Source: a virus. Taken from it: 64,000 nt of DNA. Position 1 is the first letter of the stretch. Each line of letters begins with the position of its first letter. The stretch lies in the IMG/VR virus record IMGVR_UViG_3300025133_000077, positions 1 to 64,000 of that record; one strand, 5' to 3'. The position numbers were made by a program, and so were the translations under genes. The notes under the pieces were generated by a model. It saw only the letters and a program-made list of their open reading frames with translations, did not search any database and was not told where the DNA came from. Shown one piece after another: positions 1-64,000 of this stretch.

Positions 1-1114
1 TCTCCACGTTGTCCCCGGCCTGGACCCGAACCGTTCCCGCGGCCTCCAGGAGCCACGACTTCTCCAGGGACCAGTTCACACTGCCGTCCTTGGTGATCTG
101 CATGGACACCTGCACAGCTGCTTCTTCGCCTTCCCCCTCGCCCTCCTTGTCCTGCGAGGTGCTGAACCCCAACAGAGAGTTGGCGGTGCCGGAGCGCGAC
201 ACCTTGAGCGAGGTGTCCTCCCCTGTCTGGGGGGTGGAGAGGCGGAGCTTGCCGTCGTCCAGGATCTTGTACTTCAGGCTCTCGCCCTGGAGAGCCGCGC
301 TCAGTACTCGCGAGAGCTCCTCTTCGTCCTCGGCATCTCCGTCGAGGGTGATGGTCTGCTCAGCCTTCTCTTCGCCTTCGATGGTCCGAGTCACGATGAG
401 GGTCTTGCCGTCCAGGAGCAGCGGGTAGGGGCCGAGGGTCACCTCCACCTGCGCCGGCTGAGCTCCGCCGTTGTAGACCGCCAAGCTGATGGCAGGGTCG
501 TCCGTCTCGTCCCCGTGATGACCCAGGACCATCTCCGCGACCGGGAAGGGGCTGTCCGCCTTCTCCTTCGCGTAGATCTTGCATCGAGTGGGCCGGTCCC
601 CGGTCGTCGTGGTCTCGTCTCGGTCGACCTCCCAGAGGAAGTCCCCTCCGAAGGTCCGCAGGTGGTAGGCCTCGCACATGTCCCGGATGATGTTGTTGAT
701 CGGGAGGTACAGCCGCTGGGCCAGGGGAGTGGCCTGGATCTGCACTACTCCGCCCCGCCGCACGAACACCGAGTTGCCGTCGCGGGTCCCCAGGTAGATG
801 TCCCCGGGGTTCATCGGCCGCCGGCCGGACTGGTAGCTGCCCTGCTCGTTCCAGGCTGCTCCGAAGCCGAGGATGAACGCCTTGTCGTCGAACTCGCTGG
901 ACTGGCAGACCCAACACATGCTGCCGGCCTCCGGCATCACCGAGATGCCTTCCCCCTCGGCGTGGTGCAGGTAGGGAGACATCAGCGGGATGCTCATCCA
1001 CCTCTTCGCGGAGTTCTGGGAGGCGACGTCGACGGAGTAGGTGCGGACGTTGACGTCGTAGACCACCCCGGACTCGATGACGGGCGTGCCGAACGAGGAG
1101 ACGGCTGCGGTCAC
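1..1114 (-). CDS. Putative baseplate spike/puncturing protein (gp5/gpV-like N-terminal OB fold); runs off the left edge
   Basis: Absent from the ORF track because there is no stop in the window. Hand translation gives MTAAVSSFGTPVIESGVVYDVNVRTYSVDV...SPYLHHAEGEGISVMPEAGSMCWVCQ...AFILGF, which resembles the gp5/VgrG OB-fold G..G...P..G..V.V pattern. The GTG start overlaps the upstream TGA and follows a GAGGAG SD. Confidence 0.6.
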   Translation of the reverse strand, partial: MTAAVSSFGTPVIESGVVYDVNVRTYSVDVASQNSAKRWMSIPLMSPYLHHAEGEGISVMPEAGSMCWVCQSSEFDDKAFILGFGAAWNEQGSYQSGRRPMNPGDIYLGTRDGNSVFVRRGGVVQIQATPLAQRLYLPINNIIRDMCEAYHLRTFGGDFLWEVDRDETTTTGDRPTRCKIYAKEKADSPFPVAEMVLGHHGDETDDPAISLAVYNGGAQPAQVEVTLGPYPLLLDGKTLIVTRTIEGEEKAEQTITLDGDAEDEEELSRVLSAALQGESLKYKILDDGKLRLSTPQTGEDTSLKVSRSGTANSLLGFSTSQDKEGEGEGEEAAVQVSMQITKDGSVNWSLEKSWLLEAAGTVRVQAGDNVE

Positions 1115-1467
1115 GGGCACTCCTCGGCGAGCCCCTGGGCTAGCAGCAGGCTCGCCAGGTCACCGGCGAGGGGCTCCCCGTGGCTGTCCATGGGGTACAC
1201 CAAGGCCAGCCAGCGGCCGTACTTGCCGCTCTTGTCCTTGAAGGTGCGGAGCAGCACGGGCTTGTTGAGCACGCGCTCCCTCACGAAGTCGCGGGCCTCT
1301 CGAGCCAGCGCCTTCGTCTCCTCGGTACCTCCTCGGAGCTCGGGCGTGTCGATGCCCTTGAGGCGGAGCTTCTGCTTCTTGAGCACGACGCCGAAGCCGA
1401 GGTCGATGTCCACGGTGAGGGTGTCGCCGTCGTAGACGGCCGTGACGAAGGCGCGGTACTCGTACAT
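1111..1467 (-). CDS. Thermonuclease (staphylococcal nuclease-like), no signal peptide
   Basis: Motifs YDGDT, LRLKGIDTPE and KYGRWLA. The ATG at 1467 overlaps the upstream stop (TGATG). Confidence 0.9.
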   Translation of the reverse strand: MYEYRAFVTAVYDGDTLTVDIDLGFGVVLKKQKLRLKGIDTPELRGGTEETKALAREARDFVRERVLNKPVLLRTFKDKSGKYGRWLALVYPMDSHGEPLAGDLASLLLAQGLAEECP

Positions 1468-4400
1468 CAGGTCCCCTTGCGGGCCCATCCCTGGCGCTTC
1501 TTGTAGCGGATCGGCTTCGGGCGGCCCTGCCGGCGGACGCTCTTCAGCAGCTTGTTGGCGTTGGTGTCCATCTGCTTCGGCAGGATGCCACGGCCCGTCT
1601 TGTCCTTGGCCAGCCCCTTCTTCGGGGCGACCCCGACGAGCCCTCGCTCCGGGATGTAGATCTTGCGGTAGTCCACCGTGACCTCTTCACCCGCCTCCAG
1701 CTCCCGCAGAGCCACCAGGTAGCGGGCCTTGCCCTTCTTCTTGATCTCGGCGTTGGGCTCGTAGCTGTGGTTCGTCTTCCGGCCCTCCGGCGACTGCATC
1801 CCGCGCTCGTCGAAGGCGACGGCGATGGGCTTGCCCTTCTTGACGGGCTCGTCGGTGAAGAAGCCCTTGCCGTGGATCTTGGACGGGTGGACGGCTGCCT
1901 TCTTCTGCAGGGGCAGGTGGTAGCGCAGGAACATCGAGCTCGGCTGGTACTTGTGCAGGAACTCCGACGGCACGTCGGAGGGCCTGAAGTCCTTCCCCAG
2001 CAACGGCTTCCCGTCCTTCGCAGCCCCGCGGTTGTGCTCCTTGCGGATCCTCCTCCGCTCAGCACGACTTCCGAAGCGGATGCCTGGCGTCTTCGCCCAG
2101 ACCGCCTTGCCCTGGTCGTCGGCCTCGGCCCCGACGTGGGTGGCTCCCAGGGACTTGCCGGCCTGCGCGATGCCCTTCATCCCCGCCGCTCCGATGCCAC
2201 GACGACGGAACTCCGGCTTCAGGTACATCGAATCCGCCTCGACGTGCCACTTGCCGCGCAGCAGCTTCTTCTTGAGCGTCAGGTCCGCGGTGCCGTACGA
2301 GAAAGCGTGATCGTCCTCTTGGAAAGGGTTCTTGTCGCCGTCGGTGCGCAGATGGATGGTGGCCTTGGGGCTCATGAACCCCAGCCCTCGGTACGTCTCC
2401 ACCTTGTGGAGCTTGGTGTGCTCGGGCAGGTGCTGCGGAATCGCCTTCTCCAGGTGCTCCCGCAGCACCTTCGGCCGATCCCGCCACCTGGTCTTCGCCA
2501 GCAGCTCGGAAGCCTCCTTCTTCCGCGGGGTCCGAGAAAGCACGAAGCGCTCCTGGGCCGTCAGCGCCTTCTTCCGCCCCTTCGCCACCTTGGCCATCAC
2601 CAAGGCCGTGGAGATGCGCTTCCCGCGCACCGAGCGGTTCCTGAGCGCCTTCTTGAAGTCCTCCACCGAGCAGGCGGAGAGCGAGCCGAAGAACTTGGGG
2701 TTGTCGTAGGCGCGCAGGTACTCCCGCTTCGCCTCCTTCGCCGAGGTGAAGCCGAGCATCACCTTGTCCTCGTCGAAGACCTTGAAGCCGGGCGCCTTCA
2801 TCTGGTGGACGATGTAGACGATGTCGCTCTTCTCGTTCGGGCCCACGTAGACGTCGACGGGGTCGCCGTCGGCGCCGAGGCTCCGCGGCACCTCGCCGTA
2901 GTGGTGCGGCATCACCGTCCGCCACTCCTTGCCCTTGGGGCCCTTGCCCTTGCGCACGGAGCCGCGCTTGTTCTCGATGTTGATCTTGATGCCCTGGAAG
3001 GTGCAGGTGCCCTGGTAGGGGAACTCCTTCCGGTTCCTCTTCGGGGGTGACGTGATCTTGACGGCCGCCGTCTTCGCCTGCCCCGGGGGCTTCGGAGGGG
3101 CGGGCGGCTTCGGCAGCTTGAAGATCTTGCCGCCGGACTCCACCTGCGCTGCTCCCTGCGGAGATCCGAACCGGCGAATCTGCTGCTGCAGGGCGGCCGG
3201 GGCGTGGACCATGCGCTGATCTTGCCCAGCGTCTGCGGCTGCGGTCCTGCCCCGGCGGAGGGCGGACCACGCCCTGTGCATGGGGCTGCCTCGGTACTGC
3301 TCCGTCGGGGCGTTCGAGATGCCTCCCTTCGCGCGGATGAAGCCGAATGCCTGCTTCTGCATCGCGGCCTCGCGAGCATGCCGCTCCCGCCGGGCGCGCA
3401 AGAGGCGGTGCACCCCGTACCCCGCCAGTGCCGTGGCACCGACTGCCGCTCCGCCGATAGCCACCTGTCTGCCTGTCGGCCTCCAGCCGCGCGCTGCGGA
3501 GGGGGGAGCCGAAGTAGGAGTCGGAGCTGGAGTGGGCCGGGAAGCCACCACCTTCTCGGCCACCTGCTTCGCCGCCGGGGCAGCGGCGGGAGCCGGGCGG
3601 GAAGCCACCACCTTCGCAGCTACCTGCTTCGCTGCGGGCGCGGACTTGGCCGCAGCCTCTTGCTTCACCTTCGCTGCAGCAGCGTCCCGCTGCTTCTGGA
3701 AGGCAACGGGACTGACCCCTGCTCGCCGGGCAGGACGCACCACGTCCCGGTGATACCTCTGGTTCTTCAGAGTCTGCTGGTGCCAGTCCAGTTCCTCCGT
3801 CGGCCTACCCGTCCTGACCTTCTCCTGGAGCAGCTCGTGCAGCTTCCTGTGCCGGTGCTCCACCGGGCCCGCTCGATTCTTGAGCAGGTGTCGACTGTGC
3901 CGAAGTTGCGACCTGTCGCCGCCTTCGCGGACCTTCTTCTCGAGGTCCAGGCTGTCCAGGTACTCCAGACGCTTCCACGTCTGCATGTCCTGGCGAGACG
4001 GTTCTCCCGGCCTCCACTTCGGCTCGGCAGGCCGCTTGAGGGTCGAGGGATCCCGCTCTCGCAGGTACCGCGGCTTCCCTGCCATCTTCTCGTGTCCGCC
4101 CAGCACCTGCCGCACCATCATCTGCACGACCGCCCAGAGCTCTGGGCGGTCCATGTCGTCAAGGTGCTGCTTGCCAACTGCCCGTTGACAATCCGCCATG
4201 AAGGCGGGGGAGTTGTCCCATTCCACCCCCAGGTGGTCAGCGATTGCGTGGACCTGCTCCTGGTCGAGCTCCGTGAAGCCGCGGCCCTTGCCCAGGTTCT
4301 GCAGCCACTCCGCGGTGTGCTGGGGCGTGCTGTACCTGCGCTCCTTCCACAGCTGTGGATGAAGGCTGTGGGCAACCCCGTGCCGCTCGAAGAGGGCGAT

Positions 4401-4769
4401 GGTCTGGTCGAGGCCGAACTTGTCGCAGGCCATCTCGAGGTGGATGGTCGGCCGGAAGTCCCGGAGGTACTCCTCGTCGGTGCGGGCGTCGACGACGTGA
4501 CCGAGGTCGTGGTAGCCGGACCAGGCCCGGTCCTCCAGGGAGACCGGGACTCCGCGCCGGCGCATGGCGAGGTAGATGACCTTGTTGACCTCGTCCTGCG
4601 CCGCGTAGCTGGGCATGTCCTCCAGGATGTGGAGGCGGTACCCGTACTTGGCGAGCTCCCCCTCGAGGTTCGAGAGCACGAGCTTCCACGCCCGGCCCTC
4701 CTCCCTCTCGGGAGGACGGTCTACCGCAGCTCCCGTCTTGACGAAGTCGACGAAGTCTTCAGTACGCAT
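1467..4769 (-). CDS. 1100-aa polyvalent protein: zincin-like N-terminus, Ala/Pro/Lys linker, hydrophobic helix, InPase (inorganic pyrophosphatase-like), GNAT acetyltransferase and SET domains
   Basis: HDLGH...E near the N-terminus. InPase: IENKRGSVR...HYGEVPRSLGADGDPVDVYVG...FDEDKVMLGF. GNAT motif A: YLKPEFRRRGIG. SET: SKIHGKGFFT...NHSYEPNA...ALRELEAGEEVTVDY. Confidence 0.8.
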   Translation of the reverse strand: MRTEDFVDFVKTGAAVDRPPEREEGRAWKLVLSNLEGELAKYGYRLHILEDMPSYAAQDEVNKVIYLAMRRRGVPVSLEDRAWSGYHDLGHVVDARTDEEYLRDFRPTIHLEMACDKFGLDQTIALFERHGVAHSLHPQLWKERRYSTPQHTAEWLQNLGKGRGFTELDQEQVHAIADHLGVEWDNSPAFMADCQRAVGKQHLDDMDRPELWAVVQMMVRQVLGGHEKMAGKPRYLRERDPSTLKRPAEPKWRPGEPSRQDMQTWKRLEYLDSLDLEKKVREGGDRSQLRHSRHLLKNRAGPVEHRHRKLHELLQEKVRTGRPTEELDWHQQTLKNQRYHRDVVRPARRAGVSPVAFQKQRDAAAAKVKQEAAAKSAPAAKQVAAKVVASRPAPAAAPAAKQVAEKVVASRPTPAPTPTSAPPSAARGWRPTGRQVAIGGAAVGATALAGYGVHRLLRARRERHAREAAMQKQAFGFIRAKGGISNAPTEQYRGSPMHRAWSALRRGRTAAADAGQDQRMVHAPAALQQQIRRFGSPQGAAQVESGGKIFKLPKPPAPPKPPGQAKTAAVKITSPPKRNRKEFPYQGTCTFQGIKINIENKRGSVRKGKGPKGKEWRTVMPHHYGEVPRSLGADGDPVDVYVGPNEKSDIVYIVHQMKAPGFKVFDEDKVMLGFTSAKEAKREYLRAYDNPKFFGSLSACSVEDFKKALRNRSVRGKRISTALVMAKVAKGRKKALTAQERFVLSRTPRKKEASELLAKTRWRDRPKVLREHLEKAIPQHLPEHTKLHKVETYRGLGFMSPKATIHLRTDGDKNPFQEDDHAFSYGTADLTLKKKLLRGKWHVEADSMYLKPEFRRRGIGAAGMKGIAQAGKSLGATHVGAEADDQGKAVWAKTPGIRFGSRAERRRIRKEHNRGAAKDGKPLLGKDFRPSDVPSEFLHKYQPSSMFLRYHLPLQKKAAVHPSKIHGKGFFTDEPVKKGKPIAVAFDERGMQSPEGRKTNHSYEPNAEIKKKGKARYLVALRELEAGEEVTVDYRKIYIPERGLVGVAPKKGLAKDKTGRGILPKQMDTNANKLLKSVRRQGRPKPIRYKKRQGWARKGT
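3538..3650 (-). repeat. Imperfect 60-bp tandem duplication in the linker of the polyvalent protein
   Basis: Two copies of cgggaagccaccaccttc...cacctgcttcgc 60 nt apart, encoding APAAKQVA(A/E)KVVASRP. Confidence 0.8.
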
Positions 4770-7700
4770 AGGGCTTCTTCTCCGTGCCCTTCCCGAACTG
4801 CGTGCCCAACACCAGCCCGGGGATCGGGTTCGTCCCGTGGATGTTGGTCTTCCAGCCCTGGGCTCCGCCCTCGGTGAGGGTCTTCTTCAGCTCACGGTAG
4901 TTGAGCCGGCCCATCCAGTCCTCGCTGGAGGCCATCGAGACCTCCTGGATGCCCTTGAGCACGGGGTCGTGGTCAGCTCCCTTGCCGCCCTTCTTCCCGA
5001 TCTCCCGGTTCACCTGCTCCAGCTTGGTGGTGGGGACCATGTCCCCTCGCAGGAAGCCGGTGTCCCCGGGCTGCTTGATCATCGAGAGGTTGGTGAGCGA
5101 GCGGACCACGGTCTCCATGTTCCGCTTCTTCACCTTGCCGCCGTAGGCGCCGTGCATCTCGTCGGTGAGGTAGCCCTTGACGCTCTCGATGCCGGCGACT
5201 TCCAGCAGGTGGTGCGGGTTCACGGGGCCGGAGGACAGAGCCTCGCCGAGAGCGACCTCGATCATCAGCGTGCCGCGGAGTGCGCGCATGACCTTGTCGG
5301 AGGGCTTGTTCCTGGCGGGGATGTAGTGGCTCTTCGGCGTGGGGAAGTACTTCCCGTACCGATCCTTGCCGCGGATGTGGACACGCCAGCCGCCGGCGGG
5401 GTCCACCTCGGCCTTCATGATCTGCCCCTTGTACGAGGAGATGGTGGCCTCGCCCGGCAGGGACTTCGTCAGGTGGAGCAGCTGCCCGAGCCGGGTGAAG
5501 GAGTCGGTGCGGCTGGCCTCGGCCTTGCTCACGACACCGCCGGTGTGGAAGGCGTTCATCGAGAGCTGCGTCGCCGGCTCGCCGATGGCCTGGGCCGCCC
5601 AGATGCCCACGTTCTCGCCGAGCGACGGGGAGCTCCCCGCCTCCGTGACGCCGTAGCACATCGCGCACACGCCCTCGGACTCCTCGCACTTCAGCGGGGA
5701 GCGGACGAGGACCTGGGCGACGCCCGAGTTCTTGATCTTGGTCAGCACCTCGGCGGTGAGCAAGGTCTTGCTGGGCACGTCGCCCTTCTTCAGCTTCACG
5801 GGGACCGCGGTGTAGCGGTCGTGGATCTCGGAGTCGGCCACCGACATCAGCACGCCGTTGGTGGTCCCGCAGTCGGGGGAGGTCACCAGCTGGTTGATGT
5901 TGGCGCTGACCAGGTCCTTGGTCAGCTCTCCGGGAGCCTGGGTGCCCTTCACCTTGCCCAGGGTGCCCATGCGAGCGCCGGACAGCGACGCCCAGTACTC
6001 CGCGGCGCTCAGCCCCTCGGAGTAGCTCTTCTTGATGGGGATCGGGACGGCGCTGCCGTTGGGGTCGGTGACCAGCACCGGGGCCAGAGTGAGCTGCTTG
6101 AACTGATCCCAGTTGCCTCGCGCGCCCGACTGCACCATCTCGTACATGCGGTTGCCTGTGCCCTTCATCTTCGCCTTGCCCTCGGCGTCGATCTTGTTCA
6201 GCGCCCCCATGTACGCGTCGACGACGGCCTTGTCGCGGCCCTTGCCCTTCTTCATCGCCTTCGCGGCCTCGCGGTCGGCCTCGGCGAAGTGCTTGTCGCG
6301 GATGTCCGGGCGGGACAGCACGTCCTTCAGGCTGAAGGAGTAGCCCGTGTCGTAGGTGTGCTTGTTGCCCAGCTGGTTCAGCTTGTTGACCGTGATCGAG
6401 AACCTCTGGGGGTGCGCCTTGGCCAACGGAGCCAGCAGGGAGGACACCGCGCCCTTGGTGAGCACCAGCGCCGGGTCCGCCAGGACCTTCTGCCTCTCCT
6501 TGGAGCCCGCGGGGAAGCAGTTGGCCAGCATCAGGCGGCCGACCGTGGTCTTCTGCTGGCCCGCCTCCTTGATCGTCTCGTCGATCTCCGGGGCCCAGTG
6601 CGAGCCTCCTCGCCACCACGCCGCGGTCTTGGTGATCACCGAGGAGCCCACCGTGATCTCCTCGGACGCGGTCACCTTCCCCTTCTTGTACGCCTTGATG
6701 GCGTCGTCGGCGGAGACGAAGGTCTTGCCCGTGCCCTTGCCCCACTTGCTCAGCTGGTAGAGGCCGAGCTGCGCCTCCTGGCTGGGCAGGTTCATCAGCC
6801 GGCCGGAGGAGGCGCTGAACAGGTTGTTCGAGGGCACCATCTTGCGGGCCTCGGCCACAGCCTCCTGGGTCAGTGGAACGTAGATCGCCGTGGTGTCGCC
6901 GTCGAAGTCCGCGTTGAACCCGCCGGTCACCAGGGGGTGGATGCGGATGGCCTTCCCCTTCACCAGCTTCGGGTGGAAGGCCATGATCCCGTGCTTGTGG
7001 AGCACGGGGTCACGCTTCATCAGCACCGGGCGGTCCCGCACGACGGACTCGAGCGCCTTCTTCGCCACCGGATCGTTCTGCTTCACCGCGAGCTGGGCAC
7101 GCAGCGGGGAGTAGCCGAAGACCTGGACCAGCTCCCGCACGACGAAGGGCTTGTACATCTCCATCGCCGCCTTCTGGGGCAGCCCCACCTCGTCCAGTCC
7201 CATCGACTGCTCGGGGATGATCGTGGAGCGCATGGACAGGTCCATGCGGCGGCCGATGATCTTGTTCTGGAAGTAGCCCGACTTCGGCTGCGTCCCCTTC
7301 ACGGTCTCGAGCACGCCGCGGTAGTGCCGGCCCTGGTACTTCTGGCCGTCCATGGTCAGCGCCTTGAGCCCGTCGTACAGCTCGCGGTACAGCGGCACCT
7401 TCTGGTTCTGGGGGAGGCCGGGGTCGAAGTCGCGGAGCTTCTGGTTCGTGAGGGACAGCCCCTTGTAGAGCTGGTTCACGTCGGCCGCCGTGGTGTTGCC
7501 GCTGTCCATCACGGACACGGGGCGGAACTTGGGCGGCATGATCGGGATGTGCTTCCGCATGTACGCGTCGGCGGGGTTGAGCTCGGCCGCCTTCAGCGCC
7601 TGGAGGTAGCGGACACGCCGGCGCAGCCGGCTGAGCTTGTACTTGCGCGCACCCTTCAGGGCGGTCAGCGTCTTCTTCAGCTCTGCGTCCAGGTCCAGGC

Positions 7701-10700
7701 CCCGGAGCGCCTTCTCGATGCCCTCGGCGCCCTTGCCTCCGCCGGGGACCTCCTTCTCGTGCCCCACGATCGCAGCGATGTCCCCCTTCTTGAGGTCCAG
7801 CAGCGACGTGATCGCGTTGTCGAACAGGGGGTTGGGCAGCGCTGTCTCCAGGGTCATGTGCCCCCAGCGCTGCTTGTCCGCGTGCTCCGGGTGCAGGGAG
7901 CCGAAGATCTTCTCGTCGAAGATGCCTCCCTTCTCCGGCTTCATGTCCTTGCCCCGGAACATCCGGCCCGGGTCAGCGACGTGCCCGTTGCTCAGCCCCA
8001 GGACCTGCTTGTCCGTGAGGGGCTTGAGCTGCATCTCGTCGCCCTTCTTCTCCACGTCGAGCCCCATGGTCTTCAGGAACCCCTCGAACTTGTGGTAGGT
8101 GAAGGGGATCTTGGGAGCGGGAAGGGCCTGGCCGGAGTGCAGGGCCGTCCACATGTCGGCGTTGTAGTCCGACTTGTGGGTGTACATCTCCCGGAGGTTG
8201 TGCCGCGCGCCGTGGGCGAGCATGGAGTACAGGCCGAGCGCACTCAGGGACTGGGCGCTGGTGCCACCTCCCTCCTTGGGGGAGCGGTCCAGGTTGTACG
8301 GCGCCGACGTGCCACCGGAGCGGGAGGTCATCTTCTTGGAGACCTTGTGCTTCATCTTGAAGATGTACTGGTTGCCGATCAGCACATCCCCCATCTTCTT
8401 GCCGGTGTCGGGGTCGAAGAGCTCCTCCGTGTCGGACAACCCGTGCTTCTTCAGCTCGGACTGGACCACTCGGCCGTAGTCGGCCTTGCCCTCCTCCTGG
8501 GGGAAGTTGTCGACGTGGTACGCCTTGCCGGACTTCTCCGCGATCTTCCCCGCCAGGGTCTCGAGCACCTGGCCGACGTTGATGCGGGACGGGACGCCGT
8601 GGGGGTTCAGGGCGATGTGGATCTGGTTGCCGTCCTTGGTGACCGGCATCTCCTTGTCGTGCACGATGCGGGAGATGATCCCCTTGTTGCCGTGGCGGCC
8701 GACCAGCTTGTCGCCGACCTGCGCCGGCTCCTCGGTCTTGATGTGGACCTCGATCTGCTTCGCCGTCCGGATGACGCGGACGACCTTGCCCTTGTAGCCC
8801 TTGTCCCAGAGCACCGATCGGTTCGAGTAGTCCTGCACCTTCGAGCGCTTCAGGGCCTGGTAGGCCGCGGCCTCCGAGCCGATCTCCCGCTTCTGCAGCT
8901 TGGCGATGAGGACGTCCCCCTCCTCGACGTCGGAACCGTCCTTGATCACCCCGCGGGGGTCGAGCTTGGCCATCTGCGCCGTCGTCACGGTGCCGGGCGA
9001 GATGTGGGCGAGGAACTTGGCCTTGTCGAACACCGAGTTGCGGTCGATGGTCGTCGACATCCGGTACATGTGCAGGCTGGTGAGCATCGAGGACGCGGAC
9101 TGGGAGATCACCACCCCGTCCTCGAAGTTGTAGCCCTTGAAGGGGACGTAGCCCACGCGGAGGTTCTTGCCGAGGGCGAAGGTCCCGTCCTTCGTGAAGT
9201 TGGTGTCGGCCAGGAGCTGCCCACGCTTCACGCGGTCGCCCACCTTCACCTTCAGGTGGGCGTCGAGGTAGGCCTCGTCCTGGTTGAGGGGGAAGTCCTT
9301 GTAGACCTGGACCTCGTGCTCCTTGCCCGTGCTGTCGCGGATGAACACCGCGTCCTTCACGATCTTCGTCACCACCCCGTTGACCGGCGCCTGGTGGGAG
9401 TTGAAGGAGCCCATCATCTGCTCGAAGGTGTGTCCCTCGCCGGCGTCGGTGGCGCTCTGCACCAGCGGGGCCTCCCGGTGCTTCAACGAGACCACCTGCT
9501 CCTGCATCCGGGACGCCGTCATCGTGCGGTTGCCCTGGTTGTTGTGCAGGAAGGGGATCAGGTTCGTGGGCAGGGAGTACATCCCCTTCGAGGTGAGCAT
9601 CACGTGCGTCACCTCGTTCCAAGGGCGCATCATCACGTCGTTGCCCTTGCCGGCGACGGCGACGTTCTTCGCGTTCTTGGGCAGAGGCATCTCGCCCGCC
9701 CACTTCACCTGGTCGGAGAAGGCCACGACGTACCCCTGGAAGTCGTGCGGAGCCACCTTGTCGATCTTCTTGGTCTTCCGGTTGTACAGGGAGACCCGGA
9801 GCTCTCGGCCCTCCTTCTCCACGCCCAAGGGCAGCTGCAGGGTGATGCCCGTCTTCGCGCCCTCCGGAGTGGTGATGGGGTCCAGGTAGTTCAGGTGCGT
9901 GTTGTTGATCCGCAGTGCCTCCTTCGGCACACGCTGCAGGTCGGACACGGCGCCGGGACCCATGATCGTGGTTCGCATCTGCCCCGACACGAACTCCAGC
10001 GGGTTCGTCTGGTTGGGCATCTGGGCCAGCGACGTGGAGAAGAATGAGCCCATCGGCTTGCCGAAGACCGCGGGGTTGACGATCTGTCTGACCGTGCCCT
10101 TCTTCCCGTCCAGGCCCTGCCGCAGTCGGCGGCCGATCTCAGCGCGGGAGCGGTGCAGTCGGTCGGAGAGGTGGTCCTCGATGGACAGCACGTCCTTGAA
10201 GGCCAGGGACTCGCGGTCGTCCGGGGCAGCCTCACCGCGGGCGAGGCTCAACAGCTTCTTGGAGGAGGTCAGCATGGCCTCCCCGTTCACCGCGGCGAAG
10301 GGCTTGCCGAGCGTGAGCTTGGTGCTGTCCTTCCGCAGCTCCGCCGCGGACAGCGTCTTCCTGACCTCGGCCTGCGCCTCAGCGAGCGTCTCCGCCGACC
10401 CTCCGGTGGTCCTCTTGAGGATCTTGTTCAGGGACTGCAGCTGCTTCTTCTCGTCCCCGTACTTCTTGACCGAGGCGTCGTAGATCTCCCCGCCCCACGC
10501 TTTCTTGATCTTGTCGTCGGGCTCCCCCATCGCCCGGAGCACCGGGTACAGGCCGATGTCCTCCATCGAGCCGAACTTCAAGGTGAAGACGCGCTTCTCG
10601 GGGTGGAAGTAGGACCAGAAGCGGTCCGCCTTCGCGCCCTCCCAGTTGTTGATGTTCCACTGGGTCACCAGGCGCCCCGCCTCGTCCTCCCGGTGGTAGA

Positions 10701-11058
10701 CGCCCGACTTCAGGCGGAACTGGTTGTCGACCTGCCGCTCCTTGCCGTCGACGATGTAGGAGTAGCGTCGGGTGATCTTGGGGATCTTGGCCACGGTGAT
10801 CGTGGACTTGTCGATCACCTCCCCCGTGGTCTTGTCGATCAGGGAGAGACGGGCCTTGACGGGCACTGCCCAGGAGCGCCCGTGCAGCTTCGCCTCCCGC
10901 TGCGAGCGGATGTCGTCGAGGCTCAGGTCGTCGGCGACCCAACACTTCGACATCTCGAGGCGGCGGTTCTGTCCCTCGAAGGGGAAGTGATCGGCGACAG
11001 CCTCCGCGACACGGCTCTTCAGCGTCTCGAAGGCCTCTTCTGGGTCGAGCTGGGCCAT
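4759..11058 (-). CDS. Phage two-barrel DNA-directed RNA polymerase, beta and beta' fused in one polypeptide (about 2099 aa)
   Basis: Beta motifs: QTNPL, TPEG, GKNLRVGY..GYNFEDG, GDKLVGRHGNKG, LNPHGVPSRINVGQ, KMKHKV..KMTSR. Beta' motifs: GGIFDEKIFG, GRRMDLS, RDPVLH, NADFDGD (6895-6915), SGARG, DCGT..RSPLKC..C..CYG, GEPATQL..FHTGG. Start moved to the ATG at 11058 (GAGGA SD). Confidence 0.95.
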   Translation of the reverse strand: MAQLDPEEAFETLKSRVAEAVADHFPFEGQNRRLEMSKCWVADDLSLDDIRSQREAKLHGRSWAVPVKARLSLIDKTTGEVIDKSTITVAKIPKITRRYSYIVDGKERQVDNQFRLKSGVYHREDEAGRLVTQWNINNWEGAKADRFWSYFHPEKRVFTLKFGSMEDIGLYPVLRAMGEPDDKIKKAWGGEIYDASVKKYGDEKKQLQSLNKILKRTTGGSAETLAEAQAEVRKTLSAAELRKDSTKLTLGKPFAAVNGEAMLTSSKKLLSLARGEAAPDDRESLAFKDVLSIEDHLSDRLHRSRAEIGRRLRQGLDGKKGTVRQIVNPAVFGKPMGSFFSTSLAQMPNQTNPLEFVSGQMRTTIMGPGAVSDLQRVPKEALRINNTHLNYLDPITTPEGAKTGITLQLPLGVEKEGRELRVSLYNRKTKKIDKVAPHDFQGYVVAFSDQVKWAGEMPLPKNAKNVAVAGKGNDVMMRPWNEVTHVMLTSKGMYSLPTNLIPFLHNNQGNRTMTASRMQEQVVSLKHREAPLVQSATDAGEGHTFEQMMGSFNSHQAPVNGVVTKIVKDAVFIRDSTGKEHEVQVYKDFPLNQDEAYLDAHLKVKVGDRVKRGQLLADTNFTKDGTFALGKNLRVGYVPFKGYNFEDGVVISQSASSMLTSLHMYRMSTTIDRNSVFDKAKFLAHISPGTVTTAQMAKLDPRGVIKDGSDVEEGDVLIAKLQKREIGSEAAAYQALKRSKVQDYSNRSVLWDKGYKGKVVRVIRTAKQIEVHIKTEEPAQVGDKLVGRHGNKGIISRIVHDKEMPVTKDGNQIHIALNPHGVPSRINVGQVLETLAGKIAEKSGKAYHVDNFPQEEGKADYGRVVQSELKKHGLSDTEELFDPDTGKKMGDVLIGNQYIFKMKHKVSKKMTSRSGGTSAPYNLDRSPKEGGGTSAQSLSALGLYSMLAHGARHNLREMYTHKSDYNADMWTALHSGQALPAPKIPFTYHKFEGFLKTMGLDVEKKGDEMQLKPLTDKQVLGLSNGHVADPGRMFRGKDMKPEKGGIFDEKIFGSLHPEHADKQRWGHMTLETALPNPLFDNAITSLLDLKKGDIAAIVGHEKEVPGGGKGAEGIEKALRGLDLDAELKKTLTALKGARKYKLSRLRRRVRYLQALKAAELNPADAYMRKHIPIMPPKFRPVSVMDSGNTTAADVNQLYKGLSLTNQKLRDFDPGLPQNQKVPLYRELYDGLKALTMDGQKYQGRHYRGVLETVKGTQPKSGYFQNKIIGRRMDLSMRSTIIPEQSMGLDEVGLPQKAAMEMYKPFVVRELVQVFGYSPLRAQLAVKQNDPVAKKALESVVRDRPVLMKRDPVLHKHGIMAFHPKLVKGKAIRIHPLVTGGFNADFDGDTTAIYVPLTQEAVAEARKMVPSNNLFSASSGRLMNLPSQEAQLGLYQLSKWGKGTGKTFVSADDAIKAYKKGKVTASEEITVGSSVITKTAAWWRGGSHWAPEIDETIKEAGQQKTTVGRLMLANCFPAGSKERQKVLADPALVLTKGAVSSLLAPLAKAHPQRFSITVNKLNQLGNKHTYDTGYSFSLKDVLSRPDIRDKHFAEADREAAKAMKKGKGRDKAVVDAYMGALNKIDAEGKAKMKGTGNRMYEMVQSGARGNWDQFKQLTLAPVLVTDPNGSAVPIPIKKSYSEGLSAAEYWASLSGARMGTLGKVKGTQAPGELTKDLVSANINQLVTSPDCGTTNGVLMSVADSEIHDRYTAVPVKLKKGDVPSKTLLTAEVLTKIKNSGVAQVLVRSPLKCEESEGVCAMCYGVTEAGSSPSLGENVGIWAAQAIGEPATQLSMNAFHTGGVVSKAEASRTDSFTRLGQLLHLTKSLPGEATISSYKGQIMKAEVDPAGGWRVHIRGKDRYGKYFPTPKSHYIPARNKPSDKVMRALRGTLMIEVALGEALSSGPVNPHHLLEVAGIESVKGYLTDEMHGAYGGKVKKRNMETVVRSLTNLSMIKQPGDTGFLRGDMVPTTKLEQVNREIGKKGGKGADHDPVLKGIQEVSMASSEDWMGRLNYRELKKTLTEGGAQGWKTNIHGTNPIPGLVLGTQFGKGTEKKPYAY

Positions 11059-11086
11059 AGATCCTCGGGCTGACGGACGTGGGGGC

Positions 11087-11116
11087 AGTGTAAGGGACCC
11101 TTGCAGTACAGCACAA
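11087..11116 (-). promoter_or_regulatory. Sigma70-like promoter upstream of the RNAP unit
   Basis: TTGTGC-N18-TACACT on the minus strand in the divergent intergenic region. Confidence 0.4.
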
Positions 11117-11131
11117 TCACGGAGGATGCCA

Positions 11132-11146
11132 CGGCATAAGCAGAGT
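11132..11146 (+). promoter_or_regulatory. Candidate phage-RNAP promoter motif CGGCATAAGnAnAGT
   Basis: 13 of 15 nt identical to 16372-16386. The TAAG ends 36 nt before the first plus-strand start codon. Confidence 0.5.
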
Positions 11147-11176
11147 AGAGGAACACCCCTCGTAGGAGACAAAGCA

Positions 11177-11308
11177 GTGGCCAACGATCAGCAGAAGAAG
11201 AAGACGCCCCCCAAGGTCGAGAAGCGCTCCAGCGTGCGCCGCTTCTCGAACAACGTGAAGAAGGCGGTGGGCGGTCACCGCCGTCCCGCCCCCAAGAAGA
11301 AGGAGTAG
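11177..11308 (+). CDS. Small, very basic hypothetical protein (43 aa)
   Basis: AGGAG SD before GTG; MANDQQKKKTPPKVEKRSSVRRF...; GC3-rich codons. Confidence 0.55.
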   Translation: MANDQQKKKTPPKVEKRSSVRRFSNNVKKAVGGHRRPAPKKKE

Positions 11309-11312
11309 GACC

Positions 11313-11435
11313 GTGAGGTGGTTGCTCCTGTCGGGCTTCTACTTCGGCTTCCTCCTCGCACTCCACGACGGCATCCAGCTCGAGAAGATTCGAGTGCGTG
11401 CCCACATCGCGAAGGACGAGGACGAGGAGAAGTAG
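11313..11435 (+). CDS. Small membrane protein (40 aa)
   Basis: Below the ORF-track cutoff. MRWLLLSGFYFGFLLALHDGIQLEKIRVRAHIAKDEDEEK has an SD and exactly fills the gap between neighbours. Confidence 0.55.
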   Translation: MRWLLLSGFYFGFLLALHDGIQLEKIRVRAHIAKDEDEEK

Positions 11436-11750
11436 ATGGCCTACTGCCCCCTGTTGCCGGGGCACTGCCGGAACGCCACCGACTGTGGCGGGTGCAGCAC
11501 GTTCTCCGACGTGCTGCACCCGTACGCAGACGAGCTGTTCTGGGTCTGTCCCGATTGTCTTACGCCCCGTCGAGAGCCCAGCGGCTTCACCCTCCTGGGC
11601 CACTACCAGGAGATCGACTGCGACATCTGCAGCAAGCTCTCCAACCTGTGCCAAGCGGCTCTGCCTCCCGACGTACTGACGGCAGCCAAGTGGTTCGAGA
11701 TGCTCCAGCGCATCCTGGAGAAGGCGACCGAGGAGAACGAAGATGGATGA
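11436..11750 (+). CDS. Cys-rich (Zn-finger-like) hypothetical protein
   Basis: C..C...CGGC, CPDC and CDIC...C motifs; GAGGAG SD. Confidence 0.7.
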   Translation: MAYCPLLPGHCRNATDCGGCSTFSDVLHPYADELFWVCPDCLTPRREPSGFTLLGHYQEIDCDICSKLSNLCQAALPPDVLTAAKWFEMLQRILEKATEENEDG

Positions 11751-12108
11751 CTGCTGTGCCCAGTGCCAGGAGCAGTTCGAGCTCCGGGAGACCGGCATCC
11801 TTGAGGTCTACGAGGGGGAGGTCGGCTTCAATGACGAGGGGGAGGTCGCCTTCATCCCCGACGACTTCGCCCAGTACATCCACACCAAGTGCGCGTCGCG
11901 GTACTTCAACCCCGGCGAAGAGGCCGAGGTTCGCAGGGAGATCCGCGAGGAGGTGCTCTTGGATGGAGCCGCCCAGGTGAACGCCTACCTGGGTGGCGTG
12001 GAGAAGATGCGGCAGCGCGAAGAGGAAGAAGAGGAAGTCGCCGAGGAGTGGGTTCGCCCGCCCGCTCGGCGACGCTCCTCTCGTGGGGGGAGGTGGGGAG
12101 GACGATGA
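11743..12108 (+). CDS. Hypothetical protein with CxxC...HxxC Zn motif, acidic segment and Arg/Gly tail
   Basis: CAQC...HTKC; coupled to the upstream gene. Confidence 0.7.
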   Translation: MDDCCAQCQEQFELRETGILEVYEGEVGFNDEGEVAFIPDDFAQYIHTKCASRYFNPGEEAEVRREIREEVLLDGAAQVNAYLGGVEKMRQREEEEEEVAEEWVRPPARRRSSRGGRWGGR

Positions 12109-12114
12109 TCCTGG

Positions 12115-12132
12115 CGGGCCCGAAGGGGCCCG
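12115..12132. terminator. GC-rich hairpin between convergent genes
   Basis: CGGGCCC-GAAG-GGGCCCG between the stops at 12108 (+) and 12142 (-); no U-tract. Confidence 0.5.
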
Positions 12133-12141
12133 TCGCTTAGC

Positions 12142-14148
12142 TCACACCAGCGCCCTGCCGGGGTCTCGCCGGGGCGGCTTCTGCGACGGGAGCGGAGACT
12201 GCTGCGCGTCGAGCGGGTCCCGGGTCTCCTTGGAGCCCTGCATGATCTGCAAGACCAGCGAGTAGAAGTGCGGCTGCGTCGACTTCATCTTCTGCATCGC
12301 CGCGTAGGCGTCCGGCGGCTTCGTCTTGAGCAGCTTCCGCAGCTCGTTCGCCGTCCGCTTGGCCACGTAGAAGACGTCCTGACCCGTGCCCGGGTCAGCC
12401 GTCAGCTGAGAGGACGCCTCCTGCGGGACGCCTGTGACCGGAGAGGACTGCCCGTTCTCCGGGTACAGCTTGGCCCCTGCCGGGCCCTCGACGGGGCCGC
12501 TGCCGCCCTCCTGGCCACCCTCCTGGCCAGGGCCGAGCTGCATGGCTCCGCCCCCGCCCACGAGGTCGGACTGGGCCGCCTGCATGTAGAGCTGCATGAC
12601 CTGCTGAGCCTCGCCCTGGCCGACGGCCGCGGAGACCTGGGCCCGTCGCTGGTCCTCGGCCTGCTTCCTCGACTCGGAGCTGAGCAGCAGCCGCTCGGTC
12701 TCGTAGTCCTCGTTGAGTTCGCGCAGGAAGGTGTGGTCGGAGATCTTGTTGGCCTGGTTGGCCTGGAAGTAGATCATCGTGCGCTGCAGGTCGTCCGCCA
12801 TCTTGAAGCGGCGGAACTTCTTGCCCACGCGGGGCCAGCCCAACCACGCGCCGATGGAGTCGAACACCCAGTCCGTGAGGCCCTGGATGTCGGCGCGGTA
12901 GTTGATGAACTCGTTCTCTAGGTTCCGCATGGAGACCTGCGTGCCGGAGTAGCCGAGGCCGCCGAAGATAAACTCCTGCGGGACGTGGAGGCCGGCGACG
13001 ATGTTCTCTGCCCAGACGCGGTACTCCTGGTGGAGCACCATCGCTCGGCCCTGGCCGCCGACCATCTGGTGTCCCACGGGGAGGGGCAGGATCGGGATGT
13101 AGTTGGGGTCCCGCCGCCACCGCTCGATCTCCTCCTCCATCTGGCTCTTCCAGCCGGTGAGGGGCATCGTGGTGTACGGGTCGCTGGTCCCGGAGCCGGG
13201 CTGCGGGAAGATCATGCGCAGCGGCACGATGTGCTCGCGGGCGATGGCTTCCTGGCCCTTCTTGAGGATCTGCAGGTAGTAGGAGTCCTTGAGCACCGGC
13301 AGGATGCGGGACAGACCCCAGCCCTTGTCGTTCCCGTTGCCCGAGATGGACGGGCGCCGCATGTGGAAGAGCTGGCCCGGGGCGAACCGGAGGCCGGTCT
13401 TCTTGCGGGCGGCCTCGACGAAGACGTTGGGGATCTCCTCCTGAAGGTGGTTCCTTCCGATCATCAGCCGCGCCCGCGTGCGGGGGCTCATCTCGTAGTA
13501 GTACCTGCAGTGCCCGGTCTCCTCGTTCACATCGATGGCGATGCGCTCGGGGTCCCACCGGACGAGCCCGATCTTGTACGGGCTCCGCTGCCAGACATCG
13601 AGGGGCTTGGCGTTGCCCACCTTCCTGCACTTGGGGCAGGTGAGGCGGTAGTTCAGCTCCCGCCACTTGTAGTGGGGCCGCAGCTTCTTCGCCGGCGCCT
13701 GGTACTTGCAGTGGTTGCACTGCAGGAACTTCACGAAGGGGTAGTTGATCGAGGTGAAGGAGTTGCCGTAGCACTGGTAGTCCAGGCCGGTCTCCACCTG
13801 GAAGCTGCGGAACTTCAGGATCTGGTCCTTGAGGTACTTGTACTTCCGCGCCACCGCCTCGTGCTTGCTCTCGAACACCAGGTCGGTGATCGGGTACGAG
13901 GCCATCTTGTAGATGACCGCGTTCACCAGCGGGTTGGTGAAGAAGTAGTAGCGGCACCAGCGGAACAGCTTCTTCTGCGACGAGGGCAGGTAGGTGTGCG
14001 CTCCGTCGAAGAAGGGGCTGGGGTACGGCACGCCGGCCCGGCCCGAGGCCCCGAAGAAGCCCGAGCGCAGGTTGGCGAAGCCGCTGCCTCCGGCGGTGCC
14101 GCCGCTCACCCCGTACGTGGGCAGCCCGAAGTCGAATCCCTCAGCCAT
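12142..14148 (-). CDS. Putative portal protein with Zn-ribbon insertion
   Basis: Portal-like pattern: RWCRYYFFTNPLVNAVIYKMASYPI, DYQCYGNSF, LFHMRRP...GWGLSRILPVLK, IVAGLHVPQEFIFGG; Gly/Gln/Pro-rich C-terminal tail. Confidence 0.7.
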   Translation of the reverse strand: MAEGFDFGLPTYGVSGGTAGGSGFANLRSGFFGASGRAGVPYPSPFFDGAHTYLPSSQKKLFRWCRYYFFTNPLVNAVIYKMASYPITDLVFESKHEAVARKYKYLKDQILKFRSFQVETGLDYQCYGNSFTSINYPFVKFLQCNHCKYQAPAKKLRPHYKWRELNYRLTCPKCRKVGNAKPLDVWQRSPYKIGLVRWDPERIAIDVNEETGHCRYYYEMSPRTRARLMIGRNHLQEEIPNVFVEAARKKTGLRFAPGQLFHMRRPSISGNGNDKGWGLSRILPVLKDSYYLQILKKGQEAIAREHIVPLRMIFPQPGSGTSDPYTTMPLTGWKSQMEEEIERWRRDPNYIPILPLPVGHQMVGGQGRAMVLHQEYRVWAENIVAGLHVPQEFIFGGLGYSGTQVSMRNLENEFINYRADIQGLTDWVFDSIGAWLGWPRVGKKFRRFKMADDLQRTMIYFQANQANKISDHTFLRELNEDYETERLLLSSESRKQAEDQRRAQVSAAVGQGEAQQVMQLYMQAAQSDLVGGGGAMQLGPGQEGGQEGGSGPVEGPAGAKLYPENGQSSPVTGVPQEASSQLTADPGTGQDVFYVAKRTANELRKLLKTKPPDAYAAMQKMKSTQPHFYSLVLQIMQGSKETRDPLDAQQSPLPSQKPPRRDPGRALV

Positions 14149-15018
14149 CTACGCCGCCTTGCTCTGGAGGAGCCACGAGAACTCTCGGGCCTGCACAGCT
14201 TCCTGCTGGCGCCGGTGCACCATGTAGTTGTGGGCCACGAGCAGCTTGCCGCAGACGACATCCTCGCGCACATCGTCGCTCAGGTCTGCCCCTTCCCCAC
14301 CGTGCACCTGCCTCCACCGGGCGGCGACCGGGCGGGGGTCGTTCTTGTAGAAGGTCGAGACGTTGCGGCCTACCTCGTCCGGGATGCCCCGCGCCGGCCT
14401 GCCGTTCACCGTCTTCTCGTCCATGTCCGGGTTGAACCGCCCCACGCAGACGTCGCACCGCCCATCCTCGAGGTCGTCGTCGTCCTCGTTGCCGCAGTCC
14501 CCACAGCGGTAGGTGGGCTCGGCCACCACGCGCTGCGCGACGGCGAGGGGGCCCGGCAGGAACCAGACGCCGCGCTCCAGAGCCGAGGCCGCCATGAACC
14601 GGACCACCTCCTCCTGGTACGGCTCCTTGCGGATGTCCGAGACCATGTCGACGGCCGCCATCATCTGGGCAACTGTCGGTTGCTGAAGTGTCATGAAGTC
14701 GGGGGTGTTGTTGTTCAGCGCCTGCACCAGAGGGGCAAACACCGACCACGACGACCAGAAGCCGTTGGCCAGCAGCAGGTTGCGGATCGCCTGGATCTTG
14801 TTCTTGTTCAGCGCGCTGACCGTCACCCTGTGGGGACGGGAGTAGTGCTTCTGGAAGAGCTCCGAGAAGTCCTGCTCGATCTCGTACCAGAGCACATCGG
14901 AGTCCCACTCCAGCCAGTCCGACTTGAACACCGCGAAGAGGAGCCCGGCCAACACCGCCGGGTGCGCGTCGTGGTAGCCGAAGAAGAGGGCCGGCGACTC
15001 AGGCGCTGATGGTTCCAC
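14149..15018 (-). CDS. Hypothetical head-module protein with CxxC...CxxC Zn ribbon
   Basis: GTG at 15018 with GGAG SD; CGDC...CDVC; lies between the KxA-rich protein and the portal. Confidence 0.65.
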   Translation of the reverse strand: MEPSAPESPALFFGYHDAHPAVLAGLLFAVFKSDWLEWDSDVLWYEIEQDFSELFQKHYSRPHRVTVSALNKNKIQAIRNLLLANGFWSSWSVFAPLVQALNNNTPDFMTLQQPTVAQMMAAVDMVSDIRKEPYQEEVVRFMAASALERGVWFLPGPLAVAQRVVAEPTYRCGDCGNEDDDDLEDGRCDVCVGRFNPDMDEKTVNGRPARGIPDEVGRNVSTFYKNDPRPVAARWRQVHGGEGADLSDDVREDVVCGKLLVAHNYMVHRRQQEAVQAREFSWLLQSKAA

Positions 15019-16300
15019 GGGCGTGGCTCCTGCTGGCCGCCAGCCGCGCCACGACCACCTGCTTGGGGTAGGGCAGGGACTTGAAGACGGTGACGGGCTT
15101 CGCCATGAACTGGTCCGCCGCGTCATCGCCGAGCGCATCCCGGACACGGCCGAGGTCGTTGCGGGAGAGCCTCAGCAGGTCCGCCCCCGTCACCTTGTCG
15201 ATCCCCTTCATCCAGTGGTAGCCGGCGTCCTCGGACGCTGTCTTCTCGGAGAGGGCTGCGCGGTACGGGTCGGGCAGGGAGCGGTCCCACTCCTGGCTGA
15301 GCCCGTAGTGCTCGTCGAACTGCGTCAGCGCCTTGCCGAAGGCGTCGGGACCCTGGTGCGTGGCGACCGTGGCCAGCTTCATCAGGATGGCGCCGCCCCG
15401 CTCGTCGACCCGGCCCGCCCTGGCGTTGAGGTGGAGGACGAAGCTCTCGTTGAGCTGCTCGCCCCCGTACTGCGCCACCTTCTCGGTGACCTCGACCTCG
15501 AAGTGGTCGGCGGCGAGCTTGACGTTGCGGCAGTACTCCCGCCGGTCAGCGGGGTGGAAGCGGTCCCCGTACTCGTCGAAGTAGGCCATCGCCTGCTTGA
15601 CCTGCTCTTCGGTGTCAAGCGGGTAGCGGTCGTCGAGGGCCGCCGTCTTCCTCCGGGAGTGTCGATCCAGTGCGGCGTACGCTCCGTAGCCTGCCCCGAT
15701 GCCAAGAAGTGCGCCGCCCGCCCCCTTCGCTGCGCCACCGGCGGTGCGCTTCAGGGTCTCGGTCTTCGTCGCCCCCTGTTGCCGCGCCTTGCGGAAGCCG
15801 GCAGCCGCGCCGACCGTGCCTGCCCCAAGAGGGATGCCGGCCACGATGCCGGCTTCGATGAGGGTGAACGCCTGCTTCTCCCAGGCCCGGATGTCGACGA
15901 CGGCCTCGGCGATGCCGGCCACCTTCATCAGCATGCCGTCGCGGGAGCCGATCTCGGGCACAGCCGAGGCGACCTTGGCGACGAGCCCGGGGACGGTGTA
16001 GCCGCCCTCGTCCATCGTCTCCATCAGCTTGATGCCGGCGACCACGGCGGCCGTCTTCGGCATCTGGTCCCAGGTCCGCTCGAGGTACTGGGCACTGAGC
16101 CACGCCACCTCGGGCGAGGTGCAGGCGAACTTGCGGAGCTTGCCCTCGCTGCTGAGCATGACGACTCCGAAGTCGGAGTCGGGGTAGCGCGACAGCTCAT
16201 CGCGCTCGGGCAGTGACGCGGTCGCCACCTTCTCGGGGAGTGAGACCGACGCTGCCTTGAGCAGCCCCGGTCCCAGATCGTGCGGGTCGACAGCGAGCAT
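14999..16300 (-). CDS. K-x-A-motif-rich protein (putative scaffold or internal head protein)
   Basis: ATG at 16300 with GGAGG SD. About 11 KxA motifs (KAA, KVA, KTA, KQA, KLA) and a central Gly/Ala hydrophobic segment. Confidence 0.65.
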   Translation of the reverse strand: MLAVDPHDLGPGLLKAASVSLPEKVATASLPERDELSRYPDSDFGVVMLSSEGKLRKFACTSPEVAWLSAQYLERTWDQMPKTAAVVAGIKLMETMDEGGYTVPGLVAKVASAVPEIGSRDGMLMKVAGIAEAVVDIRAWEKQAFTLIEAGIVAGIPLGAGTVGAAAGFRKARQQGATKTETLKRTAGGAAKGAGGALLGIGAGYGAYAALDRHSRRKTAALDDRYPLDTEEQVKQAMAYFDEYGDRFHPADRREYCRNVKLAADHFEVEVTEKVAQYGGEQLNESFVLHLNARAGRVDERGGAILMKLATVATHQGPDAFGKALTQFDEHYGLSQEWDRSLPDPYRAALSEKTASEDAGYHWMKGIDKVTGADLLRLSRNDLGRVRDALGDDAADQFMAKPVTVFKSLPYPKQVVVARLAASRSHARGTISA

Positions 16301-16321
16301 GGGGCCTCCGATGACGGCTCG

Positions 16322-16351
16322 ATGATGTCTGCGGAGACGTCCTGATGTCAA
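16322..16351 (-). promoter_or_regulatory. Sigma70-like promoter for the head module
   Basis: Perfect TTGACA, 18-nt spacer, then CATCAT on the minus strand. Confidence 0.55.
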
Positions 16352-16371
16352 CGCAAGAACCCCGAGGATCT

Positions 16372-16386
16372 CGGCATAAGGACAGT
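16372..16386 (+). promoter_or_regulatory. Candidate phage-RNAP promoter motif CGGCATAAGnAnAGT heading the replication operon
   Basis: Matches 11132-11146. The TAAG ends 32 nt before the ATG at 16413. Confidence 0.5.
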
Positions 16387-16412
16387 GCCTACCAACAACA
16401 GGAGCCTATCAG

Positions 16413-16784
16413 ATGGCGATCAGCCGGGTCGGTGCTATCCCCGACCCTCCCTGCTTCGGCAAGCCCAGTTTTTACAACGAACGAGACGAGGACTGCCGCA
16501 CCTGTCACGCGAAGATCAGGTGCAAGGTCCAGGTCCGACAGAAGAAGAAGGGAGTCCCTGCCAAGAGCAAGAACTCCCGAGTCGACAGATCCTCCGTGGT
16601 GGAGGAAGATGACGCCCCCACTTTCAGGACCAGGAAGGAGCGCTCGACCACCTGGTTCGGCGCCCTCAAGCACAACTCCTTCATCCGGCTGTGTTCCACG
16701 TTCTTCCGCGAGCTGGCGTTCGGGGTGGAGCAGATTCCTTTGGAGCCGTACTCGGACCAGGAGGCGGAGGAGATCGATGACTGA
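16413..16784 (+). CDS. Cys-cluster hypothetical protein
   Basis: PCFG...DCRTC....C metal-binding pattern; AGGAG SD. Confidence 0.7.
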   Translation: MAISRVGAIPDPPCFGKPSFYNERDEDCRTCHAKIRCKVQVRQKKKGVPAKSKNSRVDRSSVVEEDDAPTFRTRKERSTTWFGALKHNSFIRLCSTFFRELAFGVEQIPLEPYSDQEAEEIDD

Positions 16785-17235
16785 CACCATCAACATCGGG
16801 GGGCTCATCCGGGCTGCTCGAAAGACGCGCTTCGGCAGCATGAGGAAGGCCGCAACGGCCATCGTCATCACGGATGCTCGTGGCACCCGCTCCCTGTCGG
16901 GAGAGGGGCTGCGGAAGATCGAGACGGGCCTCTCCCTCCCGTCTGCGAACGTGCTTAGCGCCCTGATCACCGGGTGGGAGCTCGGCAAGAAGGAGGCCGA
17001 CCAGCTGCGGTACGCCGTGCATGCGGCGCACGAACGCAAGGCCGGCTACGAGCCCCGGCAGAAGGAGGACCTCGGAGAGAACCGAGAGGCGGTCATCGCC
17101 TCTGCCGTCGGCGACATCCTCAGCAAGAGCAAGATCCTCGTCGAGGGGATGGTCGAAGAGGAGGATGACCAGGAAGCCTTCCTGGAGGAGCTGAAGACGA
17201 TCGCGGACAAGACGCTGCGAGAGTACTTCCGGTGA
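16777..17235 (+). CDS. XRE-family helix-turn-helix protein
   Basis: IGGLIRAARK...SMRKAA...LSGEGLRKIETGLSLPSANVLSAL; GGAGG SD. Confidence 0.7.
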   Translation: MTDTINIGGLIRAARKTRFGSMRKAATAIVITDARGTRSLSGEGLRKIETGLSLPSANVLSALITGWELGKKEADQLRYAVHAAHERKAGYEPRQKEDLGENREAVIASAVGDILSKSKILVEGMVEEEDDQEAFLEELKTIADKTLREYFR

Positions 17236-18566
17236 CCCTGTACACCTTCTGCAGGAGGGACCCGGGCAGCGCCTACATCGACCGGAATCTCTGGCTGCCG
17301 AAGGTGCGGCTGGGCCTCCGGCCTATCAAGCAGCGGCTGTCCTTCCGAGTCGCGACCGGCAAGAACCGGGACAAGATCGTCAAGATGTTCGCCTACCGAG
17401 AGGAGGAACATCACCTGGTTGTGCCCCGCAACTTCATGCCTCCCCAAGAGCTGCTCGACCAAGACATCCCCGTCATCGATCTGCGCCCCGCGTCTTACCC
17501 TCGGGTGGTGATGGCGCACTCCATCATCCCCCGGCCTCATCAGGTGGAGCCGCTCGCGAAGCTGGAGAAGATCGGCGACGGCACCCTGAACGTGGGGTGC
17601 GGCCGAGGCAAGACGGTGATGGCGCTGTACGAGGCCGCTCGAGTGGGCGCCCCGACGATGGTCATCTGCCAGAACAGCTCCATCCTCCAGCAGTGGGAGA
17701 GGGAGATCAACGACAAGCTCGACTTCAACGGAGACGTGCGGTGGGTCAAGGGGAAGGGCCTGCCGGGAGACGACACCTCCTTCGCCCTCGCCACCATCCA
17801 GTCCCTCTACGACCGAGCGGGGGAGCTGCCTCGCAGCTTCACGCACAGGTGGGGGACGGTCATCTTCGACGAGGCTCACCACGTCTCGGCCCCGAAGTTC
17901 TCGAAGGCCGCGGACATCTTCCCAGGGAGGAGGCTGGCGCTCACCGCGACGGCGAAGAGGAACGACGGGCTGGAGAAGATCTACCAGTACCACCTCGGCG
18001 ACATCTTCCACGTGGACCTCACGCAGGACCTGGTGCCGAAGATCATCTTCCTGGAGTTGCCGGGCTTCGAGCCACCGAAGAGCGTGTACGACGACGTCAG
18101 CCTCAAGACCTGGCTGTCCAAGAACCCCGACTACAACGCCATCATCGCCAAGGAGACCCGCGCCGCTTTGAAGAAGGGGCGGACGGTGATGGTGCTCTCA
18201 CATCGAGTCGATCAGCTGCTCGCTCTGGAGAAGCTGGTGCCTGCGGGCAAGGCCATCTACGGGCCCGTCAAGTTGGAGGACCGCGACGAGATCCTCCGCT
18301 CCGCCAACCCCATCTTCGCGTCCATGAACCTCGCCCAGGAAGGGCTTGATCGGCCTCAGCTCGACACCGTGCTGTGTGCCACTCTCTTCAGCAACCCCAA
18401 CTCGTTCCAGCAGGTCGCCGGACGAGCTCTCCGAGAGTTCGCAGGGAAGATGGACCCCGTCATCGTCTTCTGCGTCCCCACCATCCGCCGCTGCCGCAAC
18501 CAAGCGAAGCGGCTCGCTACCTTCGCCCGCAAAGCGGGCTACCCCGTGGAGTACCACCGAGCATGA
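17232..18566 (+). CDS. Superfamily 2 DEAH helicase (UvsW/XPB-like)
   Basis: GCGRGKT, DEAH, TAT, EGLD and QVAGRALR motifs. Confidence 0.9.
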   Translation: MTLYTFCRRDPGSAYIDRNLWLPKVRLGLRPIKQRLSFRVATGKNRDKIVKMFAYREEEHHLVVPRNFMPPQELLDQDIPVIDLRPASYPRVVMAHSIIPRPHQVEPLAKLEKIGDGTLNVGCGRGKTVMALYEAARVGAPTMVICQNSSILQQWEREINDKLDFNGDVRWVKGKGLPGDDTSFALATIQSLYDRAGELPRSFTHRWGTVIFDEAHHVSAPKFSKAADIFPGRRLALTATAKRNDGLEKIYQYHLGDIFHVDLTQDLVPKIIFLELPGFEPPKSVYDDVSLKTWLSKNPDYNAIIAKETRAALKKGRTVMVLSHRVDQLLALEKLVPAGKAIYGPVKLEDRDEILRSANPIFASMNLAQEGLDRPQLDTVLCATLFSNPNSFQQVAGRALREFAGKMDPVIVFCVPTIRRCRNQAKRLATFARKAGYPVEYHRA

Positions 18567-18970
18567 GCAACACCAAGAAGAACGTCAGCAAGCTGGCCGT
18601 CGTGATGATGGTCAACCGGACCGCCTGGATCGGCAAGATCTACGACACCGACGAGCCGCCGACCATGATCCGGGACGCATCCATCGCGTTCCTGAACCCG
18701 CAGAAGGGCCCGCAGCCGGACATGATGGCGCTGTACCCCATCCGCATGCCCTACGGGCTCGCCGGCGAGACGCTGAAGCGTCTCCGCCTGAACCCCGTCA
18801 ACGTGGAGTCCTGGGCCTTCGTCGAGGACATGACCGCCCTGGACCAGAAGCAGATCAAGGGCTTCCTCAAGATCCAGAACGAGCGCGAGTCCAACGACGG
18901 CGCCACGGCGGCCGGGATCGTCCTGCCCACCGGACAGGACATGGAGGCCATCCGCCGAGGCCGCCGATGA
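18563..18970 (+). CDS. Hypothetical protein (possibly Sm-like)
   Basis: ATGA-coupled; C-terminal AGIVLP motif; strong GC3 bias. Confidence 0.6.
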   Translation: MSNTKKNVSKLAVVMMVNRTAWIGKIYDTDEPPTMIRDASIAFLNPQKGPQPDMMALYPIRMPYGLAGETLKRLRLNPVNVESWAFVEDMTALDQKQIKGFLKIQNERESNDGATAAGIVLPTGQDMEAIRRGRR

Positions 18971-19713
18971 TTCCGACGCTCAAGGATCTCTTCGAGATCT
19001 ACGTCACCAACGAGTGCGACAAGTGCCCGCGGTTGGTGGAGAGCAGGACCAGCCTCGTGTTCGGTGAGGGGCACCTCGACCCGGACATCGTGGTGGTCGG
19101 GGAGGCTCCGGGGTACTGGGAAGACGACCTGGCTCGCCCCTTCGTGGGTCAGTCAGGCGTCCTCCTGGACTCCTTCCTCGCCTACTTCGGCCGGAAGTCC
19201 AACTCCTCCCTCTGGGCCGTCGGCGAGTCCGTCTCCAAGGGGAAGGAGCTCTCCGGCGACGTCGCCGACACCGTTCGTGATGCCCTCATCGAGACGGAGA
19301 AGGTGCACTACCTGAACGCCGTGCTCTGCCGGCCGCCGGAGAACGTGGCGCCCAACCGCCTGGAGCTGGAGGCCTGCCGAGAACGGCTCGTCCAGACCAT
19401 CTACCGCCTGGACCCCCTGATCGTGCTGGCGTGCGGCAAGGGGGCCGCCAAGTCCCTGCTCGGGAAGACGCTGAACGTGCAGGACAACCGGGGCCAGGTC
19501 TTCGACCTCGAAATCCCGGGGGTAACTGGCGGCATCAGGTACCCGATGCTCCTGACGTACCACCCCTCTTACGTCAATCGCGTGGGGGACTTCTTGAGCA
19601 AGACCGGGCCGGGTGTGCAGTTCGCGGAAGACCTCGAACGGCTCTTCACCCTGACCGATGAGACCCGACATCTGACCTGTGGCATGGAGATGCCCGAGAG
19701 GAGGAAGTGGTGA
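18967..19713 (+). CDS. Uracil-DNA glycosylase, family 4 (4Fe-4S)
   Basis: CDKC, VFGEG, GEAPG, PFVGQSG, NAVLCRPP and YHPS motifs. Confidence 0.92.
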   Translation: MIPTLKDLFEIYVTNECDKCPRLVESRTSLVFGEGHLDPDIVVVGEAPGYWEDDLARPFVGQSGVLLDSFLAYFGRKSNSSLWAVGESVSKGKELSGDVADTVRDALIETEKVHYLNAVLCRPPENVAPNRLELEACRERLVQTIYRLDPLIVLACGKGAAKSLLGKTLNVQDNRGQVFDLEIPGVTGGIRYPMLLTYHPSYVNRVGDFLSKTGPGVQFAEDLERLFTLTDETRHLTCGMEMPERRKW

Positions 19714-20177
19714 TCCCGAAGAACGTGGAAGACGTGGACACCAGCGCTGCCGAAGAGGCGGTGCAGGCGTTCGAGGAAGCGGAGGAAGAGTTCAAGGCTC
19801 TCCTCCAGGACATCAAGGACAGCCTGGGAGAGGACTGGTACGAGTACCTCCTCGAGACCATGGACAAGCGGCGGACCCTCTGCACCCGGGCGCGGCAGGC
19901 CGTGCGCGGGGTGAAGACGGGGGTGGGCAACTTCGGCGTCCGCGCCGTCACGAAGAACGCATGGGACCCGGCGGCGGCCGTGGAGCTGGCTCGGGTCCGC
20001 GACGAGCGGGACGAGCTCATCGACGCCGGGGTGCTGAAGTACTCCTTCGACCACAAGCGCGCGAGCGAGGTCCTCGAGCCGCACGTCATGGCCATCTACA
20101 AGGAGAAGGCGCACAGCACCTACCCCGGCACCACGCAGGTCCTCGGCCCGAAGCCGGACGATGACCTCTTCAAGTAG
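19707..20177 (+). CDS. Hypothetical protein
   Basis: Coupled ORF with GAGG SD and coding-like codon bias; acidic coiled-coil N-terminus. Confidence 0.65.
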   Translation: MVIPKNVEDVDTSAAEEAVQAFEEAEEEFKALLQDIKDSLGEDWYEYLLETMDKRRTLCTRARQAVRGVKTGVGNFGVRAVTKNAWDPAAAVELARVRDERDELIDAGVLKYSFDHKRASEVLEPHVMAIYKEKAHSTYPGTTQVLGPKPDDDLFK

Positions 20178-20514
20178 GACGACGCCCCGCATCATGATCC
20201 GGCGCAGCGCTGTGAAATCCGGGATGGCCCCGGAGGACCAGTTCTGCGACGATTTCCAGCCCTCGGAGGAGCACATGGACAAGGCGAAGAAACTGGTGGG
20301 CAACGGCAAGGCGGAAGTGTCCGTCGGCATGGACATGGGGGAGAAGGACTTCGGCAACGGCTTCGGCGTCTTCGTCTCCGTGAAGCTCACATGCAACCAG
20401 GACGAGAACTCGATCGATGCGGCGCAGGCCCTCGGCCAGGAGATGGTCAAGAGCTACATCGAGATGCAGCACGGAGAGGCGAAGGACCTGTACCAGTACC
20501 TCGCGGGAACCTGA
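20161..20514 (+). CDS. Hypothetical protein
   Basis: Fills the operon; GC3-rich codons. Confidence 0.6.
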   Translation: MTSSSRTTPRIMIRRSAVKSGMAPEDQFCDDFQPSEEHMDKAKKLVGNGKAEVSVGMDMGEKDFGNGFGVFVSVKLTCNQDENSIDAAQALGQEMVKSYIEMQHGEAKDLYQYLAGT

Positions 20515-20762
20515 TGGGGCTGCCCATCGCCGAGAACGACCTCTTCACCGCCAGCCTGATCAAGCTCGAACTCGAGCGGGCTGACGGAACGGGGGCCGTG
20601 TTCCAGCTGATGTACGAGGTCGAGATCCGCAATCGGAGTACCGGCGTTCACGCCGTGCTCCGTGCGCGGGACCTTCCTCCGGACATCCAGGGGCACCTCC
20701 AGGAACTGCGCGCCATGCTCGAGCAGCACGCCGGCGAGAGGCTCTTTTCAACCGGCACGTAG
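20514..20762 (+). CDS. Hypothetical protein
   Basis: TGATG coupling; begins MGLPIAEND. Confidence 0.55.
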   Translation: MGLPIAENDLFTASLIKLELERADGTGAVFQLMYEVEIRNRSTGVHAVLRARDLPPDIQGHLQELRAMLEQHAGERLFSTGT

Positions 20763-20770
20763 GAGACGCA

Positions 20771-22201
20771 GTGGCAGCGCTGGAACCCACCCTGATCTCC
20801 AACATCCTGCGAGACCAGACCCTGAAGCCCGTCATCGAGGCGGGCATCACTGAAGCCGACTTCCAGACCCTCGAGGGGGCTGAGTGGTTCCGGTTCATCT
20901 ACCGACACTTCCGGAACCGATCTACCTACGGGCAGATCCCCAGTACCGGGCAGTTCAAGAGGAGGTTCCGGGGGTTCGACTTCTCTCCCTCCACCGACTC
21001 CATCGCGTCGCTCTGCCAGGAGCTGCGGGACAACCAGATGGTCCTGGAGGGGGCGGACCTCGCCGACAAGATCCAAGACCTCCTGGACGACGACGACCTG
21101 GACGACGTGCTGTCCAACCTCTCGGGCTTCCTGCGCAAGTGGACGTCCAAGCGAGCGGACGGAGGTGACCTCGACCTCGCACAGGCCGTCGGCACCCTCA
21201 AGGACCAGTACTACGCCGTGAAGGACGGCGACGGACTGCTGGGCATCCCCTACCCCTGGGAGCCAGTGAACAACGAGACGCTGGGCATGCTCGCCGGGCA
21301 GCTCATCATCATCTACGGCCGGCCGAAGGCGATGAAGACCTGGGTGGCGCTGTACATCGCCGTCTACGCCTACCTGTTCTGTGGGGCGAGGGTGCTGTTC
21401 TACAGCCGCGAGATGGACCGGGTGCAGATCCTGCGACGTGCTTCCAGCATCGTCGTCGGGCTCGACTACCGGGACATCAAGCGGGCCTCCCTCACCGACG
21501 TGGCAGAGCAGGAACTCTGGGGCGCGATGGAGGAACTCTCCGAAGGAGAGGACCTGGGCAACGGGCAGCGCAGTCGCTTCGTCATCTCGAACGACCGCGG
21601 AGCCAACAACGCCGCGACCGTGGACTTGATCTTCCAGAAGGCGCGGGACTACGAAGTCGACCTCGTGGTCGTCGACGCGGTCTACAAGCTCCAGGACGGG
21701 AGAACGAGCAAGAGGGACGCCGACTGGAAGACCCAGATGCACGTGCTCCAGGACATCAAGGACGGTGCCGTGGACATGGGCATCCCCGCCATCGCGGTCA
21801 CCCAGGCCAACCGCTCCGCTGCCAAGAACAACGTGAAGCAGGTGGACACCTCTGAGGTGGCGTTCACCGATGCAGCGGGCATGGAGTGCGACGGCATGTT
21901 CCGGGTCATCAAGGGGACCGACCCAGAGACAGGAGAGAACGAGCTGGCCCTGGTGTGGGCGGCGACTCGAGACGAGGAGCTCGACGCCATCCTCATCAAC
22001 GGCCAGCCCGGCTACAACTTCCGACTCAAGCGGGAGCACATCACTCTCGACGAGCTGGTGGAGCGCAAAGCGCAGGAGGACAAGGACCTGAGTGCGGGAG
22101 ACCCCGCACCCAAGAAGACAGGCAGAGCAGCTGGTCGTCGGAGCGCGCGCGGCAGGTCCGCCGTGTCGCTGGCACGCCAGGGAGCCAAGAGGAAGAAGTG
22201 A
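20771..22201 (+). CDS. DnaB-like (SF4) replicative helicase
   Basis: GIPYPW..N..TLG; Walker A variant GRPKAMKT; SREM; Walker B VVVD; VTQANR. Confidence 0.88.
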   Translation: MAALEPTLISNILRDQTLKPVIEAGITEADFQTLEGAEWFRFIYRHFRNRSTYGQIPSTGQFKRRFRGFDFSPSTDSIASLCQELRDNQMVLEGADLADKIQDLLDDDDLDDVLSNLSGFLRKWTSKRADGGDLDLAQAVGTLKDQYYAVKDGDGLLGIPYPWEPVNNETLGMLAGQLIIIYGRPKAMKTWVALYIAVYAYLFCGARVLFYSREMDRVQILRRASSIVVGLDYRDIKRASLTDVAEQELWGAMEELSEGEDLGNGQRSRFVISNDRGANNAATVDLIFQKARDYEVDLVVVDAVYKLQDGRTSKRDADWKTQMHVLQDIKDGAVDMGIPAIAVTQANRSAAKNNVKQVDTSEVAFTDAAGMECDGMFRVIKGTDPETGENELALVWAATRDEELDAILINGQPGYNFRLKREHITLDELVERKAQEDKDLSAGDPAPKKTGRAAGRRSARGRSAVSLARQGAKRKK

Positions 22202-23196
22202 ACGTCTCCTCCGTCGTCCGCCGCATCGCAGACGAACACCTCACTCGGTACAGGGAAGGAGCGGATCACGAGATCATCGGCTGCTGCCCCCTCCACGAGG
22301 ACAGCAGTCCCTCCTTCGCCATCAACGAGAAGACGGGGCTCTGGTGTTGCTACGGCGGCTGCGGTGGAGGGAGCCTCACCTACCTGCTCTACCGGCTGGA
22401 GTACAGCCGGCGGAACATCGACCGGCTCGTCGAGCCGATCAGGGCCCAGCTCCAGCGCCCACCCAAGAAGAGGATCAAGGATGTCGCGGACCCCTTCCGC
22501 GCACTCCACCCTCTTCCTGAAGCGCTGCTGGGCGTCTACGACGTCGACCGGCCGCACCCCATGCTCGTCGACATCTTCGAGGCAGATCTGCTTCGTCGGT
22601 ACGACGTGGGGTACGACCGGCACAACCACCGCATCACCTTCCCCATCAGGGATCTGTACGGGAACCTCGCAGGGTTCAGCGGGAGGGCCACGGCCCGTAC
22701 CCCGCCGGGCCCCGGCGGAGACATCCCGAAGTACAAGATCTACGACAAGGAGCTCATCCAGGACTACCCCGACTACAAGATCGACCGCGCAAGGCACCTG
22801 TACAACGCCGACCACGTCTACCCGAAGCTCTACTACTCCCGCGAGGAGGAGTGGCTGATTCTGGTGGAGGGGTTCAAGGCCGCGCTCTGGCTCATCCAGT
22901 GCGGCTTCCCCAACGTGGTGGCCTTCATGGGCGCCTCCCTCACCAACTCCGGGACAGCGTTGATCCAACGGATGACAGACCGCGTCATCCTCTTTCTGGA
23001 CAACGACATCACCGGACGGAAGAAGACCACCAAGGTGGGACGGATTCTGTCCGGGCCTGTCCGTAGACTGAAGGTCGTCGAGTACCCCTTCGACGCCTTC
23101 GCCCAACCCGATCACTTCGACCAAGAAGAGCTGACCTGGCTCTTCGATGACCACTGCCTGCCGTTTCGACGGTGGGCCAGGAGATACGCAGCATGA
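22198..23196 (+). CDS. DnaG-like primase
   Basis: CHC2 finger CPLHEDSSPSF...CYGGC; ITFPIRD..G...GFSGR; PKY; TOPRIM VEG...FLDND..G. Confidence 0.9.
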   Translation: MNVSSVVRRIADEHLTRYREGADHEIIGCCPLHEDSSPSFAINEKTGLWCCYGGCGGGSLTYLLYRLEYSRRNIDRLVEPIRAQLQRPPKKRIKDVADPFRALHPLPEALLGVYDVDRPHPMLVDIFEADLLRRYDVGYDRHNHRITFPIRDLYGNLAGFSGRATARTPPGPGGDIPKYKIYDKELIQDYPDYKIDRARHLYNADHVYPKLYYSREEEWLILVEGFKAALWLIQCGFPNVVAFMGASLTNSGTALIQRMTDRVILFLDNDITGRKKTTKVGRILSGPVRRLKVVEYPFDAFAQPDHFDQEELTWLFDDHCLPFRRWARRYAA

Positions 23197-24536
23197 GCAC
23201 TTTCCGTTCCCGCACCCGCCGTTCCCGCAACGCCTCCAGCAAGCGCCGTGGAGGAGGCGGTGCCCGCGCCTTCTTCTCCGACGAGATCCGCTTCAAGTCG
23301 GTCCCCGTCAAGACCAGCGGCATCCCGACGCTCTTCATCGACGCCAAGTACCCGAACCCCCGCGGCGACGCGGGTGAGTGGGACGCCGAGTCGCCGTACT
23401 ACGTCTACAAGCAGGGCACCGCGGTCATCAAGGTCCGCGGGGAGTTCAAGGGCATGCGGACCGACTGCATGCCGGGCTCCATCAAGGCCCCCGACGAGAC
23501 CTACCCGGCCGACGACCCGCGCGTCTACCACAACCGGGACGACTTCCAGGACTCCTTCTGGAACTACCTGGACGACCAGAACGACGCCCGGATCAGCATC
23601 GGCTACAAGAACGTGCTGAACCTGCTGGACCTCCGGCCCCACCACGAGGTCGAGAAGACCAACCGGGACGGGGACATCATCAAGAAGCAGAGCGGCGACG
23701 CCGTGATGCACCGCGTCCCCTACGAGAAGGGCGGGGAGTACGACGGGGAGCCGATCGTCGTCGGTCGCCGGGGCTACTCGGTGTTCGGCGCCCGGCACAT
23801 CGAGCAGGTCATGGACCTGGAGCTGCAGGTCGAGGACTTCTGCCGCTCCTGCCGCGACGGGATCATCGTCCGGGAGGCCTTCATCTGCTCGCGCTGCGAC
23901 GAGGTGATGGTCGACCTCACCCAGGCCAACCTGAGCGAGGAGGAGGCGGAGAAGATCTACCAGACCGGCATGAAGTGCCCGCACTGCAAGGGCGCGGGCG
24001 TCTACCCCGAGGAGCTCCTCGGCTGCCGCATCCCCGACGACGAGGGCGACCCCTCCGACGACGTCTGCTGCGATCAGCCCTCCCGGGCGTCGCTGTTCGA
24101 CGTGGTGTGGCACGTCCGCAAGACCGGGACGGGCACCGACACGGCCGTCAGCTCGTACCGGAAGGGCAAGGACCGGAGCTGGGTCTGGCTGGAGAACTTC
24201 GAGGTCCTGGACGGCGAGGCGCTCATCGATCCCGAGTTCGAGGTCGAGGAGACCGAGACCGGGTTCAAGCCGAAGTACGTGTGGCACGAGGACGTCGCGA
24301 AGATGCTCACGCCCTACGACTTCAACAAGGTGCGCAACATCGGAGTCAAGGGCCTGCCGAACCACAACCTCGCCGACTTCCTCGGCATCGACCTGACCGG
24401 CGACCTCGCCGAGTACAACGACAAGAAGGCCGGGGATAAGGACGACGGCGGCAACAGCCGCGGTGGTGGCGGGGGCTCCCGGCGCTCCGGCTCCGGTCGT
24501 CGCTCCAGCCGCGGTGGCTCCGGCAGCCGTTACTGA
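23193..24536 (+). CDS. Putative single-stranded DNA-binding protein with multiple Zn motifs
   Basis: Lies between primase and polymerase; acidic/aromatic core; RKTGTGTDT; CRSC, CSRC, CPHC. Function is inferred from context only. Confidence 0.5.
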   Translation: MSTFRSRTRRSRNASSKRRGGGGARAFFSDEIRFKSVPVKTSGIPTLFIDAKYPNPRGDAGEWDAESPYYVYKQGTAVIKVRGEFKGMRTDCMPGSIKAPDETYPADDPRVYHNRDDFQDSFWNYLDDQNDARISIGYKNVLNLLDLRPHHEVEKTNRDGDIIKKQSGDAVMHRVPYEKGGEYDGEPIVVGRRGYSVFGARHIEQVMDLELQVEDFCRSCRDGIIVREAFICSRCDEVMVDLTQANLSEEEAEKIYQTGMKCPHCKGAGVYPEELLGCRIPDDEGDPSDDVCCDQPSRASLFDVVWHVRKTGTGTDTAVSSYRKGKDRSWVWLENFEVLDGEALIDPEFEVEETETGFKPKYVWHEDVAKMLTPYDFNKVRNIGVKGLPNHNLADFLGIDLTGDLAEYNDKKAGDKDDGGNSRGGGGGSRRSGSGRRSSRGGSGSRY

Positions 24537-24548
24537 TCAACCTGAGCC

Positions 24549-24574
24549 TGGGGCGGCCCTTCGGGGCCGCCCCA
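24549..24574 (+). terminator. Intercistronic C(UUCG)G hairpin
   Basis: Perfect 11-bp stem TGGGGCGGCCC-TTCG-GGGCCGCCCCA between the putative SSB and the polymerase; no U-tract. Confidence 0.7.
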
Positions 24575-24587
24575 TTGGAGGACCTCG

Positions 24588-26603
24588 ATGCTCCGACCTC
24601 CTGCAGAGTTCGTGGACACCCAGGAGAAGGCCGAGAAGGTCCTCCGTTACCTGATGAAGCACCGGCGCGTGGGCGTCGACACCGAGACCACCGGCCTCAA
24701 GATCCACCGGGACGTCGTCCTGTTCTGGGGCCTCGCGACGATGGATCGTCGCTTCTGCATTCTGGGGGACCTGCTCCCCTACTTCTCGCCGCTCTTCATG
24801 GCCAAGAACATCACCAAGGTGTTCACCAACGCCAAGTACGACCGGCACATCATCGCCAACTCCGGCGGCGGCCTCTTCCAGGGACGGATCGTCTGCACGC
24901 TGGTCCAGGACTGGCTGCTGGACGAGAACCGCCGGAGCCACGGCCTCAAGCAGTGCGTCAAGGATCACTTCGGCGACCCCATGCCGGCCTTCAAGGACGT
25001 GTTCGGCAAGGCCGTGCGCGCTGAGAACCAGGCCGGCGAGATGCTGGCGATGCTCCACTCCCCGATCCAAGAGGAACGGGACAAGGCCATCGAGTACACC
25101 AGCCGTGACCCCTGGGAGTCCCTGCGGCTCGCCAACCACCTGGAAGCGCAGCTCGAAGAGCAGGTGGTCGACGACGGCGGCTACAACCTGCTCCAGCACT
25201 ACTGGGACGTGGAGGAGCCCTTCGGCCAGGTGCTCTGGAACATGGAGCGCCGCGGGGTGATGATCAACTCCGACTACCTGGAGGAGATCGCCCCCGGCAT
25301 CGAGGAGCAGATCGACCTGATCGAGCGGAAGATGAACCGGGCTGCCGGCCGCGTCGTGAACCTCAAGTCCACGCCCCAGCTCCGCGAGCTCTTCTTCGAC
25401 CAGCTCGGGGTGATGCCCACCAAGTTCGGCAAGCCCCACGCCAAGACCGGCAAGGTCATGCCGTCCTGCGACAAGGAGATCTTGGCCGCCTGGGCGGAGG
25501 GAGACATCGGCTTCTGGGACGGCGAGCGGGAGATTCAGGGCGACGAGGAGGACGTGGCCTACGTCCAGGACCTCGCCGGCGCCTTGACCGAGCACCGCGG
25601 GCTGTCGAAGTTCCTGGGGACCTACGTGCACGGCATGGAGCCGTTCATCGATGAGAACTTCCGCATCCACGGGGTGATCAACCAGCACATCACGCGCACC
25701 GGGCGCATCTCGATGAGCAAGCCCAACCTCACCAACATCCCTCGCCTGGAGAACGACAAGTTCGGCATCCGCTACGCCTTCATCGCCGACGGAGGGCGCA
25801 CCCTGCTGGTGCGCGACTACGAGCAGCTCGAGATGCGGGTCATGGCCCACTTCTCCGGCGACAAGAACATGATCCAGACCATCCGCAGCGGGAAGGACAT
25901 GCACGCGTTCACCGTCGGTGAGATGCCGATGGGCTTCTCCTACGCCGAGGTGGTGGCGGCCAAGGCGAAGAAGGACGCCGGGCTCCCGCTGACGGCGCGG
26001 GAGAAGGAGGCGTGCACGAAGAGGACGGGCGCCAAGGCTGTGGGCTTCGGCCTCATCTACGGCATCGGGGAGGTGAAGCTCGGGCGTCAGCTCGGACTGC
26101 CCATCATCGTCCGCATCGACAAGAAGGGGAACAAGCGCGAGACCTGCCCCGAGGCGAAGAAGCTGATCGGCCACTACTTCGGGGTCTTCCCCGGAGCCAA
26201 GCGGTTCATCAAGGACACGCACAGCTGGACCCACAGCGAAGGCTACGTCCAGACCTACCTCGGCCGGTTCCGTCGGCTGCCCACGATCTTCTCCAGCAAC
26301 CGGCGGTTGTCGACTCAGGCCGAGCGCCAGTCGGTCAACTCCATCATCCAGGGGAGCGCGGCCGACATCGTGAAGATGGCGATGATCAAGTGCGAGAACG
26401 ACCCCGATCTGCAGGCCGTGGATGCGCGGATGCTGCTGCAGATCCACGACGAGCTGATGTTCAGCGTCCCCGACCACGACGACATCAAGTCCGACGTGGA
26501 CCGGAGGGTGCAGGAACACATGGAGAGCCCGTTCAACGAAGAGCTGGCCACGGCCCTGCCTACGTCGGGCGGCTACGCCGTGAGCTGGGGAGAAGCCAAG
26601 TAG
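24588..26603 (+). CDS. polA: Family A DNA polymerase (3'-5' exonuclease plus polymerase, no 5' nuclease)
   Basis: Exo motifs DTETTGL, NAKYD, YTSRD; TGRIS..PNL; motif A DYEQLEMR; motif B KAVGFGLIYG; motif C IHDE. Confidence 0.95.
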   Translation: MLRPPAEFVDTQEKAEKVLRYLMKHRRVGVDTETTGLKIHRDVVLFWGLATMDRRFCILGDLLPYFSPLFMAKNITKVFTNAKYDRHIIANSGGGLFQGRIVCTLVQDWLLDENRRSHGLKQCVKDHFGDPMPAFKDVFGKAVRAENQAGEMLAMLHSPIQEERDKAIEYTSRDPWESLRLANHLEAQLEEQVVDDGGYNLLQHYWDVEEPFGQVLWNMERRGVMINSDYLEEIAPGIEEQIDLIERKMNRAAGRVVNLKSTPQLRELFFDQLGVMPTKFGKPHAKTGKVMPSCDKEILAAWAEGDIGFWDGEREIQGDEEDVAYVQDLAGALTEHRGLSKFLGTYVHGMEPFIDENFRIHGVINQHITRTGRISMSKPNLTNIPRLENDKFGIRYAFIADGGRTLLVRDYEQLEMRVMAHFSGDKNMIQTIRSGKDMHAFTVGEMPMGFSYAEVVAAKAKKDAGLPLTAREKEACTKRTGAKAVGFGLIYGIGEVKLGRQLGLPIIVRIDKKGNKRETCPEAKKLIGHYFGVFPGAKRFIKDTHSWTHSEGYVQTYLGRFRRLPTIFSSNRRLSTQAERQSVNSIIQGSAADIVKMAMIKCENDPDLQAVDARMLLQIHDELMFSVPDHDDIKSDVDRRVQEHMESPFNEELATALPTSGGYAVSWGEAK

Positions 26604-26639
26604 AAAATAACTCATTTCGGATTGGGGTATGCTGGCGCC

Positions 26640-27209
26640 ATGAAGAGATTCTCGGACCGTTTGAAGGAGAAGGGCGTCGTAATGCGCCCCGCCAGCGTCC
26701 CCAACCCCATCGTGCGCTCCGAGGAAGGCGTGTGGGTGATCGTAGAGGCCCGGGACAGGTCAGAGCGCTGCCGCTTCCTCGTAGACGAGGACGTCTATGC
26801 CGCGCTGGTGGCTCCCCACAGGTGGAACGTGGGGGGCGTAGAGCGCAACCGCGTCTACCACTCGGGGCGCACGCCCTCCGGCAACTCCACGGTGCTGCTG
26901 GCAAGGTTCATCTTCGACCCGCCCGCAGACCGCGAGGTCGACCACATCAACGGTGATCCCCTGGACAATCGCTACGAGAACCTGCGGGTCGCGACCCGCA
27001 AGCAGAACGAGGAGAACCGCCATGTGTCGCGGGGCAAGAGCAAGTACCGCGGCGTGCACCCCTGCAAGCAGACGGGACGATGGAGGGCCCAGGTGACCCA
27101 CAACTACACGGCGCACAAGAGCCCTCGCTTCGACACCGAGGAAGAGGCTCGTGCATGGGCAGTCGCAAAGCGGGACGAGCTGTTCACCCACCACCGGCAG
27201 TCCTCATGA
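26640..27209 (+). CDS. HNH endonuclease with C-terminal AP2 domain (free-standing homing endonuclease)
   Basis: VDHINGDPLDNRYENLR; SKYRGV...GRWRAQV...FDTEEEA. Confidence 0.9.
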   Translation: MKRFSDRLKEKGVVMRPASVPNPIVRSEEGVWVIVEARDRSERCRFLVDEDVYAALVAPHRWNVGGVERNRVYHSGRTPSGNSTVLLARFIFDPPADREVDHINGDPLDNRYENLRVATRKQNEENRHVSRGKSKYRGVHPCKQTGRWRAQVTHNYTAHKSPRFDTEEEARAWAVAKRDELFTHHRQSS

Positions 27210-27538
27210 CCGAGCCCCTCATCAAGTGGCAGAGCTGGGAGGTCGTCGGTGTGGAGGTCTTCCTCTGGGCCGACGACCTCCCGGAACACACCAACCCGCT
27301 CACGGACCTCCCCACCATCACCGAGGAGGAGGGCATCAAGGAGGGCGACTACGTCATCGTCGGGAGCATCCTCGGGTGGGTCAAGGCGAGGATCTACAGC
27401 GGGGAGGGGAGCCTGTACGCCAAGAGCGACACCGGCTCCATGATGTACTTCCTGGAGTTCGCCAAGGACGCTCGAAAGTGCTGGGTCTGCATCGGCTCCG
27501 GCAACCTCGCGGCCATCAAGAAGCTGGAGCTGAAGTGA
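27206..27538 (+). CDS. Hypothetical protein
   Basis: ATGA-coupled; begins MTEPLIKWQSW. Confidence 0.6.
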   Translation: MTEPLIKWQSWEVVGVEVFLWADDLPEHTNPLTDLPTITEEEGIKEGDYVIVGSILGWVKARIYSGEGSLYAKSDTGSMMYFLEFAKDARKCWVCIGSGNLAAIKKLELK

Positions 27539-27828
27539 CGAAGACGGAGCTGATCGAGAGGGTCGCCGAGAACCTGGACATGGGGGGCAACAAAGCCCTG
27601 AAGAAGGGCCTAGTGGCCGACGTTCTGGGGTGTATACTCGACGAGGTCGAGGGCGCGATGCGGGACAAGATCGAAGTGAAGATCGAGGGCTTCGGCACCC
27701 TGAAGCCCGTGTTCCACGCAGAGCGCTCACAGCACAACATCCAGACAGGCAGGACGGTCGTCCGAGAGGCTGGCTACAGCCTCCGCTTCCGTCCCGCCAA
27801 GCGCCTCAAGCAGGCGTTGAAGGAGTGA
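27535..27828 (+). CDS. HU/IHF family DNA-binding protein
   Basis: MTKTELIERVAE...VKIEGFGTL...NIQTG...FRPAKRLK. Confidence 0.88.
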   Translation: MTKTELIERVAENLDMGGNKALKKGLVADVLGCILDEVEGAMRDKIEVKIEGFGTLKPVFHAERSQHNIQTGRTVVREAGYSLRFRPAKRLKQALKE

Positions 27829-27830
27829 TC

Positions 27831-28004
27831 GTGGAGAAGTACGGCGTCGTGACCGAGAAGCCCAAGCCCGGCGAGAAGACCGCGGCCCGCAACGACCAGG
27901 AGAGGCGCGGCTCGAACGTGCCCATCTCCGACTCCCAGGGCACGAAGCCCTGGGAACCCAAGAGCCCTCCGCCGCTGAAGAAGCCGGCGACCCCCAACAA
28001 GTAG
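27831..28004 (+). CDS. Small hypothetical protein with a KTAA motif
   Basis: AGGAG SD; MEKYGVVTEKPKPGEKTAARND...GTKPWE. Confidence 0.55.
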   Translation: MEKYGVVTEKPKPGEKTAARNDQERRGSNVPISDSQGTKPWEPKSPPPLKKPATPNK

Positions 28005-28062
28005 ACCTCCTCTCCTGAGGAGCCAGAGACGGGCCTGTGACGCAGGCTCGAAGGAACCCCCT

Positions 28063-29274
28063 ATGGCCAAACGAAAGACCGCGACCCGCGGCCCCACCCG
28101 CAAGGAGCGCCTCGAGGCGTTCGAGAAGCACGTCGGCAAGGAGTACAAGGGCAAGGGCCTGCTGATGAACGGGGACGAGTACGAGGCGCCCTTCATGGTG
28201 CGCCGGATCCCCACCGGCATCCTGGAGCTCGACCTCGCCCTGAACGGCGGCTTCCCCTGTGGCGGCGTCTCCGAGATCATCGGAGCCGAGTCCTCGGGCA
28301 AGACCACCCTGCTCAACCAGGTGTTCCGGTACCAGCAGCAGATCCTCGGTGACGAGGCCGCCCTCGCCATCGGCATGACCGAGCAGCCCTTCGACAGAGG
28401 CCACGCCAAGTTCAACTGCGGCGTCGACGTCGCCATCCACCCGAAGGAGATCGACGCCATCGAGGCCACGCTGAAGCGGAAGCTCACCAAGGAGGAACGG
28501 ACCGCGCTGGGCAGCCAGACGGGCTACTTCAAGGAGCTGGTCGCCGGCACCGTCGAAGCGCTGTACGACATGCTCCTCGACGCCGTCGCGTCCAAGGCGT
28601 TCCACGTCATCGGCCTGGACTCCTGGGGCTCCATCCTCACCGAGGCGGAGCACGACTCCACCATGCAGGACAAGAAGTACGCCGGCGGCGGCGGGGCCAG
28701 CGTCAACGCCTCCTGGGCTCGGCGCCTCTCCCCCGAGTTCGTCATCCCCAAGGACGGGGAGCGCAACTACACCGCGCTGATCGGGATCAACCAGTACCGC
28801 GTGAAGATGAACGCCAACCCCAAGGCCGGGGCCATGAAGCAGATGAGCGTGCAGGGCGGCTACGCCCTCAAGCACATCAAGCTGGTCTCGATCTTCCTGG
28901 AGTCGTTCGATCTCACCGAGGAGGTCCGCGGCCGGCGCACCACCGTCGGCAAGCGCGTCAAGTGGACCGTGATGAAGGGGAAGGCCGGCTGCCACGACGG
29001 ACACAAGGGCGAGTACGAGATCCGCTACGGCCTCGGCATCGATGTGCTCCGCGAGCACCTGATGGCGGGCCTGCTCCGCGGGGTCGTGGCCAACAAGGGG
29101 GCCTGGTACTACCTGCTGGACCCTGATGACGGCACGGAGGTCTTGAAGGCCTGCGGCAAGGACGCCTTCCTCGACCTGCTCAAGAACGAAGACGGAGCCC
29201 TGGAGTGGCTCCGCGACGCCGTCATCGACTACGAGGTCCGCGAGAACGGCGCCTCCTTCATCCCACCTCGATGA
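28063..29274 (+). CDS. recA: RecA/UvsX-like recombinase
   Basis: IPTGILELDLALNGGFP.G...EIIGAESSGKTT; LDS; INQYR; GGYALKH; GAWY. Confidence 0.92.
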   Translation: MAKRKTATRGPTRKERLEAFEKHVGKEYKGKGLLMNGDEYEAPFMVRRIPTGILELDLALNGGFPCGGVSEIIGAESSGKTTLLNQVFRYQQQILGDEAALAIGMTEQPFDRGHAKFNCGVDVAIHPKEIDAIEATLKRKLTKEERTALGSQTGYFKELVAGTVEALYDMLLDAVASKAFHVIGLDSWGSILTEAEHDSTMQDKKYAGGGGASVNASWARRLSPEFVIPKDGERNYTALIGINQYRVKMNANPKAGAMKQMSVQGGYALKHIKLVSIFLESFDLTEEVRGRRTTVGKRVKWTVMKGKAGCHDGHKGEYEIRYGLGIDVLREHLMAGLLRGVVANKGAWYYLLDPDDGTEVLKACGKDAFLDLLKNEDGALEWLRDAVIDYEVRENGASFIPPR

Positions 29275-29483
29275 TCCTCGCTGCTGTAGCGATCATCTCT
29301 GTCTCTGCCGTGATCGGGTTCCTTCTCGGAACCCACCTGCTCGGTCAGCGACGGCGCAGGGTGCCCCTCAACGACAGCGGCTACGGAAGGCCCTGCCCTG
29401 TCTGCGGGGCGGGGCCTACCACTCTGTGCCGCGAAGACGGCGCCACGCTCCTGTGGGAGATGCACGAGAGGAGAGCAGGATGA
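29271..29483 (+). CDS. Small membrane-anchored Zn-ribbon protein
   Basis: N-terminal transmembrane helix, then CPVC...C...H..R. Confidence 0.55.
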   Translation: MILAAVAIISVSAVIGFLLGTHLLGQRRRRVPLNDSGYGRPCPVCGAGPTTLCREDGATLLWEMHERRAG

Positions 29484-29911
29484 GGCTCTACTTGCGAGTC
29501 GCCGGAGGAGACTGGTTCTCTGGCTTCGCCGTAGTCGACATCGGCGCGGAGTACCTCAACACGCTTCGGCGCCGGCTGCAGCGCATCCAGCAGATGCACG
29601 AGCAGGACTCCGAGGCGTACCGGCACGTCTACTGGGACGGCTCCCCCGACATCTTCGAGGGAGACCCCTTCGAGGGCCAAGCGCCGCAGGCACAGGCCGA
29701 GCTGCAGATGAACTGCGTCGACGCCTACGGAGGCGTCTACTGGAAGTGGGTCATCAAGCACACCAATCGCGATCTGTACACCGAGATCCTGAAGCTGCCC
29801 CAGATCGAAGAGGCCCTGGCCGACGGAGGGTTCTGGGTCAGCCCGGAGCTGCAAGATCTGTGGCTGGAAGACGGGATAAGCGAGGCAACACCCACCATGG
29901 AGAAGCACTGA
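29480..29911 (+). CDS. Hypothetical protein
   Basis: ATGA-coupled with SD; begins MRLYLRVAGG. Confidence 0.6.
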   Translation: MRLYLRVAGGDWFSGFAVVDIGAEYLNTLRRRLQRIQQMHEQDSEAYRHVYWDGSPDIFEGDPFEGQAPQAQAELQMNCVDAYGGVYWKWVIKHTNRDLYTEILKLPQIEEALADGGFWVSPELQDLWLEDGISEATPTMEKH

Positions 29912-30441
29912 TGCACCCGATCACCAACACGGACCTGCTGGTCCTTGACCTCGACCAGACGGTCCGAGGGAACGCTGTCGCCAACTGGCGCCCGCCCAAC
30001 GACACCGGCGAGCAGTTCATCTACCCCGGCGTCGCTCAGGTCCTCGCGACCTACGTGGACTCCGGCGTCACGGTGAAGTTCGCCACCAACCAGGGCGGCA
30101 TCGAGGCGGGGCACATCACCCGCATGAAGACCGAGGAGATCCTGGAGGAGACGATGGATCTCCTCAACAAGGAGATCGGTCGGGAGATCTTCGACCTCGA
30201 CGACGTGGCGTACTGCCCCGCCGTCAACCGCAACCACCCCAACCGGAAGCCCAACCCCGGCATGCTCGACGGCTGGGCCAAGTACGAAGGGATCGGGAAA
30301 TCCGATGAGGCGCGGCTGCGGTGCACGTACATCGGGGACCGCAACTCCGACCAGCAGGCCGCCCACAACGCGGGGTTCGAGTTCATGTGGGCCTGGGACT
30401 TCTTCGAGAACGTCCCCGAGCGCCCGGAGAACAAGCGATGA
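29911..30441 (+). CDS. HAD-IIIA phosphatase (polynucleotide 3'-phosphatase/GmhB-like)
   Basis: DLDQT, TNQGG, RKPNPGM and GD...D motifs. Confidence 0.88.
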   Translation: MHPITNTDLLVLDLDQTVRGNAVANWRPPNDTGEQFIYPGVAQVLATYVDSGVTVKFATNQGGIEAGHITRMKTEEILEETMDLLNKEIGREIFDLDDVAYCPAVNRNHPNRKPNPGMLDGWAKYEGIGKSDEARLRCTYIGDRNSDQQAAHNAGFEFMWAWDFFENVPERPENKR

Positions 30442-30623
30442 GCACCCTGACGGTGAGCTTCAAGACGCCGGACGCCTTGGATGACGCCCTGGAGGGCCTG
30501 GAAGAGGGCTCCCTGGAACGAGAGAAGGCCGAGGCAGTGGCCGAGATCTTCATCAAGTACGGGGAGTACGTCACCATCGAGATCGACGTCGAGGCCAGCA
30601 CCGCACGGGTGGTGAGGGCGTGA
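30438..30623 (+). CDS. Small hypothetical protein
   Basis: Coupled at both ends; MSTLTVSFKTPDALD...YGEYVTIEID. Confidence 0.6.
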   Translation: MSTLTVSFKTPDALDDALEGLEEGSLEREKAEAVAEIFIKYGEYVTIEIDVEASTARVVRA

Positions 30624-31120
30624 AGGACTGCCCCAGCTGCGGGTCGAACTCCTGGAAGCCCTTCTTGGGGCAGGACCGCAAGCTCCAGTGCCGGAGCTGC
30701 GAGAGGGTCTTCCCCAAGAAGGATCTGAAGACCAAGGAGAAGAAGCGCAGCCACGGGCGAGGAGCAGCCAGGCAGCGGATCCGCCGGAGCAGGAACAACG
30801 AGTTCCGGCGGGCCGCTGCCATCGGCGGGGAAGTCACCCCTGGTTCCGGCAACCGAGGAGCCTTGTCCGTGGGCGCCGACGTGTTCCTGAAATCTGTCCT
30901 CCGCGAGGAGGATAAGGAGACCGAGGCCTCGAGCTACTCGATCAAGTTCGCCGAGCTGATGAAGGTCGAGCGGCAGGCCAAGGCGAATGGCGAGCTCCCC
31001 GCTCTGCGGTTCATGTTCCTTAGGGATCGCCAGCGGCATCCCTACATCGTGCTGCGCGAAGAAGACTTCGATCAGCTGCTGACTCTGCTTAGGAGAGAAG
31101 TTGAAGATCCACACTCTTGA
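30620..31120 (+). CDS. PD-(D/E)xK nuclease, Holliday junction resolvase-like, with N-terminal Zn ribbon
   Basis: CPSC..CRSC; E...A..IGG..TPGSG...DV...EDKET. Confidence 0.65.
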   Translation: MKDCPSCGSNSWKPFLGQDRKLQCRSCERVFPKKDLKTKEKKRSHGRGAARQRIRRSRNNEFRRAAAIGGEVTPGSGNRGALSVGADVFLKSVLREEDKETEASSYSIKFAELMKVERQAKANGELPALRFMFLRDRQRHPYIVLREEDFDQLLTLLRREVEDPHS

Positions 31121-31931
31121 CGACCTGAAGAGGGCGGGCGAAGCCGTGGCGATGGGGGTCTTCAAGACCTTCTCGTTCCGCAACGACCTGCTCAAGTACA
31201 TGCGGGAGCACCGCAACCGGCGGAGCGGGGACCGGACGACCAAGGAGTTCTTCTGCCACCCCTGTGAGGGCACGGGAACCCTCAAGGAGCGCCCGCGCTC
31301 CGTCGACGTGCTGCACCCGTCCAGCTTCGGTCCCTACGGCTGCCACCAGCGGCTCTGGTACGACTTGCACGGCGTCATCGAGGAGGTCAGCTGCTTCGAC
31401 CCGGAGCTGCTGCTCATCTTCGATGTGGGCCACTCCCTGCACGGGATGCTGCAGACCTACGCCCACCGGATGTACGGGGACGCCTTCGAGGACGAGGTGC
31501 GGACGAAGGACAGGCTCGGGCTGATCAGCGGCTCCACGGACGGCCTCTGGACCTTCCCGAGGATGCGGATCATCTGGGAGATCAAGACCATCAACCGGAA
31601 GGGGTTCGAGGGCCTGTCCAAGCCGAAGCCGGAGCACATCTGGCAGGCGATGACCTACGCCCGCCTGAACAACGTCCCCTTCATCCTCTTCACCTACATC
31701 TGCAAGGACAACTCCCAGATCGTCGAGTACTACGTCCTCTACGACGAGGAGATCTGGCAGAAGGTCAACGCCTTCATCACCGCCGTCATCGAGTGCGACT
31801 CGGATGACGGACCTGGCGCGACCACCGCCCTGGGCAAGCCGGTGAACAAGTTCGCCTGCAAGAGCTGCGGCTACCGCAGCGAATGCGTCGTCAGCAAGTA
31901 CCAGCCGCCGAGGAGGAGGAAGCAGCGATGA
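31101..31931 (+). CDS. Cas4/RecB-family exonuclease
   Basis: HPSS...C; G..LH; GSTDG...WEIKT; Q...Y; C-terminal CKSCGYRSEC. Confidence 0.8.
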   Translation: MKIHTLDDLKRAGEAVAMGVFKTFSFRNDLLKYMREHRNRRSGDRTTKEFFCHPCEGTGTLKERPRSVDVLHPSSFGPYGCHQRLWYDLHGVIEEVSCFDPELLLIFDVGHSLHGMLQTYAHRMYGDAFEDEVRTKDRLGLISGSTDGLWTFPRMRIIWEIKTINRKGFEGLSKPKPEHIWQAMTYARLNNVPFILFTYICKDNSQIVEYYVLYDEEIWQKVNAFITAVIECDSDDGPGATTALGKPVNKFACKSCGYRSECVVSKYQPPRRRKQR

Positions 31932-32506
31932 CCGGACGAAGCCGCGGGCGCCGTCGCCTGAAGGCGGACATGGAAGAGAAGCACGAGAAGGCCGCCGAGC
32001 TGTACGCGAAGGCGTACGACGAGGGGGTGGAGGAGCTCATGGGCAAGGGAGTGGATCTGTCCGTGGAGCCGCCCGAGCTGGACTTCGACGGCTCCATCCC
32101 CACCAACCTGCCCGACCTGGACTCCCGAGAGCTGGGAGACCTGCTGGGCCAGTGCACCGAGTGGTTCAACTACGTCTCGCGGCTGATGGCTCTCGTCGAC
32201 GCCCGCAAGACCACCCTGGAGCAGGCGCTCAAGGCCGCGGAGGCCGAGGTCCGCCGAGAGCTGACGCGTGACGCAGAGACCAAGAAGTACGAGAAGGACG
32301 ACGCCGTCCGCCTCGACGTCCGGGTGGTCAGCCTGCGCTACGAGTTCCTGCGGGCCGAGGTCCAGCACATCCTGCTGTACCGCAGCATCGTCCCCACATC
32401 GGAGAAGGCGTACGCCGCCGTCAGCCGAGAGGTGAGCCGTCGGGACCAGGAGCAGCACCAGCACAACCGCACGGGCGCCGTGGGGCGGCGCAGGAAGGGA
32501 CGCTGA
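31928..32506 (+). CDS. Coiled-coil protein, possible UvsY-like recombination mediator
   Basis: Helical; ends SREVSRR; lies between the exonuclease and the resolvase. Function is inferred. Confidence 0.45.
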   Translation: MTGRSRGRRRLKADMEEKHEKAAELYAKAYDEGVEELMGKGVDLSVEPPELDFDGSIPTNLPDLDSRELGDLLGQCTEWFNYVSRLMALVDARKTTLEQALKAAEAEVRRELTRDAETKKYEKDDAVRLDVRVVSLRYEFLRAEVQHILLYRSIVPTSEKAYAAVSREVSRRDQEQHQHNRTGAVGRRRKGR

Positions 32507-33090
32507 TGCCCGAGCTGCTGGTCGTCTACCCCGAGCTCCCCCTGACATCGAACCACGCCTACGCCACGGTGCGCGGAGACATGCGCGTGCTCAAGACGGA
32601 GGGGAAGCGGTGGAAGCGAAAGTTCCACGACTTCCTGTGGGAGAAGTATGGAGTGGCCCTGGACGAGCTGCTTACGTCTGCCGGCGACACCCAATGGTTG
32701 CTGGTCTCCTACCACTTCTTCTTCCCCTCCCTCGTGAACGCGGCCTTCATGGAGCGGCACAAGACCTCCCTGCCGGAGAGGCCGGGGAAGCGGGGGAAGA
32801 AGAAGATCACCCTGCCTGCTCAAGTGAAGGGGGAGCGGAAGACCCAGGTGCGCTTCAAGAAGCTCGACGCGAGCAACCGCCTGAAGCTCGTCGAGGACGC
32901 CCTGTCCGAGTCCCTCGACTTCGACGACAGCCGATTCCAGCTGGGGCCCGTGCTCAAGTACATGGACCCCGACAACCCGCGAACCGAGCTGCTGATTGAA
33001 GTCGTCGATCCGGTCGACTTCGGTGTTCCAGAGGAGTACGTTCGTGATCCCTCAAGTGCCGTGCCCGGCTCACGGCACGTTCGCCGATAG
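32506..33090 (+). CDS. RusA-like Holliday junction resolvase
   Basis: PLTSNHAY...; DASNRLKLVEDAL...DDS matches the RusA D.dN..K...D pattern. Confidence 0.75.
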   Translation: MPELLVVYPELPLTSNHAYATVRGDMRVLKTEGKRWKRKFHDFLWEKYGVALDELLTSAGDTQWLLVSYHFFFPSLVNAAFMERHKTSLPERPGKRGKKKITLPAQVKGERKTQVRFKKLDASNRLKLVEDALSESLDFDDSRFQLGPVLKYMDPDNPRTELLIEVVDPVDFGVPEEYVRDPSSAVPGSRHVRR

Positions 33091-33418
33091 CCAGGGCCGA
33101 ATCCGCTACGCCCGTTCCGAGTCCAGGGTCATCTGCTTGATGGAGCGCTACTCCGCATGCTCCGACTGCGAGCACAGGAACTTCTCCCTGCTGGTGCTGA
33201 AGGGCGACAGCGAGGTGTCCTGCCCCATCCTGGAACAGGTCCTGGACGGAACCACCTGCGATGATGACCCGGTGCGGATCGCCGACGTCCAACGCATTCG
33301 GAAAGGAGGTGCGATCGACAGCTCGAACGTCACCATCGCCGCCTGCAACTCTTCCCCCCTTCAATCCTGTGCTGGATGTGAGGTCCGAAGGACATGGCTC
33401 TGCTCGACGAAGAAATGA
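33044..33418 (+). CDS. Cys-rich hypothetical protein
   Basis: GAGGAG SD before GTG; many Cys residues. Confidence 0.5.
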   Translation: MIPQVPCPAHGTFADSQGRIRYARSESRVICLMERYSACSDCEHRNFSLLVLKGDSEVSCPILEQVLDGTTCDDDPVRIADVQRIRKGGAIDSSNVTIAACNSSPLQSCAGCEVRRTWLCSTKK

Positions 33419-33711
33419 ACCTCACCGAGCTCCTGGCCTGCGCGGAAGCGCAGCAGCTGGGGGTTCTCCGGAGGAGCATCCCCCGCAAGAGGCTCGAGAG
33501 GATCGTGGAAGGGGAGGAGTCCCCTCGCGACTCGGACGAGTGCTCCACCATGGACCTGCGCAAGGCCACCACTCGCTTCGTCGCCCGCTACCGGGACCGG
33601 ATCACCCTGCCGATTAGCGCCGGCGGGGTGGAGTGCAGCGGGGATTGCACGTCCCACGGCTGTCCCGCAGCCATCGCGATCAACTGCAACCACGACATCA
33701 AGCGGCGATGA
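33394..33711 (+). CDS. Cys-rich hypothetical protein
   Basis: C-terminal CSGDC..HGC......C. Confidence 0.6.
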   Translation: MALLDEEMNLTELLACAEAQQLGVLRRSIPRKRLERIVEGEESPRDSDECSTMDLRKATTRFVARYRDRITLPISAGGVECSGDCTSHGCPAAIAINCNHDIKRR

Positions 33712-34511
33712 CCATCGCTGCGAACACCTGCCTCTCTTGCCTCTCCATCGCGGAGTGCGCTGACGCGAGGAAGGCCGGACCAGATCGACTTACGGAACAC
33801 TCCTGTTCCTCCTGGAGCAAGGCTCCTTCCTTCGTCCTGGCTGCCCGCCAGGACACCCTGAAACTGGGCCGCCCGGGGGCGCTCGCGCTCCTGAACACGC
33901 CCACCCACCTGACCGGAATCGAGACACCTGACATGGCCAACGAGAAGTACGAAGCGCGACAGGAAGAGCTGTCCAACAAGCACCGCCCCGCCCTCAAGCG
34001 GGAGCTCAACGCCCTGCTCAAGCCCCTCTCGGGCAAGCAGCTGCGGGCCGCCCTGCAGACCTTCAAGCCCGAGGAGGACTGGCCCGCGGACGACGACGAC
34101 GCGAAGAAGCGCGCGAACGCGCTGTCGCTGCGCACCCCGCAGCAGGAGATGGTCGAGTCCCTGCTCGCCATCGAGTTCCCCGCCGAGACCGAGGGGGAGG
34201 AGGAGGTCGAGGAGAAGCCCGCGGCCAAGCCGAAGCGGGCCGCCCGCAAGAAGGCGGCGCCCAAGAAGGCGGCTGCCCCGAAGGAAGAGGCCGCGGATGA
34301 GTCCGGCGTCGGGGCCAAGGTCGCCGAGCTCGGCGTCGTCCTGAACGACGTCGCCACCTTCATGGAGGAGGAGCGCGAGGCCCGCATCAAGTTCGAGGAG
34401 AACGTCGGCCTGGCCCTGGTGGTCATCGCCAACGGCGTCGACCTCGAGAACGGCTACGGCAGCCTCGAGGAGATCGTCGAGTTCGGCAAGGAGCTGACCG
34501 CGGAGGGGTAG
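33708..34511 (+). CDS. Hypothetical protein with histone-H1-like Lys/Ala/Pro patch (true start may be further downstream, at MANEKYE)
   Basis: KPAAKPKRAARKKAAPKKAAAPK between acidic segments. Confidence 0.6.
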   Translation: MTIAANTCLSCLSIAECADARKAGPDRLTEHSCSSWSKAPSFVLAARQDTLKLGRPGALALLNTPTHLTGIETPDMANEKYEARQEELSNKHRPALKRELNALLKPLSGKQLRAALQTFKPEEDWPADDDDAKKRANALSLRTPQQEMVESLLAIEFPAETEGEEEVEEKPAAKPKRAARKKAAPKKAAAPKEEAADESGVGAKVAELGVVLNDVATFMEEEREARIKFEENVGLALVVIANGVDLENGYGSLEEIVEFGKELTAEG

Positions 34512-34522
34512 CAGCCCGTCCA

Positions 34523-34804
34523 GTGCGGGAGGCTGCGAGTGGGAAGTCGGCGCCGAAGAAGCGCCGGCCTCCTGCTCGCAGTGCCGGACGGGTCGATCCC
34601 CCGACCGACGAGGACCTCGTCCGGGTGAACTCGGAAGAACTCCGGGGCATGACGGACGAAGAGCTGGTGAAGTGGGCGTCCACGATCCTGGGTCTGCAGA
34701 TCCAGGAGGCCGACCTGGTCTACAAGGGCGACCGCATCGTGGGCTACAAGCGATCCAGGATCCTCACCAGGATCCTGCAGCTCGCCTACCTCGTCGAGGA
34801 GTAG
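34523..34804 (+). CDS. Hypothetical protein
   Basis: Last plus-strand ORF; GC3-biased. Confidence 0.55.
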   Translation: MREAASGKSAPKKRRPPARSAGRVDPPTDEDLVRVNSEELRGMTDEELVKWASTILGLQIQEADLVYKGDRIVGYKRSRILTRILQLAYLVEE

Positions 34805-34806
34805 AG

Positions 34807-34834
34807 GGTGAGCCGGTCTGCGGACCGGCTCACC
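34807..34834. terminator. Hairpin at the convergence of the replication and tail operons
   Basis: Perfect 12-bp stem GGTGAGCCGGTC-TGCG-GACCGGCTCACC. Confidence 0.7.
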
Positions 34835-35087
34835 GCCCCCTCTTCTTAGCGTGCAACCGCGTCGTGCGGCTCTTGGCGATCTCCGTCACCCGGTTCTGGT
34901 GCTCCGCGTAGTCGGCGCTCCGCGCGTGCACCTGCTTGCGCCTTCGCTCGACCTTCCACGGCGTGTCGACCACGAGCGTGGCCGCTGGAGACATCTGGGA
35001 CGGCTGCGGCTCTCGAACGGGGGCCCTGCGCCGCGGGGCAGTGCGGGTGCCCTGCTTCTGCTTCTCGGCGAGGTCCCGCGGGTTCAC
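34830..35087 (-). CDS. Small basic hypothetical protein
   Basis: GTGA-coupled to the upstream 1838-aa gene. Confidence 0.5.
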   Translation of the reverse strand: MNPRDLAEKQKQGTRTAPRRRAPVREPQPSQMSPAATLVVDTPWKVERRRKQVHARSADYAEHQNRVTEIAKSRTTRLHAKKRGR

Positions 35088-38000
35088 GGGTTCATCCGGG
35101 TGTAGCGGCAGCCGAGCGTGGCGCCGCGGAACCGGAACCGGGTGAAGTCACTCCAGTTCGGGGAGCTGCCGGAGTCGTGGTTCGGGATTCCCCACCGAGT
35201 CGCTCCGGGGAAGGCGTAGTCCCCGGCGACACCGATCCCGTCCAAGAACTGATACTCCGTGATGGACCCGACACCCCAGCACTTGATCACCAGGCTGTAC
35301 GAGTACTGCCTACGGTCGACCTGCAGGAGCCGCTCGTTCTTGGGGGTTCCGAAGGGGTCCGTCAAGTCGATCTTCGTCAGCAAGAAGGCGTCGTCGTTGT
35401 AGAAGTCCCCTCCCGTGAGGATGCTGCAGTCGGTGTGGAGCGAGTTGATCGTGGAGATGGACTGAGGGTCGGGCTGCGCCGGGAGCGGCACCCCCTCGAG
35501 GTCCACTACCTCCTGGTGAATCAGCTCGCCGAAGCCTCCCCCGAATGCCTGCCAGGACACCACCTCCGTGGCAGCCACCGTGTTGCCGCGTGGGTCCTGG
35601 GGCAGGTTCTCTGTGGGAAGCACCGACTGGCGCCACACCTCGATGAGGAAGCCCTCGCGCGCGATGCCCGTGCCCTGCAGCCCCGGGTCGCTCTCGCAGT
35701 CCACGTCCCGGAACACGCACCACGTCGGGACGTGGCTGCCGTCGTCCTTGGTCTTCATGACGATGGGGTTGATGGCGGGGAAGATGCTGGTGACGACGCT
35801 GAGGGTGGAGAGGATCGACCCGTGTGGCGGGTCAAGAGGGACCACGTGGCCCACCATGCCCCCTCGCCGACCTGCATCCAGGGTCTTGTGGCCCAGGGTC
35901 CCTCCTCCCACGGACACCGGCGGAGCGAACTTGCCGCCCAAGAAGATGAAGGCAGCGTCGTTGCGTCCACGGAACCAGTAGTTCGCGGGAGACATCATGT
36001 CGATGAACTCTTCGTTCTCGTCCTTGCGGATCCACGACACCGTAGGTGGGTCAGCGTACCCGTGGTCGTCCGTTCCCACCGCGCCGTACGCCCGCATGTC
36101 GCCGTACCCGATGCCTCCGTACGGCCCGGCGTTCCCCGGGCCGTAGCTCTTCCAGTCCAGCGCCTCGGTATGCAGCTCGAACCCAGACGCAACGGTCGCG
36201 CCGGTCGTGACCAGGTGGCCTGCGACGGCTGACCTCTGCATGTTCTCGACCGCGGCCTGGAAGACGTAGAGGTCGAGGCTGGACGCTGCTTCGGGAGGCA
36301 GCGTGTCTCCGAGCGCGAGGCGCAAGATGACCGGAGAGCCCGACTCCAGCGCGTCAGCTGTGTCCTCGCGGAGGTCGAAGCCCATCTCCGCGCTGTTGAA
36401 CGTCAGCTGGACCGCCTGCTCGTCCTCGGGGTCGAAGGTCATCGTGAAGCTCTTCTCCACGCTGATCAGGTTGCCTCCGATCCCATCGACGAGGGCGACA
36501 CGAATCGTCTTGTTCTGCCCCGTGGCCTGCGGCCCCGCAGCCAAATGCTTGAGCCGCAGCGTCACCTTGTAGCTGTAGTGGTGCTTGAACGTGTGCTGCC
36601 CCGTCTTGACGTAGGCGAACAGGTCCTCGGGATTGAAGGGGTTGCCTCCGTCCAAGGCCACATCCCACCGGATGTGGATCCCTCCCGATGTCTCCCCGTC
36701 GAAGGACTCGTCGAAGCGGGTGTCGATGTTGTACTTGACCGGCCCCGATACTCGAAAGGCCCACTCCCCGCTCTCGAAGTTCGTGAGGGCAGTGGCCGCC
36801 CCCCCGTCGCCCAACGGCTCCGCCAGGGGGTGCCACGCCTCATTGGCGATGGGGTGCCGGGAGGTGCCCAGCTGCAAACCCAGGCTCCAGGACCCGGGGT
36901 TCGCGTTGATGATCCCTGCCCCGTTGGCGTAGTCGCGGCGGGCCGCTGGAATGGTGCTGTCGAGCGACAACGATGTGACGCCGGCGATGGCCCCCAGGTC
37001 GAACGCGGCCACCTTGCCGGCCTCGATGCGGCGCGTGCCGAGCATGGCAAAGCTCTCGAGGTCGACGTTGGCGAAGTGCCATCGGCTGCCGAGGATCGAC
37101 GCCTTGTTCTCCCCGATGTCCGTCGGAAGAGTCACCCCCTCCTTGAGGACTTCCACCCAGTAGCGAGGGTTCTCCCCCTCGGGGATGTAGACGTTGATGA
37201 TCGTGTAGACGCCGTCGTACTGATCGTCCACGGCATCGAGCTTCATCTGCTGCCCGATGTAGGCGGCCGGGTCCTCTGTGATCTTCCTCTCGCTGGCATC
37301 CCCGTCCCACACCAGGAAGCCGCTGCTCCTGGCGGAGCGGCTCTTGGTGGGGTCTGGCGGGAACAGGAGCACCGAGAACGACGCCGAGTCGTGCTTGGGC
37401 GGAAGGACCTGTCCCGGCTGGCCCAGCCGGGCGAGCTTCATCGTCCCGTCGACGGCCGTCGTGTGGTACCGCGTGGCGTCCACCGCGATCGGGGAGTTCG
37501 AGAAGCGCGACCCCATCGGCAGCTCGGTGTAGATGCCGCCGTACATGTTGTGGAGGTTGCCGCCCTCCGACCAGAAGCTGCGCGGATCCCACTGGTACAG
37601 GGCGCCCAGGAACTCGCCGGCGCCGCTCTGCATCATGGACCACTGGTCCTCGCGCGCGATCACAGCCGTCGCCTTGCCGTCGACGAAGGTGAGGTCGTCG
37701 GGACTCGGAGGGGTCGAGTGCACGCCGCCGTTCTGCCAGCCCACCGCCACCAGCGCGGAGTCCGTCCCCTGCTGGGCCAGGTACAGGGCGGTGCCCCGCA
37801 TCAAGGGGTCCTGGGCCGAGCCGTCCATGGAGTAGGTGTCGGCCAGGAAGGCCCCTGCCCAGCCGCCACGCTCCAGAGCCGTCGCAGGGTTGTTGCCTTC
37901 GGGGCTGAGGTCGTCCCCCTCCTGGGCGCCGGAGTGCCAGCTCTCGAGGCCGTTGGCCGGCATGTACGAGGAGAGGTAGGCCGCGGAGCCGACGGCCGCG

Positions 38001-40600
38001 TCGCCACGCTTGTAGGCGACGAAGTCGGAGTCGTTGATGTAGGCGAAGAAGCCGTGGGAGTTCCCGCGCCAGTCCACCCCGAGCACGCCCATCTGCGTGA
38101 TGGTCCCGTTCACCGTGTCCTGCAGCTCGATCGCATCCTCGAAGAAGGTGTGGCCGACGCGGGAGAAGTCGTTGCCGCTCCGGTGCAGGAAGAAGCCCTG
38201 GGTCTGGTTGTAGATGTGGCCGCGCCCGCCGTCGGCAGCCGACGGCGTGAACACGGGGCGAGAGCCGTCGAAGTTCATCAGCCGGAGCGACTGGGTCGCC
38301 CCATCGATGTCGGTGACCAGGTACCAGCCGTCGTTGTTCTCGGTGTCCGTCAAGCGGATCATCGACTGGGAGTAGCTGGGGGCGACTCCGGCCAAGGCTC
38401 GGATGTTGGAGGTCCCGCCCGGCGCGAAGTTGACGTGCACGAAGCCGTCGGCAGCGTCGACGGCGGAGAACTCCACCACGAAGTGCCGCAGCTCCTCGGG
38501 CTCAGCGGGATCGGTGTGCGTGGTCGCTTCGCGCACCGCCAGCATGTGGTGGCCGTACGCCCGGCCGGCGACTCGATCCTCCTCGTGCACGTAGCCCAGG
38601 CGGCCGTAGCTGTCGCTCTGGAGGACGTGGGTGCTCATGGCCGCGGGGAAGCCGTCGAACCGCCCGGACACGACCTTGTAGCCGTAGTCGCCTCCCGAGG
38701 GGACCGTGGGGTTCCACTCGCCCGGCTCGACGACCACGTGCTCCATGTCGAGGTAGTCGATGATCACGAACGCGGCACGAAGACGCAACGCCCCCGACAC
38801 CTTGCTGACGATCAGGATCTGGCGGCCCACGTCGTCGATCGTGAACTTGGCGCCGTCTGCGTAGACGATGTTGCCGGCCAGGATGGTGGCGCCGGTACCG
38901 GACTGGGTCTCTTCGGTGTGCGCCGAGGGAACCGCGGGGGTGCGGTTGTTCCACTCCGGGGCATTCCAGTTCACCTCGACGAAGAAGCCTCCGCCTCCTC
39001 CCAGGCCCTGGCCGTCGTAGGCACCCTGCAGGGTGGTCCGGCGATGCAGGAACTCCATCGAGATGAGCGGCTTCCCGGTGCCGTCGAGGGGCCCAGAGTA
39101 GACGAAGGGGTTGCCCGGGATCGCGTGGGCGAAGGGTGCCTCGGTGAAGTCGTCGGTCGAGTCGACCAACGGCCCCTTCATCTCCTGGATGACCTGCTGG
39201 ACCAGAGAGTCCACTTCCTCCGATGTGGAGACCGCGAGCTTCAGCAGGTAGTCCGTCGGCAGGGTGCGCAGCTGGTAGCCGCCACCCACCACGAGGCGGA
39301 AGCTCTTGCCGGCCGGGATGGGCGGGTCGAAGGACAGCCACACGTCGGTGGCGAACTCGCTGTTGGAGAAGACCTCGACGTTGCCGAGGACGCCGGCAGC
39401 ATCGTTGAGCTCGCCTCGGTCCTCGGGTACCGCTCCTCGGAGGAGGAGCATCTCGTCGGAGTAGACCGACTCGACCTGGTACGTGCCGTCGTGGTTGAAG
39501 GGCACGTCGACGCCGGCCCCGCTGACCTCCACGCGGTCGTAGACATCCACGCCATCGGCCTGGAAGGTCGCGCCGGTGGAGCGGATCGCGGTGTTGTACG
39601 CCACGGCCGAGATGGCGACGGAGCCCGTCTTCGGGAAGCTGACCCCAAGCAGGTTGCCTCCGTCCATCGGCACCCACGCTGCCACGTCGGGCACCGGGCC
39701 CGCGGGAGGGGTGACTTCGTCGATGAAGGTGGGGGCGGCCACGACTCGCTGCCCGCGCGTCACCGCGGCGACCCGGACGGTCTTCGGGCCCACCATCATC
39801 TCGGCGAGGGTGCCCTCCTCGACGACGGCGAAGTACTGCGAGATCTGCCGCAGAGTGGAGAGCTTCGACAGCCCCTTGCCCAGGTAGATGCGGTCGGACA
39901 GCCCGGAGTCGATCGCACTGATGCCTCCCAGGTTGACCTGCGCCACGTCTCCGCCGGACAGCACGACCCTCGCGGCCCACGGTGCTGCCGTCGGGTCGAT
40001 GTTGTCGATGACCATCGGCAGCGCGATGAGCCGGTCCAGGTTGGCCGCGAGGTAGTCCGCGTTGTAGGCCAGGGCGTCGACGGCGCGGTTCAAGACCCCG
40101 GCGGTGACGTCCTCTCCGCCGGTGGCGTAGTGGGTGCCAGCGGGATTGAGCTCGTTGAGTCCTGCCGGGGAGTAGGAGCGGTCTCCTCCGTCGGACGTCG
40201 CCAGGGGATCCGGGTGCAGGGCGAAGCCGATGGAAGGGGCTGCGTCGGCAGGCAGGCCCACGACCGGCTCCACGCGCAGCTGGGCTCCGTCACCTGTCCC
40301 GTGTCCGGTGATGACGAGGAAGCCGCCTTCGTCCGAGGCGGTGGCGTCGATGAGCCCGGTGACGGGCGCGTTGAGCGCGGTGACGACGTCGTTGATGACG
40401 TTGGAGGCCAGGTTCACCGTGCGCAGGGTGGCGACGCCACCGATGGTGACGCGCACCGACAGGCGAGCGGGGACAGCGAAGCTGAACGCGAGCGTGGCGT
40501 CGTCCCGTCGGTTCTCGCTGCGCAGGGAAGGAGGTCCCTGCACCAACGAGTCGGTGTTCCCTCGGAGGAAGGGGCGTCGGAGGAAGCGGAAGTCGCTCAT
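35084..40600 (-). CDS. Large virion structural protein (tail fibre/baseplate-associated, 1838 aa)
   Basis: Beta-rich and Gly/Asp-rich; GEDVTAGVLNRAVDALAYN and TLQGAYD segments resemble fibre attachment modules; lies in the baseplate operon. Confidence 0.6.
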   Translation of the reverse strand: MSDFRFLRRPFLRGNTDSLVQGPPSLRSENRRDDATLAFSFAVPARLSVRVTIGGVATLRTVNLASNVINDVVTALNAPVTGLIDATASDEGGFLVITGHGTGDGAQLRVEPVVGLPADAAPSIGFALHPDPLATSDGGDRSYSPAGLNELNPAGTHYATGGEDVTAGVLNRAVDALAYNADYLAANLDRLIALPMVIDNIDPTAAPWAARVVLSGGDVAQVNLGGISAIDSGLSDRIYLGKGLSKLSTLRQISQYFAVVEEGTLAEMMVGPKTVRVAAVTRGQRVVAAPTFIDEVTPPAGPVPDVAAWVPMDGGNLLGVSFPKTGSVAISAVAYNTAIRSTGATFQADGVDVYDRVEVSGAGVDVPFNHDGTYQVESVYSDEMLLLRGAVPEDRGELNDAAGVLGNVEVFSNSEFATDVWLSFDPPIPAGKSFRLVVGGGYQLRTLPTDYLLKLAVSTSEEVDSLVQQVIQEMKGPLVDSTDDFTEAPFAHAIPGNPFVYSGPLDGTGKPLISMEFLHRRTTLQGAYDGQGLGGGGGFFVEVNWNAPEWNNRTPAVPSAHTEETQSGTGATILAGNIVYADGAKFTIDDVGRQILIVSKVSGALRLRAAFVIIDYLDMEHVVVEPGEWNPTVPSGGDYGYKVVSGRFDGFPAAMSTHVLQSDSYGRLGYVHEEDRVAGRAYGHHMLAVREATTHTDPAEPEELRHFVVEFSAVDAADGFVHVNFAPGGTSNIRALAGVAPSYSQSMIRLTDTENNDGWYLVTDIDGATQSLRLMNFDGSRPVFTPSAADGGRGHIYNQTQGFFLHRSGNDFSRVGHTFFEDAIELQDTVNGTITQMGVLGVDWRGNSHGFFAYINDSDFVAYKRGDAAVGSAAYLSSYMPANGLESWHSGAQEGDDLSPEGNNPATALERGGWAGAFLADTYSMDGSAQDPLMRGTALYLAQQGTDSALVAVGWQNGGVHSTPPSPDDLTFVDGKATAVIAREDQWSMMQSGAGEFLGALYQWDPRSFWSEGGNLHNMYGGIYTELPMGSRFSNSPIAVDATRYHTTAVDGTMKLARLGQPGQVLPPKHDSASFSVLLFPPDPTKSRSARSSGFLVWDGDASERKITEDPAAYIGQQMKLDAVDDQYDGVYTIINVYIPEGENPRYWVEVLKEGVTLPTDIGENKASILGSRWHFANVDLESFAMLGTRRIEAGKVAAFDLGAIAGVTSLSLDSTIPAARRDYANGAGIINANPGSWSLGLQLGTSRHPIANEAWHPLAEPLGDGGAATALTNFESGEWAFRVSGPVKYNIDTRFDESFDGETSGGIHIRWDVALDGGNPFNPEDLFAYVKTGQHTFKHHYSYKVTLRLKHLAAGPQATGQNKTIRVALVDGIGGNLISVEKSFTMTFDPEDEQAVQLTFNSAEMGFDLREDTADALESGSPVILRLALGDTLPPEAASSLDLYVFQAAVENMQRSAVAGHLVTTGATVASGFELHTEALDWKSYGPGNAGPYGGIGYGDMRAYGAVGTDDHGYADPPTVSWIRKDENEEFIDMMSPANYWFRGRNDAAFIFLGGKFAPPVSVGGGTLGHKTLDAGRRGGMVGHVVPLDPPHGSILSTLSVVTSIFPAINPIVMKTKDDGSHVPTWCVFRDVDCESDPGLQGTGIAREGFLIEVWRQSVLPTENLPQDPRGNTVAATEVVSWQAFGGGFGELIHQEVVDLEGVPLPAQPDPQSISTINSLHTDCSILTGGDFYNDDAFLLTKIDLTDPFGTPKNERLLQVDRRQYSYSLVIKCWGVGSITEYQFLDGIGVAGDYAFPGATRWGIPNHDSGSSPNWSDFTRFRFRGATLGCRYTRMNP

Positions 40601-41260
40601 CTACACGACCCTCAGCTCGTAGATGACCTCGAGCGTGCGGTTCAGGTTCTTGGTGAAGGGGTCGAAGGGCTTGTAGCCGACCGGCGCCTGGATGGAGGCC
40701 GTGGCGTGATCGGTCGGGCGGCCCACTGCGTTGTTGTTCGCGGGGTCGCCGTCGGTGAAGCAGCCGAACTCCGTCAGGGTGACGGGCCCGCCCATGCTGA
40801 GCTCGTTCTCCGCGTACTCGCGCTTGAGCTGGACCGCGGTACGCGCGGTGCCGAGGGAGGCGGACGGGAAGGTCGCGGGGACCTGGGCAGGGGCCAGGAA
40901 CTCACCAGCGCGGTACTCCACGGGAGCGACCAGCCGAGACACCTCTGCGACCTCGGGGGTCGCCCCGGTACCGAAGCCGAAGTAGCGCAGCGCGTCGTCG
41001 CGGTGCTTGGCTCTCGCGGGGACCAGGGCAGCGAGGGTGATCGTCTCGACGATGAACTCGCGCCCGGTCAGCGTCCAGATGTTGTGGCCCTCGCGACGGG
41101 TCACCAGCTTGCCGCGTTCGCGGAGCTCCATCTTGAGGAAGCCGCCGATGCGGGGGCCGTCTTCGCCGCCCCCGCCGCCCGAGCCTCCACGGAAGCCGCG
41201 CCGGCCGCCGAAGAAGATGCGGTCCAGAATCGCCGCCTTCTCGCCGAACTTGAAGTCCAT
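40601..41260 (-). CDS. Tail-collar/fibre-attachment-like structural protein
   Basis: HNIWTLTGRE...FGFGTG...LTEFGCF...KPFDPFTK..LEVIYEL pattern. Confidence 0.55.
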   Translation of the reverse strand: MDFKFGEKAAILDRIFFGGRRGFRGGSGGGGGEDGPRIGGFLKMELRERGKLVTRREGHNIWTLTGREFIVETITLAALVPARAKHRDDALRYFGFGTGATPEVAEVSRLVAPVEYRAGEFLAPAQVPATFPSASLGTARTAVQLKREYAENELSMGGPVTLTEFGCFTDGDPANNNAVGRPTDHATASIQAPVGYKPFDPFTKNLNRTLEVIYELRVV

Positions 41261-41262
41261 GT

Positions 41263-44200
41263 CTACCTCTTGACTCGCAGGATCCTACCAGTTGTCGCCC
41301 CCAGGGGCAGACTCCTCGTGAGCGTGAGCGTGCCCGCCGACACCTCTGCGATCACGTAGTTGCCCGGGGAGACGGAGAAGGTCTCCAGCTCATCCCCAGG
41401 CCGCACACCCAGAAGACCGAAGTCCACTCCGAGCAGGGAGACTACCTGATCCCCCGCACCCACCACGTTGAAGTCCGCCGAGTCCCTCAGGACGCGAGCG
41501 TTCTCCAGGCCGGCGCCCTGGAGATGAGCTGCCACCCCGAGGGAGACACCTGCCACAGAGTCCAGCAGGTACACCCCGCTGTCCACCCCTCCTTCAACCT
41601 GGAGGAAGTCCGTGGGGACTGCGCCGGCGGGAGGAGCGGTGGCGGTGAAGACGCTGCCTGTCGAGCTGACCTGGAACCCGGAAGCAACCACTGAACGAGG
41701 CCGGTAGAGGGCCAGGACCAGCTCGGTCTGCGGGAAGAAGTCGAGGACCTGGTTGGCGAGCATGCCGTCGAACTCGGAGAGCTCGGCGCGGGTGATGGTC
41801 GCGTTGGCCGGCTTCCCCGCGGCGCTGGGTGGGGCGGGGCGGACGTAGACGTCGGTGTCGGACAGCACGTCGACGACCTGGTACGTGCCCTTGCCGGCCT
41901 CCCCGAGCACCTTCAGCTCGTCGCCGAAGCGCAGCATCTTCAGGTCGAGGTCGGCTCCGGCCATGACGACGACGTTCGTGCCGTCGGTGATCGCCTGCGC
42001 CTCCACCAAGGGATTGGTCTCGAGCACGGGTCGCCGGATCTCGTAAGACACCGACGCCCCTCCCAGCGGAGGAGCCGGCTCCACCACCAGTTGGAACCAG
42101 GGGTAGAGGCCGGGGCCGGGGTTGAGGACCTCCCGGATGTGGTACACGCCTCGGCCCGTGGCGCTGGTGATGATCAGCCGGTCGTCGACGGACACACCCT
42201 CGGTGAAGAGGCACTTCCCCGAGAGGTCCTGCACCACGTTGGGCGCAGAGGGGTGTCCTCCGTCCAGCGTGAGCGTGGTCCCCGTCGTGATGGGGTTCCG
42301 GGCGGGCCGGAAGACGAAGAAGGACTGCTCCGTCCCGGCCTGCACTCCCAGGAGTGCAGGGGAGGGGACGTCGTACTGCGACTGCGCCGTCACCTCGATC
42401 GCGGTGTCCGACGGGACGGAGTCCACGAGGAACCACCCCTTGTTGGGTCCCTCGAAGATCCGGAGCAGGTCCCCGGGCCTGACCAACGGGGAGCCGTGCT
42501 GCACCGTCACCACGTCGTACCCGACGTACGGAGCAACGGTCAGTGGGTCGATGAAGCCGCCCCGGGCCGACGTGAAGGTGAGCGGCCCCGCTCCTCCCGC
42601 CGGCGTCTCCAGGTCCCTGCCCATGAAGAGCATCCTGGAGTTCATGGGGCCGATGTTCACGTGCTGCAGGATCAGGCCCGAGCCGTTCGTCGAGTCCGCG
42701 GCGGCCAGGGCCTCGATGCGGCCGAAGGGGTCGTCGATGAGGCGGGAGCGCACGGCGAAGTAGAGACCGTCCTCGATCGTCACCTCGTCGACGAGCGGCT
42801 TGACCATCACCACGTCCACGTCGGTCCAGGCCGGGTCCATCGCCCGGGCGAACTGCTCCACCAAGTCCATGTCCGAGGAGTCGGTGACGTCGACGTTGGC
42901 CCTCAGCGTCCAGGTGTGGAACTTCCTCAGCTCTGCGGCGGTGTCCCCCTGCAGGAACTTCCCCATCCACCAGCCGGGGGTCTCGACGTAGTCGGTGGTG
43001 ATCACGCCCTTGGCCAGGGACGCGAACCGCTCCACGGTGTCGCCCACTGCGTAGGGGCGCCCGGTCACCGGGTTCGTCTCCAGGCCGGAGTAGTCGGTGA
43101 GCGTCTCGTTGGTGAGGGGCTTGTAGAAGTAGAGCCGCACCACCCCCGCGGGCTCGCCCTCCTGGGTCAGATCCTCGACGAGAAGGCGGCCAAGCTCCGC
43201 AACGCCGTCGGCGTCGACGCGGTAGTCGTCCTTCACGTCCCGGATGATCCCCCGCACGTCAGCCAGGGGGAGCCCCAACAGGACCTGGGCGCCCAGGCGC
43301 AGGTTGCTGAGGAGCGGTCCGGTGGCCCAGGCGTACATCAGGGCCAGGACGGCCTCGCGGTACGTGGTGGAGGAGGTCTCCTGGTCGGAGAGCTGCTCGC
43401 GGGTGAGGGAGACGAGGGTGCCGAAGTTGTTCTCGATCGCCTCGGAGTTGTCGACGAAGGTGGTCTCGGCCCACAGCCTCTCGGGCGCGGGACTGGTCGG
43501 GCCGTAGGTGCCAGGGACGAAGCGGAGGTACTTGTCCGGCAGCCGGCGGATCAGGGTGTAGGCGAGGCCGGTGCCCGTGACCGAGAAGACTGCCCCGGTC
43601 GTCACCCGGACGGCCTGGAGCTGCGTCTCGGAGAGGGCCTGGAGCACGACGTAGTTCTCGTCCAAGACCTCGAGGAGGTCGCCCACCTCGACCCCGCGAC
43701 TGAGGAACATGCCCGTCGCCGAGGTGAAGATCTCCGACCCCGCGCTGATGGCCCCGTCCGTGCCGAAGAGATCCCCCTCTCCCTCGATCACGTAGTCCCG
43801 GTTCTCCACGAGGTCCGCGGGGTCCCGCGGGATGGTGGTCCTCGCGCCGTCTCGAGTCAGGATGTCGAAGGTGCCGTCGTCGCCCTCGATCGCGAACGTC
43901 TTGCCCACGTACTCCTGCAAGCAGGGCACGGACACAACGTCCTCGTCAACGGGGAGGAGGGTGTTGCGCGACAGGTACTGCGCCGAGATCCGGAAGGAGA
44001 ACCCGGCCACGGTGAAGACGGTGTCCTTCGTGTGGGGCAGGTTGTTGTACCGGGCCCGGAAGGCGAGGCTGCTCAACGCGGTGTCGACGGCGAGAGCTTC
44101 TCCCTCCAGGAGGGGATCCCCCATCGCGTCGTAGGAGGCGCCGGGGATCCCCAAGGCCAGGGCGAGGTCCACCTTCTCCTTGGTCGTCAGCCCCGTGGGG

Positions 44201-45969
44201 CCTCCCGGAATCACGGGCTGGGTTCCGACGACGACGCCGGCTCGCCCTGAGGCCGCTCCGACGATCGTGCAGGGCACCTCTGCGGAGCGCCCCGAAGAGA
44301 TGTTCTCCACCCGCAGAGCGAGAACGTCCCCTGCCCGTGCCCCGAGGTCCTCGAGGTCGGTGTTCGGGGTGTACAGCGTGGCGGGAAGACGCCACGCCAC
44401 TCCGGAGACCCCTGTGACGAGGGAGGGCTCGTCCACCACCGCCAGGCTCACTGGGCCGGGGCCCAGCGGGGCCTCGAGCTGCGCGGAGTCGTTGCGGACC
44501 CTGCGCAGAGCGTAGGCGCGGTCGTTGAGGACCAGGACCCGGCCTTCGGCCGTGGCGATGGGCGGGAGCCGGAACGTCACCCCTTCCTGGGGGAAGGTGC
44601 CGGCGAATCGACCGGCGATCAGGTACCCGTCGCCGGCTCCGTTCAGTCCGCTGATGACGTACTGCCCCGAGGTCTGTGCCCCGAAGACTCCGATGGACCT
44701 GCCCACGGCAGCGGGCCACGCGAACTGCTCCCCGACCACGATCTCCCTGGGACTCCGAATCGTGGCGAGGCCCTCCTGCTCCTGTCCGTCCAAGAGCGTG
44801 AAGTCGCCCTCCGCGGAGGGCACCCACACGACGTCCGTGTACGGGCTCGCCACCGCGGCCTCGACCAGCCCGCTGACGACGTTGTGCAGCGTGTAGGTGT
44901 CCGTCCTCGTCGAGGACATCTCCCGGTCCAGCTGCAGCGACAGAGGAGTGGGGGTCCCTACGGCGGCGATGAGGTAGTCCCCTGCGTTCGGGCCGGAGGG
45001 GACCCTCAGCACGTCGCCGGCGTCCAGGCCGGCGATGAGGGTGAAGTTCGTCGCCGGCGTCGTGACTACGTCGCTGCCCTCCACCGAGGACAGGTCCAGT
45101 CCCGTGCCCAGCTGCTCCCCGGCCACGTCGGGGAAGGGCGTGGTCCGCGACATCAGGTAGGACATCCTGTGCCCGGTGACCGCGTAGATGGTGTAGCTGC
45201 CCAGGTTGGCGCCGGCGCTGGTCAGGAGCTCCAGGGTCTTGCCGACTGCGTCCGCCTTCACTGCCCCGGCAGTGACCACGAACTCTCTGTCCGAGAGCAG
45301 GTAGCCCGACAGCGGCTCGCCCACGGTGCCCGTGGTCGCGGAGGTGCCGTCCGCTTCCCCTCCAAAGAGGAAGGTGTACTCCTCGTCCACCAGGGGGATG
45401 CGGGGCAGGTACTGCTCCCACCGGCGCTGCCGAGACTCGAGGATGGTGTGGATCGACTTGTCGTAGTCGGCCTGAAGCGCGTCCAGCAGAACCGCCGCAC
45501 CCTGCTGCTGGAACCCAGACCACACGATGGGCAGCACTTCGCTGTCCGCCATGTGCTGCAGGAAGTCGTTGATCACCCTGAAGAAGAAGCGGCCGTCCGG
45601 CTGGATGTCCGAGCAGAGCGGGACCTGCACCACCTGCACGTTGACCGTGGCCTGGGAGAGAGAGCTGGAGTACTGCCCGTCGTTGACGACCAGCCCCACC
45701 ACGTAGGTGCCGGTGATGTCGGGAGCGAAGCCGACCGCCGAGCCGTCGGGAGCCAGCTCCTCGAAGGAGCTGGCGCCGAGGGCGCTGCCGATGGGGACTT
45801 CGACGAAGGACCAGGTGTAGCTGAGCGGATCCCCCTCGGGATCAGAGCTGCCGCGCCCGTCCAGACGGACGACTGCGCCGACCATGCTCCTCTGCTCCGC
45901 CGGGTACACCCGTGCCGTAGGGGCTTGGTTCCCTGGCTGCATCCCGACGTTGAAGAACTGGTCGACCAC
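41263..45969 (-). CDS. Baseplate wedge-like protein with N-terminal PKD domain (1568 aa)
   Basis: VRLDGRGSSDPEGDPLSYTWS...GTYVVGLVVNDG (PKD); NNFG...YREAVLAL...GP..NLRLG...LGLP and ...PAWT (wedge-like). Confidence 0.65.
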   Translation of the reverse strand: MVDQFFNVGMQPGNQAPTARVYPAEQRSMVGAVVRLDGRGSSDPEGDPLSYTWSFVEVPIGSALGASSFEELAPDGSAVGFAPDITGTYVVGLVVNDGQYSSSLSQATVNVQVVQVPLCSDIQPDGRFFFRVINDFLQHMADSEVLPIVWSGFQQQGAAVLLDALQADYDKSIHTILESRQRRWEQYLPRIPLVDEEYTFLFGGEADGTSATTGTVGEPLSGYLLSDREFVVTAGAVKADAVGKTLELLTSAGANLGSYTIYAVTGHRMSYLMSRTTPFPDVAGEQLGTGLDLSSVEGSDVVTTPATNFTLIAGLDAGDVLRVPSGPNAGDYLIAAVGTPTPLSLQLDREMSSTRTDTYTLHNVVSGLVEAAVASPYTDVVWVPSAEGDFTLLDGQEQEGLATIRSPREIVVGEQFAWPAAVGRSIGVFGAQTSGQYVISGLNGAGDGYLIAGRFAGTFPQEGVTFRLPPIATAEGRVLVLNDRAYALRRVRNDSAQLEAPLGPGPVSLAVVDEPSLVTGVSGVAWRLPATLYTPNTDLEDLGARAGDVLALRVENISSGRSAEVPCTIVGAASGRAGVVVGTQPVIPGGPTGLTTKEKVDLALALGIPGASYDAMGDPLLEGEALAVDTALSSLAFRARYNNLPHTKDTVFTVAGFSFRISAQYLSRNTLLPVDEDVVSVPCLQEYVGKTFAIEGDDGTFDILTRDGARTTIPRDPADLVENRDYVIEGEGDLFGTDGAISAGSEIFTSATGMFLSRGVEVGDLLEVLDENYVVLQALSETQLQAVRVTTGAVFSVTGTGLAYTLIRRLPDKYLRFVPGTYGPTSPAPERLWAETTFVDNSEAIENNFGTLVSLTREQLSDQETSSTTYREAVLALMYAWATGPLLSNLRLGAQVLLGLPLADVRGIIRDVKDDYRVDADGVAELGRLLVEDLTQEGEPAGVVRLYFYKPLTNETLTDYSGLETNPVTGRPYAVGDTVERFASLAKGVITTDYVETPGWWMGKFLQGDTAAELRKFHTWTLRANVDVTDSSDMDLVEQFARAMDPAWTDVDVVMVKPLVDEVTIEDGLYFAVRSRLIDDPFGRIEALAAADSTNGSGLILQHVNIGPMNSRMLFMGRDLETPAGGAGPLTFTSARGGFIDPLTVAPYVGYDVVTVQHGSPLVRPGDLLRIFEGPNKGWFLVDSVPSDTAIEVTAQSQYDVPSPALLGVQAGTEQSFFVFRPARNPITTGTTLTLDGGHPSAPNVVQDLSGKCLFTEGVSVDDRLIITSATGRGVYHIREVLNPGPGLYPWFQLVVEPAPPLGGASVSYEIRRPVLETNPLVEAQAITDGTNVVVMAGADLDLKMLRFGDELKVLGEAGKGTYQVVDVLSDTDVYVRPAPPSAAGKPANATITRAELSEFDGMLANQVLDFFPQTELVLALYRPRSVVASGFQVSSTGSVFTATAPPAGAVPTDFLQVEGGVDSGVYLLDSVAGVSLGVAAHLQGAGLENARVLRDSADFNVVGAGDQVVSLLGVDFGLLGVRPGDELETFSVSPGNYVIAEVSAGTLTLTRSLPLGATTGRILRVKR

Positions 45970-48254
45970 TAGATCCCATCCACCTGCACGACCAGCTCCG
46001 AGAGGGAGTCGAACACGAACTCCTGCTCCAGGGCAGGTACCTCCGGCCGCACGGCGACATCGTACCCATCGCCCACGGCGTAGACGACACGCCTCCAGTA
46101 GCTGGTCGAAGCTCGGTCTCCGTCAAACGATCCGAAGCCCACCCCAGCGCCGAACAGGGTGGGAGCCAAGTCCACCTCGTCCCAGGGAATCGAGATCTTC
46201 TGGACGCCGTCCACGAAGAGACGCAGCGCCTGGCGCGGCTTCTTCTCCAGCCGGTAGGTGTGCGTGGAGAGGAAGGAGACCTCTGTGGAGATCGCCTTGC
46301 CTGCGTCCGTCTGGTTGATGACCTCGAGGAGAGAGGCAGCGGGGTCAGCGCCCGGCAGGTAGGCGAACTGTCCGCCCGCCGTGGCCACGAACCGCAGCTG
46401 AGCCGCCTCCGCACCGTCGTCGAGGGCTACGCCGGCAGAGACGGGCGTGTTCAACGCTCCGACCCCTCCCAGGTCATTGGTGAAGGAGGAGACCCTGAAG
46501 CGGGCCTCGACCGACATGCCCAGCAGGGCGCTGAAGGAGGGCACGGTGCGCCAGAAGTACCTGACCTCGGTGCCTGCCCCGTACCCATCGTCCTGGATCT
46601 TCAGCTCGGCGCCCACAATCGCGTCGGCCCCGGGGCCCGGCGACACACGAGTCCACGCAAGGGAGGCCGCGTCCGGCACAGCCCCCTCGACCGCGTCGAA
46701 GCCGCGGGCGTTGGTGCTGTAGAGGAGGCGGCGGAGCTCCGTCTTGCCGAAGACGTCGCGACCTGCGTAGGAGTAGACGTGGCCAATGCGGATCTGCCCA
46801 GAGGTCACGTCGGCGGGGAGTGCAGAGAGGGTCCCCGTGGCGTAGGGGGTGTCATCGTCGCCGATGAACAGGTCCACCCGGTCCAGGTCGGGGTTCGCCC
46901 AGAGCCGGACCGTGACCGGGACCTCCCAGTCGACTTCCGCCCCTGTCGCGTACGAGGTCCCGAGGTGCGCTCCTCCCGCCTGCAGCACCCCGACCCGCTT
47001 GATGGCGTAGTCGTCGAGGAGCGCCACCAGGAGAGCGTCTGCTCCATCGAAGATCTCCACGCCGATGCCCGTGGCCTCCACCGCCAGATGGGCGACGTCA
47101 GAGGCCAGCAGCTCCATCTCCAGCCAGAACCCCTCCGCCAGGTCCAGGCTGGGCTCCTCCCGCACCAGGTAGCCCGGGAGTCCTCCGTTCGCGGTGCCCG
47201 AGAGCTTGTCCAGTCGGAGGCCTCCCGCGACCTGGACCATCGCCACATCTCCGCTCTGCAGGGACGTCCGCCACGGGAGGTCCGCCTTGTCCGGAAGGGC
47301 AGAGAAGTCGGCCTCGACGATGTCCGACGGCCGCAGGTACAGGTGCACCCCGGGGCGAGGCAGCCCTCCCTCGATGAGCAGCTTGCCGAAGCCGAAGGAG
47401 CGGATGAAGTCACACTGGATCTCATCTCCCGGGGTGGCGCTGTCCAGGTTCACCAGGGCGTAGATCTGCTGCGGAGCGTCTGCTGCGGACCCCAAGGGAA
47501 CTTGGTCCAGGGCCACTCCACTGATGAAGGACGGCTCGGTGCTCAACGTGGCGGAGTACGCCTTCGTTGCCACGGCATCGGGATCGTCGACATCCCGCAG
47601 GTACACGTCGACCTTGTCGAGGAGCAGGTCCCACACCGTCTTGATCGCGACGCCCAGGGACCAGTCGTACACCACGCTGGAGCTCCCTGGGCGAGTGCCT
47701 GACCCGTCATCAGCCGGGGAGACCAGCAGCGACTTCGTGACGCCGTCGTCCATGAGGAAGACGAAGATCCCCTTCTTGGTGGGCCCGTGGACGAAGCCGG
47801 CACAGGCGCCCTGGTAGTCCGCGTCGGCGATGTAGGCCTCGGCGCCCGCGGTCAGGGTGACGGGCCGCAGCGAGACCTCTGCCATGTGCAGCGCCCCCTG
47901 TACCGGAGAGGAGACCACCTGCGCCCCACGGTGGGCTGGCGCCCCCGCCCTCGTCATCACCAACTTCCCGCCGACGAGGGCGCGGGCCACCTCGACTCCG
48001 GCGGGGACCGCAGTGGGGCCTGCGTCCGAGAAGGCGGCAACTGAAGAGTTGCCTCTCTCCATGACCAGAGGATCGTCCTCCGGCAACAGCAGGTTGGCGG
48101 TGAAGTTGGCCTGCGAGTACGACGCCTGTACGCACAGAGTGGTCAGGTCGATCCGCGTAGCCACGTCGCGTAGCCCGAGGTGGTAGTCGTCCTCCAGCAG
48201 CATCCCAGTTGCTTCAGGGGGCGGCTGGCGGTTGCCGATCCAGGGGGAGGCCAT
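45969..48254 (-). CDS. Virion structural protein, beta-sandwich/lectin-like (761 aa)
   Basis: HTYRLEK...RLFVDG LamG-like ends; position in the operon. Confidence 0.55.
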   Translation of the reverse strand: MASPWIGNRQPPPEATGMLLEDDYHLGLRDVATRIDLTTLCVQASYSQANFTANLLLPEDDPLVMERGNSSVAAFSDAGPTAVPAGVEVARALVGGKLVMTRAGAPAHRGAQVVSSPVQGALHMAEVSLRPVTLTAGAEAYIADADYQGACAGFVHGPTKKGIFVFLMDDGVTKSLLVSPADDGSGTRPGSSSVVYDWSLGVAIKTVWDLLLDKVDVYLRDVDDPDAVATKAYSATLSTEPSFISGVALDQVPLGSAADAPQQIYALVNLDSATPGDEIQCDFIRSFGFGKLLIEGGLPRPGVHLYLRPSDIVEADFSALPDKADLPWRTSLQSGDVAMVQVAGGLRLDKLSGTANGGLPGYLVREEPSLDLAEGFWLEMELLASDVAHLAVEATGIGVEIFDGADALLVALLDDYAIKRVGVLQAGGAHLGTSYATGAEVDWEVPVTVRLWANPDLDRVDLFIGDDDTPYATGTLSALPADVTSGQIRIGHVYSYAGRDVFGKTELRRLLYSTNARGFDAVEGAVPDAASLAWTRVSPGPGADAIVGAELKIQDDGYGAGTEVRYFWRTVPSFSALLGMSVEARFRVSSFTNDLGGVGALNTPVSAGVALDDGAEAAQLRFVATAGGQFAYLPGADPAASLLEVINQTDAGKAISTEVSFLSTHTYRLEKKPRQALRLFVDGVQKISIPWDEVDLAPTLFGAGVGFGSFDGDRASTSYWRRVVYAVGDGYDVAVRPEVPALEQEFVFDSLSELVVQVDGI

Positions 48255-48268
48255 GCTACGCTCCCGCC

Positions 48269-48574
48269 GTGATCTTCACGACGATGCCGGAAGAGCAGCT
48301 GCTGGCCCTCACCGACGGCGAGGAGTGCATCCTGCAGGACGTAGACGACGCGGCGCGGGAGCGAGTCCGCTCCAAGCGCTGCCCGGAGTGCTCCCAGGGC
48401 GTGATGCCCGTCGTGGACCCAGACAAGCCGTTCGACAACCAGACCGCGGGCTTCCGGTACGTCGCCCGGTGCACCGCGTGCGGCTGCGTCTTCGATCCGG
48501 AGAGCGGGGTCATCCGCAAGATCGGCTGCTCCAGTCCCATCCTGCCTCCTACGACAGCACGAGTGGGAGGGTGA
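48269..48574 (+). CDS. Small Zn-ribbon protein, antisense to the baseplate operon
   Basis: CPEC...CTACGCVFDPESG; coding-like GC3; fills the only gap in the minus-strand operon. Confidence 0.7.
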   Translation: MIFTTMPEEQLLALTDGEECILQDVDDAARERVRSKRCPECSQGVMPVVDPDKPFDNQTAGFRYVARCTACGCVFDPESGVIRKIGCSSPILPPTTARVGG

Positions 48575-51500
48575 CCCTCAGCGCGCGGATCATGTCGCCG
48601 GGCTCCAGGTCAGCCTCATCGACCCCGCTGGTGTCCTTCCCGGGGATGAAGTAGCTGAGGCGGTTGCTGCCGTTGAAGAACTGCGGCATCGCGCCGCCGA
48701 TGCGGTCCCTGGACCTGTTGCCCACAAGACGGCGATCGAGGTCGTGGGTGACCGACACCACGTAGATGTCGTGCTCCCAGTCCGACGCCTTGGCCTCCCG
48801 CAGCGCCGTCTCCACCGCCGCGGCCACCGACAACGAATCGGTGGCCTCCAGCGCCTTGATCTTCGAGCTGATCCTCTCCGCCACCGAGCTCGGGGCCTCC
48901 CCACCGAAGTAGCGCAGCTCGATGCTGATGTAGGCGGGCAGGAAGTGCCTCGCGATGGGGTTCGCGCAAGTGGTCCGCGAGCCTGGCTCGATCAGCATCC
49001 GGTGCACGTCAGCGACGTCCGGAGAGTTCTCGTAGGCGATCTGGAGTCGCTGGCCGTTCAGCGGGATCTTGTTGATGGCCACGTCGTCCCTGCCCGCAGG
49101 CAAGAAGGAGGGGCTGAGGCGCAGCGCCACCTTCTCCTCCGGAGAGAAGGTGAAGTTCGTGTCCTCGACCTCGTAGTAGTAGCCGTCCGAGAGGTAGGTG
49201 CCGAAGACGGCCTCGAACCGCTGCTCAGCAGGCACGTTGTGCACCTCGTCGGTGCCGAGCGCCCGGGCGAGCACGTCGAAGTAGTAGAGCGAGCCCTCGC
49301 GGTTGGCCTCCATCTGGGTGCTGGAGATCCGCTGGATCCCCGGGCGGGCGATGCGGAAGGGCTGCTTGGTGCCCCGGAAGACCGCTGACGCAGGCTGATC
49401 GGCTGCCCAGGCGTAGAAGTTCGCCGTCTCGGGGTCGAGGGAGTCCGAGACACCCACCACGCTGAACGTGGCAGGGGCGCCCTCGTAGACGCGGATCCTC
49501 CGACCGACCACGAGCTCCGTTCCCTGCTCCAGGTCCGCGGGGGCCAGTGCCGGAGCCTCGGTGATTGCCCAGATGACCGCCGTCTCCGCTCCCGCCAAGG
49601 AGCCGTCGATGGTCACCCAGGCCCCTGCCGCTCCGTCCGTGGCCAAGATCTCGTACGAGCCCACGTTGTCCGGCAGGTGCGAGCTGAAGATGGACAGGAA
49701 CTTGCCGACGTCCGTACTGAGGAAGGTGTTCGGGGGAGCGTTGAACTTGGTCGGGTCCGCCGCGACGTCGTAGCTCCCGGCGGACCCGCTCTTGTTCGCC
49801 GGCAGGGAGGTATCCACCAGGGGGCGGTCCAGCTGCGCCTGCGTCGCGCTCACCACCTTGGTCACCGTGTAGCCGCCCGCGTCCGCGCCCTCTTCGATGA
49901 AGAGGAGATTGCCGACCCTCAGCGGGTTCCGGCCGTCGGCTGCCGCAGGCCCAAGACCCAGCAGGTTCACGTCCGGGGTCAGGACGGTGACGATGTTGCT
50001 GCCGTTGCGGGTGGCCACCACGATTTCGCGCACCGTGTCGGAGACCCCCGAGACGTCGGAGCGCAGGAGGATGACCTCTTCGTGGATCTCGATCTCGTCG
50101 GCGTAGGCCCGGATGCCCAGGGCCAACGGGGCCTCTCGAGTGGCTCCGGTGATCTGCAACGGCGTGAACACGTTGCCGCTCACGCTCAGCGGCCCCGAGA
50201 CCTGGAGGTCTCGTGGGTAGTCCATCGGGGGCGTCGGGTCCACGGTCTCCTGAGGCGGGAGCACCTGGTAGTCCGGGGCCCGCTCATCGCCGCCGAAGAG
50301 CACCTCCGCCGACCCGATCGTCGTGCTGAGCAGCGTGGGAACCCGGCTGTCCAACACGACCGGGTCCGCTCCGGTGCCGAAGCTGCCGATGCCGGAGGTG
50401 AACAGGCAGCTCCACAGACCGGCCATCTTCCCGAAGGTGTAGCCCGCGCGGTACTCGGCGGCCTCCGTCGGATCCACCGGGGGCGAGAAGCTGGCGCCCG
50501 TGCCGTGCGACGTGTGGATCAGCTCCAGCTCCATGAAGGCGGTCAGCGCGATGCCGTCGGCCAGGCCCGCCGCGAACCCGGCTGCCGTGTCGGCGGTGGC
50601 CGGGGAGAGGGCGCCTCCCAGGTCCAAGCCCCAGCCGATGCCGTAGCCCTCCGAGTACCCGGTGTTGTAGGCCGCGAGCTGGTAGCCCTCGGGACGGTAG
50701 CTCTTCCCTGCCACAGCCAGGACGTCGTCCTCGTAGGTGGCGGGCAGCCCGGCCGCCAAGTCGGCGAAGGAGTAGCCGAGCTCGTCCGACCCGCCCATGG
50801 GGTCGGTCAGGCCGTCGGCGTAGCCGGCGAGGACGCCGGCGATCCAGTCCGCCTCGAGGGCGTTCCCGTCCCAGAAGTCGTCGCACCCCGTGGAGTCGTA
50901 CGGGAACTGGGCGGGGTCTGCGCTGGTGGGATCGTAGAACACGACGCACCTGCCGCCGGCGTCGACCTCCATCGTCGTCGGCTCGTGGAAGTACAGGCGG
51001 ACCGTCCCTGGGCACGTTCTGGCGCCGACGCAGTACGGCACCTTCATGCCGTTCAAGACGCCAGCCAGGATCTCACTGAAGGTGACGTCGAAGGTCTCGG
51101 GCAGGTCGAAGCCCAGGGCGTTCAGGGAATCGAACACCCACGCGATGAGGTCGACCAGAAGGTCGAACGGGTCCGTGTTGTCGCCGTAGCTGTCGCAGAG
51201 CTCGGCCTCGAAGGTGGGGACCGCCGGCAGCGGGGGCACCGTCGGGAACCCAGAAGCGAACATCTCGCAGTACGGCTGCCAGGGGTCCACGGGGAACTGG
51301 CCCCGGATGCCGACGGCGCACATCTTCAGCACAGGGGTGAACTCGTCCAGACCCGTCTGGAAGGTGGCCAGCAGCTGCTGGGCTGCCTCCGTGTTGCCTC
51401 CGGGCTGGAGCTCCGCCAGCAGATCGCTGAGCAGGCTGTTGGCTGCCGCGTTGTTGGACGTCGCCTGCAGCGCCGACGCGACCGCCAGCCCTTCGATGAG

Positions 51501-54500
51501 GTGGAAGAGGTCACCGCCCTCCGTCACCTTCTGGGTCATCATCAGCCCGAGCCCGGAAGCCAGAGGCGTGACATCGAGGGACAGCTCGTACGTGGTCTCC
51601 ACCACGTAGCCGCCCGCGTTCGGACCAGAGTTGAGCTGCAGGGTGTCTCCCTGCACGGACTGGCACAGGCCGGGCTCACCGGAGGGGAGGAGGTTGATGA
51701 TCTCCCGCAACAGCTGCAGAGCCTCGTCAGAGCCGATGTCTCCTCCGTCCACCGCCTGCACCCAGTCCGACATCTTGCGGAGCATCAAGTCCAGGTCGAC
51801 GTCGGGGAAGGCGATGAAGAGGTTGCTGCAGCAGCCCACCAGCTCTGCGGGGATGCACACCTCGAACATGATCGAGGTGTTGACGGCGTCGTCCTCCAGG
51901 CCGATCGAAGAAGTGCGGTTCCAGTTGATCCGCATGCCTCCGTCCACGGCCTCCACCAGAGGAGGTGTGTTGGGCACGAAGGAGGGGAAGAAGGCGGAGA
52001 TGGTCTTCGTCAACCAGTCGGTGATGTCGTTGACGTAGGTGCGCCCTGCCGCCGGCAGGTCGTAGTTGATGAAGATGCCTGCCGGATCCAGCGTCACGCA
52101 GAAGATGTACCCGTCGCACTCCAGGCAGTCGTCCGAGTACTTGCTGGGGGCCGACAGCAGCCGCATCAGCAGGTGGGCGGCCTGCTCTTCGGCGTCGGTG
52201 CTCGGGTCCTCGGAGGGAGCCACCGGGAAGACGTCGGCGTAGGTCAGGCCCGCCCGAAGGAACAGGGACCAGAAGTAGCCGAGCGTGTAGCCGTAGCCCC
52301 ACGCGTCGTCGAAATCCGCGGCGTCGCAGGTACCGCGGTTGGGGGTGACGAGGGCCGGGGCGGCGGGCTCGTCCGGGAACTCCTCGTAGGGGCCGCCGGC
52401 GACGAGGGCGGTCACGATGTCGTTCCGGCCTTGCCCGAAGCCGGTGAGGATGCCCTGCGTCTCACAGGGCATGCCCGCGAGGTAGTTCAACCTCACCTGG
52501 ACGGCCAGGTTGTACCCGATGACGAAGCCGCGATCGTAGGACGCTACGTGCCGCGCGCCCACGCTGTAGTCCGGGTGATCCGACGGAGCGTTGGAGTCGA
52601 GGTAGGTGTCCGCCTCCAGCGCGGAGGTAGCCATCGAAGCAGCCCACCCATCCCCAATGCCGGCAGCGATGTCGTTGTAGACCCCTCCTGGGATGGCTAC
52701 CCCGAGGTCGTCCGTGACCACGATGCTGGAGAGCTCGAGCTCGAAGAGCGACGACGAGACGTCCGGGTACGGGTCCAGGTCCAGCAGAGCTCCCGGGAGC
52801 TCGCCCAGAGGCACCAACCCTCCCTGGACCAGCTCCAGCGCGTCCTCCAGGGACGAGGGGCATGCCTCGCCCGCGTTCTCGAAGGCGAGGCCCAGCCCGG
52901 GCATCGTGAAGCCGAGGTCTCCGCACCCGCGGGTGAACGCCCCCGTGAACGTCTGCAGGGATCGCGCTTCAACGGGGAGAGCGTACGGGACCGAGATGTC
53001 GGTGGGCTGGTCCGAGCTGTCCAGCAGGCGGATGCCTCCGGCCGGGATACGGATCAGCGGCAGCTGCACCCCAGGCTCTGCCCGGAAGATCTGGTACGAC
53101 AGGCCGCTGGCGCTGTTGGACATGGGGCGGTCGATGATCGGCGTGGTGCCGCCGCCCGAGGGGTCGAACGCGCTGATCAGGTAGTCGCCGGCGTCGTCGC
53201 CCTCGAGGATGCGCAGGGTGTCTCCTCCACGCACGCCGAAGCTCAGGCTGTTGGTGCTGTTCAGCACCACGATCGAGGACCCGATGATCGTCTCCAGGTC
53301 GTTGCCGGGCGCGTCCGTGCCGAAGGGGATCTTCAGGGCGCGCGGCTGCACCAGGTCCAGCTTCAGGCCGTCCACGATCCTGAAGCGGATGCCTACGTCC
53401 GTGGCGGTCAGGTCCGCGTCGATGACCAGCTGCGTCTGCCGCACGACCAGCACTCGGTACACGCCTACATCGGCCCCCTCCTCCACGGAGAGGTACATGC
53501 CGGGGAGGACCCCGCGGTCCTCCCAGTCGATCGTGATGTCCGACGACGACACCACATTCGGTGTGGGAGTCGCCCCGAATGTCTGAAGGCTCAGGCCCAC
53601 CACGAGGGGGTCCTCGTCCTCGACGCTGACGGTCATCGTCGCCTGCGACTGCGACTGGGGACGCAACCACACGTCGTGGTGGCCCCCGATGTGGACTTCT
53701 CCGTCGTTGATCTCCACCACCCCAGCGTCGGTGATGGGGGCCTGGATCCCTCCGGGAATGTCAGAAATGCGGATCTTGCCCGGCCGGGTGATGGCCACGG
53801 ACACTCCCGGCAAGAACCCTGGGATCGCCCCGGACACCGTGCTGGTGGGCGTGGGATCGTGGTTCAGGCGGAGCAGCAGGATGTTCGGCAGCTCGGGGAA
53901 GGCGCCGCGGCTGTCGTAGACCACCGAGTCCACCACGAAGGACTCGTGGCTCTGGCTCGGGGGCAGGCCGTAGAGGATCTTCCCGTAGTGGAGCGAGACG
54001 TTGAACCCCGGCTGGACGAACACCTCGTCGGCGATGCCGCGGTCCTCGTAGCCTGACCACACCAGGAGGCTCGTGCCGAAGACCATGCCCATGCCGGACA
54101 GGTGCAGCTTCCCTTCGCCGGCGCCCGTGAGCAGGTCACGCTGCATCTCCGGGTCGTTGTACTTGACCACCGCGGTCTGGGCGATCGTGCCCAGCTCTCG
54201 GATGCGGGCTCGGATGCCCCGCGGGCTGGTCATCGACCGCTCGACCAGCGCTGTTCGGCCGCGCCGGAGGAAGGCGTCGTTGTCCTCGCGATCCCTGCCC
54301 GGGGAGGCGGAGGCGAGGTTGGTGACGCGGTTGTGGTTCGGGAGGCCGTCGACCCCGCTGATGGCCCCCGCCGCGACGGAGTACTCCTCTCCCGGGAACT
54401 CGGCGCGCACGAGGAACTCGGCGTAGTACTCCTCGCCCACCTTCTGTGCCGCCATCTCGACGCTGGTGACCGTCTGGGTGGAGACCGGGAAGAAGTTCAG

Positions 54501-54971
54501 CCCCGTGCCCGTGTAGAAGCGATGGGCCGGGTTCACCGACGCCGGGGTCGGAACGGTGTAGAACACCCGAACGTAGGCCGTGGGGCGCAGGCCCGTCTCT
54601 CGCTCGACGAACCAGTTGCCCATCAGGTCGTCGGCCTCGACGTCCGTCAGCAGATCCGGGCGAGCCAAGGACTGCCTCTGCTTGATCCGCAGCACCTGGT
54701 CGCTCAGCGCGCCCACGACCAGGGCCAGGGGCTTGCCCACGGCATCCATCAGCGGCTCGTCGTCGTCCAGCGCCATGGAGGGGTACTCCTTGGCGACGCG
54801 GTCCTTGACGAAGGCCATCGGAGACGTCTGGAGGGGGTCCGGGCCCAGGGCATCCAGGATCGGCGCCACCACCTCGGAGTAGAAGGCCGACCCCTCCGAC
54901 ACGTCCAGTGTCGGGTCGAAAGACGTGGCTCGCTGCTGCAGGAGGGCCTTGATGTCTTCTCGGTGCGCCAT
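48549..54971 (-). CDS. Giant baseplate J-like (gp6 wedge) protein, 2140 aa
   Basis: N-terminus: RAEFPGEEYSVAAGAI...VTNLASASPGRDREDNDAFLRR (Baseplate_J); HIGGHHDVW; C-terminal wedge-like ARHFLPAY. Confidence 0.75.
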   Translation of the reverse strand: MAHREDIKALLQQRATSFDPTLDVSEGSAFYSEVVAPILDALGPDPLQTSPMAFVKDRVAKEYPSMALDDDEPLMDAVGKPLALVVGALSDQVLRIKQRQSLARPDLLTDVEADDLMGNWFVERETGLRPTAYVRVFYTVPTPASVNPAHRFYTGTGLNFFPVSTQTVTSVEMAAQKVGEEYYAEFLVRAEFPGEEYSVAAGAISGVDGLPNHNRVTNLASASPGRDREDNDAFLRRGRTALVERSMTSPRGIRARIRELGTIAQTAVVKYNDPEMQRDLLTGAGEGKLHLSGMGMVFGTSLLVWSGYEDRGIADEVFVQPGFNVSLHYGKILYGLPPSQSHESFVVDSVVYDSRGAFPELPNILLLRLNHDPTPTSTVSGAIPGFLPGVSVAITRPGKIRISDIPGGIQAPITDAGVVEINDGEVHIGGHHDVWLRPQSQSQATMTVSVEDEDPLVVGLSLQTFGATPTPNVVSSSDITIDWEDRGVLPGMYLSVEEGADVGVYRVLVVRQTQLVIDADLTATDVGIRFRIVDGLKLDLVQPRALKIPFGTDAPGNDLETIIGSSIVVLNSTNSLSFGVRGGDTLRILEGDDAGDYLISAFDPSGGGTTPIIDRPMSNSASGLSYQIFRAEPGVQLPLIRIPAGGIRLLDSSDQPTDISVPYALPVEARSLQTFTGAFTRGCGDLGFTMPGLGLAFENAGEACPSSLEDALELVQGGLVPLGELPGALLDLDPYPDVSSSLFELELSSIVVTDDLGVAIPGGVYNDIAAGIGDGWAASMATSALEADTYLDSNAPSDHPDYSVGARHVASYDRGFVIGYNLAVQVRLNYLAGMPCETQGILTGFGQGRNDIVTALVAGGPYEEFPDEPAAPALVTPNRGTCDAADFDDAWGYGYTLGYFWSLFLRAGLTYADVFPVAPSEDPSTDAEEQAAHLLMRLLSAPSKYSDDCLECDGYIFCVTLDPAGIFINYDLPAAGRTYVNDITDWLTKTISAFFPSFVPNTPPLVEAVDGGMRINWNRTSSIGLEDDAVNTSIMFEVCIPAELVGCCSNLFIAFPDVDLDLMLRKMSDWVQAVDGGDIGSDEALQLLREIINLLPSGEPGLCQSVQGDTLQLNSGPNAGGYVVETTYELSLDVTPLASGLGLMMTQKVTEGGDLFHLIEGLAVASALQATSNNAAANSLLSDLLAELQPGGNTEAAQQLLATFQTGLDEFTPVLKMCAVGIRGQFPVDPWQPYCEMFASGFPTVPPLPAVPTFEAELCDSYGDNTDPFDLLVDLIAWVFDSLNALGFDLPETFDVTFSEILAGVLNGMKVPYCVGARTCPGTVRLYFHEPTTMEVDAGGRCVVFYDPTSADPAQFPYDSTGCDDFWDGNALEADWIAGVLAGYADGLTDPMGGSDELGYSFADLAAGLPATYEDDVLAVAGKSYRPEGYQLAAYNTGYSEGYGIGWGLDLGGALSPATADTAAGFAAGLADGIALTAFMELELIHTSHGTGASFSPPVDPTEAAEYRAGYTFGKMAGLWSCLFTSGIGSFGTGADPVVLDSRVPTLLSTTIGSAEVLFGGDERAPDYQVLPPQETVDPTPPMDYPRDLQVSGPLSVSGNVFTPLQITGATREAPLALGIRAYADEIEIHEEVILLRSDVSGVSDTVREIVVATRNGSNIVTVLTPDVNLLGLGPAAADGRNPLRVGNLLFIEEGADAGGYTVTKVVSATQAQLDRPLVDTSLPANKSGSAGSYDVAADPTKFNAPPNTFLSTDVGKFLSIFSSHLPDNVGSYEILATDGAAGAWVTIDGSLAGAETAVIWAITEAPALAPADLEQGTELVVGRRIRVYEGAPATFSVVGVSDSLDPETANFYAWAADQPASAVFRGTKQPFRIARPGIQRISSTQMEANREGSLYYFDVLARALGTDEVHNVPAEQRFEAVFGTYLSDGYYYEVEDTNFTFSPEEKVALRLSPSFLPAGRDDVAINKIPLNGQRLQIAYENSPDVADVHRMLIEPGSRTTCANPIARHFLPAYISIELRYFGGEAPSSVAERISSKIKALEATDSLSVAAAVETALREAKASDWEHDIYVVSVTHDLDRRLVGNRSRDRIGGAMPQFFNGSNRLSYFIPGKDTSGVDEADLEPGDMIRALRVTLPLVLS

Positions 54972-55609
54972 CAGACCGTCGCCAGGTTGAGGAGTGCATC
55001 GCCCGCTGCGGACTGGAGGCGCACTCTACTCCGCAGAGTACCCGTATCCCTATCGAAATCCACGGACAAGACCTCCGCCCCGACCAGCCTCTCTGCTGCC
55101 GGGATGTACTGGCGGGAGCGGGCTTGGCGCCGCTGAATCTGTTCCCGGGTCCGGGAGATCGCCAAGTTGTGCCGGGCCACCAAGTCCGACACCCCGGACA
55201 CCGACGCAGCGTACCCCACCAAATCGCGGAGCCCTCCCCCGTCCTCGGGAGAGAAGATGTCGCTTCCGGGGGTCTGCAGCAGCAGCTTCGTGAAGCGTTG
55301 CACGAGCCGGGTGATGCCCTCGACCACTCCCCCTCCCAGCTGGAGCCTCACCAGGGACCTCTCGGTCATGGTGACCTGCGAGCTCAGCACCATGACCTCC
55401 CGCAGCTCGGAGCGAGGGACGGGCAAGGTGGCCAGGATGGTGGTGCGGCTCTCGATCACGAAGGTGGGGGCATCCGCGCCGTTGAACAGCACGTTCTCCA
55501 CGAAGCGGAAGTCCCTGCCGTGGAGGCGGTACGGCCCTTCGCTGGACAGCGCAGTGATGCGGGCCACGGGCAAGGAGTCGGCGAGCTGGATGACCTGCAG
55601 GGACTTCAC
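54971..55609 (-). CDS. gp25-like baseplate wedge subunit with N-terminal Ig/IPT-like domain
   Basis: GITRLVQRFTKLLLQTPGSDIFSPEDGGGL...ERL. Confidence 0.7.
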   Translation of the reverse strand: MKSLQVIQLADSLPVARITALSSEGPYRLHGRDFRFVENVLFNGADAPTFVIESRTTILATLPVPRSELREVMVLSSQVTMTERSLVRLQLGGGVVEGITRLVQRFTKLLLQTPGSDIFSPEDGGGLRDLVGYAASVSGVSDLVARHNLAISRTREQIQRRQARSRQYIPAAERLVGAEVLSVDFDRDTGTLRSRVRLQSAAGDALLNLATV

Positions 55610-55902
55610 GGCTCCTCCTCGATTTCCCGGGCGCGTCGGAACGCCCCATCGTCACCGAACAGCGCGGCTTCCAGGCTCTCGAGCCTCTGGAGCCGCCCCG
55701 TCGCATGGGATCGGATAGTACTGGTCGGGTCCAGGTCCGCACCCTCTCCTTGCTGCGATGCGTCCAGGAAGAAGATCTGCTCCGTGATCAAGTCCTCCAG
55801 GGTGTACCCCGCCAGTGCGGTCGCCGTCGACATCGAACGCACCAGTGCGAAGGCGCCGCCCAGCGCCCGGCGAACCTCGATGCTGGCGGCGCGATCACCC
55901 AC
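55606..55902 (-). CDS. Hypothetical protein
   Basis: Coupled between neighbouring genes. Confidence 0.5.
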   Translation of the reverse strand: MGDRAASIEVRRALGGAFALVRSMSTATALAGYTLEDLITEQIFFLDASQQGEGADLDPTSTIRSHATGRLQRLESLEAALFGDDGAFRRAREIEEEP

Positions 55903-58645
55903 CGAAACCTCCTATTGCTCCTCGGGGCGGCTGGAAGAGCCTGGCAGCCTTCGTGAGCTTCTCCTCGGCCGAAGATGCCGAGGAAGCTCCCTCCATCCTC
56001 AGGGACGCCGCCACGTGGTACTTGCCTCGGACCAGCAGCGACCTGAACCGATCATACCCCCGCTCCTCCAGAGCAGACAGCTGAGCCTCCGCCTGCTCCT
56101 GGGTCTCCTCAGGCACCTCCGGCACCCACGACGTCAGCACGCTGAAGAGGGTGCCCGCAGGCGCTGCGGGCACCCGCAGGCCCAGTCGCTGCAGGGCTGC
56201 CGCCGGACCTTGGCCGGGCACCTCGCCGATCTGCATGGCAGCGGCGTACACCGTCCCCACTGCGTCGAGGAGCTGGTGGGTGGAGGCCGCTCCCTGGGAG
56301 GCGGCCTCCACCCGCTGCAGCGCAGCTTCCAGCTCCAACACCCACTTCCACAGGGGTCGCATCTGCAGCGCACGCAGCGCCACGCGCAGCTCCTCGAACT
56401 CGGTGGCCAGCGAGCTGAGCACCTCGAGGTCGGCGGAAGCAAGGACGCCCTCCCCGACCTCGAAGCTCCGGCGGTCCTTCGAGATGGCTGTGATCGAGTA
56501 CCTGTCCTCCCCGTTCGCCAGCCAGGCGCCCTTGAGGGCCTTGAGCACTCCCAGGTCCCGGACCGCCCGTCGCTTCTCCCCCGCGAGCCGGCCGTACACC
56601 TCGAAGGTGGTCGCGGTGCCGGGAGTGCTTCCAGAGACCAAGCCGAGCTGGGCGTGCGCCGTCCCGACGTCCACCTGGATGTGGCTCGCGAGGGAGTCGT
56701 CCAGCGACGTGAGCTGCAGCAGAGTGCGCTGCAAGGAGGACATGGTCTCCAGGTGGAGCGGGGCAAGTCTGTCGTGGAGCGGGGCCACGACCAACTCCTC
56801 GCCGACCAGAGAGGTCACGACGTAGAGCCCCACGTCGACGGCGTTGAGGATGTCCCCTGCCTGCGCCCTCGTAGCGTCGTTGGGCACCCACCTCGTCTGG
56901 GTGGAGAAGTGCCCTCTCCCGATGCCGCGCACGGACGTGGAGATCGACGCTTCCACCTCCGGGGAGGCGGACTCCGCCTCCTCCACCAGGGCCACCACGT
57001 TCTCCAGCGCGAAGTAGTCCGTGGACGCCTGGCCAGCGCCGAAGCCGAGTGCCAAGCGGTCACTGGCGGAGTAATCCGTCCACCCGAACCGGATCACTTC
57101 GGGAAAGTTGAGCGTCGCCGGATGAGCGGAGCTGAAGGGCAGCAGCAGCTCCAGGAAGGTGTTGGGTCCCGTGGCGATGGGCGCGCGGATCTCCAGCTTC
57201 CCGTCCACGACCTCCACCTCAAGGACGAAGTCGTTGCCCGGGAGGAGGTCGCCCGACACGAAGGGTGCCCACGCCAACATGGCGTCCACCACCTCCTGCA
57301 TCGACTCGTACGGGTTGCCCACGCCGTGCGGGGACGCCGGGAAGAGGATGGACCGCGGGAAGGCGTACAGGCCGGGCGGCAGCGGGGTGTCGGTGGCGGT
57401 GTGCACGTACGAGGCGAAGACGGACAGGGTCAGGCCTTCCAGGGCCATCGGGAACGTACCCTCCGCCTGGAGGTAGCTCTCCCGGACCACCTGTCCCGCG
57501 TCGCCCACGACCATGGGGTCGTCGTCGAGGAGCATCAGCTTGCCGAGGCTCCTCTTGGCGAGGCCCCCGTAGCGCTGCATGCCGCTGTTCAGCTCGTCGA
57601 GCACCTGCGCAGCGGTGCGCGGTCCCGTCGTGAGCGGTATGTCCCGCAGGAGGCCCTCGACCTCGACCAGAAGCACCCCTTCGACGACCTCGTAGGTCTC
57701 TCCGGGGATCTCGGCCTCCACCCTGTGCTGCCCGGCGCCCACCAGTTCGATGGTGCGCTGTGCCTTCCCGTTGGGGGTGTAGATCAGCGTCGCTCCGACG
57801 GGAAGGGCGTCCGGCGACCGAGAACCGATCACCGTCGCCGGCAGCAGCGGAGGGAGGGCCCGTACCTCGAGGGAGGACTTCGGGGGGAACGCGTCCGAGA
57901 CGAGGGGGGATAGAGGGTGCCGGGCCCCGCGCAAGGCCTTCATGGTGGCGGGGACGGTGAGGAGCTTCAGCACCTCCTCCTGTCGCTGCGCCAGGACGTT
58001 TCCCTCTTCGGTGCGCTGCTTGTGCGCGCGCAGCAGGGCCTCCGCTCGGGCCATGACCGCGGGCCCCACCGCCCGCTGCAGGGTGTTGACGTTGAACCAG
58101 TCGGCGGCCTCGCTGAACTCCTTCAGCCCTCTCTGCAGCTTGGTCCAGGAGGCCCGGGCCTCTGCCAGCGGAGCGGTGAGGTCGGCCTGGGCCTCCGCCC
58201 TGGAACGTGCAGAGACGTCGGCGCGGTCTCTCGGCGAGAGCAGCCCGGACCCCATGACGTAGCGGGTGATGTCCTGTGCCGCGAACGCAGCAGCCTCTGA
58301 GGACAGGGGATCCGGAACGTCGCGGCCCAGCGCCTTCAAGGCGCGAGAGAGGCCCGAGGCATCGGGGTTGGGAGGGTCGGGGAGCCGCAAGTCCGCCGTG
58401 GCCGTGATGATCTCAGCCAGTGCCGACAGAAGAGAGGCTGCCTCCTGCAGCAGCAGGTTGCGCTGCAGCACTCGATGATGGAAGAAGACGTCGGAGTGCA
58501 GGAGCAGCCCGGTCATCACCTCCCCGTGCAGGAGGCGGAACTGGTCTCGCGTGCTGCGAAGACCCATCCCCGTTCGAGGAGTTCCCTTCGACGGAGAGAC
58601 CAGGGCTCCGGCCGCCGGCGCGGTGATGTTCATTGCCTTGGACAT
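55895..58645 (-). CDS. Large hypothetical virion/tail-associated protein
   Basis: About 916 aa; GGAGG SD before the ATG at 58645; helical termini and beta-rich core. Confidence 0.55.
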   Translation of the reverse strand: MSKAMNITAPAAGALVSPSKGTPRTGMGLRSTRDQFRLLHGEVMTGLLLHSDVFFHHRVLQRNLLLQEAASLLSALAEIITATADLRLPDPPNPDASGLSRALKALGRDVPDPLSSEAAAFAAQDITRYVMGSGLLSPRDRADVSARSRAEAQADLTAPLAEARASWTKLQRGLKEFSEAADWFNVNTLQRAVGPAVMARAEALLRAHKQRTEEGNVLAQRQEEVLKLLTVPATMKALRGARHPLSPLVSDAFPPKSSLEVRALPPLLPATVIGSRSPDALPVGATLIYTPNGKAQRTIELVGAGQHRVEAEIPGETYEVVEGVLLVEVEGLLRDIPLTTGPRTAAQVLDELNSGMQRYGGLAKRSLGKLMLLDDDPMVVGDAGQVVRESYLQAEGTFPMALEGLTLSVFASYVHTATDTPLPPGLYAFPRSILFPASPHGVGNPYESMQEVVDAMLAWAPFVSGDLLPGNDFVLEVEVVDGKLEIRAPIATGPNTFLELLLPFSSAHPATLNFPEVIRFGWTDYSASDRLALGFGAGQASTDYFALENVVALVEEAESASPEVEASISTSVRGIGRGHFSTQTRWVPNDATRAQAGDILNAVDVGLYVVTSLVGEELVVAPLHDRLAPLHLETMSSLQRTLLQLTSLDDSLASHIQVDVGTAHAQLGLVSGSTPGTATTFEVYGRLAGEKRRAVRDLGVLKALKGAWLANGEDRYSITAISKDRRSFEVGEGVLASADLEVLSSLATEFEELRVALRALQMRPLWKWVLELEAALQRVEAASQGAASTHQLLDAVGTVYAAAMQIGEVPGQGPAAALQRLGLRVPAAPAGTLFSVLTSWVPEVPEETQEQAEAQLSALEERGYDRFRSLLVRGKYHVAASLRMEGASSASSAEEKLTKAARLFQPPRGAIGGFGG

Positions 58646-58931
58646 GCCGCCTCCGATCATTGTGCAGCTTCAGCTGCCTCAGCTCCGCCGCCGTCAGGAC
58701 CAACACCTTCTGGCGCAACCGCTCCGGGTCTACGTCTACCAGAGCGCAGAGGGCCTCGAAGGAGTTCGAGCGCCCGGAGTGATCCTCGAACAACCACCAC
58801 TGGGCGTTGAAGAAGAGCCTCCGCTCGTGCACACGCGTCCGGCCCCGGTTGATGACGTAGTCGATGATCCCCTGCAGGATCACCGCCGTCCAGAGGTTCA
58901 GGTGCGGACCCGTGTCGGGGGCCCCGTTCAT
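58413..58931 (-). CDS. Small conserved-type phage protein with a C-terminal run-on into the next gene
   Basis: ATGA-coupled; LWTAVILQGIIDY...AQWWLF...SFEALCALVDVDPERLR. Confidence 0.6.
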   Translation of the reverse strand: MNGAPDTGPHLNLWTAVILQGIIDYVINRGRTRVHERRLFFNAQWWLFEDHSGRSNSFEALCALVDVDPERLRQKVLVLTAAELRQLKLHNDRRRHVQGNEHHRAGGRSPGLSVEGNSSNGDGSSQHARPVPPPARGGDDRAAPALRRLLPSSSAAAQPAAAGGSLSSVGTG

Positions 58932-60139
58932 GCGACGGACACCGTCACCGGCGTCACCGTCAGAACCACGGCGGGCACCCGCGGCATGAACGCCCTGAGG
59001 ATGGGGGTCGCCACGATCGTGGCTGAGCCGACGCCGACGCCGATCACCCTGAGGTTGTCGCCGGAAGACTCCACCTCGATCACGTCGGTGTCGCTGGAGG
59101 TGAACTCGACGAAGGTGGTCGATGCAGGGTTCGAGCTGGGGAGGATGATCCGGCCATCCGACATCACCAAGGTCGGAGCCACCAGGACTTCTCCGCCCAC
59201 CGCCAGAGCCAGTGGCCCGGCAGGCGCGTACGTCACCGTGTCCGGTGCCGGGAAGAGCAGGTTGACCGTGTTGGCCTGGGCCTGTGAGGGGATCTCGATG
59301 TCCACCGAGGAGTCGAGGTACCCGGCCGCCGTGACGGAGAAGATGCCTCCCCGCGGCAGGTCCACCTCGAAGTACCCGTTCTTGTCGGTGACGAGCTCGA
59401 CCGGGGCCTGCGAGTACCCCACTGCGCCCGGGTACAGAGCCACCGGGTTCCTCTGCGGGGTCAGGCGGAGGTAGAGGCCGGAGACCGCCCTCCCTGCCGG
59501 ATCCACGAAGAAGCCCCAGCAGCGGCACAGGCTGGGGTTTGGCGACACCGGCGCCGTGAACGTCTCAGCGACGAACTGCCAGAGGTTGCTGGGGGGCGGC
59601 ACCCTCACGTTGATCTGTCTGGGGGAGGGCACGCTGGCGAGGATGTGGTCGCCGTAGAAGCGGAGCTGGTACCGCGCGACCGGCAAGGTGAAGTCGACCT
59701 CGCCGGCGGCGTCGGTGTAGCCCGTGGCGAGGAGCTCCGTCCCCGCCTGGTCGTAGACCTGGACCCCCATGTTCTCCACCGGGAGCCCATCCTTGTCGAC
59801 CACCTGCACCTCGGCCACGTAGCCCGGCGCCCCGATGGGGATGGGCGGGCTGACGCTGACCGGGAAGACCGCGAAGGATTCGACGGAGGAGTAGGGCGAG
59901 CCGCTGTAGAGGTAGGCCCACTCGAGCGTGAAGTCGCCGGCCCCCGTCGGCGTCCAGCTGACCGTGTACGTGCCCAGGGAGGGGTGCAGCACCGGCACCG
60001 GGGTCGCAACGACGTTGCCCAGCGAGTCCTTGACCTGCGCCGTCGGCGCCGCGTCAGCGTCCACCAGGTAGTCCCCGCCCGTGGTGGACAGGGTGATGAT
60101 CATCGTGAACTCGGACGCGATGCCGACGAAGTGCGCCAT
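58928..60139 (-). CDS. Ig-like multi-domain virion protein (carboxypeptidase-regulatory-like plus Big_2-like)
   Basis: VVDKDGLPVENMGV...YTDAAGEVDF; TDKNGYF; FTSSDTDVIEV...GVGVGSATI. Confidence 0.65.
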   Translation of the reverse strand: MAHFVGIASEFTMIITLSTTGGDYLVDADAAPTAQVKDSLGNVVATPVPVLHPSLGTYTVSWTPTGAGDFTLEWAYLYSGSPYSSVESFAVFPVSVSPPIPIGAPGYVAEVQVVDKDGLPVENMGVQVYDQAGTELLATGYTDAAGEVDFTLPVARYQLRFYGDHILASVPSPRQINVRVPPPSNLWQFVAETFTAPVSPNPSLCRCWGFFVDPAGRAVSGLYLRLTPQRNPVALYPGAVGYSQAPVELVTDKNGYFEVDLPRGGIFSVTAAGYLDSSVDIEIPSQAQANTVNLLFPAPDTVTYAPAGPLALAVGGEVLVAPTLVMSDGRIILPSSNPASTTFVEFTSSDTDVIEVESSGDNLRVIGVGVGSATIVATPILRAFMPRVPAVVLTVTPVTVSVA

Positions 60140-60141
60140 GC

Positions 60142-60801
60142 TCAGGCTCCCAGGGACCGAGAGGTGTGCCGGGTCTGGATCGCCCCCTCCACCCCGTAGG
60201 CGTAGAACGACTGGGAGGAGTCCCACCCATCGATGGAGCAGGAGAAGGAGAGGTAGTACCAGCCCACCGCCGTCGGCACGTAGTCGACCTCGAAGACCCG
60301 CTGATGGCCCGAGGGCACCGTGGCCTCGAGCAGCGTCAGGTCCGTCCAGGTGCTCTCCCCGGCCTTCCGCACCTTGCCGTCCACGGTGACCGCGCCGGCG
60401 GGCACGGTGTACGACACCTTGTAGGCCGTGCCGACCGGGACTCGTACGGCCTCCATGCCGCGCCCGATGGCCATGCCCGCCACGTCCACCGAGGGCAGCC
60501 CTGCACCTGCACCGGAGGCGTCGAACTCGATGACCTGCAGGTCACCGATCAGAATGACCAGGACCTCGATCTTCCAGTAGCCCGCGGCGTCGGGAGTGAA
60601 CTCGGCCTCGTACTCGCCGGGAGTGCCGGCGATCTCCGCCACGGTCACGGCGTTCGGGCCCGCGTAGACCGCGCCGTCCTTCCAGACGGTGACCGTGAAG
60701 TCCGCCGGGAGAGCCAGCCCCGGGAGCTTGGTGAGGCCGTCCAGATCGAGAGCAGGGAACTGCTCTCGGAAGACTTCACCTACGGTCGCGGAGCGCGCCA
60801 C
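60142..60801 (-). CDS. Ig-like virion protein
   Basis: PGEYEAEFTPDAAGYW and YVPTAVGWY duplicated beta-sandwich motifs. Confidence 0.6.
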   Translation of the reverse strand: MARSATVGEVFREQFPALDLDGLTKLPGLALPADFTVTVWKDGAVYAGPNAVTVAEIAGTPGEYEAEFTPDAAGYWKIEVLVILIGDLQVIEFDASGAGAGLPSVDVAGMAIGRGMEAVRVPVGTAYKVSYTVPAGAVTVDGKVRKAGESTWTDLTLLEATVPSGHQRVFEVDYVPTAVGWYYLSFSCSIDGWDSSQSFYAYGVEGAIQTRHTSRSLGA

Positions 60802-61116
60802 CTACGACTCCTCCCCCTCGCCGAGAGGGAACACCACGGCGGTCTTGCCGCCGTCGGTGGTCAGCATGACGCCCTGCTGCGGAGGCGGGGGCTGTGCCAG
60901 CACGCTGTCGAGCTTGTCGCGAAGCGCCCGGAGGAACGAGGGACGGCACCTCAGCCGGGAGACCACCCGGGCCTCTTGGGCCTGCGGGGAGAAGACCGCG
61001 AGATCCAGGAGCACCTCATCGTCGCCGTCCGGCAGGAGGCGAACGGCGTTGACGTACTCCCCGAACCGGAGCTCGGGGTCAACGATGATCTCGGGAACGG
61101 CCACCTCAGTGCTCAT
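60802..61116 (-). CDS. Hypothetical protein (DUF3467-like)
   Basis: GEYVNAVR...EVLLDLA...VVSRL; ATGA-coupled. Confidence 0.5.
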   Translation of the reverse strand: MSTEVAVPEIIVDPELRFGEYVNAVRLLPDGDDEVLLDLAVFSPQAQEARVVSRLRCRPSFLRALRDKLDSVLAQPPPPQQGVMLTTDGGKTAVVFPLGEGEES

Positions 61117-61499
61117 GCGGAACGCTCCAGGAAGAGCACAGCGGAGTCGATGATGTAGCACGCCGAGGAGGAGATCAGGCTCCAGCAGAGCATCGCCGGA
61201 ATGAGGGAGTAGGGCTGTCCGGAGTAGAGCAGACGCTCCCCCGACAGGAGCCAGACCAGGAGCCAGCTCATCCAGCCGGTGTGGAAGCCCATGCAGTAGG
61301 GGCAGGAGAAGAGCTTCGTGACGAAGGCTCGCACGGCTCCTCTCCAGCGGGAGTTGCTGAACCCCAGCGGGGCCTCCTCATCTGCCTCAGGGAGATGTCC
61401 GAGCCGCAGGAGCCAGAGCACCGGGAAGACCTTCGTCGCCTTGTTCATGGCCCCGAAGCAGAGGCCGTAGGACAGCAGCAGAGCCAGAGCGTAGATCAC
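61113..61499 (-). CDS. Membrane protein, DUF1360-like
   Basis: Three hydrophobic helices; LFSCPYCMGFHTGW. Confidence 0.65.
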   Translation of the reverse strand: MIYALALLLSYGLCFGAMNKATKVFPVLWLLRLGHLPEADEEAPLGFSNSRWRGAVRAFVTKLFSCPYCMGFHTGWMSWLLVWLLSGERLLYSGQPYSLIPAMLCWSLISSSACYIIDSAVLFLERSA

Positions 61500-61840
61500 C
61501 GAGAGCTCCTCTTGCGGATCAGCTTGGGCACGCCGGCCTCCTTGGGCCTGGCGCTGGGCTTCTTGCCGCTGGCCAACAGGTTGTCGGCGCGACAGCAGTT
61601 GTCCTTCGCCGCCTTCTGGAAGATGCCGATGTCGTCGGGGATCCCGTCCCCGTCTTCGTCGACGCACTCCATGACGATGTTCACAGGGTACTGATCCAGC
61701 GCCTCCGCGAGCAAGTCCCGCTCCAGCCGCCCCTTGGCGTCGATCGGCCCCGAGGAGTACTCGCGGTCCAACCGAATGAGACGCCGTACAGCGTCTCCGA
61801 GCCCCAGGGTGACCTTCTTGGTGAACCGATCTGCCGCCAT
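61496..61840 (-). CDS. Hypothetical protein with DxDGDG motif
   Basis: CVDEDGDGIPDD; probably leaderless start. Confidence 0.6.
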   Translation of the reverse strand: MAADRFTKKVTLGLGDAVRRLIRLDREYSSGPIDAKGRLERDLLAEALDQYPVNIVMECVDEDGDGIPDDIGIFQKAAKDNCCRADNLLASGKKPSARPKEAGVPKLIRKRSSR

Positions 61841-61857
61841 GCGCGCATCCTACAAGA

Positions 61858-61890
61858 AGGCCCCCGTCGCGCCTAGCACGACGGGGGCCT
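61858..61890 (-). terminator. Rho-independent terminator
   Basis: 12-bp stem AGGCCCCCGTCG...CGACGGGGGCCT followed by TCTTGT on the minus strand, downstream of the 61914 stop. Confidence 0.75.
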
Positions 61891-61913
61891 CCTGTTCAGG
61901 CCTCAGCGGGGTA

Positions 61914-62447
61914 CTAGACCACGCCGATGAACTGCGGCATCCAGACGACCTTGGAGGTGCCAGCGCCGGTGCTGTGGGTGTAGCCCACGCGCCAGATCTG
62001 GTCTTCCGAGGTGGACGGGGCCGTCTCGCTGACGCCGCCGGACACCCAGTAGACCACGGCACCCTCGGTGCTCAGCGTCTCGGAGACCTCGTAGACCTCG
62101 CCCGGCGTGCAGTACACCGAGTCGGTGTCCGCCTCGGCCAGGAGTCCCGCGGGGAACTTGTGGCTGGACGGGTTCGCCGACACGAGCGCGCCGCCGACGT
62201 AGGTCACCATGGTCTTGGCGGCCACGGTGCCGATGGTCTTGCCGTGCGCGGCGCGGCTCTCCTTGACGCCGACCGACTCGATGAAGAGCGTGCCGGACGT
62301 CGCGGTGGCCAGGGTCAGGTCGCCGCTGGTGGCGGTGATGCTGATGTTCCCCGAGTTGGCGATCGTGCCCAGCGCCGAGAAGGAGCTGACGTCGCTCTCG
62401 ACGAAGTTGTACGTGATCGTGTCGTCGCCGCTGTGGGCGCTGGACAT
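61914..62447 (-). CDS. Capsid decoration/cement-like protein
   Basis: ANP..PAGL...GEV...GAVVYWV.GG..TAPS...WRVG beta-tulip-like pattern; strong GC3; followed by a terminator. Confidence 0.55.
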   Translation of the reverse strand: MSSAHSGDDTITYNFVESDVSSFSALGTIANSGNISITATSGDLTLATATSGTLFIESVGVKESRAAHGKTIGTVAAKTMVTYVGGALVSANPSSHKFPAGLLAEADTDSVYCTPGEVYEVSETLSTEGAVVYWVSGGVSETAPSTSEDQIWRVGYTHSTGAGTSKVVWMPQFIGVV

Positions 62448-62584
62448 CGCCGTGCCGCCCGCGCGGCCTCCTGAAGGCGCGATCCCTCTGCCTGCTCGTT
62501 CTCGAGCGCGGCGGAGATCTTCTTCTTGAACTTGACCTTCTTCTTGAGGCGAGTACGGCGGGGGTCGAGCTTCTTGGCGGTCAT
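62315..62584 (-). CDS. Lys-rich short ORF overlapping the next gene (possible frameshifted N-terminus)
   Basis: GAGGA SD; MTAKKLDPRRTRLKKKVKFKKKISAALENE has good codon bias, which is lost in the overlap. Confidence 0.4.
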   Translation of the reverse strand: MTAKKLDPRRTRLKKKVKFKKKISAALENEQAEGSRLQEAARAARRCPAPTAATTRSRTTSSRATSAPSRRWARSPTRGTSASPPPAAT

Positions 62585-62610
62585 CTGGCTGGGTCCTCTG
62601 GCTTGGGGGG

Positions 62611-62844
62611 TCATCGCCTCTTGATGAGGTCGACGGTGTCTTGGTACTCCATGACGAATCTGCGGTAGTCGGAGTTCCGGTACTCGATCTCGTACTTCTT
62701 CCCTTCGTCGTCGGGCAGATCGAGGGTAACGCGCATCCGACGAGGCTGGTCAGGATCGCGCCCCACCGTCACCACGTCAACGCCCTTGCGCCGGATGTAG
62801 GCGAGGAGGAAGGCGTCTGAGGAACTGTACTGCTTCGCGCTCAC
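62611..62844 (-). CDS. Small protein, DUF5659-like
   Basis: YSSSDAFLLAYIRRKG...; GTGA-coupled. Confidence 0.6.
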   Translation of the reverse strand: MSAKQYSSSDAFLLAYIRRKGVDVVTVGRDPDQPRRMRVTLDLPDDEGKKYEIEYRNSDYRRFVMEYQDTVDLIKRR

Positions 62845-63236
62845 GACAGAACAACCTCTCGCTCGACGGCGAAGCAGATCTCGGTGGCTGACGCCGCGTG
62901 GCCCAGACGCTGCTGGTGGCCGGCGACTGGAAGAGTCTCGGTGATGGCTCCCGGGATCGACGGGTCCGCCCACAAAGCCTCCCCCCGGGTCCACGACCAG
63001 GCGGGGTTCGTCACACTGTGGCCTTGCCTGCCTTCCACCAACACCCTGCCGCCTCCCAGCACCCGCTCCACTACCCCGATCGCCGGCATGAGGGCAGGGG
63101 TCATGGGGTCCGCCAGCGTCACTTGGCCGTCCACCGTGGGGTCCAGGCACACGAGGCTGTATGCCACCACTCCCGCGGCTGCGGCGTAGATTCTGGGAGA
63201 GTTCACTCTCCCCAGCAAGCTGAGAGACCGGGCCAT
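62841..63236 (-). CDS. Capsid decoration/cement-like protein
   Basis: LADP...PAIGVV...GEALWA...GAITET.P...QRLG.A; paralogous pattern to 61914-62447. Confidence 0.55.
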   Translation of the reverse strand: MARSLSLLGRVNSPRIYAAAAGVVAYSLVCLDPTVDGQVTLADPMTPALMPAIGVVERVLGGGRVLVEGRQGHSVTNPAWSWTRGEALWADPSIPGAITETLPVAGHQQRLGHAASATEICFAVEREVVLS

Positions 63237-63242
63237 GACGAA

Positions 63243-63272
63243 ATCGTACTCGCAGGGAGGTAGGTAGGTCAG
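63243..63272 (-). promoter_or_regulatory. Sigma70-like leaderless promoter
   Basis: CTGACC-N18-TACGAT-N6-ATG(63236); no SD. Confidence 0.55.
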
Positions 63273-63278
63273 CCGCTA

Positions 63279-63701
63279 CTACGAGAAGCGGGGCTCATCC
63301 ACCGGGGAGATCCGTGCCACCTCGAACTGGTCCGGGGCCAGGGAGATGAGATCCATGAGGTCCGCCTCTGGGGCGTCCGGGATCGTGACCTTCCGGGAGA
63401 AGCCCGTCGACGTGACCGTGACCTGCACCTCGACACCCCGCAGCAGGGCGATCTCCGCGAATCCGTCAGCGTTCGTCTCCATGGAGTCCCGCATCCCAGA
63501 CAACATCGCCTTGCCCCCCAACAGCGCCAACCGAGGATTGGCCCACAGGTTGGCGAAGGAGACGACCTGGCCGACCACCGGAGCGCCCGACATGCTGAAC
63601 AGGCGCACCCAGACCCGGCACTTGTCCCCGGGGGCCGCGGAGCGGAAGGTCCTGACCCCCACCAACGGCGGAGGCAGGAGGAAGCCCTGGTAGGTGGCCA
63701 C
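63279..63701 (-). CDS. Ig-like hypothetical virion protein
   Basis: CRVW...GAPV...TNADGFAEIALLRG...VTIP; resembles a domain of 58928-60139. Confidence 0.55.
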   Translation of the reverse strand: MATYQGFLLPPPLVGVRTFRSAAPGDKCRVWVRLFSMSGAPVVGQVVSFANLWANPRLALLGGKAMLSGMRDSMETNADGFAEIALLRGVEVQVTVTSTGFSRKVTIPDAPEADLMDLISLAPDQFEVARISPVDEPRFS

Positions 63702-63992
63702 TCAGGTCTCCCGCACGCAGAAGAAGTCGGCTCCATCCGGGAAGGCGCGGTAGGTGTCCGCGGTGACGACGACGTCGTCGAGGGCGGCGAGGGGGCCGGT
63801 GAAGGGGCGGACGATCCGGGGGAGTTGTCCCTTGATGTGCTGCCGGCCCGCCGTGAGGTCGTAGAAGACGTTCGGGGCGAGGGCGACGTGGCCGTAGTCC
63901 TCCGTGCTGAACTCCGACAGACCGACCGCGTCGGCCCAGGACTTCCTCGCCACGGACGACGAGACGTAGGCGTCGGTGTGGTGCAGCGCCAC
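63702..63992 (-). CDS. Hypothetical protein (start uncertain at the window edge)
   Basis: Abuts the downstream gene; GC3-biased. Confidence 0.45.
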   Translation of the reverse strand: MALHHTDAYVSSSVARKSWADAVGLSEFSTEDYGHVALAPNVFYDLTAGRQHIKGQLPRIVRPFTGPLAALDDVVVTADTYRAFPDGADFFCVRET

Positions 63993-64000
63993 CGCGGCGG

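Follow-up and report, generated by a model that had tools for sequence, protein, structure and literature searches.

Gene content of the virion-gene block

The window analysed here comprises 64,000 nucleotides (positions 1 to 64,000) of the IMG/VR virus record IMGVR_UViG_3300025133_000077, a 74.7 kb contig from a phage of about 188 kb. The contig carries the hallmark genes of a tailed phage (portal, central spike and baseplate wedge domain), a single RNA polymerase (RNAP) gene and, elsewhere, a gene of the sigma-70 family. Positions 1 to 11,058 form the downstream half of a conserved block of virion genes. A sequence-only reading had described four translationally coupled minus-strand genes here, encoding an RNAP, a polyprotein with InPase, GNAT and SET domains, a nuclease and a gp5-like spike; all four are present at the positions it gave, and the domain identities are confirmed by Pfam matches above the cut-offs and by intact motifs. 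The RNAP stop codon and the ATG of the polyprotein gene overlap by 11 nt, the stop of the latter and the nuclease start form TGATG (or a 22-nt overlap if the upstream ATG is used), and the nuclease stop and spike start form GTGA, preceded by GAGGAG. No terminator-like site was found on the minus strand within 1-11058. The replication genes are separate, as had also been read, and lie on the plus strand between 16.4 and 34.5 kb, where an SF2 helicase, a DnaB-like helicase, PolA and a RecA-like protein are encoded.

The RNAP gene (4759..11058, minus strand) encodes a single beta-beta' chain of 2099 aa, with matches in one frame to Rpb2_6 (E 5e-61), Rpb1_2 (2e-27), Rpb1_5 (5e-22) and further Rpb1 and Rpb2 domains. 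The NADFDGD motif is located at aa 1382-1388 (nt 6895-6915), and the catalytic centre is intact as judged from the sequence. An identical 2099-aa protein is on record, and solved bacterial beta' chains are matched at about E 2e-120. At least 831 homologues were scored. The nearest are hundreds of metagenomic proteins, those listed having beta and beta' in one chain; nearly all of the 120 homologues listed contain both Rpb2 and Rpb1 Pfam domains, at lengths of approximately 2020-2970 aa. The loci fetched for these relatives are viral contigs, and inteins are common in the family's RNAP and portal genes. The protein is homologous to both beta (COG0085) and beta' (COG0086) and has the catalytic NADFDGD, and the genome carries the hallmark virion genes of a tailed phage; on these grounds the phage is assigned to the lineage of tailed phages encoding multi-subunit-type RNAPs (mReC).

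The gene at the contig end (2..1114, minus strand) starts with GTG at 1114 and is cut after aa 371 of 481, the full length being known from a 99%-identical record; the C-terminal 110 aa fall outside the window. It encodes a central baseplate spike of the gpV/gp5/VgrG type, with an N-terminal OB-fold followed by a beta-structured spike domain. In the AlphaFold (AF2) model the pLDDT is 77 overall, exceeding 90 across approximately aa 11-120 and 80 over most of the chain up to aa 210, with mixed confidence in the C-terminal half. Foldseek matched this model with a probability of 1.0 to the R2 pyocin spike, P2 gpV, phi92 gp138 and VgrG, to the structures 4s37, 3qr8, 3pqi and 4mtk, and to the baseplate spikes of PhiTE, E217 and Mu, which bears out the earlier gp5-like assignment. 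The preceding gene (1111..1488, minus strand; alternative start at 1467) encodes a staphylococcal-type nuclease of 125 aa (SNase PF00565, E 6e-9; PHROG 452, E 2e-29) in which the DGDT, IDTPE and YGR motifs are all present. No counterpart of this nuclease was detected by tblastn in the five related loci that were fetched first (L003-L007).

Upstream of the RNAP gene, on the same strand, lies a gene for a 668-aa portal protein (12142..14148). Its AF2 model, with a mean pLDDT of just 62.5, matched the portals of HK97, lambda, T4, G20c and SPP1, and the top 40 Foldseek matches were all portal or neck-connector proteins (probability 0.97-1.0, most of them 1.0). The protein has 641 homologues and is 31% identical (E 8e-76) to gp204 of the Salmonella phage Arash, which is annotated as portal protein and was detected in particles. 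Four small plus-strand genes, assigned by direct reading and by GC3 for 11436-11750, occupy 11178..12108 between portal and RNAP and encode a basic protein of 43 aa, a hydrophobic one of 40 aa and two Cys-rich ones (104 and 121 aa). A minus-strand ORF at 11019-11798, in the same interval, was rejected as spurious. Because these four genes separate the RNAP gene from the next minus-strand gene, RNAP heads its own unit here. The divergent intergenic region (11059..11177) contains GGCATAAG at 11133-11140, directed into the plus-strand genes and kept at the homologous place in L003, and a weak sigma70-like site (TTGTGC-18-TACACT) directed into the RNAP gene. Further upstream, two minus-strand genes of 332 aa and about 430 aa (14149..16300) are conserved in L003, L004, L006 and L007, and neither gave a match in family and PDB searches. 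A promoter scan found a promoter-like site next to them (TTGACA-18-CATCAT at 16351-16322).

A polyvalent protein on a rare N-terminal module

The gene between RNAP and nuclease (1467..4769, minus strand) encodes a protein of 1100 aa that comprises, in order, an N-terminal module, a Gly-rich hydrophobic segment, InPase, GNAT and SET domains and a basic tail. The N-terminal module (aa 30-230; 4080..4682) contains an invariant HDLGH motif (4497-4511) and is 55-76% identical in the related loci L003, L006 and L007. Among proteins between 605 and 1925 aa in length, just 7 clusters in a 5.8-billion-protein database carry it. Searches of Pfam and PDB with this module gave no match, similarity to any known packaging domain was not detectable in it, and there is a faint Atlas lead to Peptidase_M78. 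The Gly/Ala-rich segment (aa 436-453; 3411..3464), read from the sequence, is a candidate membrane-inserting Gly-zipper. A homologue in L003 (P0394) has a sub-threshold match to Pfam Gly-zipper_YMGG (E 1e-4, 22.4 bits against a cut-off of 28.9), located at aa 234-296 in the N-terminal part and thus off the aligned position of aa 436-453.

The InPase domain (aa 586-709; 2643..3014) matches PF18823 with 134.8 bits (E 2e-39, cut-off 26.8) and retains the acidic metal-binding signature, DGDPVDV (2850-2870) plus FDEDK; this region also matches PHROG families annotated as minor head or virion structural proteins. The GNAT acetyltransferase core (aa 835-885; 2115..2267) matches PF00583 above the cut-off (E 3e-5 to 9e-5), with RRRGIG at 2190-2207, as does the SET methyltransferase domain (aa 984-1034; 1668..1820) with PF00856 (E 4e-7 to 2e-6), where the NHSYEPN (1752-1772) and GEEVTVDY motifs are intact.

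Three unrelated effector domains in one polypeptide, where the class requires at least two, a location among virion genes and four architectures built on the same N-terminal module in relatives place this protein in the polyvalent class of Iyer et al. 2017, which covers proteins of phages and of conjugative elements, InPase-bearing minor head proteins among them, and whose members are predicted to be packaged and are typically encoded among virion genes (PMC5512222). Common to both are several unrelated enzyme domains per polypeptide, the polyvalent-type InPase (PF18823), GNAT, and domain shuffling between relatives. In contrast to that class, the protein described here has no MuF domain, portal fusion or recognised metallopeptidase domain, and its anchoring N-terminal module is rare and undescribed. 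The placement between RNAP and central spike genes is not described in that study, and the term "SET domain" is absent from its main text (PMC5512222).

Gene order in related viral contigs

Synteny was examined in 35 related viral loci with a single-chain RNAP, in 33 of which the spike could be tested. The portal gene is upstream of RNAP on the same strand in 34 of the 35, and the spike gene is downstream in 29 of the 33, within 100 bp in 16. Family members retain the portal-RNAP-spike order, frequently with overlapping stop and start codons, down to approximately 30% identity. The earlier statement that RNAP lies on the structural-gene strand is thus correct, with portal upstream and central spike downstream here as in relatives. 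Of the four genes whose synteny that reading had set as a test, however, only RNAP and spike keep their order; the four form no conserved unit, and the test is in part failed.

The gap between RNAP and spike is empty in 16 of the 29 loci, and in 7 more it contains just a small Gly-rich protein; other relatives have ORFs there that, judged by eye from their first residues, resemble homing endonucleases. In the present sub-clade the slot holds an HDLGH-module polyvalent protein with shuffled enzyme domains, to which a separate nuclease gene is added here. For example, the closest relative (79% RNAP identity) encodes an NlpC/P60-GNAT-SET protein without InPase and has no nuclease, and further relatives carry glycosyltransferase-like cargo on the same N-terminal module, whereas the related protein P0395 again joins InPase, GNAT and SET on it. 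The polyvalent protein is therefore a lineage-specific, domain-shuffled insert, a swappable add-on.

Comparison with known systems

The closest known system is the mReC lineage of Weinheimer and Aylward 2020, with the RNAPs of Arash (gp206 + gp216, sigma gp10) and of the Vibrio phages D69, D148 and D181. These show beta/beta' homology at about 30% identity over almost the full length, and the phages share a portal directly upstream of RNAP, a homologous sigma factor, divergent neighbours that include helicase genes and genomes of about 180-190 kb. Among cultured phages, the sigma factor of our contig matches only Arash and D69-like phages; we take the Arash match to be gp10, from the position of the annotated RNA polymerase sigma factor gene. 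The arrangement differs in that the RNAP described here is one uninterrupted chain, whereas in Arash and D69 an insertion precedes a separate gene for the last third of beta'. In those two phages portal, a small ORF and RNAP abut or overlap as one unit, which is broken here by the four plus-strand genes, and beside their RNAP neither a spike homologue nor a polyvalent protein was detected by BLAST.

The virion RNAPs of N4 (gp50), phiKZ-like and crAss-like (gp66) phages follow the logic proposed for the present phage, in which an RNAP encoded among virion genes is packed and ejected for early transcription. The enzymes themselves are different. The N4 virion RNAP is a T7-like single-subunit enzyme, that of phiKZ has split subunits and no sigma factor (PMC7824862), and the crAss RNAP is too diverged for easy sequence homology (PMC7481178), whereas the present RNAP is close to cellular beta/beta' and is accompanied by a sigma-70-family factor.

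The sequence-only reading knew of no described phage with this combination of genes. That statement goes too far, as the RNAP lineage (PMC7481178), the presence of homologous RNAP in virions (PMC10585845, PMC7354516) and the proposal, made in 2017, that the InPase of polyvalent proteins clears PPi for early transcription (PMC5512222) are all published, and virion delivery of the RNAP is itself an idea already suggested in print. The new element is the slot between the RNAP and spike genes, whose variable effectors share a rare, conserved module at the N terminus.

Is the RNAP carried in the particle?

The RNAP gene lies between the portal and spike genes, probably for carriage of its product in the virus particle. 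Virion delivery is plausible because homologous RNAP and sigma factor occur in purified particles of Arash and YerA41, although packaging is here deduced from gene context and from relatives just approximately 30% identical. In the Arash particle proteome the RNAP subunit gp206 ranks first by spectral count, ahead of the major capsid protein, and gp216, the sigma factor gp10 (100% coverage) and a pyrophosphatase-annotated protein, gp23, are also present (PMC10585845); in YerA41, too, RNAP subunits and a sigma factor are found in the particles (PMC7354516). In the scheme that we favour, and consider fairly probable, RNAP and sigma factor would be produced alongside the virion proteins, packaged and later ejected along with the DNA, whereupon the enzyme would begin to transcribe phage genes independently of host RNAP. 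The polyvalent protein would be an accessory effector ejected with the DNA and perhaps processed after delivery, where it might hydrolyse PPi or a nucleotide-like signal and acetylate and methylate host or phage proteins. Effector and nuclease would be optional, lineage-specific cargo and not obligate partners of the RNAP.

One alternative is that the RNAP is not packaged. Host RNAP would transcribe its gene early from a promoter of its own and the enzyme, with the phage sigma factor, would then transcribe middle and late genes, like T7 RNAP or the non-virion enzyme of phiKZ. The gene would have come to lie between portal and spike by historical accident, and the enzyme found in particles would be a contaminant. 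The YerA41 RNAP genes are classed as early transcripts (PMC7354516), which fits an enzyme made after infection, and the particle proteomes of Arash (116 proteins) and YerA41 (63) list many replication enzymes, clearly non-structural, so that carry-over is possible, as the Arash authors note for abundant infection proteins (PMC10585845, PMC7354516). The RNAP gene is coupled to the spike gene and adjoins the portal, yet it has its own upstream region, and the weak sigma70-like site there means that it need not be strictly late; the only RNAP gene on the contig would, moreover, have to serve all phases. Against this, an overlapping portal-RNAP-spike order that persists to about 30% identity is difficult to account for unless the RNAP gene is co-expressed with virion genes, and carry-over sits poorly with the top score of the RNAP and the full coverage of sigma in Arash particles. 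We regard an unpackaged RNAP as unlikely, if worth serious attention.

If the RNAP is indeed particle-borne, a very large and mostly uncultured family would represent a fourth independent route to host-independent early transcription, and the only one that uses a near-bacterial core enzyme with a sigma factor. Direct testing is possible, since Arash and the D69-like Vibrio phages can be cultured.

Function of the slot between RNAP and spike

A second alternative concerns the polyvalent protein and the nuclease, which might not be virion cargo at all and might instead be made during infection for cytoplasmic host takeover, counter-defence or degradation of host nucleic acid. Their genes would then lie at a point between two essential genes where insertions are tolerated, as the homing endonucleases may do in other relatives. 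The endonuclease-like ORFs in the same gap are in keeping with this, as are the frequent inteins in the RNAP and portal genes, which indicate a site tolerant of insertions, and profile searches detected no MuF or other known packaging domain in the polyvalent protein. However, the architecture fits a class whose genes typically lie among those for virion proteins, delivered effectors usually combine a conserved N-terminal module with exchangeable C-terminal cargo, and the InPase region matches minor head and virion structural families. On balance we find this alternative doubtful, and continue to prefer delivery of the polyvalent protein as optional cargo.

The proposal of the sequence-only reading, that RNAP, InPase/GNAT/SET polyprotein and nuclease constitute one kit in which the pyrophosphatase drives the packaged RNAP and the transferases serve the same programme, is very improbable: it draws on the coupling of the four genes, the architecture of P0395, the pyrophosphatase-annotated Arash protein and an InPase gene in one RNAP-encoding Vibrio phage, but a fixed kit is contradicted by the loci with an empty or Gly-rich slot, the closest relative and the glycosyltransferase-like cargo. 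The InPase domain, moreover, occurs in 461 cultured phage records, most commonly in PB1-like Pseudomonas phages and Wifcevirus-type phages of E. coli, which to our knowledge have no RNAP of their own. A domain so common in phages, and absent from the polyvalent protein of the closest relative, does not serve this RNAP as a dedicated helper. The variable slot allows a natural comparison between the same RNAP with a pyrophosphatase beside it and without one.

The variable slot beside the RNAP gene is a defined place in which to seek first-strike effectors, and its small conserved N-terminal module may direct proteins into the particle. It is conceivable, as a distinctly speculative extension, that the coupled RNAP-spike pair reflects a physical arrangement, with RNAP and slot products loaded beside the central spike or within the tail channel so as to enter the cell first. 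The HDLGH module would then be a loading or self-processing adaptor for swapping first-strike enzymes, and the Gly-rich slot proteins of other clades a minimal membrane-inserting form. Such an arrangement of the RNAP and the slot proteins would resemble that of contractile injection systems, in which the spike travels ahead of the cargo.

A coupled four-gene unit with a single-chain RNA polymerase

The sequence-only reading had described four coupled minus-strand genes at the start of the window, and this arrangement is confirmed by Pfam domains, motifs and stop/start overlaps at all three junctions (3/3). A scan of the minus strand within the unit for terminator-like sites revealed none. The RNA polymerase (RNAP) gene (4759-11058, minus strand) encodes 2099 residues whose beta and beta' Pfam domains share one frame, with NADFDGD and RHGNKG motifs. 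Its alignment with solved bacterial beta' chains (E 2e-120) begins at about beta' residue 170-250; nothing corresponds to the first 170-250 residues of cellular beta', a stretch that includes the zinc-binding region. It contains six cysteines in total, of which four (aa 1730, 1791, 1798 and 1801) are invariant across 15 family members and may represent a second beta' zinc site that was retained. This RNAP is assigned to the mReC lineage of phage multi-subunit-type enzymes, for which beta and beta' subunits are described, a fusion being mentioned for the crAss-like enzyme (PMC7481178).

The polyvalent gene (1467-4769) encodes InPase, GNAT and SET domains that all exceed Pfam cut-offs and have intact signature motifs, and the adjoining gene (1111-1488) encodes a staphylococcal-type nuclease of 125 aa. 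The fourth gene (2-1114) is truncated by the contig end; a full-length, 99%-identical protein has 481 aa. At probability 1.0, its AlphaFold model (pLDDT 77) matches the R2 pyocin spike, P2 gpV, phi92 gp138, VgrG and the baseplate spikes of several phages, so the earlier by-eye designation "gp5-like spike" was correct.

Conservation of the portal-RNAP-spike order

Upstream of the RNAP, a 668-aa gene (12142-14148) gave no match in a family search. It has 641 homologues and is conserved to the same degree as the RNAP, its structural model matches phage portals only, and it shows 31% identity (E 8e-76) to gp204, which is annotated as the portal of Salmonella phage Arash. Locally, then, the genes run portal, RNAP, spike. 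Between portal and RNAP lie four small plus-strand genes (11178-12108) encoding a 43-aa basic, a 40-aa hydrophobic and two Cys-rich, zinc-ribbon-like proteins, and similar sequence occupies this position in L003, the locus of the closest relative. A minus-strand ORF upstream of the RNAP (11019-11798) was rejected as spurious, as it lacks a coding GC3 pattern and the four plus-strand genes fit better. Genes past the truncated spike were read in relatives only. Neither the pair of genes upstream of the portal nor the trio downstream of the spike in L003 had a match in sequence searches of Pfam, PHROGs and PDB.

To examine synteny, five close viral loci and subsequently 79 more distant ones were searched with profiles representing the portal, the N-domain of the spike, the RNAP and the N-terminal module of the polyvalent protein. 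Counts refer to the 35 loci in which the RNAP is a single chain. In 34 of these 35 the portal is upstream of the RNAP on the same strand, and in 29 of the 33 that have sufficient flank the spike is found downstream. Spike start and RNAP stop are no more than 100 bp apart in 16 loci; the gap is 0.4-1 kb in seven and more than 1.6 kb in six. From this comparison of loci we take the conserved unit to be portal-RNAP-spike, and regard the polyvalent protein as filling a variable slot with shuffled domains. The sequence-only reading had named synteny of the four genes as a check: the order around the RNAP is kept in relatives, the polyvalent protein is not. Polyvalent proteins and the InPase domain were already known (PMC5512222). 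The additions made here are the counted conservation of portal-RNAP-spike in relatives, a variable effector slot recognized between RNAP and spike, and a rare N-terminal module with an invariant HDLGH that is joined to shuffled cargo, including the InPase-GNAT-SET set.

Many relatives have RNAP or portal genes enlarged through in-frame insertions that contain LAGLIDADG, Hom_end or intein-splicing domains (e.g. loci L004, L005, L023, L027, L040, L046 and L057, and proteins P0010, P0018, P0039 and P0040, among others), reaching ~2970 aa for the RNAP and ~1950 aa for the portal. In a few relatives, ORFs in the RNAP-spike gap resemble homing endonucleases, as judged by eye.

Contents of the slot between RNAP and spike

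Among the loci compared, the polyvalent N-terminal module is found only in L003, L006 and L007. In L003 (79% RNAP identity) it begins a 1710-aa protein whose cargo comprises a putative Gly-zipper, a peptidase of NlpC/P60 type, GNAT and SET; neither an InPase nor a nuclease gene was found in this locus. In L006 and L007 (57% identity) the module is followed by a glycosyltransferase-like domain, and in L004 and L005 (44% identity) the gap is empty. A tblastn search of these five loci, the first to be fetched, yielded no counterpart of the nuclease. A database-wide search among proteins of 605-1925 aa recovered the module in only 7 protein clusters, one of which (P0395) has the arrangement DUF5661-InPase-GNAT-GNAT-SET. 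Even at E 5 the module matched nothing in Pfam, and PDB profiles gave no match either; an Atlas lead to Peptidase_M78 was sub-threshold only, and no peptidase assignment was made.

In other clades a small Gly/Ala-rich protein of 120-155 aa, without known family, occupies the slot (L010 7451-7837, L023 17760-18143, L025 16122-16523, L035 16142-16609, L047 16172-16558 and L032 16315-16674). Such proteins fill six of the seven gaps of 0.4-1 kb, the seventh (L040) containing a 280-aa ORF. An F-x-DELEKI-type N-terminal motif is present in four of the six (L010, L023, L025 and L047) and in a looser form in L035. An HMM of these proteins found no match among the polyvalent proteins, so the comparison does not show common descent of the two.

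Proposed delivery of the RNAP by the virion

The sequence-only reading proposed that the RNAP is made late, packaged and ejected, and on balance we lean towards delivery by the virion. The RNAP gene sits between two core virion genes across divergence down to ~30% identity, which favours this view. In Arash and Vibrio phage D69 the portal, one small ORF on the same strand and the RNAP abut or overlap as one unit, whereas four plus-strand genes intervene here. In the Arash particle proteome the RNAP, gp206, heads the list of detected proteins with 3516 spectra (major capsid protein, 1333), accompanied by gp216, the sigma factor gp10 (100% coverage), the portal gp204 and the pyrophosphatase gp23, and its authors propose a role in early transcription (PMC10585845). 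RNAP subunits and a sigma factor are likewise present in particles of YerA41 (PMC7354516), the supplement of which has no entries for "portal" or neighbouring gene numbers. Against 50,697 phage records, the sigma factor of the present contig matches only Arash, where the gene is annotated RNA polymerase sigma factor, and D69-like phages; the proteomic result therefore concerns parts homologous, and probably orthologous, to those of this phage.

On the other hand, replication enzymes are also numerous in both particle proteomes (PMC10585845, PMC7354516), and carry-over may therefore occur, a caveat raised by the Arash authors (PMC10585845). The YerA41 RNAP genes are classed as early (PMC7354516), and the RNAP gene studied here has its own upstream region; both observations argue against virion delivery.

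The motifs around the portal/RNAP block provide weak evidence on regulation. The sequence GGCATAAG heads both plus-strand units adjoining the four-gene/portal block (11133-11140 and 16373-16380, plus strand), with a variant, GGGATAAG, at 29873-29880 (plus strand). In plus-strand units, motifs of this type are found 30-45 nt upstream of the initial start codon; in the two divergent regions they are preceded by GAGGAT. GGCATAAG is kept at homologous positions in L003, L006 and L007 and is a candidate phage-specific promoter. On the minus strand, the portal operon is preceded by a sigma70-like site, TTGACA-18-CATCAT, and the RNAP by a poor one, TTGTGC-18-TACACT (18-nt spacer in each).

Role of the InPase domain

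The PPase-like domain had been proposed to pull transcription forward as a helper of the RNAP. It is probably not a dedicated one, being absent from the closest relative and most of the family. InPase domains are carried by 461 records of cultured phages, predominantly PB1-like Pseudomonas phages and Wifcevirus-type coliphages, where the annotation is minor head, portal or structural protein. We know of no RNAP encoded by these two groups themselves. Iyer et al. described the InPase family in 2017 as a component of packaged polyvalent proteins and offered two readings, an attack on nucleotide-like signals or clearance of PPi in aid of early replication or transcription (PMC5512222); the proposed mechanism is thus a published general hypothesis, not one specific to this locus. 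PPi clearance for transcription is a possible mode of action here, to which an InPase gene in one RNAP-encoding Vibrio phage and the protein annotated as pyrophosphatase in Arash particles (PMC10585845) leave room.

Layout of the contig

The window comprises the initial 64 kb of a 74.7-kb IMG/VR virus contig, ~40% complete according to CheckV; a 188-kb contig with an identical RNAP protein is also on record. GC content is ~66%, and codon-position GC cleanly distinguishes real genes from shadow frames. Minus-strand genes run from 16.3 kb down to position 1, followed by a plus-strand replication block (16.4-34.5 kb) encoding an SF2 helicase, a DnaB-like helicase, PolA, an HNH endonuclease and a RecA-like protein. 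An HNH-AP2 homing-endonuclease-like gene (26622-27209, plus strand) lies directly 3' of the PolA gene.

A minus-strand structural block extends from 34.8 kb to the contig end and includes a giant protein with a baseplate-wedge domain, a sigma-70-family gene and a 1119-aa lysin-domain protein. Very large genes follow in a row at 35084-58660 (minus strand; 1838, 1568, 761, 2140 and 921 aa). Family matches to them are nearly absent, except for a PKD domain and an N-terminal baseplate-wedge (gpJ-like) domain, and they are probably baseplate and fibre proteins. Beyond the window, in the continuation of the contig (L002), the sigma-70-family gene (contig 65272-66291, L002 1272-2291, minus strand) has region 3 above the Pfam cut-off and a weak region 4. 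It lies near the gene for the lysin-domain protein (contig 67433-70792, L002 3433-6792, minus strand), a pairing of sigma factor and cell-wall enzyme comparable to that of gp10 and the cell wall hydrolase gp8, which have close gene numbers and are both found in Arash particles (PMC10585845).

What the first reader, a model, noticed from the sequence alone, without database searches (positions are those of the whole stretch)
1893..16300. Recurrent K-x-A motif at domain boundaries: candidate head-protease cleavage code
In the 1100-aa protein, EKMA, QKQA, AKTA, KKEA and KKAA each fall just before a new domain (KTAA before InPase, KEA before the GNAT region, KKAA before SET). The 14999-16300 protein has about 11 copies. 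The 14149 protein ends SKAA, the 27831 peptide has EKTAA and the RNAP carries one KTAA in an insert. Known: T4 gp21 and phiKZ gp175 proteases cut internal head proteins at short motifs, although those end in Glu. Inference: a KxA-specific protease cuts a polyprotein into separate ejected enzymes.
Basis: inference. Interest (0 to 1): 0.8.

Follow-up and report, generated by a model that had tools for sequence, protein, structure and literature searches.

The report
K-x-A junction code in phage head proteins
In this phage and its relatives, the three-residue motif Lys-x-Ala marks the junctions between protein modules and is concentrated in head-assembly proteins, so it is most likely the cutting signal of an unusual head-maturation protease, though no cleavage has been shown.

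Summary
K-x-A is not enriched overall in the 1100-aa InPase/GNAT/SET protein (11 seen, 11.4 expected) or in the fused RNA polymerase (16 vs 16.1). Its position is highly non-random.

- **Module junctions:** across three orthologous polyproteins, 21 of 38 K-x-A lie within 5 residues of a homology-block end, where 8% of positions lie. This is the top score among all residue pairs; A-x-K scores 3 of 54. Every large insertion or domain swap is bracketed by K-x-A.
- **RNA polymerase:** two K-x-A flank a 28-residue linker exactly where Salmonella phage Arash splits the enzyme into two genes.
- **The 433-aa protein upstream of portal:** 14 K-x-A against 3.7 expected, and this holds in all relatives.
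- **Relatives:** in Arash and in a complete 178-kb relative, the most enriched proteins cluster in the head module, beside a conserved protein with an invariant N-terminal E-K-T-A-A-P. That protein is weakly like T4 gp21-type prohead proteases.

Best reading: a [L/M]-x-K-x-A|small cleavage code. This is a new specificity of a known kind of system. The contig is only about 40% of the genome and holds no protease gene. Other notes and withheld reports of this scan cover the same stretch.

The parts
1467..4769 (-). 1100-aa polyvalent protein: zincin-like N-domain, Gly-zipper/TM segment, InPase, GNAT and SET modules
   Evidence: Pfam InPase 2.3e-39, SET 1.7e-6, GNAT 8.5e-5. Orthologues are P0010 (1695 aa) and P0011 (1647 aa), with modules inserted or swapped.
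4080..4088 (-). KMA (res 228-230), junction after the N-terminal domain
   Evidence: 7 of 9 homologues have K-x-A, and the other 2 have K-E-S, within about 10 aa after this domain, although the flanks differ. In the L012 orthologue the extra 197 aa at this point follow KEA and end with KTA, if our KMA is matched to KEA (the aligner's own gap starts about 10 aa earlier).
3348..3356 (-). KQA (res 472-474), junction before the FGFIR..GISNAPTEQ module
   Evidence: L012 has KQA|[149-aa insert]KRA|FGFIR. P0011 has KTA|MKFLRK directly after the N-domain.
3066..3074 (-). KTA (res 566-568), junction before InPase
   Evidence: Lies 8 aa before the inferred start of the InPase domain (the Pfam match itself begins at residue 586, at profile position 11). 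In L012 the InPase is replaced by a Peptidase_C92 module bracketed KTA|...KTA|. P0011 has KLA|AVKI with a different upstream neighbour.
2646..2654 (-). KKA (res 706-708), end of the InPase module
   Evidence: The Pfam InPase match ends at 709. The homology block with L012 resumes here.
2583..2591 (-). KVA (res 727-729), short linker; the block with P0011 ends 3 aa later
2511..2519 (-). KEA (res 751-753), junction before the GNAT module (SELLAKTRWRD...)
   Evidence: L012 has KTA|SKLLAKTRWRD and P0011 has KAA|SELLAKTRWRD, with different upstream sequence.
1893..1904 (-). KKAA (res 956-959), junction between GNAT and SET
   Evidence: PLQ-K-x-A ends the GNAT block in all three orthologues. K-x-A|A..PSKIHGKGFF opens the SET block even where the neighbour differs.
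4290..4691 (-). Zincin-like domain (res 27-160) with invariant H87-D88-x-x-H91 and E112; secondary protease candidate
   Evidence: AF2 model pLDDT 86.7. Top fold matches are IrrE/PprI, selecase and the Mtb COG2856 protein (Foldseek E 0.02; VIA Z 6.0 and 5.8). Invariant residues come from A2. No Pfam match.
4759..11184 (-). Fused beta-beta' RNA polymerase (2141-aa frame)
   Evidence: Pfam Rpb2_6, Rpb1_1-5. 31% identical to Arash gp206 plus gp216.
6562..6645 (-). 28-aa RNAP linker (res 1514-1541) holding KTA (6622-6630) and KEA (6562-6570)
   Evidence: The Arash gp206 C-terminus aligns to residue 1513, and the gp216 N-terminus to 1541-1544. L002 has the same doubly flanked insert, L003/L007 have one EKTA, and L004/L006/G005 are seamless.
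14999..16300 (-). 433-aa K-x-A-rich head-module protein (N-domain, Gly-zipper middle, DUF6582-like C-domain), two genes upstream of portal
   Evidence: 14 vs 3.7 expected. Homologues score z 4-6. 6 sites are invariant. The P0003 insert is flanked EKLA|...QKSA|. It is split into two genes in G005.
12142..14148 (-). Portal protein (context; no conserved junction-type K-x-A)
   Evidence: tblastn to the Arash portal 3e-71. Alignment.

Best explanation
K-x-A, with the extended preference [L/M]-x-K-x-A followed by a small residue, is the recognition motif of the head-maturation protease of a clade of roughly 180-kb phages related to Salmonella phage Arash. This 74.7-kb contig is a fragment of one such phage. 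Inferred mechanism: proteins assembled into the prohead are cut after the Ala. Cutting would separate the 1100-aa polyvalent protein into about six or seven pieces: zincin-like domain, membrane-active Gly-zipper segment, small module, InPase, GNAT and SET. It would nick or excise the 28-residue linker of the fused RNA polymerase, giving two chains equal to Arash gp206 and gp216. It would cut the 433-aa protein at many sites, as T4 gp21 does to scaffold and internal proteins. The most likely enzyme is the conserved head-module protein family represented by Arash gp222. It has invariant His and Ser-Met-Gly motifs and an invariant E-K-T-A-A-P near its own N-terminus. Its gene should lie in the unsampled part of this genome. 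Shown here: the positional statistics, the conservation and the comparative anatomy. Inferred: cleavage itself, the side of the cut, the identity of the protease, and packaging and ejection of the products.
For: 1. Junction association in three orthologous polyproteins. 20 of 40 block ends lie within 4 aa of a K-x-A end, against 3.0 at random. 21 of 38 K-x-A lie near a block end, where 8.3% of positions lie. K.A ranks first of all residue pairs at gaps 0-2; A.K scores 3/54 and R.A 2/42.
2. Three insertions and the InPase/Peptidase_C92 swap in L012 are each bracketed by K-x-A. Each module keeps its preceding K-x-A when its upstream neighbour changes.
3. After the N-domain, 7 of 9 homologues have K-x-A and 2 have K-E-S, within otherwise unconserved sequence.
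4. The RNAP linker with two K-x-A coincides with the Arash gp206/gp216 gene split.
5. The 433-aa family is enriched 3-5 fold in all relatives. Six of its sites are invariant, and it exists as two separate genes in G005.
6. In complete genome G005, several of the most enriched ORFs are this family and a cluster of four ORFs right after ORF 41254-44190; two others (the top-scoring ORF at 11370-13385, and 37250-38533) lie elsewhere. In the 68 kb of Arash examined, the top ORFs are gp220 (10 vs 3.0), gp225 (7 vs 1.8) and gp223 (8 vs 3.0), around gp222 and upstream of the MCP. The MCP itself has KEA at 27-29.
7. The gp222 family (alignment A3, 40 sequences at 35-63% identity) has invariant K29 and A31, H119, H120, S180-M181-G182, and an intein inserted right after SMG in several members. 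The nearest named Atlas clusters are Peptidase_S77 (0.91) and S80 (0.90). hhalign puts its HxxN.D and VS motifs in register with the two motifs of T4 gp21 that, from memory, hold its catalytic His and Ser.
8. Head-set sites have P5 Leu/Met 41% against about 12% in background, and small P1' 52% against 33%.
9. Precedent: SPN3US gp245 cuts after A-x-E with P4 and P1' preferences (PMC10052503). Processing of polyvalent proteins has been predicted (PMC5512222).
Against: No cleavage has been observed for any of these proteins. No protease gene lies in the contig. The candidate family is not recognised by the Pfam S77, S78 or S80 models or by PDB sequence profiles. The hhalign probability against T4 gp21 is only 0.3%, and no structure of the family could be predicted here. 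About half of the K-x-A in the 433-aa protein lie inside predicted helices or strands of folded domains, where a protease could reach them only if the protein unfolds. Arash virion MS reports 96-100% coverage for gp220, gp221, gp223 and gp224 (PMC10585845). If taken literally, some molecules are uncut at those sites, although that preparation also held many non-structural proteins. Some relatives lack the motif at equivalent junctions (L017 before InPase; L004/L006/G005 at the RNAP junction). There is no proteome-wide excess of N-terminal K-x-A. RNAP depletion is only mild (52 vs 71.3, p about 0.01, non-independent).
Confidence: 0.55

Rival explanations
1. The code is read in cis or trans by the polyprotein's own N-terminal zincin-like domain (IrrE/M78-like fold with HDxxH...E), not by a prohead protease. 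This would be the autoprocessing predicted for polyvalent proteins.
For: The confident model (pLDDT 86.7) has sheet, HDxxH helix and Glu helix. IrrE/PprI and other zincins are the top fold matches by two methods. H87, D88, H91 and E112 are invariant. A conserved K-x-A/S follows directly after the domain in all 9 homologues. PMC5512222 predicts zincin-mediated processing.
Against: The catalytic Glu of HExxH is an invariant Asp. Fold scores are middling (Z 6.0), and neither Pfam nor PDB sequence searches match. The domain was not found in the complete relative G005, which still shows K-x-A enrichment and flanked InPase. It does not explain enrichment in the Arash head module, whose sampled 68 kb showed no homologue of the polyprotein.
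Confidence: 0.15
2. K-x-A is a junction or targeting signature that is not cleaved, for example a short docking motif for scaffold or capsid incorporation, or a preferred linker element between modules.
For: The same positional data fit. High MS coverage of K-x-A-rich Arash proteins fits uncut proteins. Many sites sit in folded helices.
Against: A docking motif would not need to sit exactly at both ends of every inserted module, or at a gene-split point. The format (fixed P3 and P1, free P2, flank preferences, multiplicity in scaffold-like proteins beside a protease-like gene) copies known prohead protease motifs.
Confidence: 0.15
3. The Lys of K-x-A is a modification site (methylation or acetylation) for the SET or GNAT modules carried by the polyprotein.
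For: SET and GNAT domains are present in the same protein, and the motif is centred on Lys.
Against: It does not explain junction placement or the invariant Ala. Enrichment is seen in the Arash and G005 head modules, where the only part of this polyprotein matched was InPase (in G005). Relatives also place SET and GNAT in different proteins.
Confidence: 0.05
4. Chance or composition: Lys/Ala-rich linkers produce K-x-A by accident.
For: There is no overall enrichment in the 1100-aa protein or the RNAP.
Against: The reverse pattern A.K, and R.A, K.G and K.P, are not associated with junctions. Permutation gives 0 of 5000. The sites are conserved across 35-60% identical homologues.
Confidence: 0.03

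Closest known systems
T4 gp21 prohead protease system (Peptidase S77; cuts after L/I-x-E)
   Same: A three-residue motif with fixed P3 and P1. Many sites in scaffold/core and internal proteins. Sites at propeptide or module boundaries. The protease gene sits in the head module before scaffold and MCP. The protease carries its own sites.
   Different: P1 is Ala and P3 is Lys, not Glu and Leu/Ile. The candidate enzyme is not detected by the S77 model and aligns only weakly. The substrates here include a multi-enzyme polyprotein and possibly the RNAP.
phiKZ gp175 / SPN3US gp245 (Peptidase S80; cut after S/A/G-x-E or A-x-E)
   Same: A large myovirus with a virion-packaged multisubunit RNAP and many ejected head proteins processed at a short motif, with P4 and P1' preferences (PMC10052503).
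   Different: A different motif. The S80 model is not detected in four relatives. In SPN3US cleavage mostly removes N-terminal propeptides, whereas here the sites lie between internal modules.
Polyvalent proteins of phages and conjugative elements (Iyer et al. 2017, PMC5512222)
   Same: One polypeptide combines InPase, GNAT, SET and a zincin-like domain, encoded among virion genes. Proteolytic release of the domains was predicted.
   Different: That work named no cleavage motif. Here a specific junction motif is proposed. The zincin-like domain is a separate family with HDxxH and has no match to Pfam models.
Herpesvirus assemblin (cuts after Ala, before Ser) — from memory, not tested here
   Same: A capsid maturation protease of the same structural superfamily as phage prohead proteases, with Ala at P1 and a small P1' residue.
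   Different: No Lys at P3, and a eukaryotic virus.

Membership tests
Prohead-protease cleavage-motif systems (T4, phiKZ, SPN3US type) | A short motif concentrated in head, scaffold and internal proteins relative to the rest of the proteome | tested here: met
   433-aa family z 4-6. The most enriched ORFs include the G005 head cluster, and the top ORFs of the sampled Arash region are head-module genes. All other window proteins match expectation, apart from a low-complexity 292-aa protein (33633-34511).
Prohead-protease cleavage-motif systems (T4, phiKZ, SPN3US type) | Motif placed at propeptide or module boundaries | tested here: met
   polyproteins; RNAP split point.
Prohead-protease cleavage-motif systems (T4, phiKZ, SPN3US type) | Glu at P1 | tested here: not met
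   The fixed residues are Lys and Ala.
Prohead-protease cleavage-motif systems (T4, phiKZ, SPN3US type) | A dedicated protease gene in the head module | tested here: inconclusive
   None lies in the 74.7-kb contig, which is 40% complete. The candidate family is present in G002, G004, G005 and Arash (gp222).
Prohead-protease cleavage-motif systems (T4, phiKZ, SPN3US type) | Demonstrated cleavage products | not testable with these tools
   The Arash supplement holds only sequences, with no peptide-level MS.
Peptidase S77/S80 (for the gp222-like candidate) | Match to the family profile | tested here: not met
   PF03420 and PF20034 give no hit in relatives. Pfam finds only the intein. hhalign probability is 0.3%.
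Peptidase S77/S80 (for the gp222-like candidate) | Catalytic His then Ser, about 55 residues apart and invariant | tested here: inconclusive
   H119/H120 and S180 are invariant in 40 sequences. They align in register with the His and Ser motifs of T4 gp21, but without statistical support. Atlas feature neighbours are S77 at 0.91 and S80 at 0.90.
Peptidase S77/S80 (for the gp222-like candidate) | Assemblin-like fold | not tested
The Atlas's own model is poor (pLDDT 0.47).
Polyvalent proteins (Iyer et al. 2017) | Several unrelated effector domains in one polypeptide of a phage, encoded among virion genes | tested here: met
   InPase, GNAT and SET. The gene lies between the RNAP and nuclease/tail genes. 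Orthologues shuffle the modules.
Peptidase M78 (ImmA/IrrE), for the N-terminal domain | HExxH motif plus a downstream Glu | tested here: not met
   An invariant HDxxH with E112.
Peptidase M78 (ImmA/IrrE), for the N-terminal domain | Zincin fold similar to IrrE | tested here: inconclusive
   IrrE/PprI is the top hit by Foldseek (E 0.02, prob 0.98) and by VIA (Z 6.0, 92 aligned, rmsd 4.2). These scores are in the range where chance arrangements occur.

The most novel reading that the evidence does not exclude
A previously unrecognised prohead protease family (Arash gp222-like, with hundreds of members in phage contigs mostly of 100-220 kb) has Lys-x-Ala specificity. It acts as a post-translational 'gene splitter': it cuts a fused beta-beta' virion RNA polymerase into the two chains that relatives encode separately, and it dissects a polyvalent protein into individual ejected enzymes. 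Modules could then be inserted, swapped or fused freely as long as each carries its K-x-A.
Probability: 0.35. Interest if true: 0.75.

Novelty: new variant of a known kind. Interest (0 to 1): 0.62.

Why it matters
If the motif is a cleavage site, it allows three things. Mature protein ends could be predicted across a large, mostly uncultured phage clade that has one cultured member, Arash. The predicted but never mapped processing of polyvalent proteins would become a testable residue-level hypothesis. It would also explain how gene fusions (RNAP subunits, effector arrays) can stay functionally equal to split genes. In addition, it would extend the known range of prohead protease specificity from P1 Glu to P1 Ala.

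Tried and rejected
- **Circular genome.** An ORF ran in frame across the contig ends. This was a 1-in-3 coincidence: the relative has a stand-alone 448-aa frame there, and CheckV rates the contig 40% complete.
- **Per-protein enrichment as the test.** Negative for the 1100-aa protein and the RNAP. Replaced by positional tests.
- **The 292-aa protein at 33633-34511.** It scored as enriched, but only because of a KKAAPKKAAAPK low-complexity run.
- **Portal C-terminal trimming site (KQA 495-497).** Not conserved in orthologues.
- **General N-terminal leader ending in K-x-A.** 24 proteins seen against 20.2 expected in G005, so no signal.
- **Fold of the 433-aa family.** Model pLDDT 64, and no PDB match at E<=0.001. 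The PDB profile search was empty.
- **HMM searches.** Pfam and PHROG scans of remaining window and G005 proteins found no protease, terminase or MCP. The S77, S78 and S80 family searches in relatives were empty. The controls for S77 and S80 also rang nowhere, so absence is not shown.
- **PDB profile search with the candidate protease family.** Empty.
- **Arash supplementary file.** It has no peptide-level data.
- **Complex prediction, read laying and the look-up of sequencing runs.** Not used, because they do not bear on proteolysis.
Full report
**What the window is.** The window is the first 64 kb of a 74.7-kb viral contig at 66% GC.
- The minus strand from 16.3 kb down to 1 carries, in order: a 433-aa protein, a protein of about 283 aa, the portal, a fused beta-beta' RNA polymerase, the 1100-aa InPase/GNAT/SET protein, a nuclease and a tail-associated gene.
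- The plus strand from 16.3 to 34.8 kb is a replication module.
- From 35 kb on lie giant Lys-poor tail proteins.
- The portal and RNAP are related to those of Salmonella phage Arash (180.8 kb). In Arash, RNAP beta, beta' and sigma are abundant in virion preparations (PMC10585845).
- I first took the contig to be circular. That was wrong. CheckV rates it 40% complete, a relative with terminal repeats is 178.6 kb, and the end gene is a stand-alone frame in a close relative.
- The contig is collinear with about 90-178 kb plus 1-10 kb of that complete relative, G005. So the head module (MCP, scaffold, protease) and the terminase are simply not sampled.

**The observation.**
- By composition-matched shuffling, the 1100-aa protein has 11 K-x-A against 11.4 expected, and the RNAP has 16 against 16.1.
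- Only the 433-aa protein is enriched: 14 against 3.7, with no shuffle reaching 14.
- In that protein K.A is the top well-populated residue pair at any spacing from 0 to 3. The same holds in homologues that are 37-69% identical and in the syntenic gene of every related contig, while their other genes match expectation.
- Six of the 14 sites are invariant across six homologues.

**Position rather than frequency.** The orthologue in the closest relative (L012, 1695 aa) differs from ours by three large insertions and one domain replacement.
- Each difference begins right after a K-x-A and ends with one:
  - KEA|[197 aa]KTA|GKPRYL, against our KMA|GKPRYL;
  - KQA|[149 aa]KRA|FGFIR, against KQA|FGFIR;
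  - KTA|[Peptidase_C92]KTA|, against KTA|[InPase]KKA|;
  - a duplicated K-x-A-A..S.IHGKGFF around a 143-aa insert before SET.
- A third orthologue (P0011, 1647 aa) arranges the modules differently. Even so, the FGFIR, InPase, GNAT and SET blocks each keep a K-x-A immediately in front of them, whatever lies upstream.
- Among the three proteins, 20 of 40 BLAST block ends lie within 4 residues of a K-x-A end. Random placement gives 3.0 +/- 1.9, and 0 of 5000 permutations reach 20.
- Against a composition explanation, K.A is first of all residue pairs at gaps 0-2. 55% of its occurrences are near a block end, where 8.3% of positions lie. A.K, R.A and K.G score 5-6%.
- After the conserved N-terminal domain, 7 of 9 homologues have K-x-A and 2 have K-E-S, in otherwise unconserved sequence. 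This includes two proteins where the domain sits near the C-terminus.
- The same rule holds in the 433-aa family. The P0003 insertion reads EKLA|...QKSA|FTL where ours reads EKQA|FTL. In G005 the N- and C-domains are separate genes.

**The RNA polymerase.**
- Residues 1514-1541 are a 28-residue linker holding KTA and KEA.
- The Arash gp206 C-terminus aligns to our residue 1513. The gp216 N-terminus aligns to 1541-1544, so cutting after A1541 would reproduce the Arash gp216 N-terminus.
- L002 has the same doubly flanked insert, and L003/L007 have a 7-residue linker with EKTA.
- L004, L006 and G005 are seamless. The cut is therefore not universal, and this is a permissive surface site.

**Where the motif concentrates in relatives.**
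- In the complete G005 genome, several of the most enriched ORFs are the split 433-aa family upstream of portal and a run of four ORFs at 44-47 kb. That run lies directly after ORF 41254-44190. The single top-scoring ORF (11370-13385) and a third-ranked one (37250-38533) lie elsewhere.
- In the 68 kb of Arash examined, the top ORFs are gp220 (10 vs 3.0), gp225 (7 vs 1.8) and gp223 (8 vs 3.0). They surround gp222 and lie just upstream of the major capsid protein gp226, which itself has KEA at 27-29.
- Sites in this head/polyprotein set show extra preferences: P5 Leu/Met 41%, P4 Glu/Val, and P1' Ala/Ser/Gly 52% against 33% in background.
- The format matches known motifs. Fixed P3 and P1, free P2 and flank preferences are what is described for SPN3US gp245 (A-x-E, P4 Val, P1' Ser; PMC10052503).

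**Candidate proteases.**
- *The head-module family.* G005 ORF 41254-44190, Arash gp222 and homologues in G002 and G004 form a large family with 634 hits, mostly on contigs of 100-220 kb.
  - Across 40 members at 35-63% identity, K29 and A31 (consensus FEKTAAP) are invariant. So are H119, H120, N122, K123 and S180-M181-G182.
  - Several members carry an intein inserted right after SMG, and many are fused C-terminally to InPase.
  - Atlas feature neighbours with a name are Peptidase_S77 (0.91) and S80 (0.90).
  - hhalign against T4 gp21 aligns the His and Ser motifs in register, but at negligible probability.
  - Pfam S77, S78 and S80 models and PDB profiles find nothing.
  - I rate this a probable but unproven prohead protease.
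- *The polyprotein's own N-terminal domain.* It gives a confident model with a zincin-like layout and invariant HDxxH...E. IrrE/PprI is the top match by two methods, but at middling scores.
  - This fits the processing of polyvalent proteins by zincins predicted in PMC5512222.
  - However, the catalytic Glu is replaced by Asp, and the domain is not found in the complete G005.

**Caveats.**
- Nothing here shows a cut.
- Half of the sites in the 433-aa protein lie in predicted secondary structure.
- Arash MS coverage of 96-100% for several K-x-A-rich proteins implies that some molecules are uncut in that sample, which was not pure.
- Some relatives lack the motif at equivalent junctions.
- There is no general N-terminal leader signal and no conserved portal site.

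**Verdict.** The protease-code interpretation is the best-supported reading, at about 0.55, plus about 0.15 for cleavage by the zincin-like domain instead. It would be a new specificity within a known kind of system. It is directly testable in the cultured relative Arash.

Noticed in passing
L027:3254-6190 (G005 41254-44190): The candidate prohead protease gene of the complete relative carries a LAGLIDADG intein inserted right after the invariant Ser-Met-Gly motif. Other family members (P0137, P0140, P0151, P0212, P0236) also carry Hint/LAGLIDADG domains.
   Followed up: partly
proteins P0162-P0254: Many members of the gp222-like family are fused at the C-terminus to an InPase domain (PF18823). 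This is the same domain that sits in the window's polyvalent protein.
   Followed up: no
window 4759-11184 (-): Beta and beta' are fused in one 2141-aa frame. Arash encodes the same enzyme as gp206 (beta plus the N-terminal part of beta') and gp216. K-x-A is mildly depleted in five RNAP orthologues (52 vs 71.3 expected).
   Followed up: partly
window 3340-3480, 15650-15870 (-): Gly-zipper, TM-like segments (GxxxG runs) occur in the polyprotein (about res 430-455), in the middle of the 433-aa protein, and in inserted modules of L012 and L018. They may be membrane-active pieces released on ejection.
   Followed up: no
window 33633-34511 (+): A 292-aa protein with a KPAAKPKRAARKKAAPKKAAAPK low-complexity, histone-H1-like basic tract. 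This tract explains its apparent K-x-A excess.
   Followed up: partly
window 3620-3660 (-), res 371-379 of the 1100-aa protein: An AAAKSAPAA stretch resembles, from memory, the histone H3 K27 region, in a protein that carries a SET domain. The closest relative reads AAKPAPA, so this is probably coincidence.
   Followed up: no
P0011 res ~800-960; L012:5920-6620: Orthologous polyproteins carry extra peptidase-type modules: an HEVGH zincin motif in P0011 and a Peptidase_C92/NlpC-P60 module in L012, which replaces InPase.
   Followed up: partly
window 26622-27209 (+): An HNH endonuclease with an AP2 domain lies directly after the family A DNA polymerase gene. It is a likely homing endonuclease.
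   Followed up: no
window 1-1120 and genome 71932-74702: The two contig ends are in frame by coincidence. The contig is a fragment of a genome of about 180 kb, not a circle.
   Followed up: yes
window 4074-4260 (-), res 160-225 of the 1100-aa protein: A three-helix domain of about 55 aa, found in more than 100 unrelated phage proteins. Its structure resembles the Red-beta and Sak C-terminal domains.
   Followed up: no

Follow-up and report, generated by a model that had tools for sequence, protein, structure and literature searches.

In Helicobacter and Wolbachia the C-terminus of the RNA polymerase beta subunit is joined to the N-terminus of beta' in one polypeptide. These fusions are chromosomal and full-size, their rpoBC lies in a ribosomal-protein operon context and they work with alpha and omega. 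Two-barrel polymerases without alpha or omega are also encoded by phages, and in this respect phiKZ/AR9, crAss (gp66), YonO and P23-45 resemble the enzyme described here. The phiKZ/AR9-type polymerases consist of four to five polypeptides, occur as two enzyme sets, have no recognisable sigma and are active without alpha or omega (PMC7598289); some phage two-barrel enzymes are described as being packaged and injected (PMC7598289; PMC10770324). The polymerases of crAss and YonO are too divergent to match cellular beta/beta' profiles (PMC7481178). Weinheimer and Aylward (2020) described the mReC phages, whose polymerases form a deep-branching clade and which are tailed, reach more than 200 kb and have beta and beta' homologues that can be detected with cellular profiles; in the supplementary entries examined, these are separate genes for a beta of 900-1563 aa and a beta' of 887-1391 aa (PMC7481178).

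The closest cultured relatives of the phage studied here are Salmonella phage Arash (OQ632216) and Vibrio phage D69, whose polymerases are about 29-31% identical to its own over 96% of the length. Vibrio phages D148 and D181 are grouped with the D69 polymerase type. Among the virion proteins of Arash identified by mass spectrometry, gp206 ranked first in abundance by spectral count, and both gp216 and the sigma factor gp10 were also detected, the latter with 100% coverage; the polymerase subunits are annotated only, and the authors point out that abundant enzymes may merely co-purify with the particles (PMC10585845). A full-text literature search found no description and no biochemical or structural study of a fused polymerase family such as the one reported below.

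Results

The sequence comes from a marine phage that has not been cultured and whose genome is roughly 190 kb long, and the window analysed is a stretch of 64,000 nucleotides. The polymerase gene occupies positions 4759-11058 on the minus strand and comprises 2099 codons and a stop. Counted from an upstream TTG, the ORF is open for 2141 codons (4759-11184); we place the start at 11058, where an ATG follows a GAGGA Shine-Dalgarno sequence at a distance of 5 nt; this start agrees with the N-termini of 20 full-length homologues. The product has 2099 aa, a mass of 231 kDa and a pI of 9.55. A first-pass annotation had seen here a single-chain beta-beta' polymerase of bacterial type with all core motifs in one frame of about 2099 aa. 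This is borne out: in the uninterrupted frame the beta domains Rpb2_3 and Rpb2_6 (aa 346-919) are followed by Rpb1_1 to Rpb1_5 (aa 1147-2003), the best of these seven Pfam matches having an E-value of 5e-61 (Rpb2_6). Against the PDB, phmmer gave bacterial beta and beta' chains as the top matches for the beta module (residues 1-1005, positions 8044-11058, minus strand; 4e-83) and the beta' module (residues 1007-2099, positions 4762-8040, minus strand; 2e-121). In PHROGs the two halves match two separate families.

Could a stop or a frameshift at the junction have been lost in assembly? The frame is found unbroken elsewhere. The identical protein is encoded on a second contig, one of the two being 188,377 b long, and the homologue closest in sequence (79% identity, in a range of 42-79% for full-length homologues) keeps the entire frame. 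Contigs from two further marine samples, belonging to other studies, cover positions 7939-8400 and 7879-8133 with 0 differences and 0 gaps, so that contigs of three marine samples in all span the junction without a stop or frameshift. The continuity of the frame is not an assembly artefact.

The junction itself (residues 994-1014, positions 8017-8079, minus strand) was examined by alignment, in a fragment model and in the contigs of the other samples. Thermus beta can be aligned up to residue 1005, and residue 8 of bacterial beta' is aligned to residue 1007; there is therefore essentially no linker. The very short linker that had been placed at about 8015-8075 is thus right as a direct junction, but the string lies at about 8017-8079 and hardly deserves the name of a linker. 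Its length is constant in 16 of 17 aligned family members, and K1004, G1006, L1011 and P1013 are invariant. In the AlphaFold fragment model residues 1000-1005 and 1008-1013 form a beta-hairpin (pLDDT of the block about 78-92), and the last helix and strand of beta are predicted to pass straight into the first strand of beta' through this tight turn.

In its domain order, catalytic motifs, bridge helix and trigger loop the enzyme agrees with the cellular bacterial core (alpha2-beta-beta'-omega), with which it also has in common a second zinc site, a clamp coiled-coil and, as candidate partner, a protein with the sigma70 fold. The beta double-psi barrel keeps the equivalents of the GRHGNKG lysines (E. 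coli K1065 and K1073) and of H1237, the columns reading K, K and H. The catalytic NADFDGD (residues 1382-1388, positions 6895-6915, minus strand) was assigned from conservation and a column check, and A1383-D1388 are invariant in 21 homologues. The bridge helix and trigger loop are conserved in alignment with PDB beta' chains, and M1834, F1837, H1838, G1840 and G1841 are invariant. The second beta' zinc site, recognised from cysteine positions and alignment (C1730, C1791, C1798 and C1801, positions 5656-5871, minus strand; E. coli C814, C888, C895 and C898), is kept in 16 of 17 family rows; apart from these four, the protein has only two cysteines. Judged by its motifs, the polymerase appears catalytically intact. 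Rifampicin-pocket residues have diverged in the column check.

The cellular core has two chains where the phage has one, and the phage lacks alpha and omega genes, the zinc ribbon and the beta' tail. A deletion map shows that the N-terminus of the beta module is reduced and that SI1, SI2 and the E. coli 1123-1176 insertion are missing; the beta' module is without the N-terminal zinc ribbon (E. coli 68-94), 146-175, SI3 (945-1130) and the C-terminal tail (1369-1407). The columns of the first zinc site (E. coli C70, C72, C85 and C88) are gaps in 17/17 phage rows and cysteines in 17/17 bacterial rows. To call the enzyme minimised, as had been done, is correct in that it is shorter than the E. coli subunits and has lost core parts, but overstated: all E. 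coli lineage-specific insertions are missing, and beta SI1, SI2 and 1123-1176 together with beta' SI3 make up 469 aa (about 72%) of the 650-aa deficit. Compared with the smallest sampled bacterial beta plus beta' pairs (2337-2390 aa, counted between stops), the shortfall is only about 10%. By alignment, the core proper has lost the zinc ribbon near the N-terminus of beta' and the tail at its C-terminus, and the termini that meet at the junction are trimmed.

Sequence comparison places the polymerase as one member of a very large fused family and not as a singleton. The family comprises hundreds of clusters at 50% identity from marine and other habitats. Among the nearest 150 cluster representatives 117 are fused; 33 are shorter than 1990 aa and may be contig-truncated fragments or genuine splits. 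The near-complete relatives are phages of 180-210 kb. The polymerase does not nest among the sampled bacterial rpoBC, from which it is separated by a branch with 99% support, and no already characterised enzyme matches it. Among 185,579 species representatives the best bacterial rpoBC match has at most 33% identity, and the 80 best loci consist of two family members and otherwise ordinary rpoBC at 26-33%. The two family members lie on MAG contigs of 162 and 204 kb which are probably phage; with only these two among the best 80, a bacterial or prophage origin was rejected.

How does the enzyme relate to the other phage polymerases? It is a single chain encoded at one locus per genome and is accompanied by a sigma, unlike those of the phiKZ/AR9 type, and its matches to seven Pfam domains of the cellular type set it apart from crAss and YonO; the first-pass annotation had rightly distinguished it from the split enzymes of phiKZ/AR9 and the vRNAP of crAss. 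Membership of mReC was rejected as well, since the mReC genes are separate and the mReC-like loci L080, L083 and L084 (25-27% identity) form a distinct long branch in the tree. Arash and D69, by contrast, share a tree clade with it, with 100% support inside the phage clan. They likewise have no beta' zinc ribbon, a portal gene just upstream, an orthologous sigma and no alpha or omega. In these two phages, however, the enzyme is divided within beta': a protein of about 1525 aa comprises beta and the N-terminal half of beta', and a second gene several kb away encodes the remaining half (about 606 aa), whereas here there is a single 2099-aa chain, and their active-site motif is AADYDGD in place of NADFDGD. 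The split in Arash and D69 looks secondary, because they are nested among fused forms in the tree.

The polymerase gene sits in the head module of the phage. Upstream on the same strand lies the portal protein gene (12142-14148, minus strand; 668 aa), 31% identical both to the Arash portal gp204 (E 5e-82) and to the corresponding D69 protein (E 3e-93); the space between the two genes holds two small ORFs on the plus strand (11436-12108), and a divergent intergenic region of 377 bp precedes the polymerase gene. The portal-then-polymerase order is kept in about 19 relatives, in which the polymerase gene is flanked by the portal and another conserved structural-block gene. On the other side follows the gene for a 1100-aa polyvalent protein that carries InPase, GNAT and SET domains (1467-4769, minus strand; Pfam, PHROGs), whose ATG overlaps the final polymerase codons by 11 nt. 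Among the relatives, only the three closest have it directly after the polymerase gene; InPase domains typically belong to minor head or structural proteins of phages. The minus-strand run ends with a staphylococcal-nuclease-like gene (1111-1488, minus strand; 125 aa; Pfam SNase 6e-09, phrog_452 endonuclease 2e-29). With portal, polyvalent protein and nuclease as neighbours, there is no ribosomal-protein operon context of the kind found in Helicobacter and Wolbachia, and the record is classed in IMG/VR as a virus contig; from those fusions, known here by description, the enzyme also differs in being about 2100 aa long and without a zinc ribbon. Phage helicases also occur in the neighbourhood; the helicase at 17232-18566 (plus strand) was considered as an orthologue of the Arash virion helicase gp217 and rejected (E 0.33). 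No tRNAs were found within the 64-kb window.

The gene content of the group was compared in 14 records: 11 relatives that are nearly complete (CheckV 91-100%; three have terminal repeats), Arash, D69 and the contig of this phage. Each has one polymerase locus. At the cut-off, alpha (PF01000 and PF01193) was matched in 0/14 records, in all of which the controls matched, and omega (PF01192) likewise in 0/14; the absence rests on the relatives, because the phage's own contig is only about 40% complete. A sigma orthologue is present in 14/14. The first-pass annotation had recognised neither alpha, omega nor sigma in the window, and for alpha and omega this agrees with the wider comparison, but a sigma70-family gene lies on the same contig 1.3 kb beyond the window end (65,272-66,072, minus strand).

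This candidate sigma of 266 aa matches Sigma70_r3 at 30 bits, above the gathering score, and shares 29% identity with Arash gp10 (E 1e-23). The structure is modelled with a pLDDT of 80.6, and its top 50 PDB matches are all sigma70-family factors. Region 2 gave no Pfam match (PF04542) in this contig or in four relatives and is visible only through alignment and fold. A homologue of a virion cell-wall hydrolase is encoded a short way upstream of the sigma gene, here as in Arash. When the complex of sigma with polymerase residues 1007-1450 was predicted, the score was 0.75 against 0.01 for the best control, a mark that 58 of 80 solved complexes attain, as do 2 of 110 mismatched pairs. The pair being a textbook one, this score may reflect resemblance to solved holoenzymes, that is, likeness rather than binding. 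At least 70% of the contacts agree between runs, and pLDDT does not fall below 71 for the partner. The predicted contact is the canonical one, between the beta' clamp coiled-coil (residues 1181-1230, positions 7369-7518, minus strand) as docking site and sigma residues 67-82 in region 2. A search for a shared promoter motif (10-mers with one mismatch, in 17 intergenic stretches of the 74.7-kb contig) gave none above chance, the best motif occurring in seven intergenic regions compared with 5-8 in shuffled controls.

Discussion

We consider the most probable reading, at roughly 0.68, to be that of a single-chain core of bacterial type which is carried in the virion together with a phage sigma. 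The 231-kDa chain would be the complete catalytic core of a two-barrel polymerase, and the covalent link, together with the loss of the zinc ribbon and the beta' C-terminal tail, would make the alpha2 platform and the omega chaperone unnecessary; a non-homologous assembly factor may be involved. Promoter recognition would be supplied by the 266-aa sigma70-family factor, which according to the prediction binds the clamp coiled-coil of beta' through its region 2, the arrangement of cellular holoenzymes. Core and sigma would be packaged, injected with the DNA and begin early transcription, and the phage enzyme would probably carry out all phage transcription with no need of the host polymerase. 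We infer packaging and early transcription from the head-module location, the sole polymerase locus in the relatives and the abundance of polymerase and sigma in Arash virions. Packaging is probable by likeness to Arash, whose enzyme shares only about 30% identity with this one and is encoded in a different gene arrangement.

Is it possible that the enzyme is instead made only after infection, from promoters read by the host polymerase, and serves middle and late transcription with the phage sigma without being packaged? The 377-bp intergenic region before the gene could hold an ordinary promoter, the virion proteomics comes from the split Arash enzyme and not from fully fused members, and the Arash authors themselves allow that enzymes contaminate purified particles (PMC10585845). 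Against this, in about 19 relatives the gene sits between the portal and a conserved structural-block gene, an InPase polyvalent protein of the virion-protein type is its neighbour in the closest relatives, and in Arash virions gp206 has the top spectral count and sigma is covered to 100% (PMC10585845). We regard a non-packaged enzyme as unlikely, though it deserves to be taken seriously.

Another possibility is that the fused chain needs the alpha dimer of the host, and perhaps its omega, as the Helicobacter fusion uses its own alpha. All cellular polymerases, including the natural beta-beta' fusions, use alpha2 (PMC7598289), and at about 28-33% identity to bacterial beta/beta' the surfaces that contact alpha might survive. 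The phiKZ/AR9-type enzymes, however, work without alpha or omega (PMC7598289). Neither subunit is encoded in any of the 14 related records, and the deleted beta' C-terminal tail is the part embraced by omega. Moreover, if the enzyme travels in the capsid, host alpha would have to be packaged with it. Dependence on host subunits therefore seems improbable to us. That the gene is a mis-assembled or frameshifted rpoB-rpoC, or a cellular Helicobacter/Wolbachia-type rpoBC on a bacterial contig, beyond the general risk of metagenomic contigs has nothing in its favour and is already refuted by the identical protein on two contigs, the junction unchanged in two further samples, the frame common to hundreds of homologues, the phage neighbours (portal, polyvalent protein, helicases), the bacterial rpoBC across a branch of 99% support and the lack of a zinc ribbon present in 17/17 bacteria.

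The virion-carried core with its phage sigma can tentatively be taken one step further, to a self-sufficient machine of only two polypeptides, a core without alpha, omega and zinc ribbon plus one sigma, packaged, injected and independent of the host; we hold this stronger form to be somewhat less than an even chance. If true, it would be the simplest known sigma-dependent holoenzyme. To our knowledge, every sigma-dependent polymerase studied needs an alpha dimer for its assembly, and we know of no phage multisubunit polymerase studied so far that is not split and without sigma. From a natural single-chain core with a sigma70-type factor one could learn whether a polymerase can assemble and initiate without alpha, omega and the beta' zinc ribbon, and by what route a protein of 231 kDa enters the capsid and then the cell. 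Such a pair would also provide a transcription system of bacterial type with only two genes, probably insensitive to rifampicin, for use in vitro and in synthetic biology. Arash and the Vibrio phages are the cultured entry points to the family.

Results

The first-pass annotation had recognised a single-chain beta-beta' RNA polymerase in this virus, and this reading proved correct. The window covers the first 64 kb of its IMG/VR virus record (74,702 b, linear, 66% G+C, about 40% complete according to CheckV) and carries at 4759-11184 on the minus strand an open frame of 2141 uninterrupted codons. The gene starts at the ATG at 11058, with GAGGA 5 nt upstream, and the N-terminus placed there agrees with those of 20 full-length homologues. 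The product has 2099 aa, a mass of 231 kDa, a pI of 9.55 and only six cysteines. Pfam (E-values down to 5e-61 across domains) finds Rpb2 domains 3 and 6 at residues 346-919 and, C-terminal of them in the same frame, Rpb1 domains 1-5 at residues 1147-2003; in PHROGs, each half matches its own, different phage family. Judged by its sequence, the protein unites a complete and intact catalytic core of bacterial type in a single chain. At 10771-10805 a short contig of very high depth (479 nt and 442x in marine run X1, 114x in marine run X2) shows two matches to a 29-nt stretch of the gene, separated by 4 letters; it is probably an unrelated repeat.

The enzyme is less unique than had been claimed, since it belongs to a large fused family. 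In a word-indexed search, more than 120 clusters covered 100% of the query, at 41-79% identity; the fused homologues in them measure 2043-2130 aa, or 2300-2970 aa with intein or homing-endonuclease insertions, on contigs of up to 220 kb. When the beta' half was used in an exhaustive phmmer search and the best 150 representatives at 50% clustering were kept, 117 were at least 1990 aa long and were counted as fused on the basis of this length. Lengths above 2160 aa, up to 4739 aa, were seen in 71 of these 150 nearest representatives, and many homologues (P0011, P0013, P0029, P0046 and others) contain LAGLIDADG, Hom_end or intein-splicing Pfam domains. Such domain matches suggest that the fused gene is a hotspot for the insertion of inteins and homing endonucleases; none was found in the window's copy. 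Related contigs of 178-210 kb are numerous in IMG/VR, with completeness ratings of 91-100%, and three carry terminal repeats. Among 185,579 prokaryotic species, each represented by one genome, there were only two family loci, one in a Leptolyngbyaceae MAG (L107, 162-kb contig) and one in a Bacteroidales MAG (L108, 204-kb contig). Both contigs are probably phage binned into MAGs, and as hints to the host they are weak at best. The remaining hits were ordinary rpoB-rpoC genes at 26-33% identity from many phyla, with none preferred.

We inferred a quick maximum-likelihood tree under LG+G4 from 36 rows and 2033 columns; it is unrooted, came from a short search and uses a bacterial sample picked by motif. 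It gave no sign that the polymerase nests among the sampled bacteria: a branch divides the 16 bacterial pairs (99) from the phage family (99). Loci resembling those of mReC, a published phage group with separate beta and beta' genes, sit apart on a long branch of their own. Arash and D69 fall within the phage clan, where a deep fused lineage (L076) lies to one side of them and the remaining 14 fused sequences to the other, so that their split in beta' would be secondary if the root lies outside the phage clan. The wider family also contains other architectures, with open frames of 1257 and 576 aa in the 210-kb relative L074, of 1488 and 1242 aa in L059, and a fused 2329-aa form at 28% identity in L076.

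The closest cultured relatives, at about 29-31% identity, are the Vibrio phages D181, D148 and D69 and the Salmonella phage Arash. In Arash and D69, beta and the N-terminal half of beta' share one gene of about 1525 aa and the remainder of beta' occupies a second of about 606 aa, whereas the polymerase here is a single chain. Each genome has a single copy of its gene, next to that for the portal (12142-14148, minus strand), a 668-aa protein 31% identical to the portals of Arash and D69. Two conserved genes, portal, polymerase and then the window-start gene (2-1120) recur in this order in about 19 relatives. Between the last two lie, both on the minus strand, a gene for a 1100-aa polyvalent protein with InPase, GNAT and SET domains (1467-4769), starting 11 nt ahead of the polymerase stop codon, and next an SNase-like nuclease gene (1111-1488). 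This pair follows the polymerase in the three closest relatives only (L004, L007, L008) and seems to have been inserted recently at a conserved junction; in phages, InPase domains of this type belong mainly to minor head or structural proteins. Further large minus-strand ORFs, at 35084-40600 (1838 aa), 41263-45969 (1568 aa) and 48549-54971 (2140 aa), have coding-like GC3 and stand in a long minus-strand block.

Could the polymerase be carried in the virion? In purified Arash virions, gp206, one of the two polymerase proteins, was the protein with most spectra, and its partner gp216 and the sigma factor gp10 were detected too (PMC10585845). By analogy with Arash, the core is probably packaged together with a sigma factor and injected. 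The authors of that study cautioned that abundant enzymes might co-purify (PMC10585845), and the enzyme could instead act as a middle or late polymerase outside the virion, which we regard as rather unlikely.

The first-pass annotation found no alpha, omega or sigma gene. This holds for the window but not for the contig, as a sigma70-family gene of 266 aa lies just past it, at 65,272-66,072 of the whole record G000 on the minus strand (L015:5272-6072). It matches Sigma70_r3 at 30 bits, over the gathering score, shows a weak region 4 match and is 29% identical to Arash gp10 over the whole length (E 1e-23). A lysozyme-domain protein of 1111 aa (67433-70768 of G000) is encoded two genes upstream of it and is colinear with gp8, the cell-wall hydrolase of the Arash virion; sigma occupies this position in Arash as well. 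All 50 best PDB matches of its AlphaFold model (pLDDT 80.6) are sigma70-family factors. We surveyed 14 records, namely the record's own contig, which is about 40% complete, 11 near-complete relatives, Arash and D69. Each has one polymerase locus and a sigma orthologue, and neither alpha (PF01000, PF01193) nor omega (PF01192) reached the cut-off in any, while the control genomes all scored. A sigma70-type gene thus always accompanies the polymerase in these records, and alpha and omega never do. Complex prediction for sigma with polymerase residues 1007-1450 scored 0.75 against 0.01 for the best control, a level that 58 of 80 solved complexes and 2 of 110 mismatched pairs also attained; because this is a textbook pair, the score shows likeness to known holoenzymes and not binding. 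The runs share at least 70% of contacts with a partner pLDDT of at least 71, and the predicted interface joins residues 1181-1230 (clamp coiled-coil) to sigma residues 67-82 (region 2). We consider a hybrid enzyme that uses host alpha improbable; the covalent beta-beta' link would itself stand in for the alpha2 assembly platform.

The two modules join at about 8017-8079 (minus strand), as placed by alignments of Thermus beta and bacterial beta'. Thermus beta can be aligned to residue 1005 and bacterial beta' residue 8 aligns with residue 1007, so there is no linker between them. The junction is constant in length in 16 of 17 aligned family members, and an AlphaFold model of residues 880-1300 forms it as a beta-hairpin (strands 1000-1005 and 1008-1013; block pLDDT about 78-92); Foldseek superposes this fragment on bacterial beta' N-terminal regions (E about 1e-15). 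The junction is therefore conserved and, as modelled, structured. That the fusion is an artefact or a cellular contaminant is effectively refuted, as two contigs, one of them 188,377 b long, carry exactly this protein, a homologue at 79% identity is colinear with it, and two additional marine metagenome samples, taken in other studies, supply contigs that span 7939-8400 and 7879-8133 with 0 differences and 0 gaps, hence with no stop or frameshift at the junction.

The enzyme had also been called minimised. It is indeed shorter, but the term overstates the case. Aligned with Salmonella beta (1342 aa) and beta' (1407 aa), whose numbering is shared with E. coli, it lacks beta 1-26, 229-345 (SI1), 412-419, 934-1045 (SI2) and 1123-1176, then at the junction beta 1339-1342 with beta' 1-14, and in beta' 68-94 (zinc ribbon), 146-175, 705-718, 826-835, 945-1130 (SI3) and 1369-1407 (C-terminal tail). 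Four lineage-specific insertions account for 469 of the 650 missing residues, and since the smallest bacterial pairs in our sample span 2337-2390 aa, stop to stop, the true reduction is about 10%. On alignment, the losses unusual for a bacterial-type enzyme are the beta' zinc ribbon, missing in 17/17 family members and found in 17/17 bacteria, and the beta' C-terminal tail. The beta catalytic lysines and histidine, NADFDGD, the bridge helix, the trigger loop and the second zinc site are kept. In the 2043-aa fused homologue P0017 this zinc site is lost, its four Cys being replaced by A, S, Y and D; Arash and D69 have AADYDGD in the active site and K at the position of beta H1237. In the rifampicin cluster (residues about 390-450), the positions of E. 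coli beta D516, H526, S531, L533 and I572 are N, G, T, M and T, and the pocket residues vary across the family. This departure from the bacterial consensus makes insensitivity likely and suggests that the enzyme may be naturally insensitive to rifampicin.

Discussion

Phage polymerases of related kinds have been described in other forms. Those of jumbo phages are split, without alpha and omega and without a recognisable initiation factor (PMC7598289). In the mReC study, every listed contig keeps beta and beta' in two genes, and no entry of about 2050-2100 aa was seen in the parts of its supplement that were covered (PMC7481178). A full-text literature search found no description of the fused family, and no biochemically studied member was found. 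The polymerase thus adds a member to a large family of fused enzymes, which as a whole represents a variant, so far undescribed, of bacterial-type and phage RNA polymerases.

How might such an enzyme work? Perhaps the loss of the beta' tail accompanies that of omega. Sigma would dock on the clamp coiled-coil and guide the polymerase to phage promoters. As the only RNA polymerase of the phage, it would probably serve all temporal classes.
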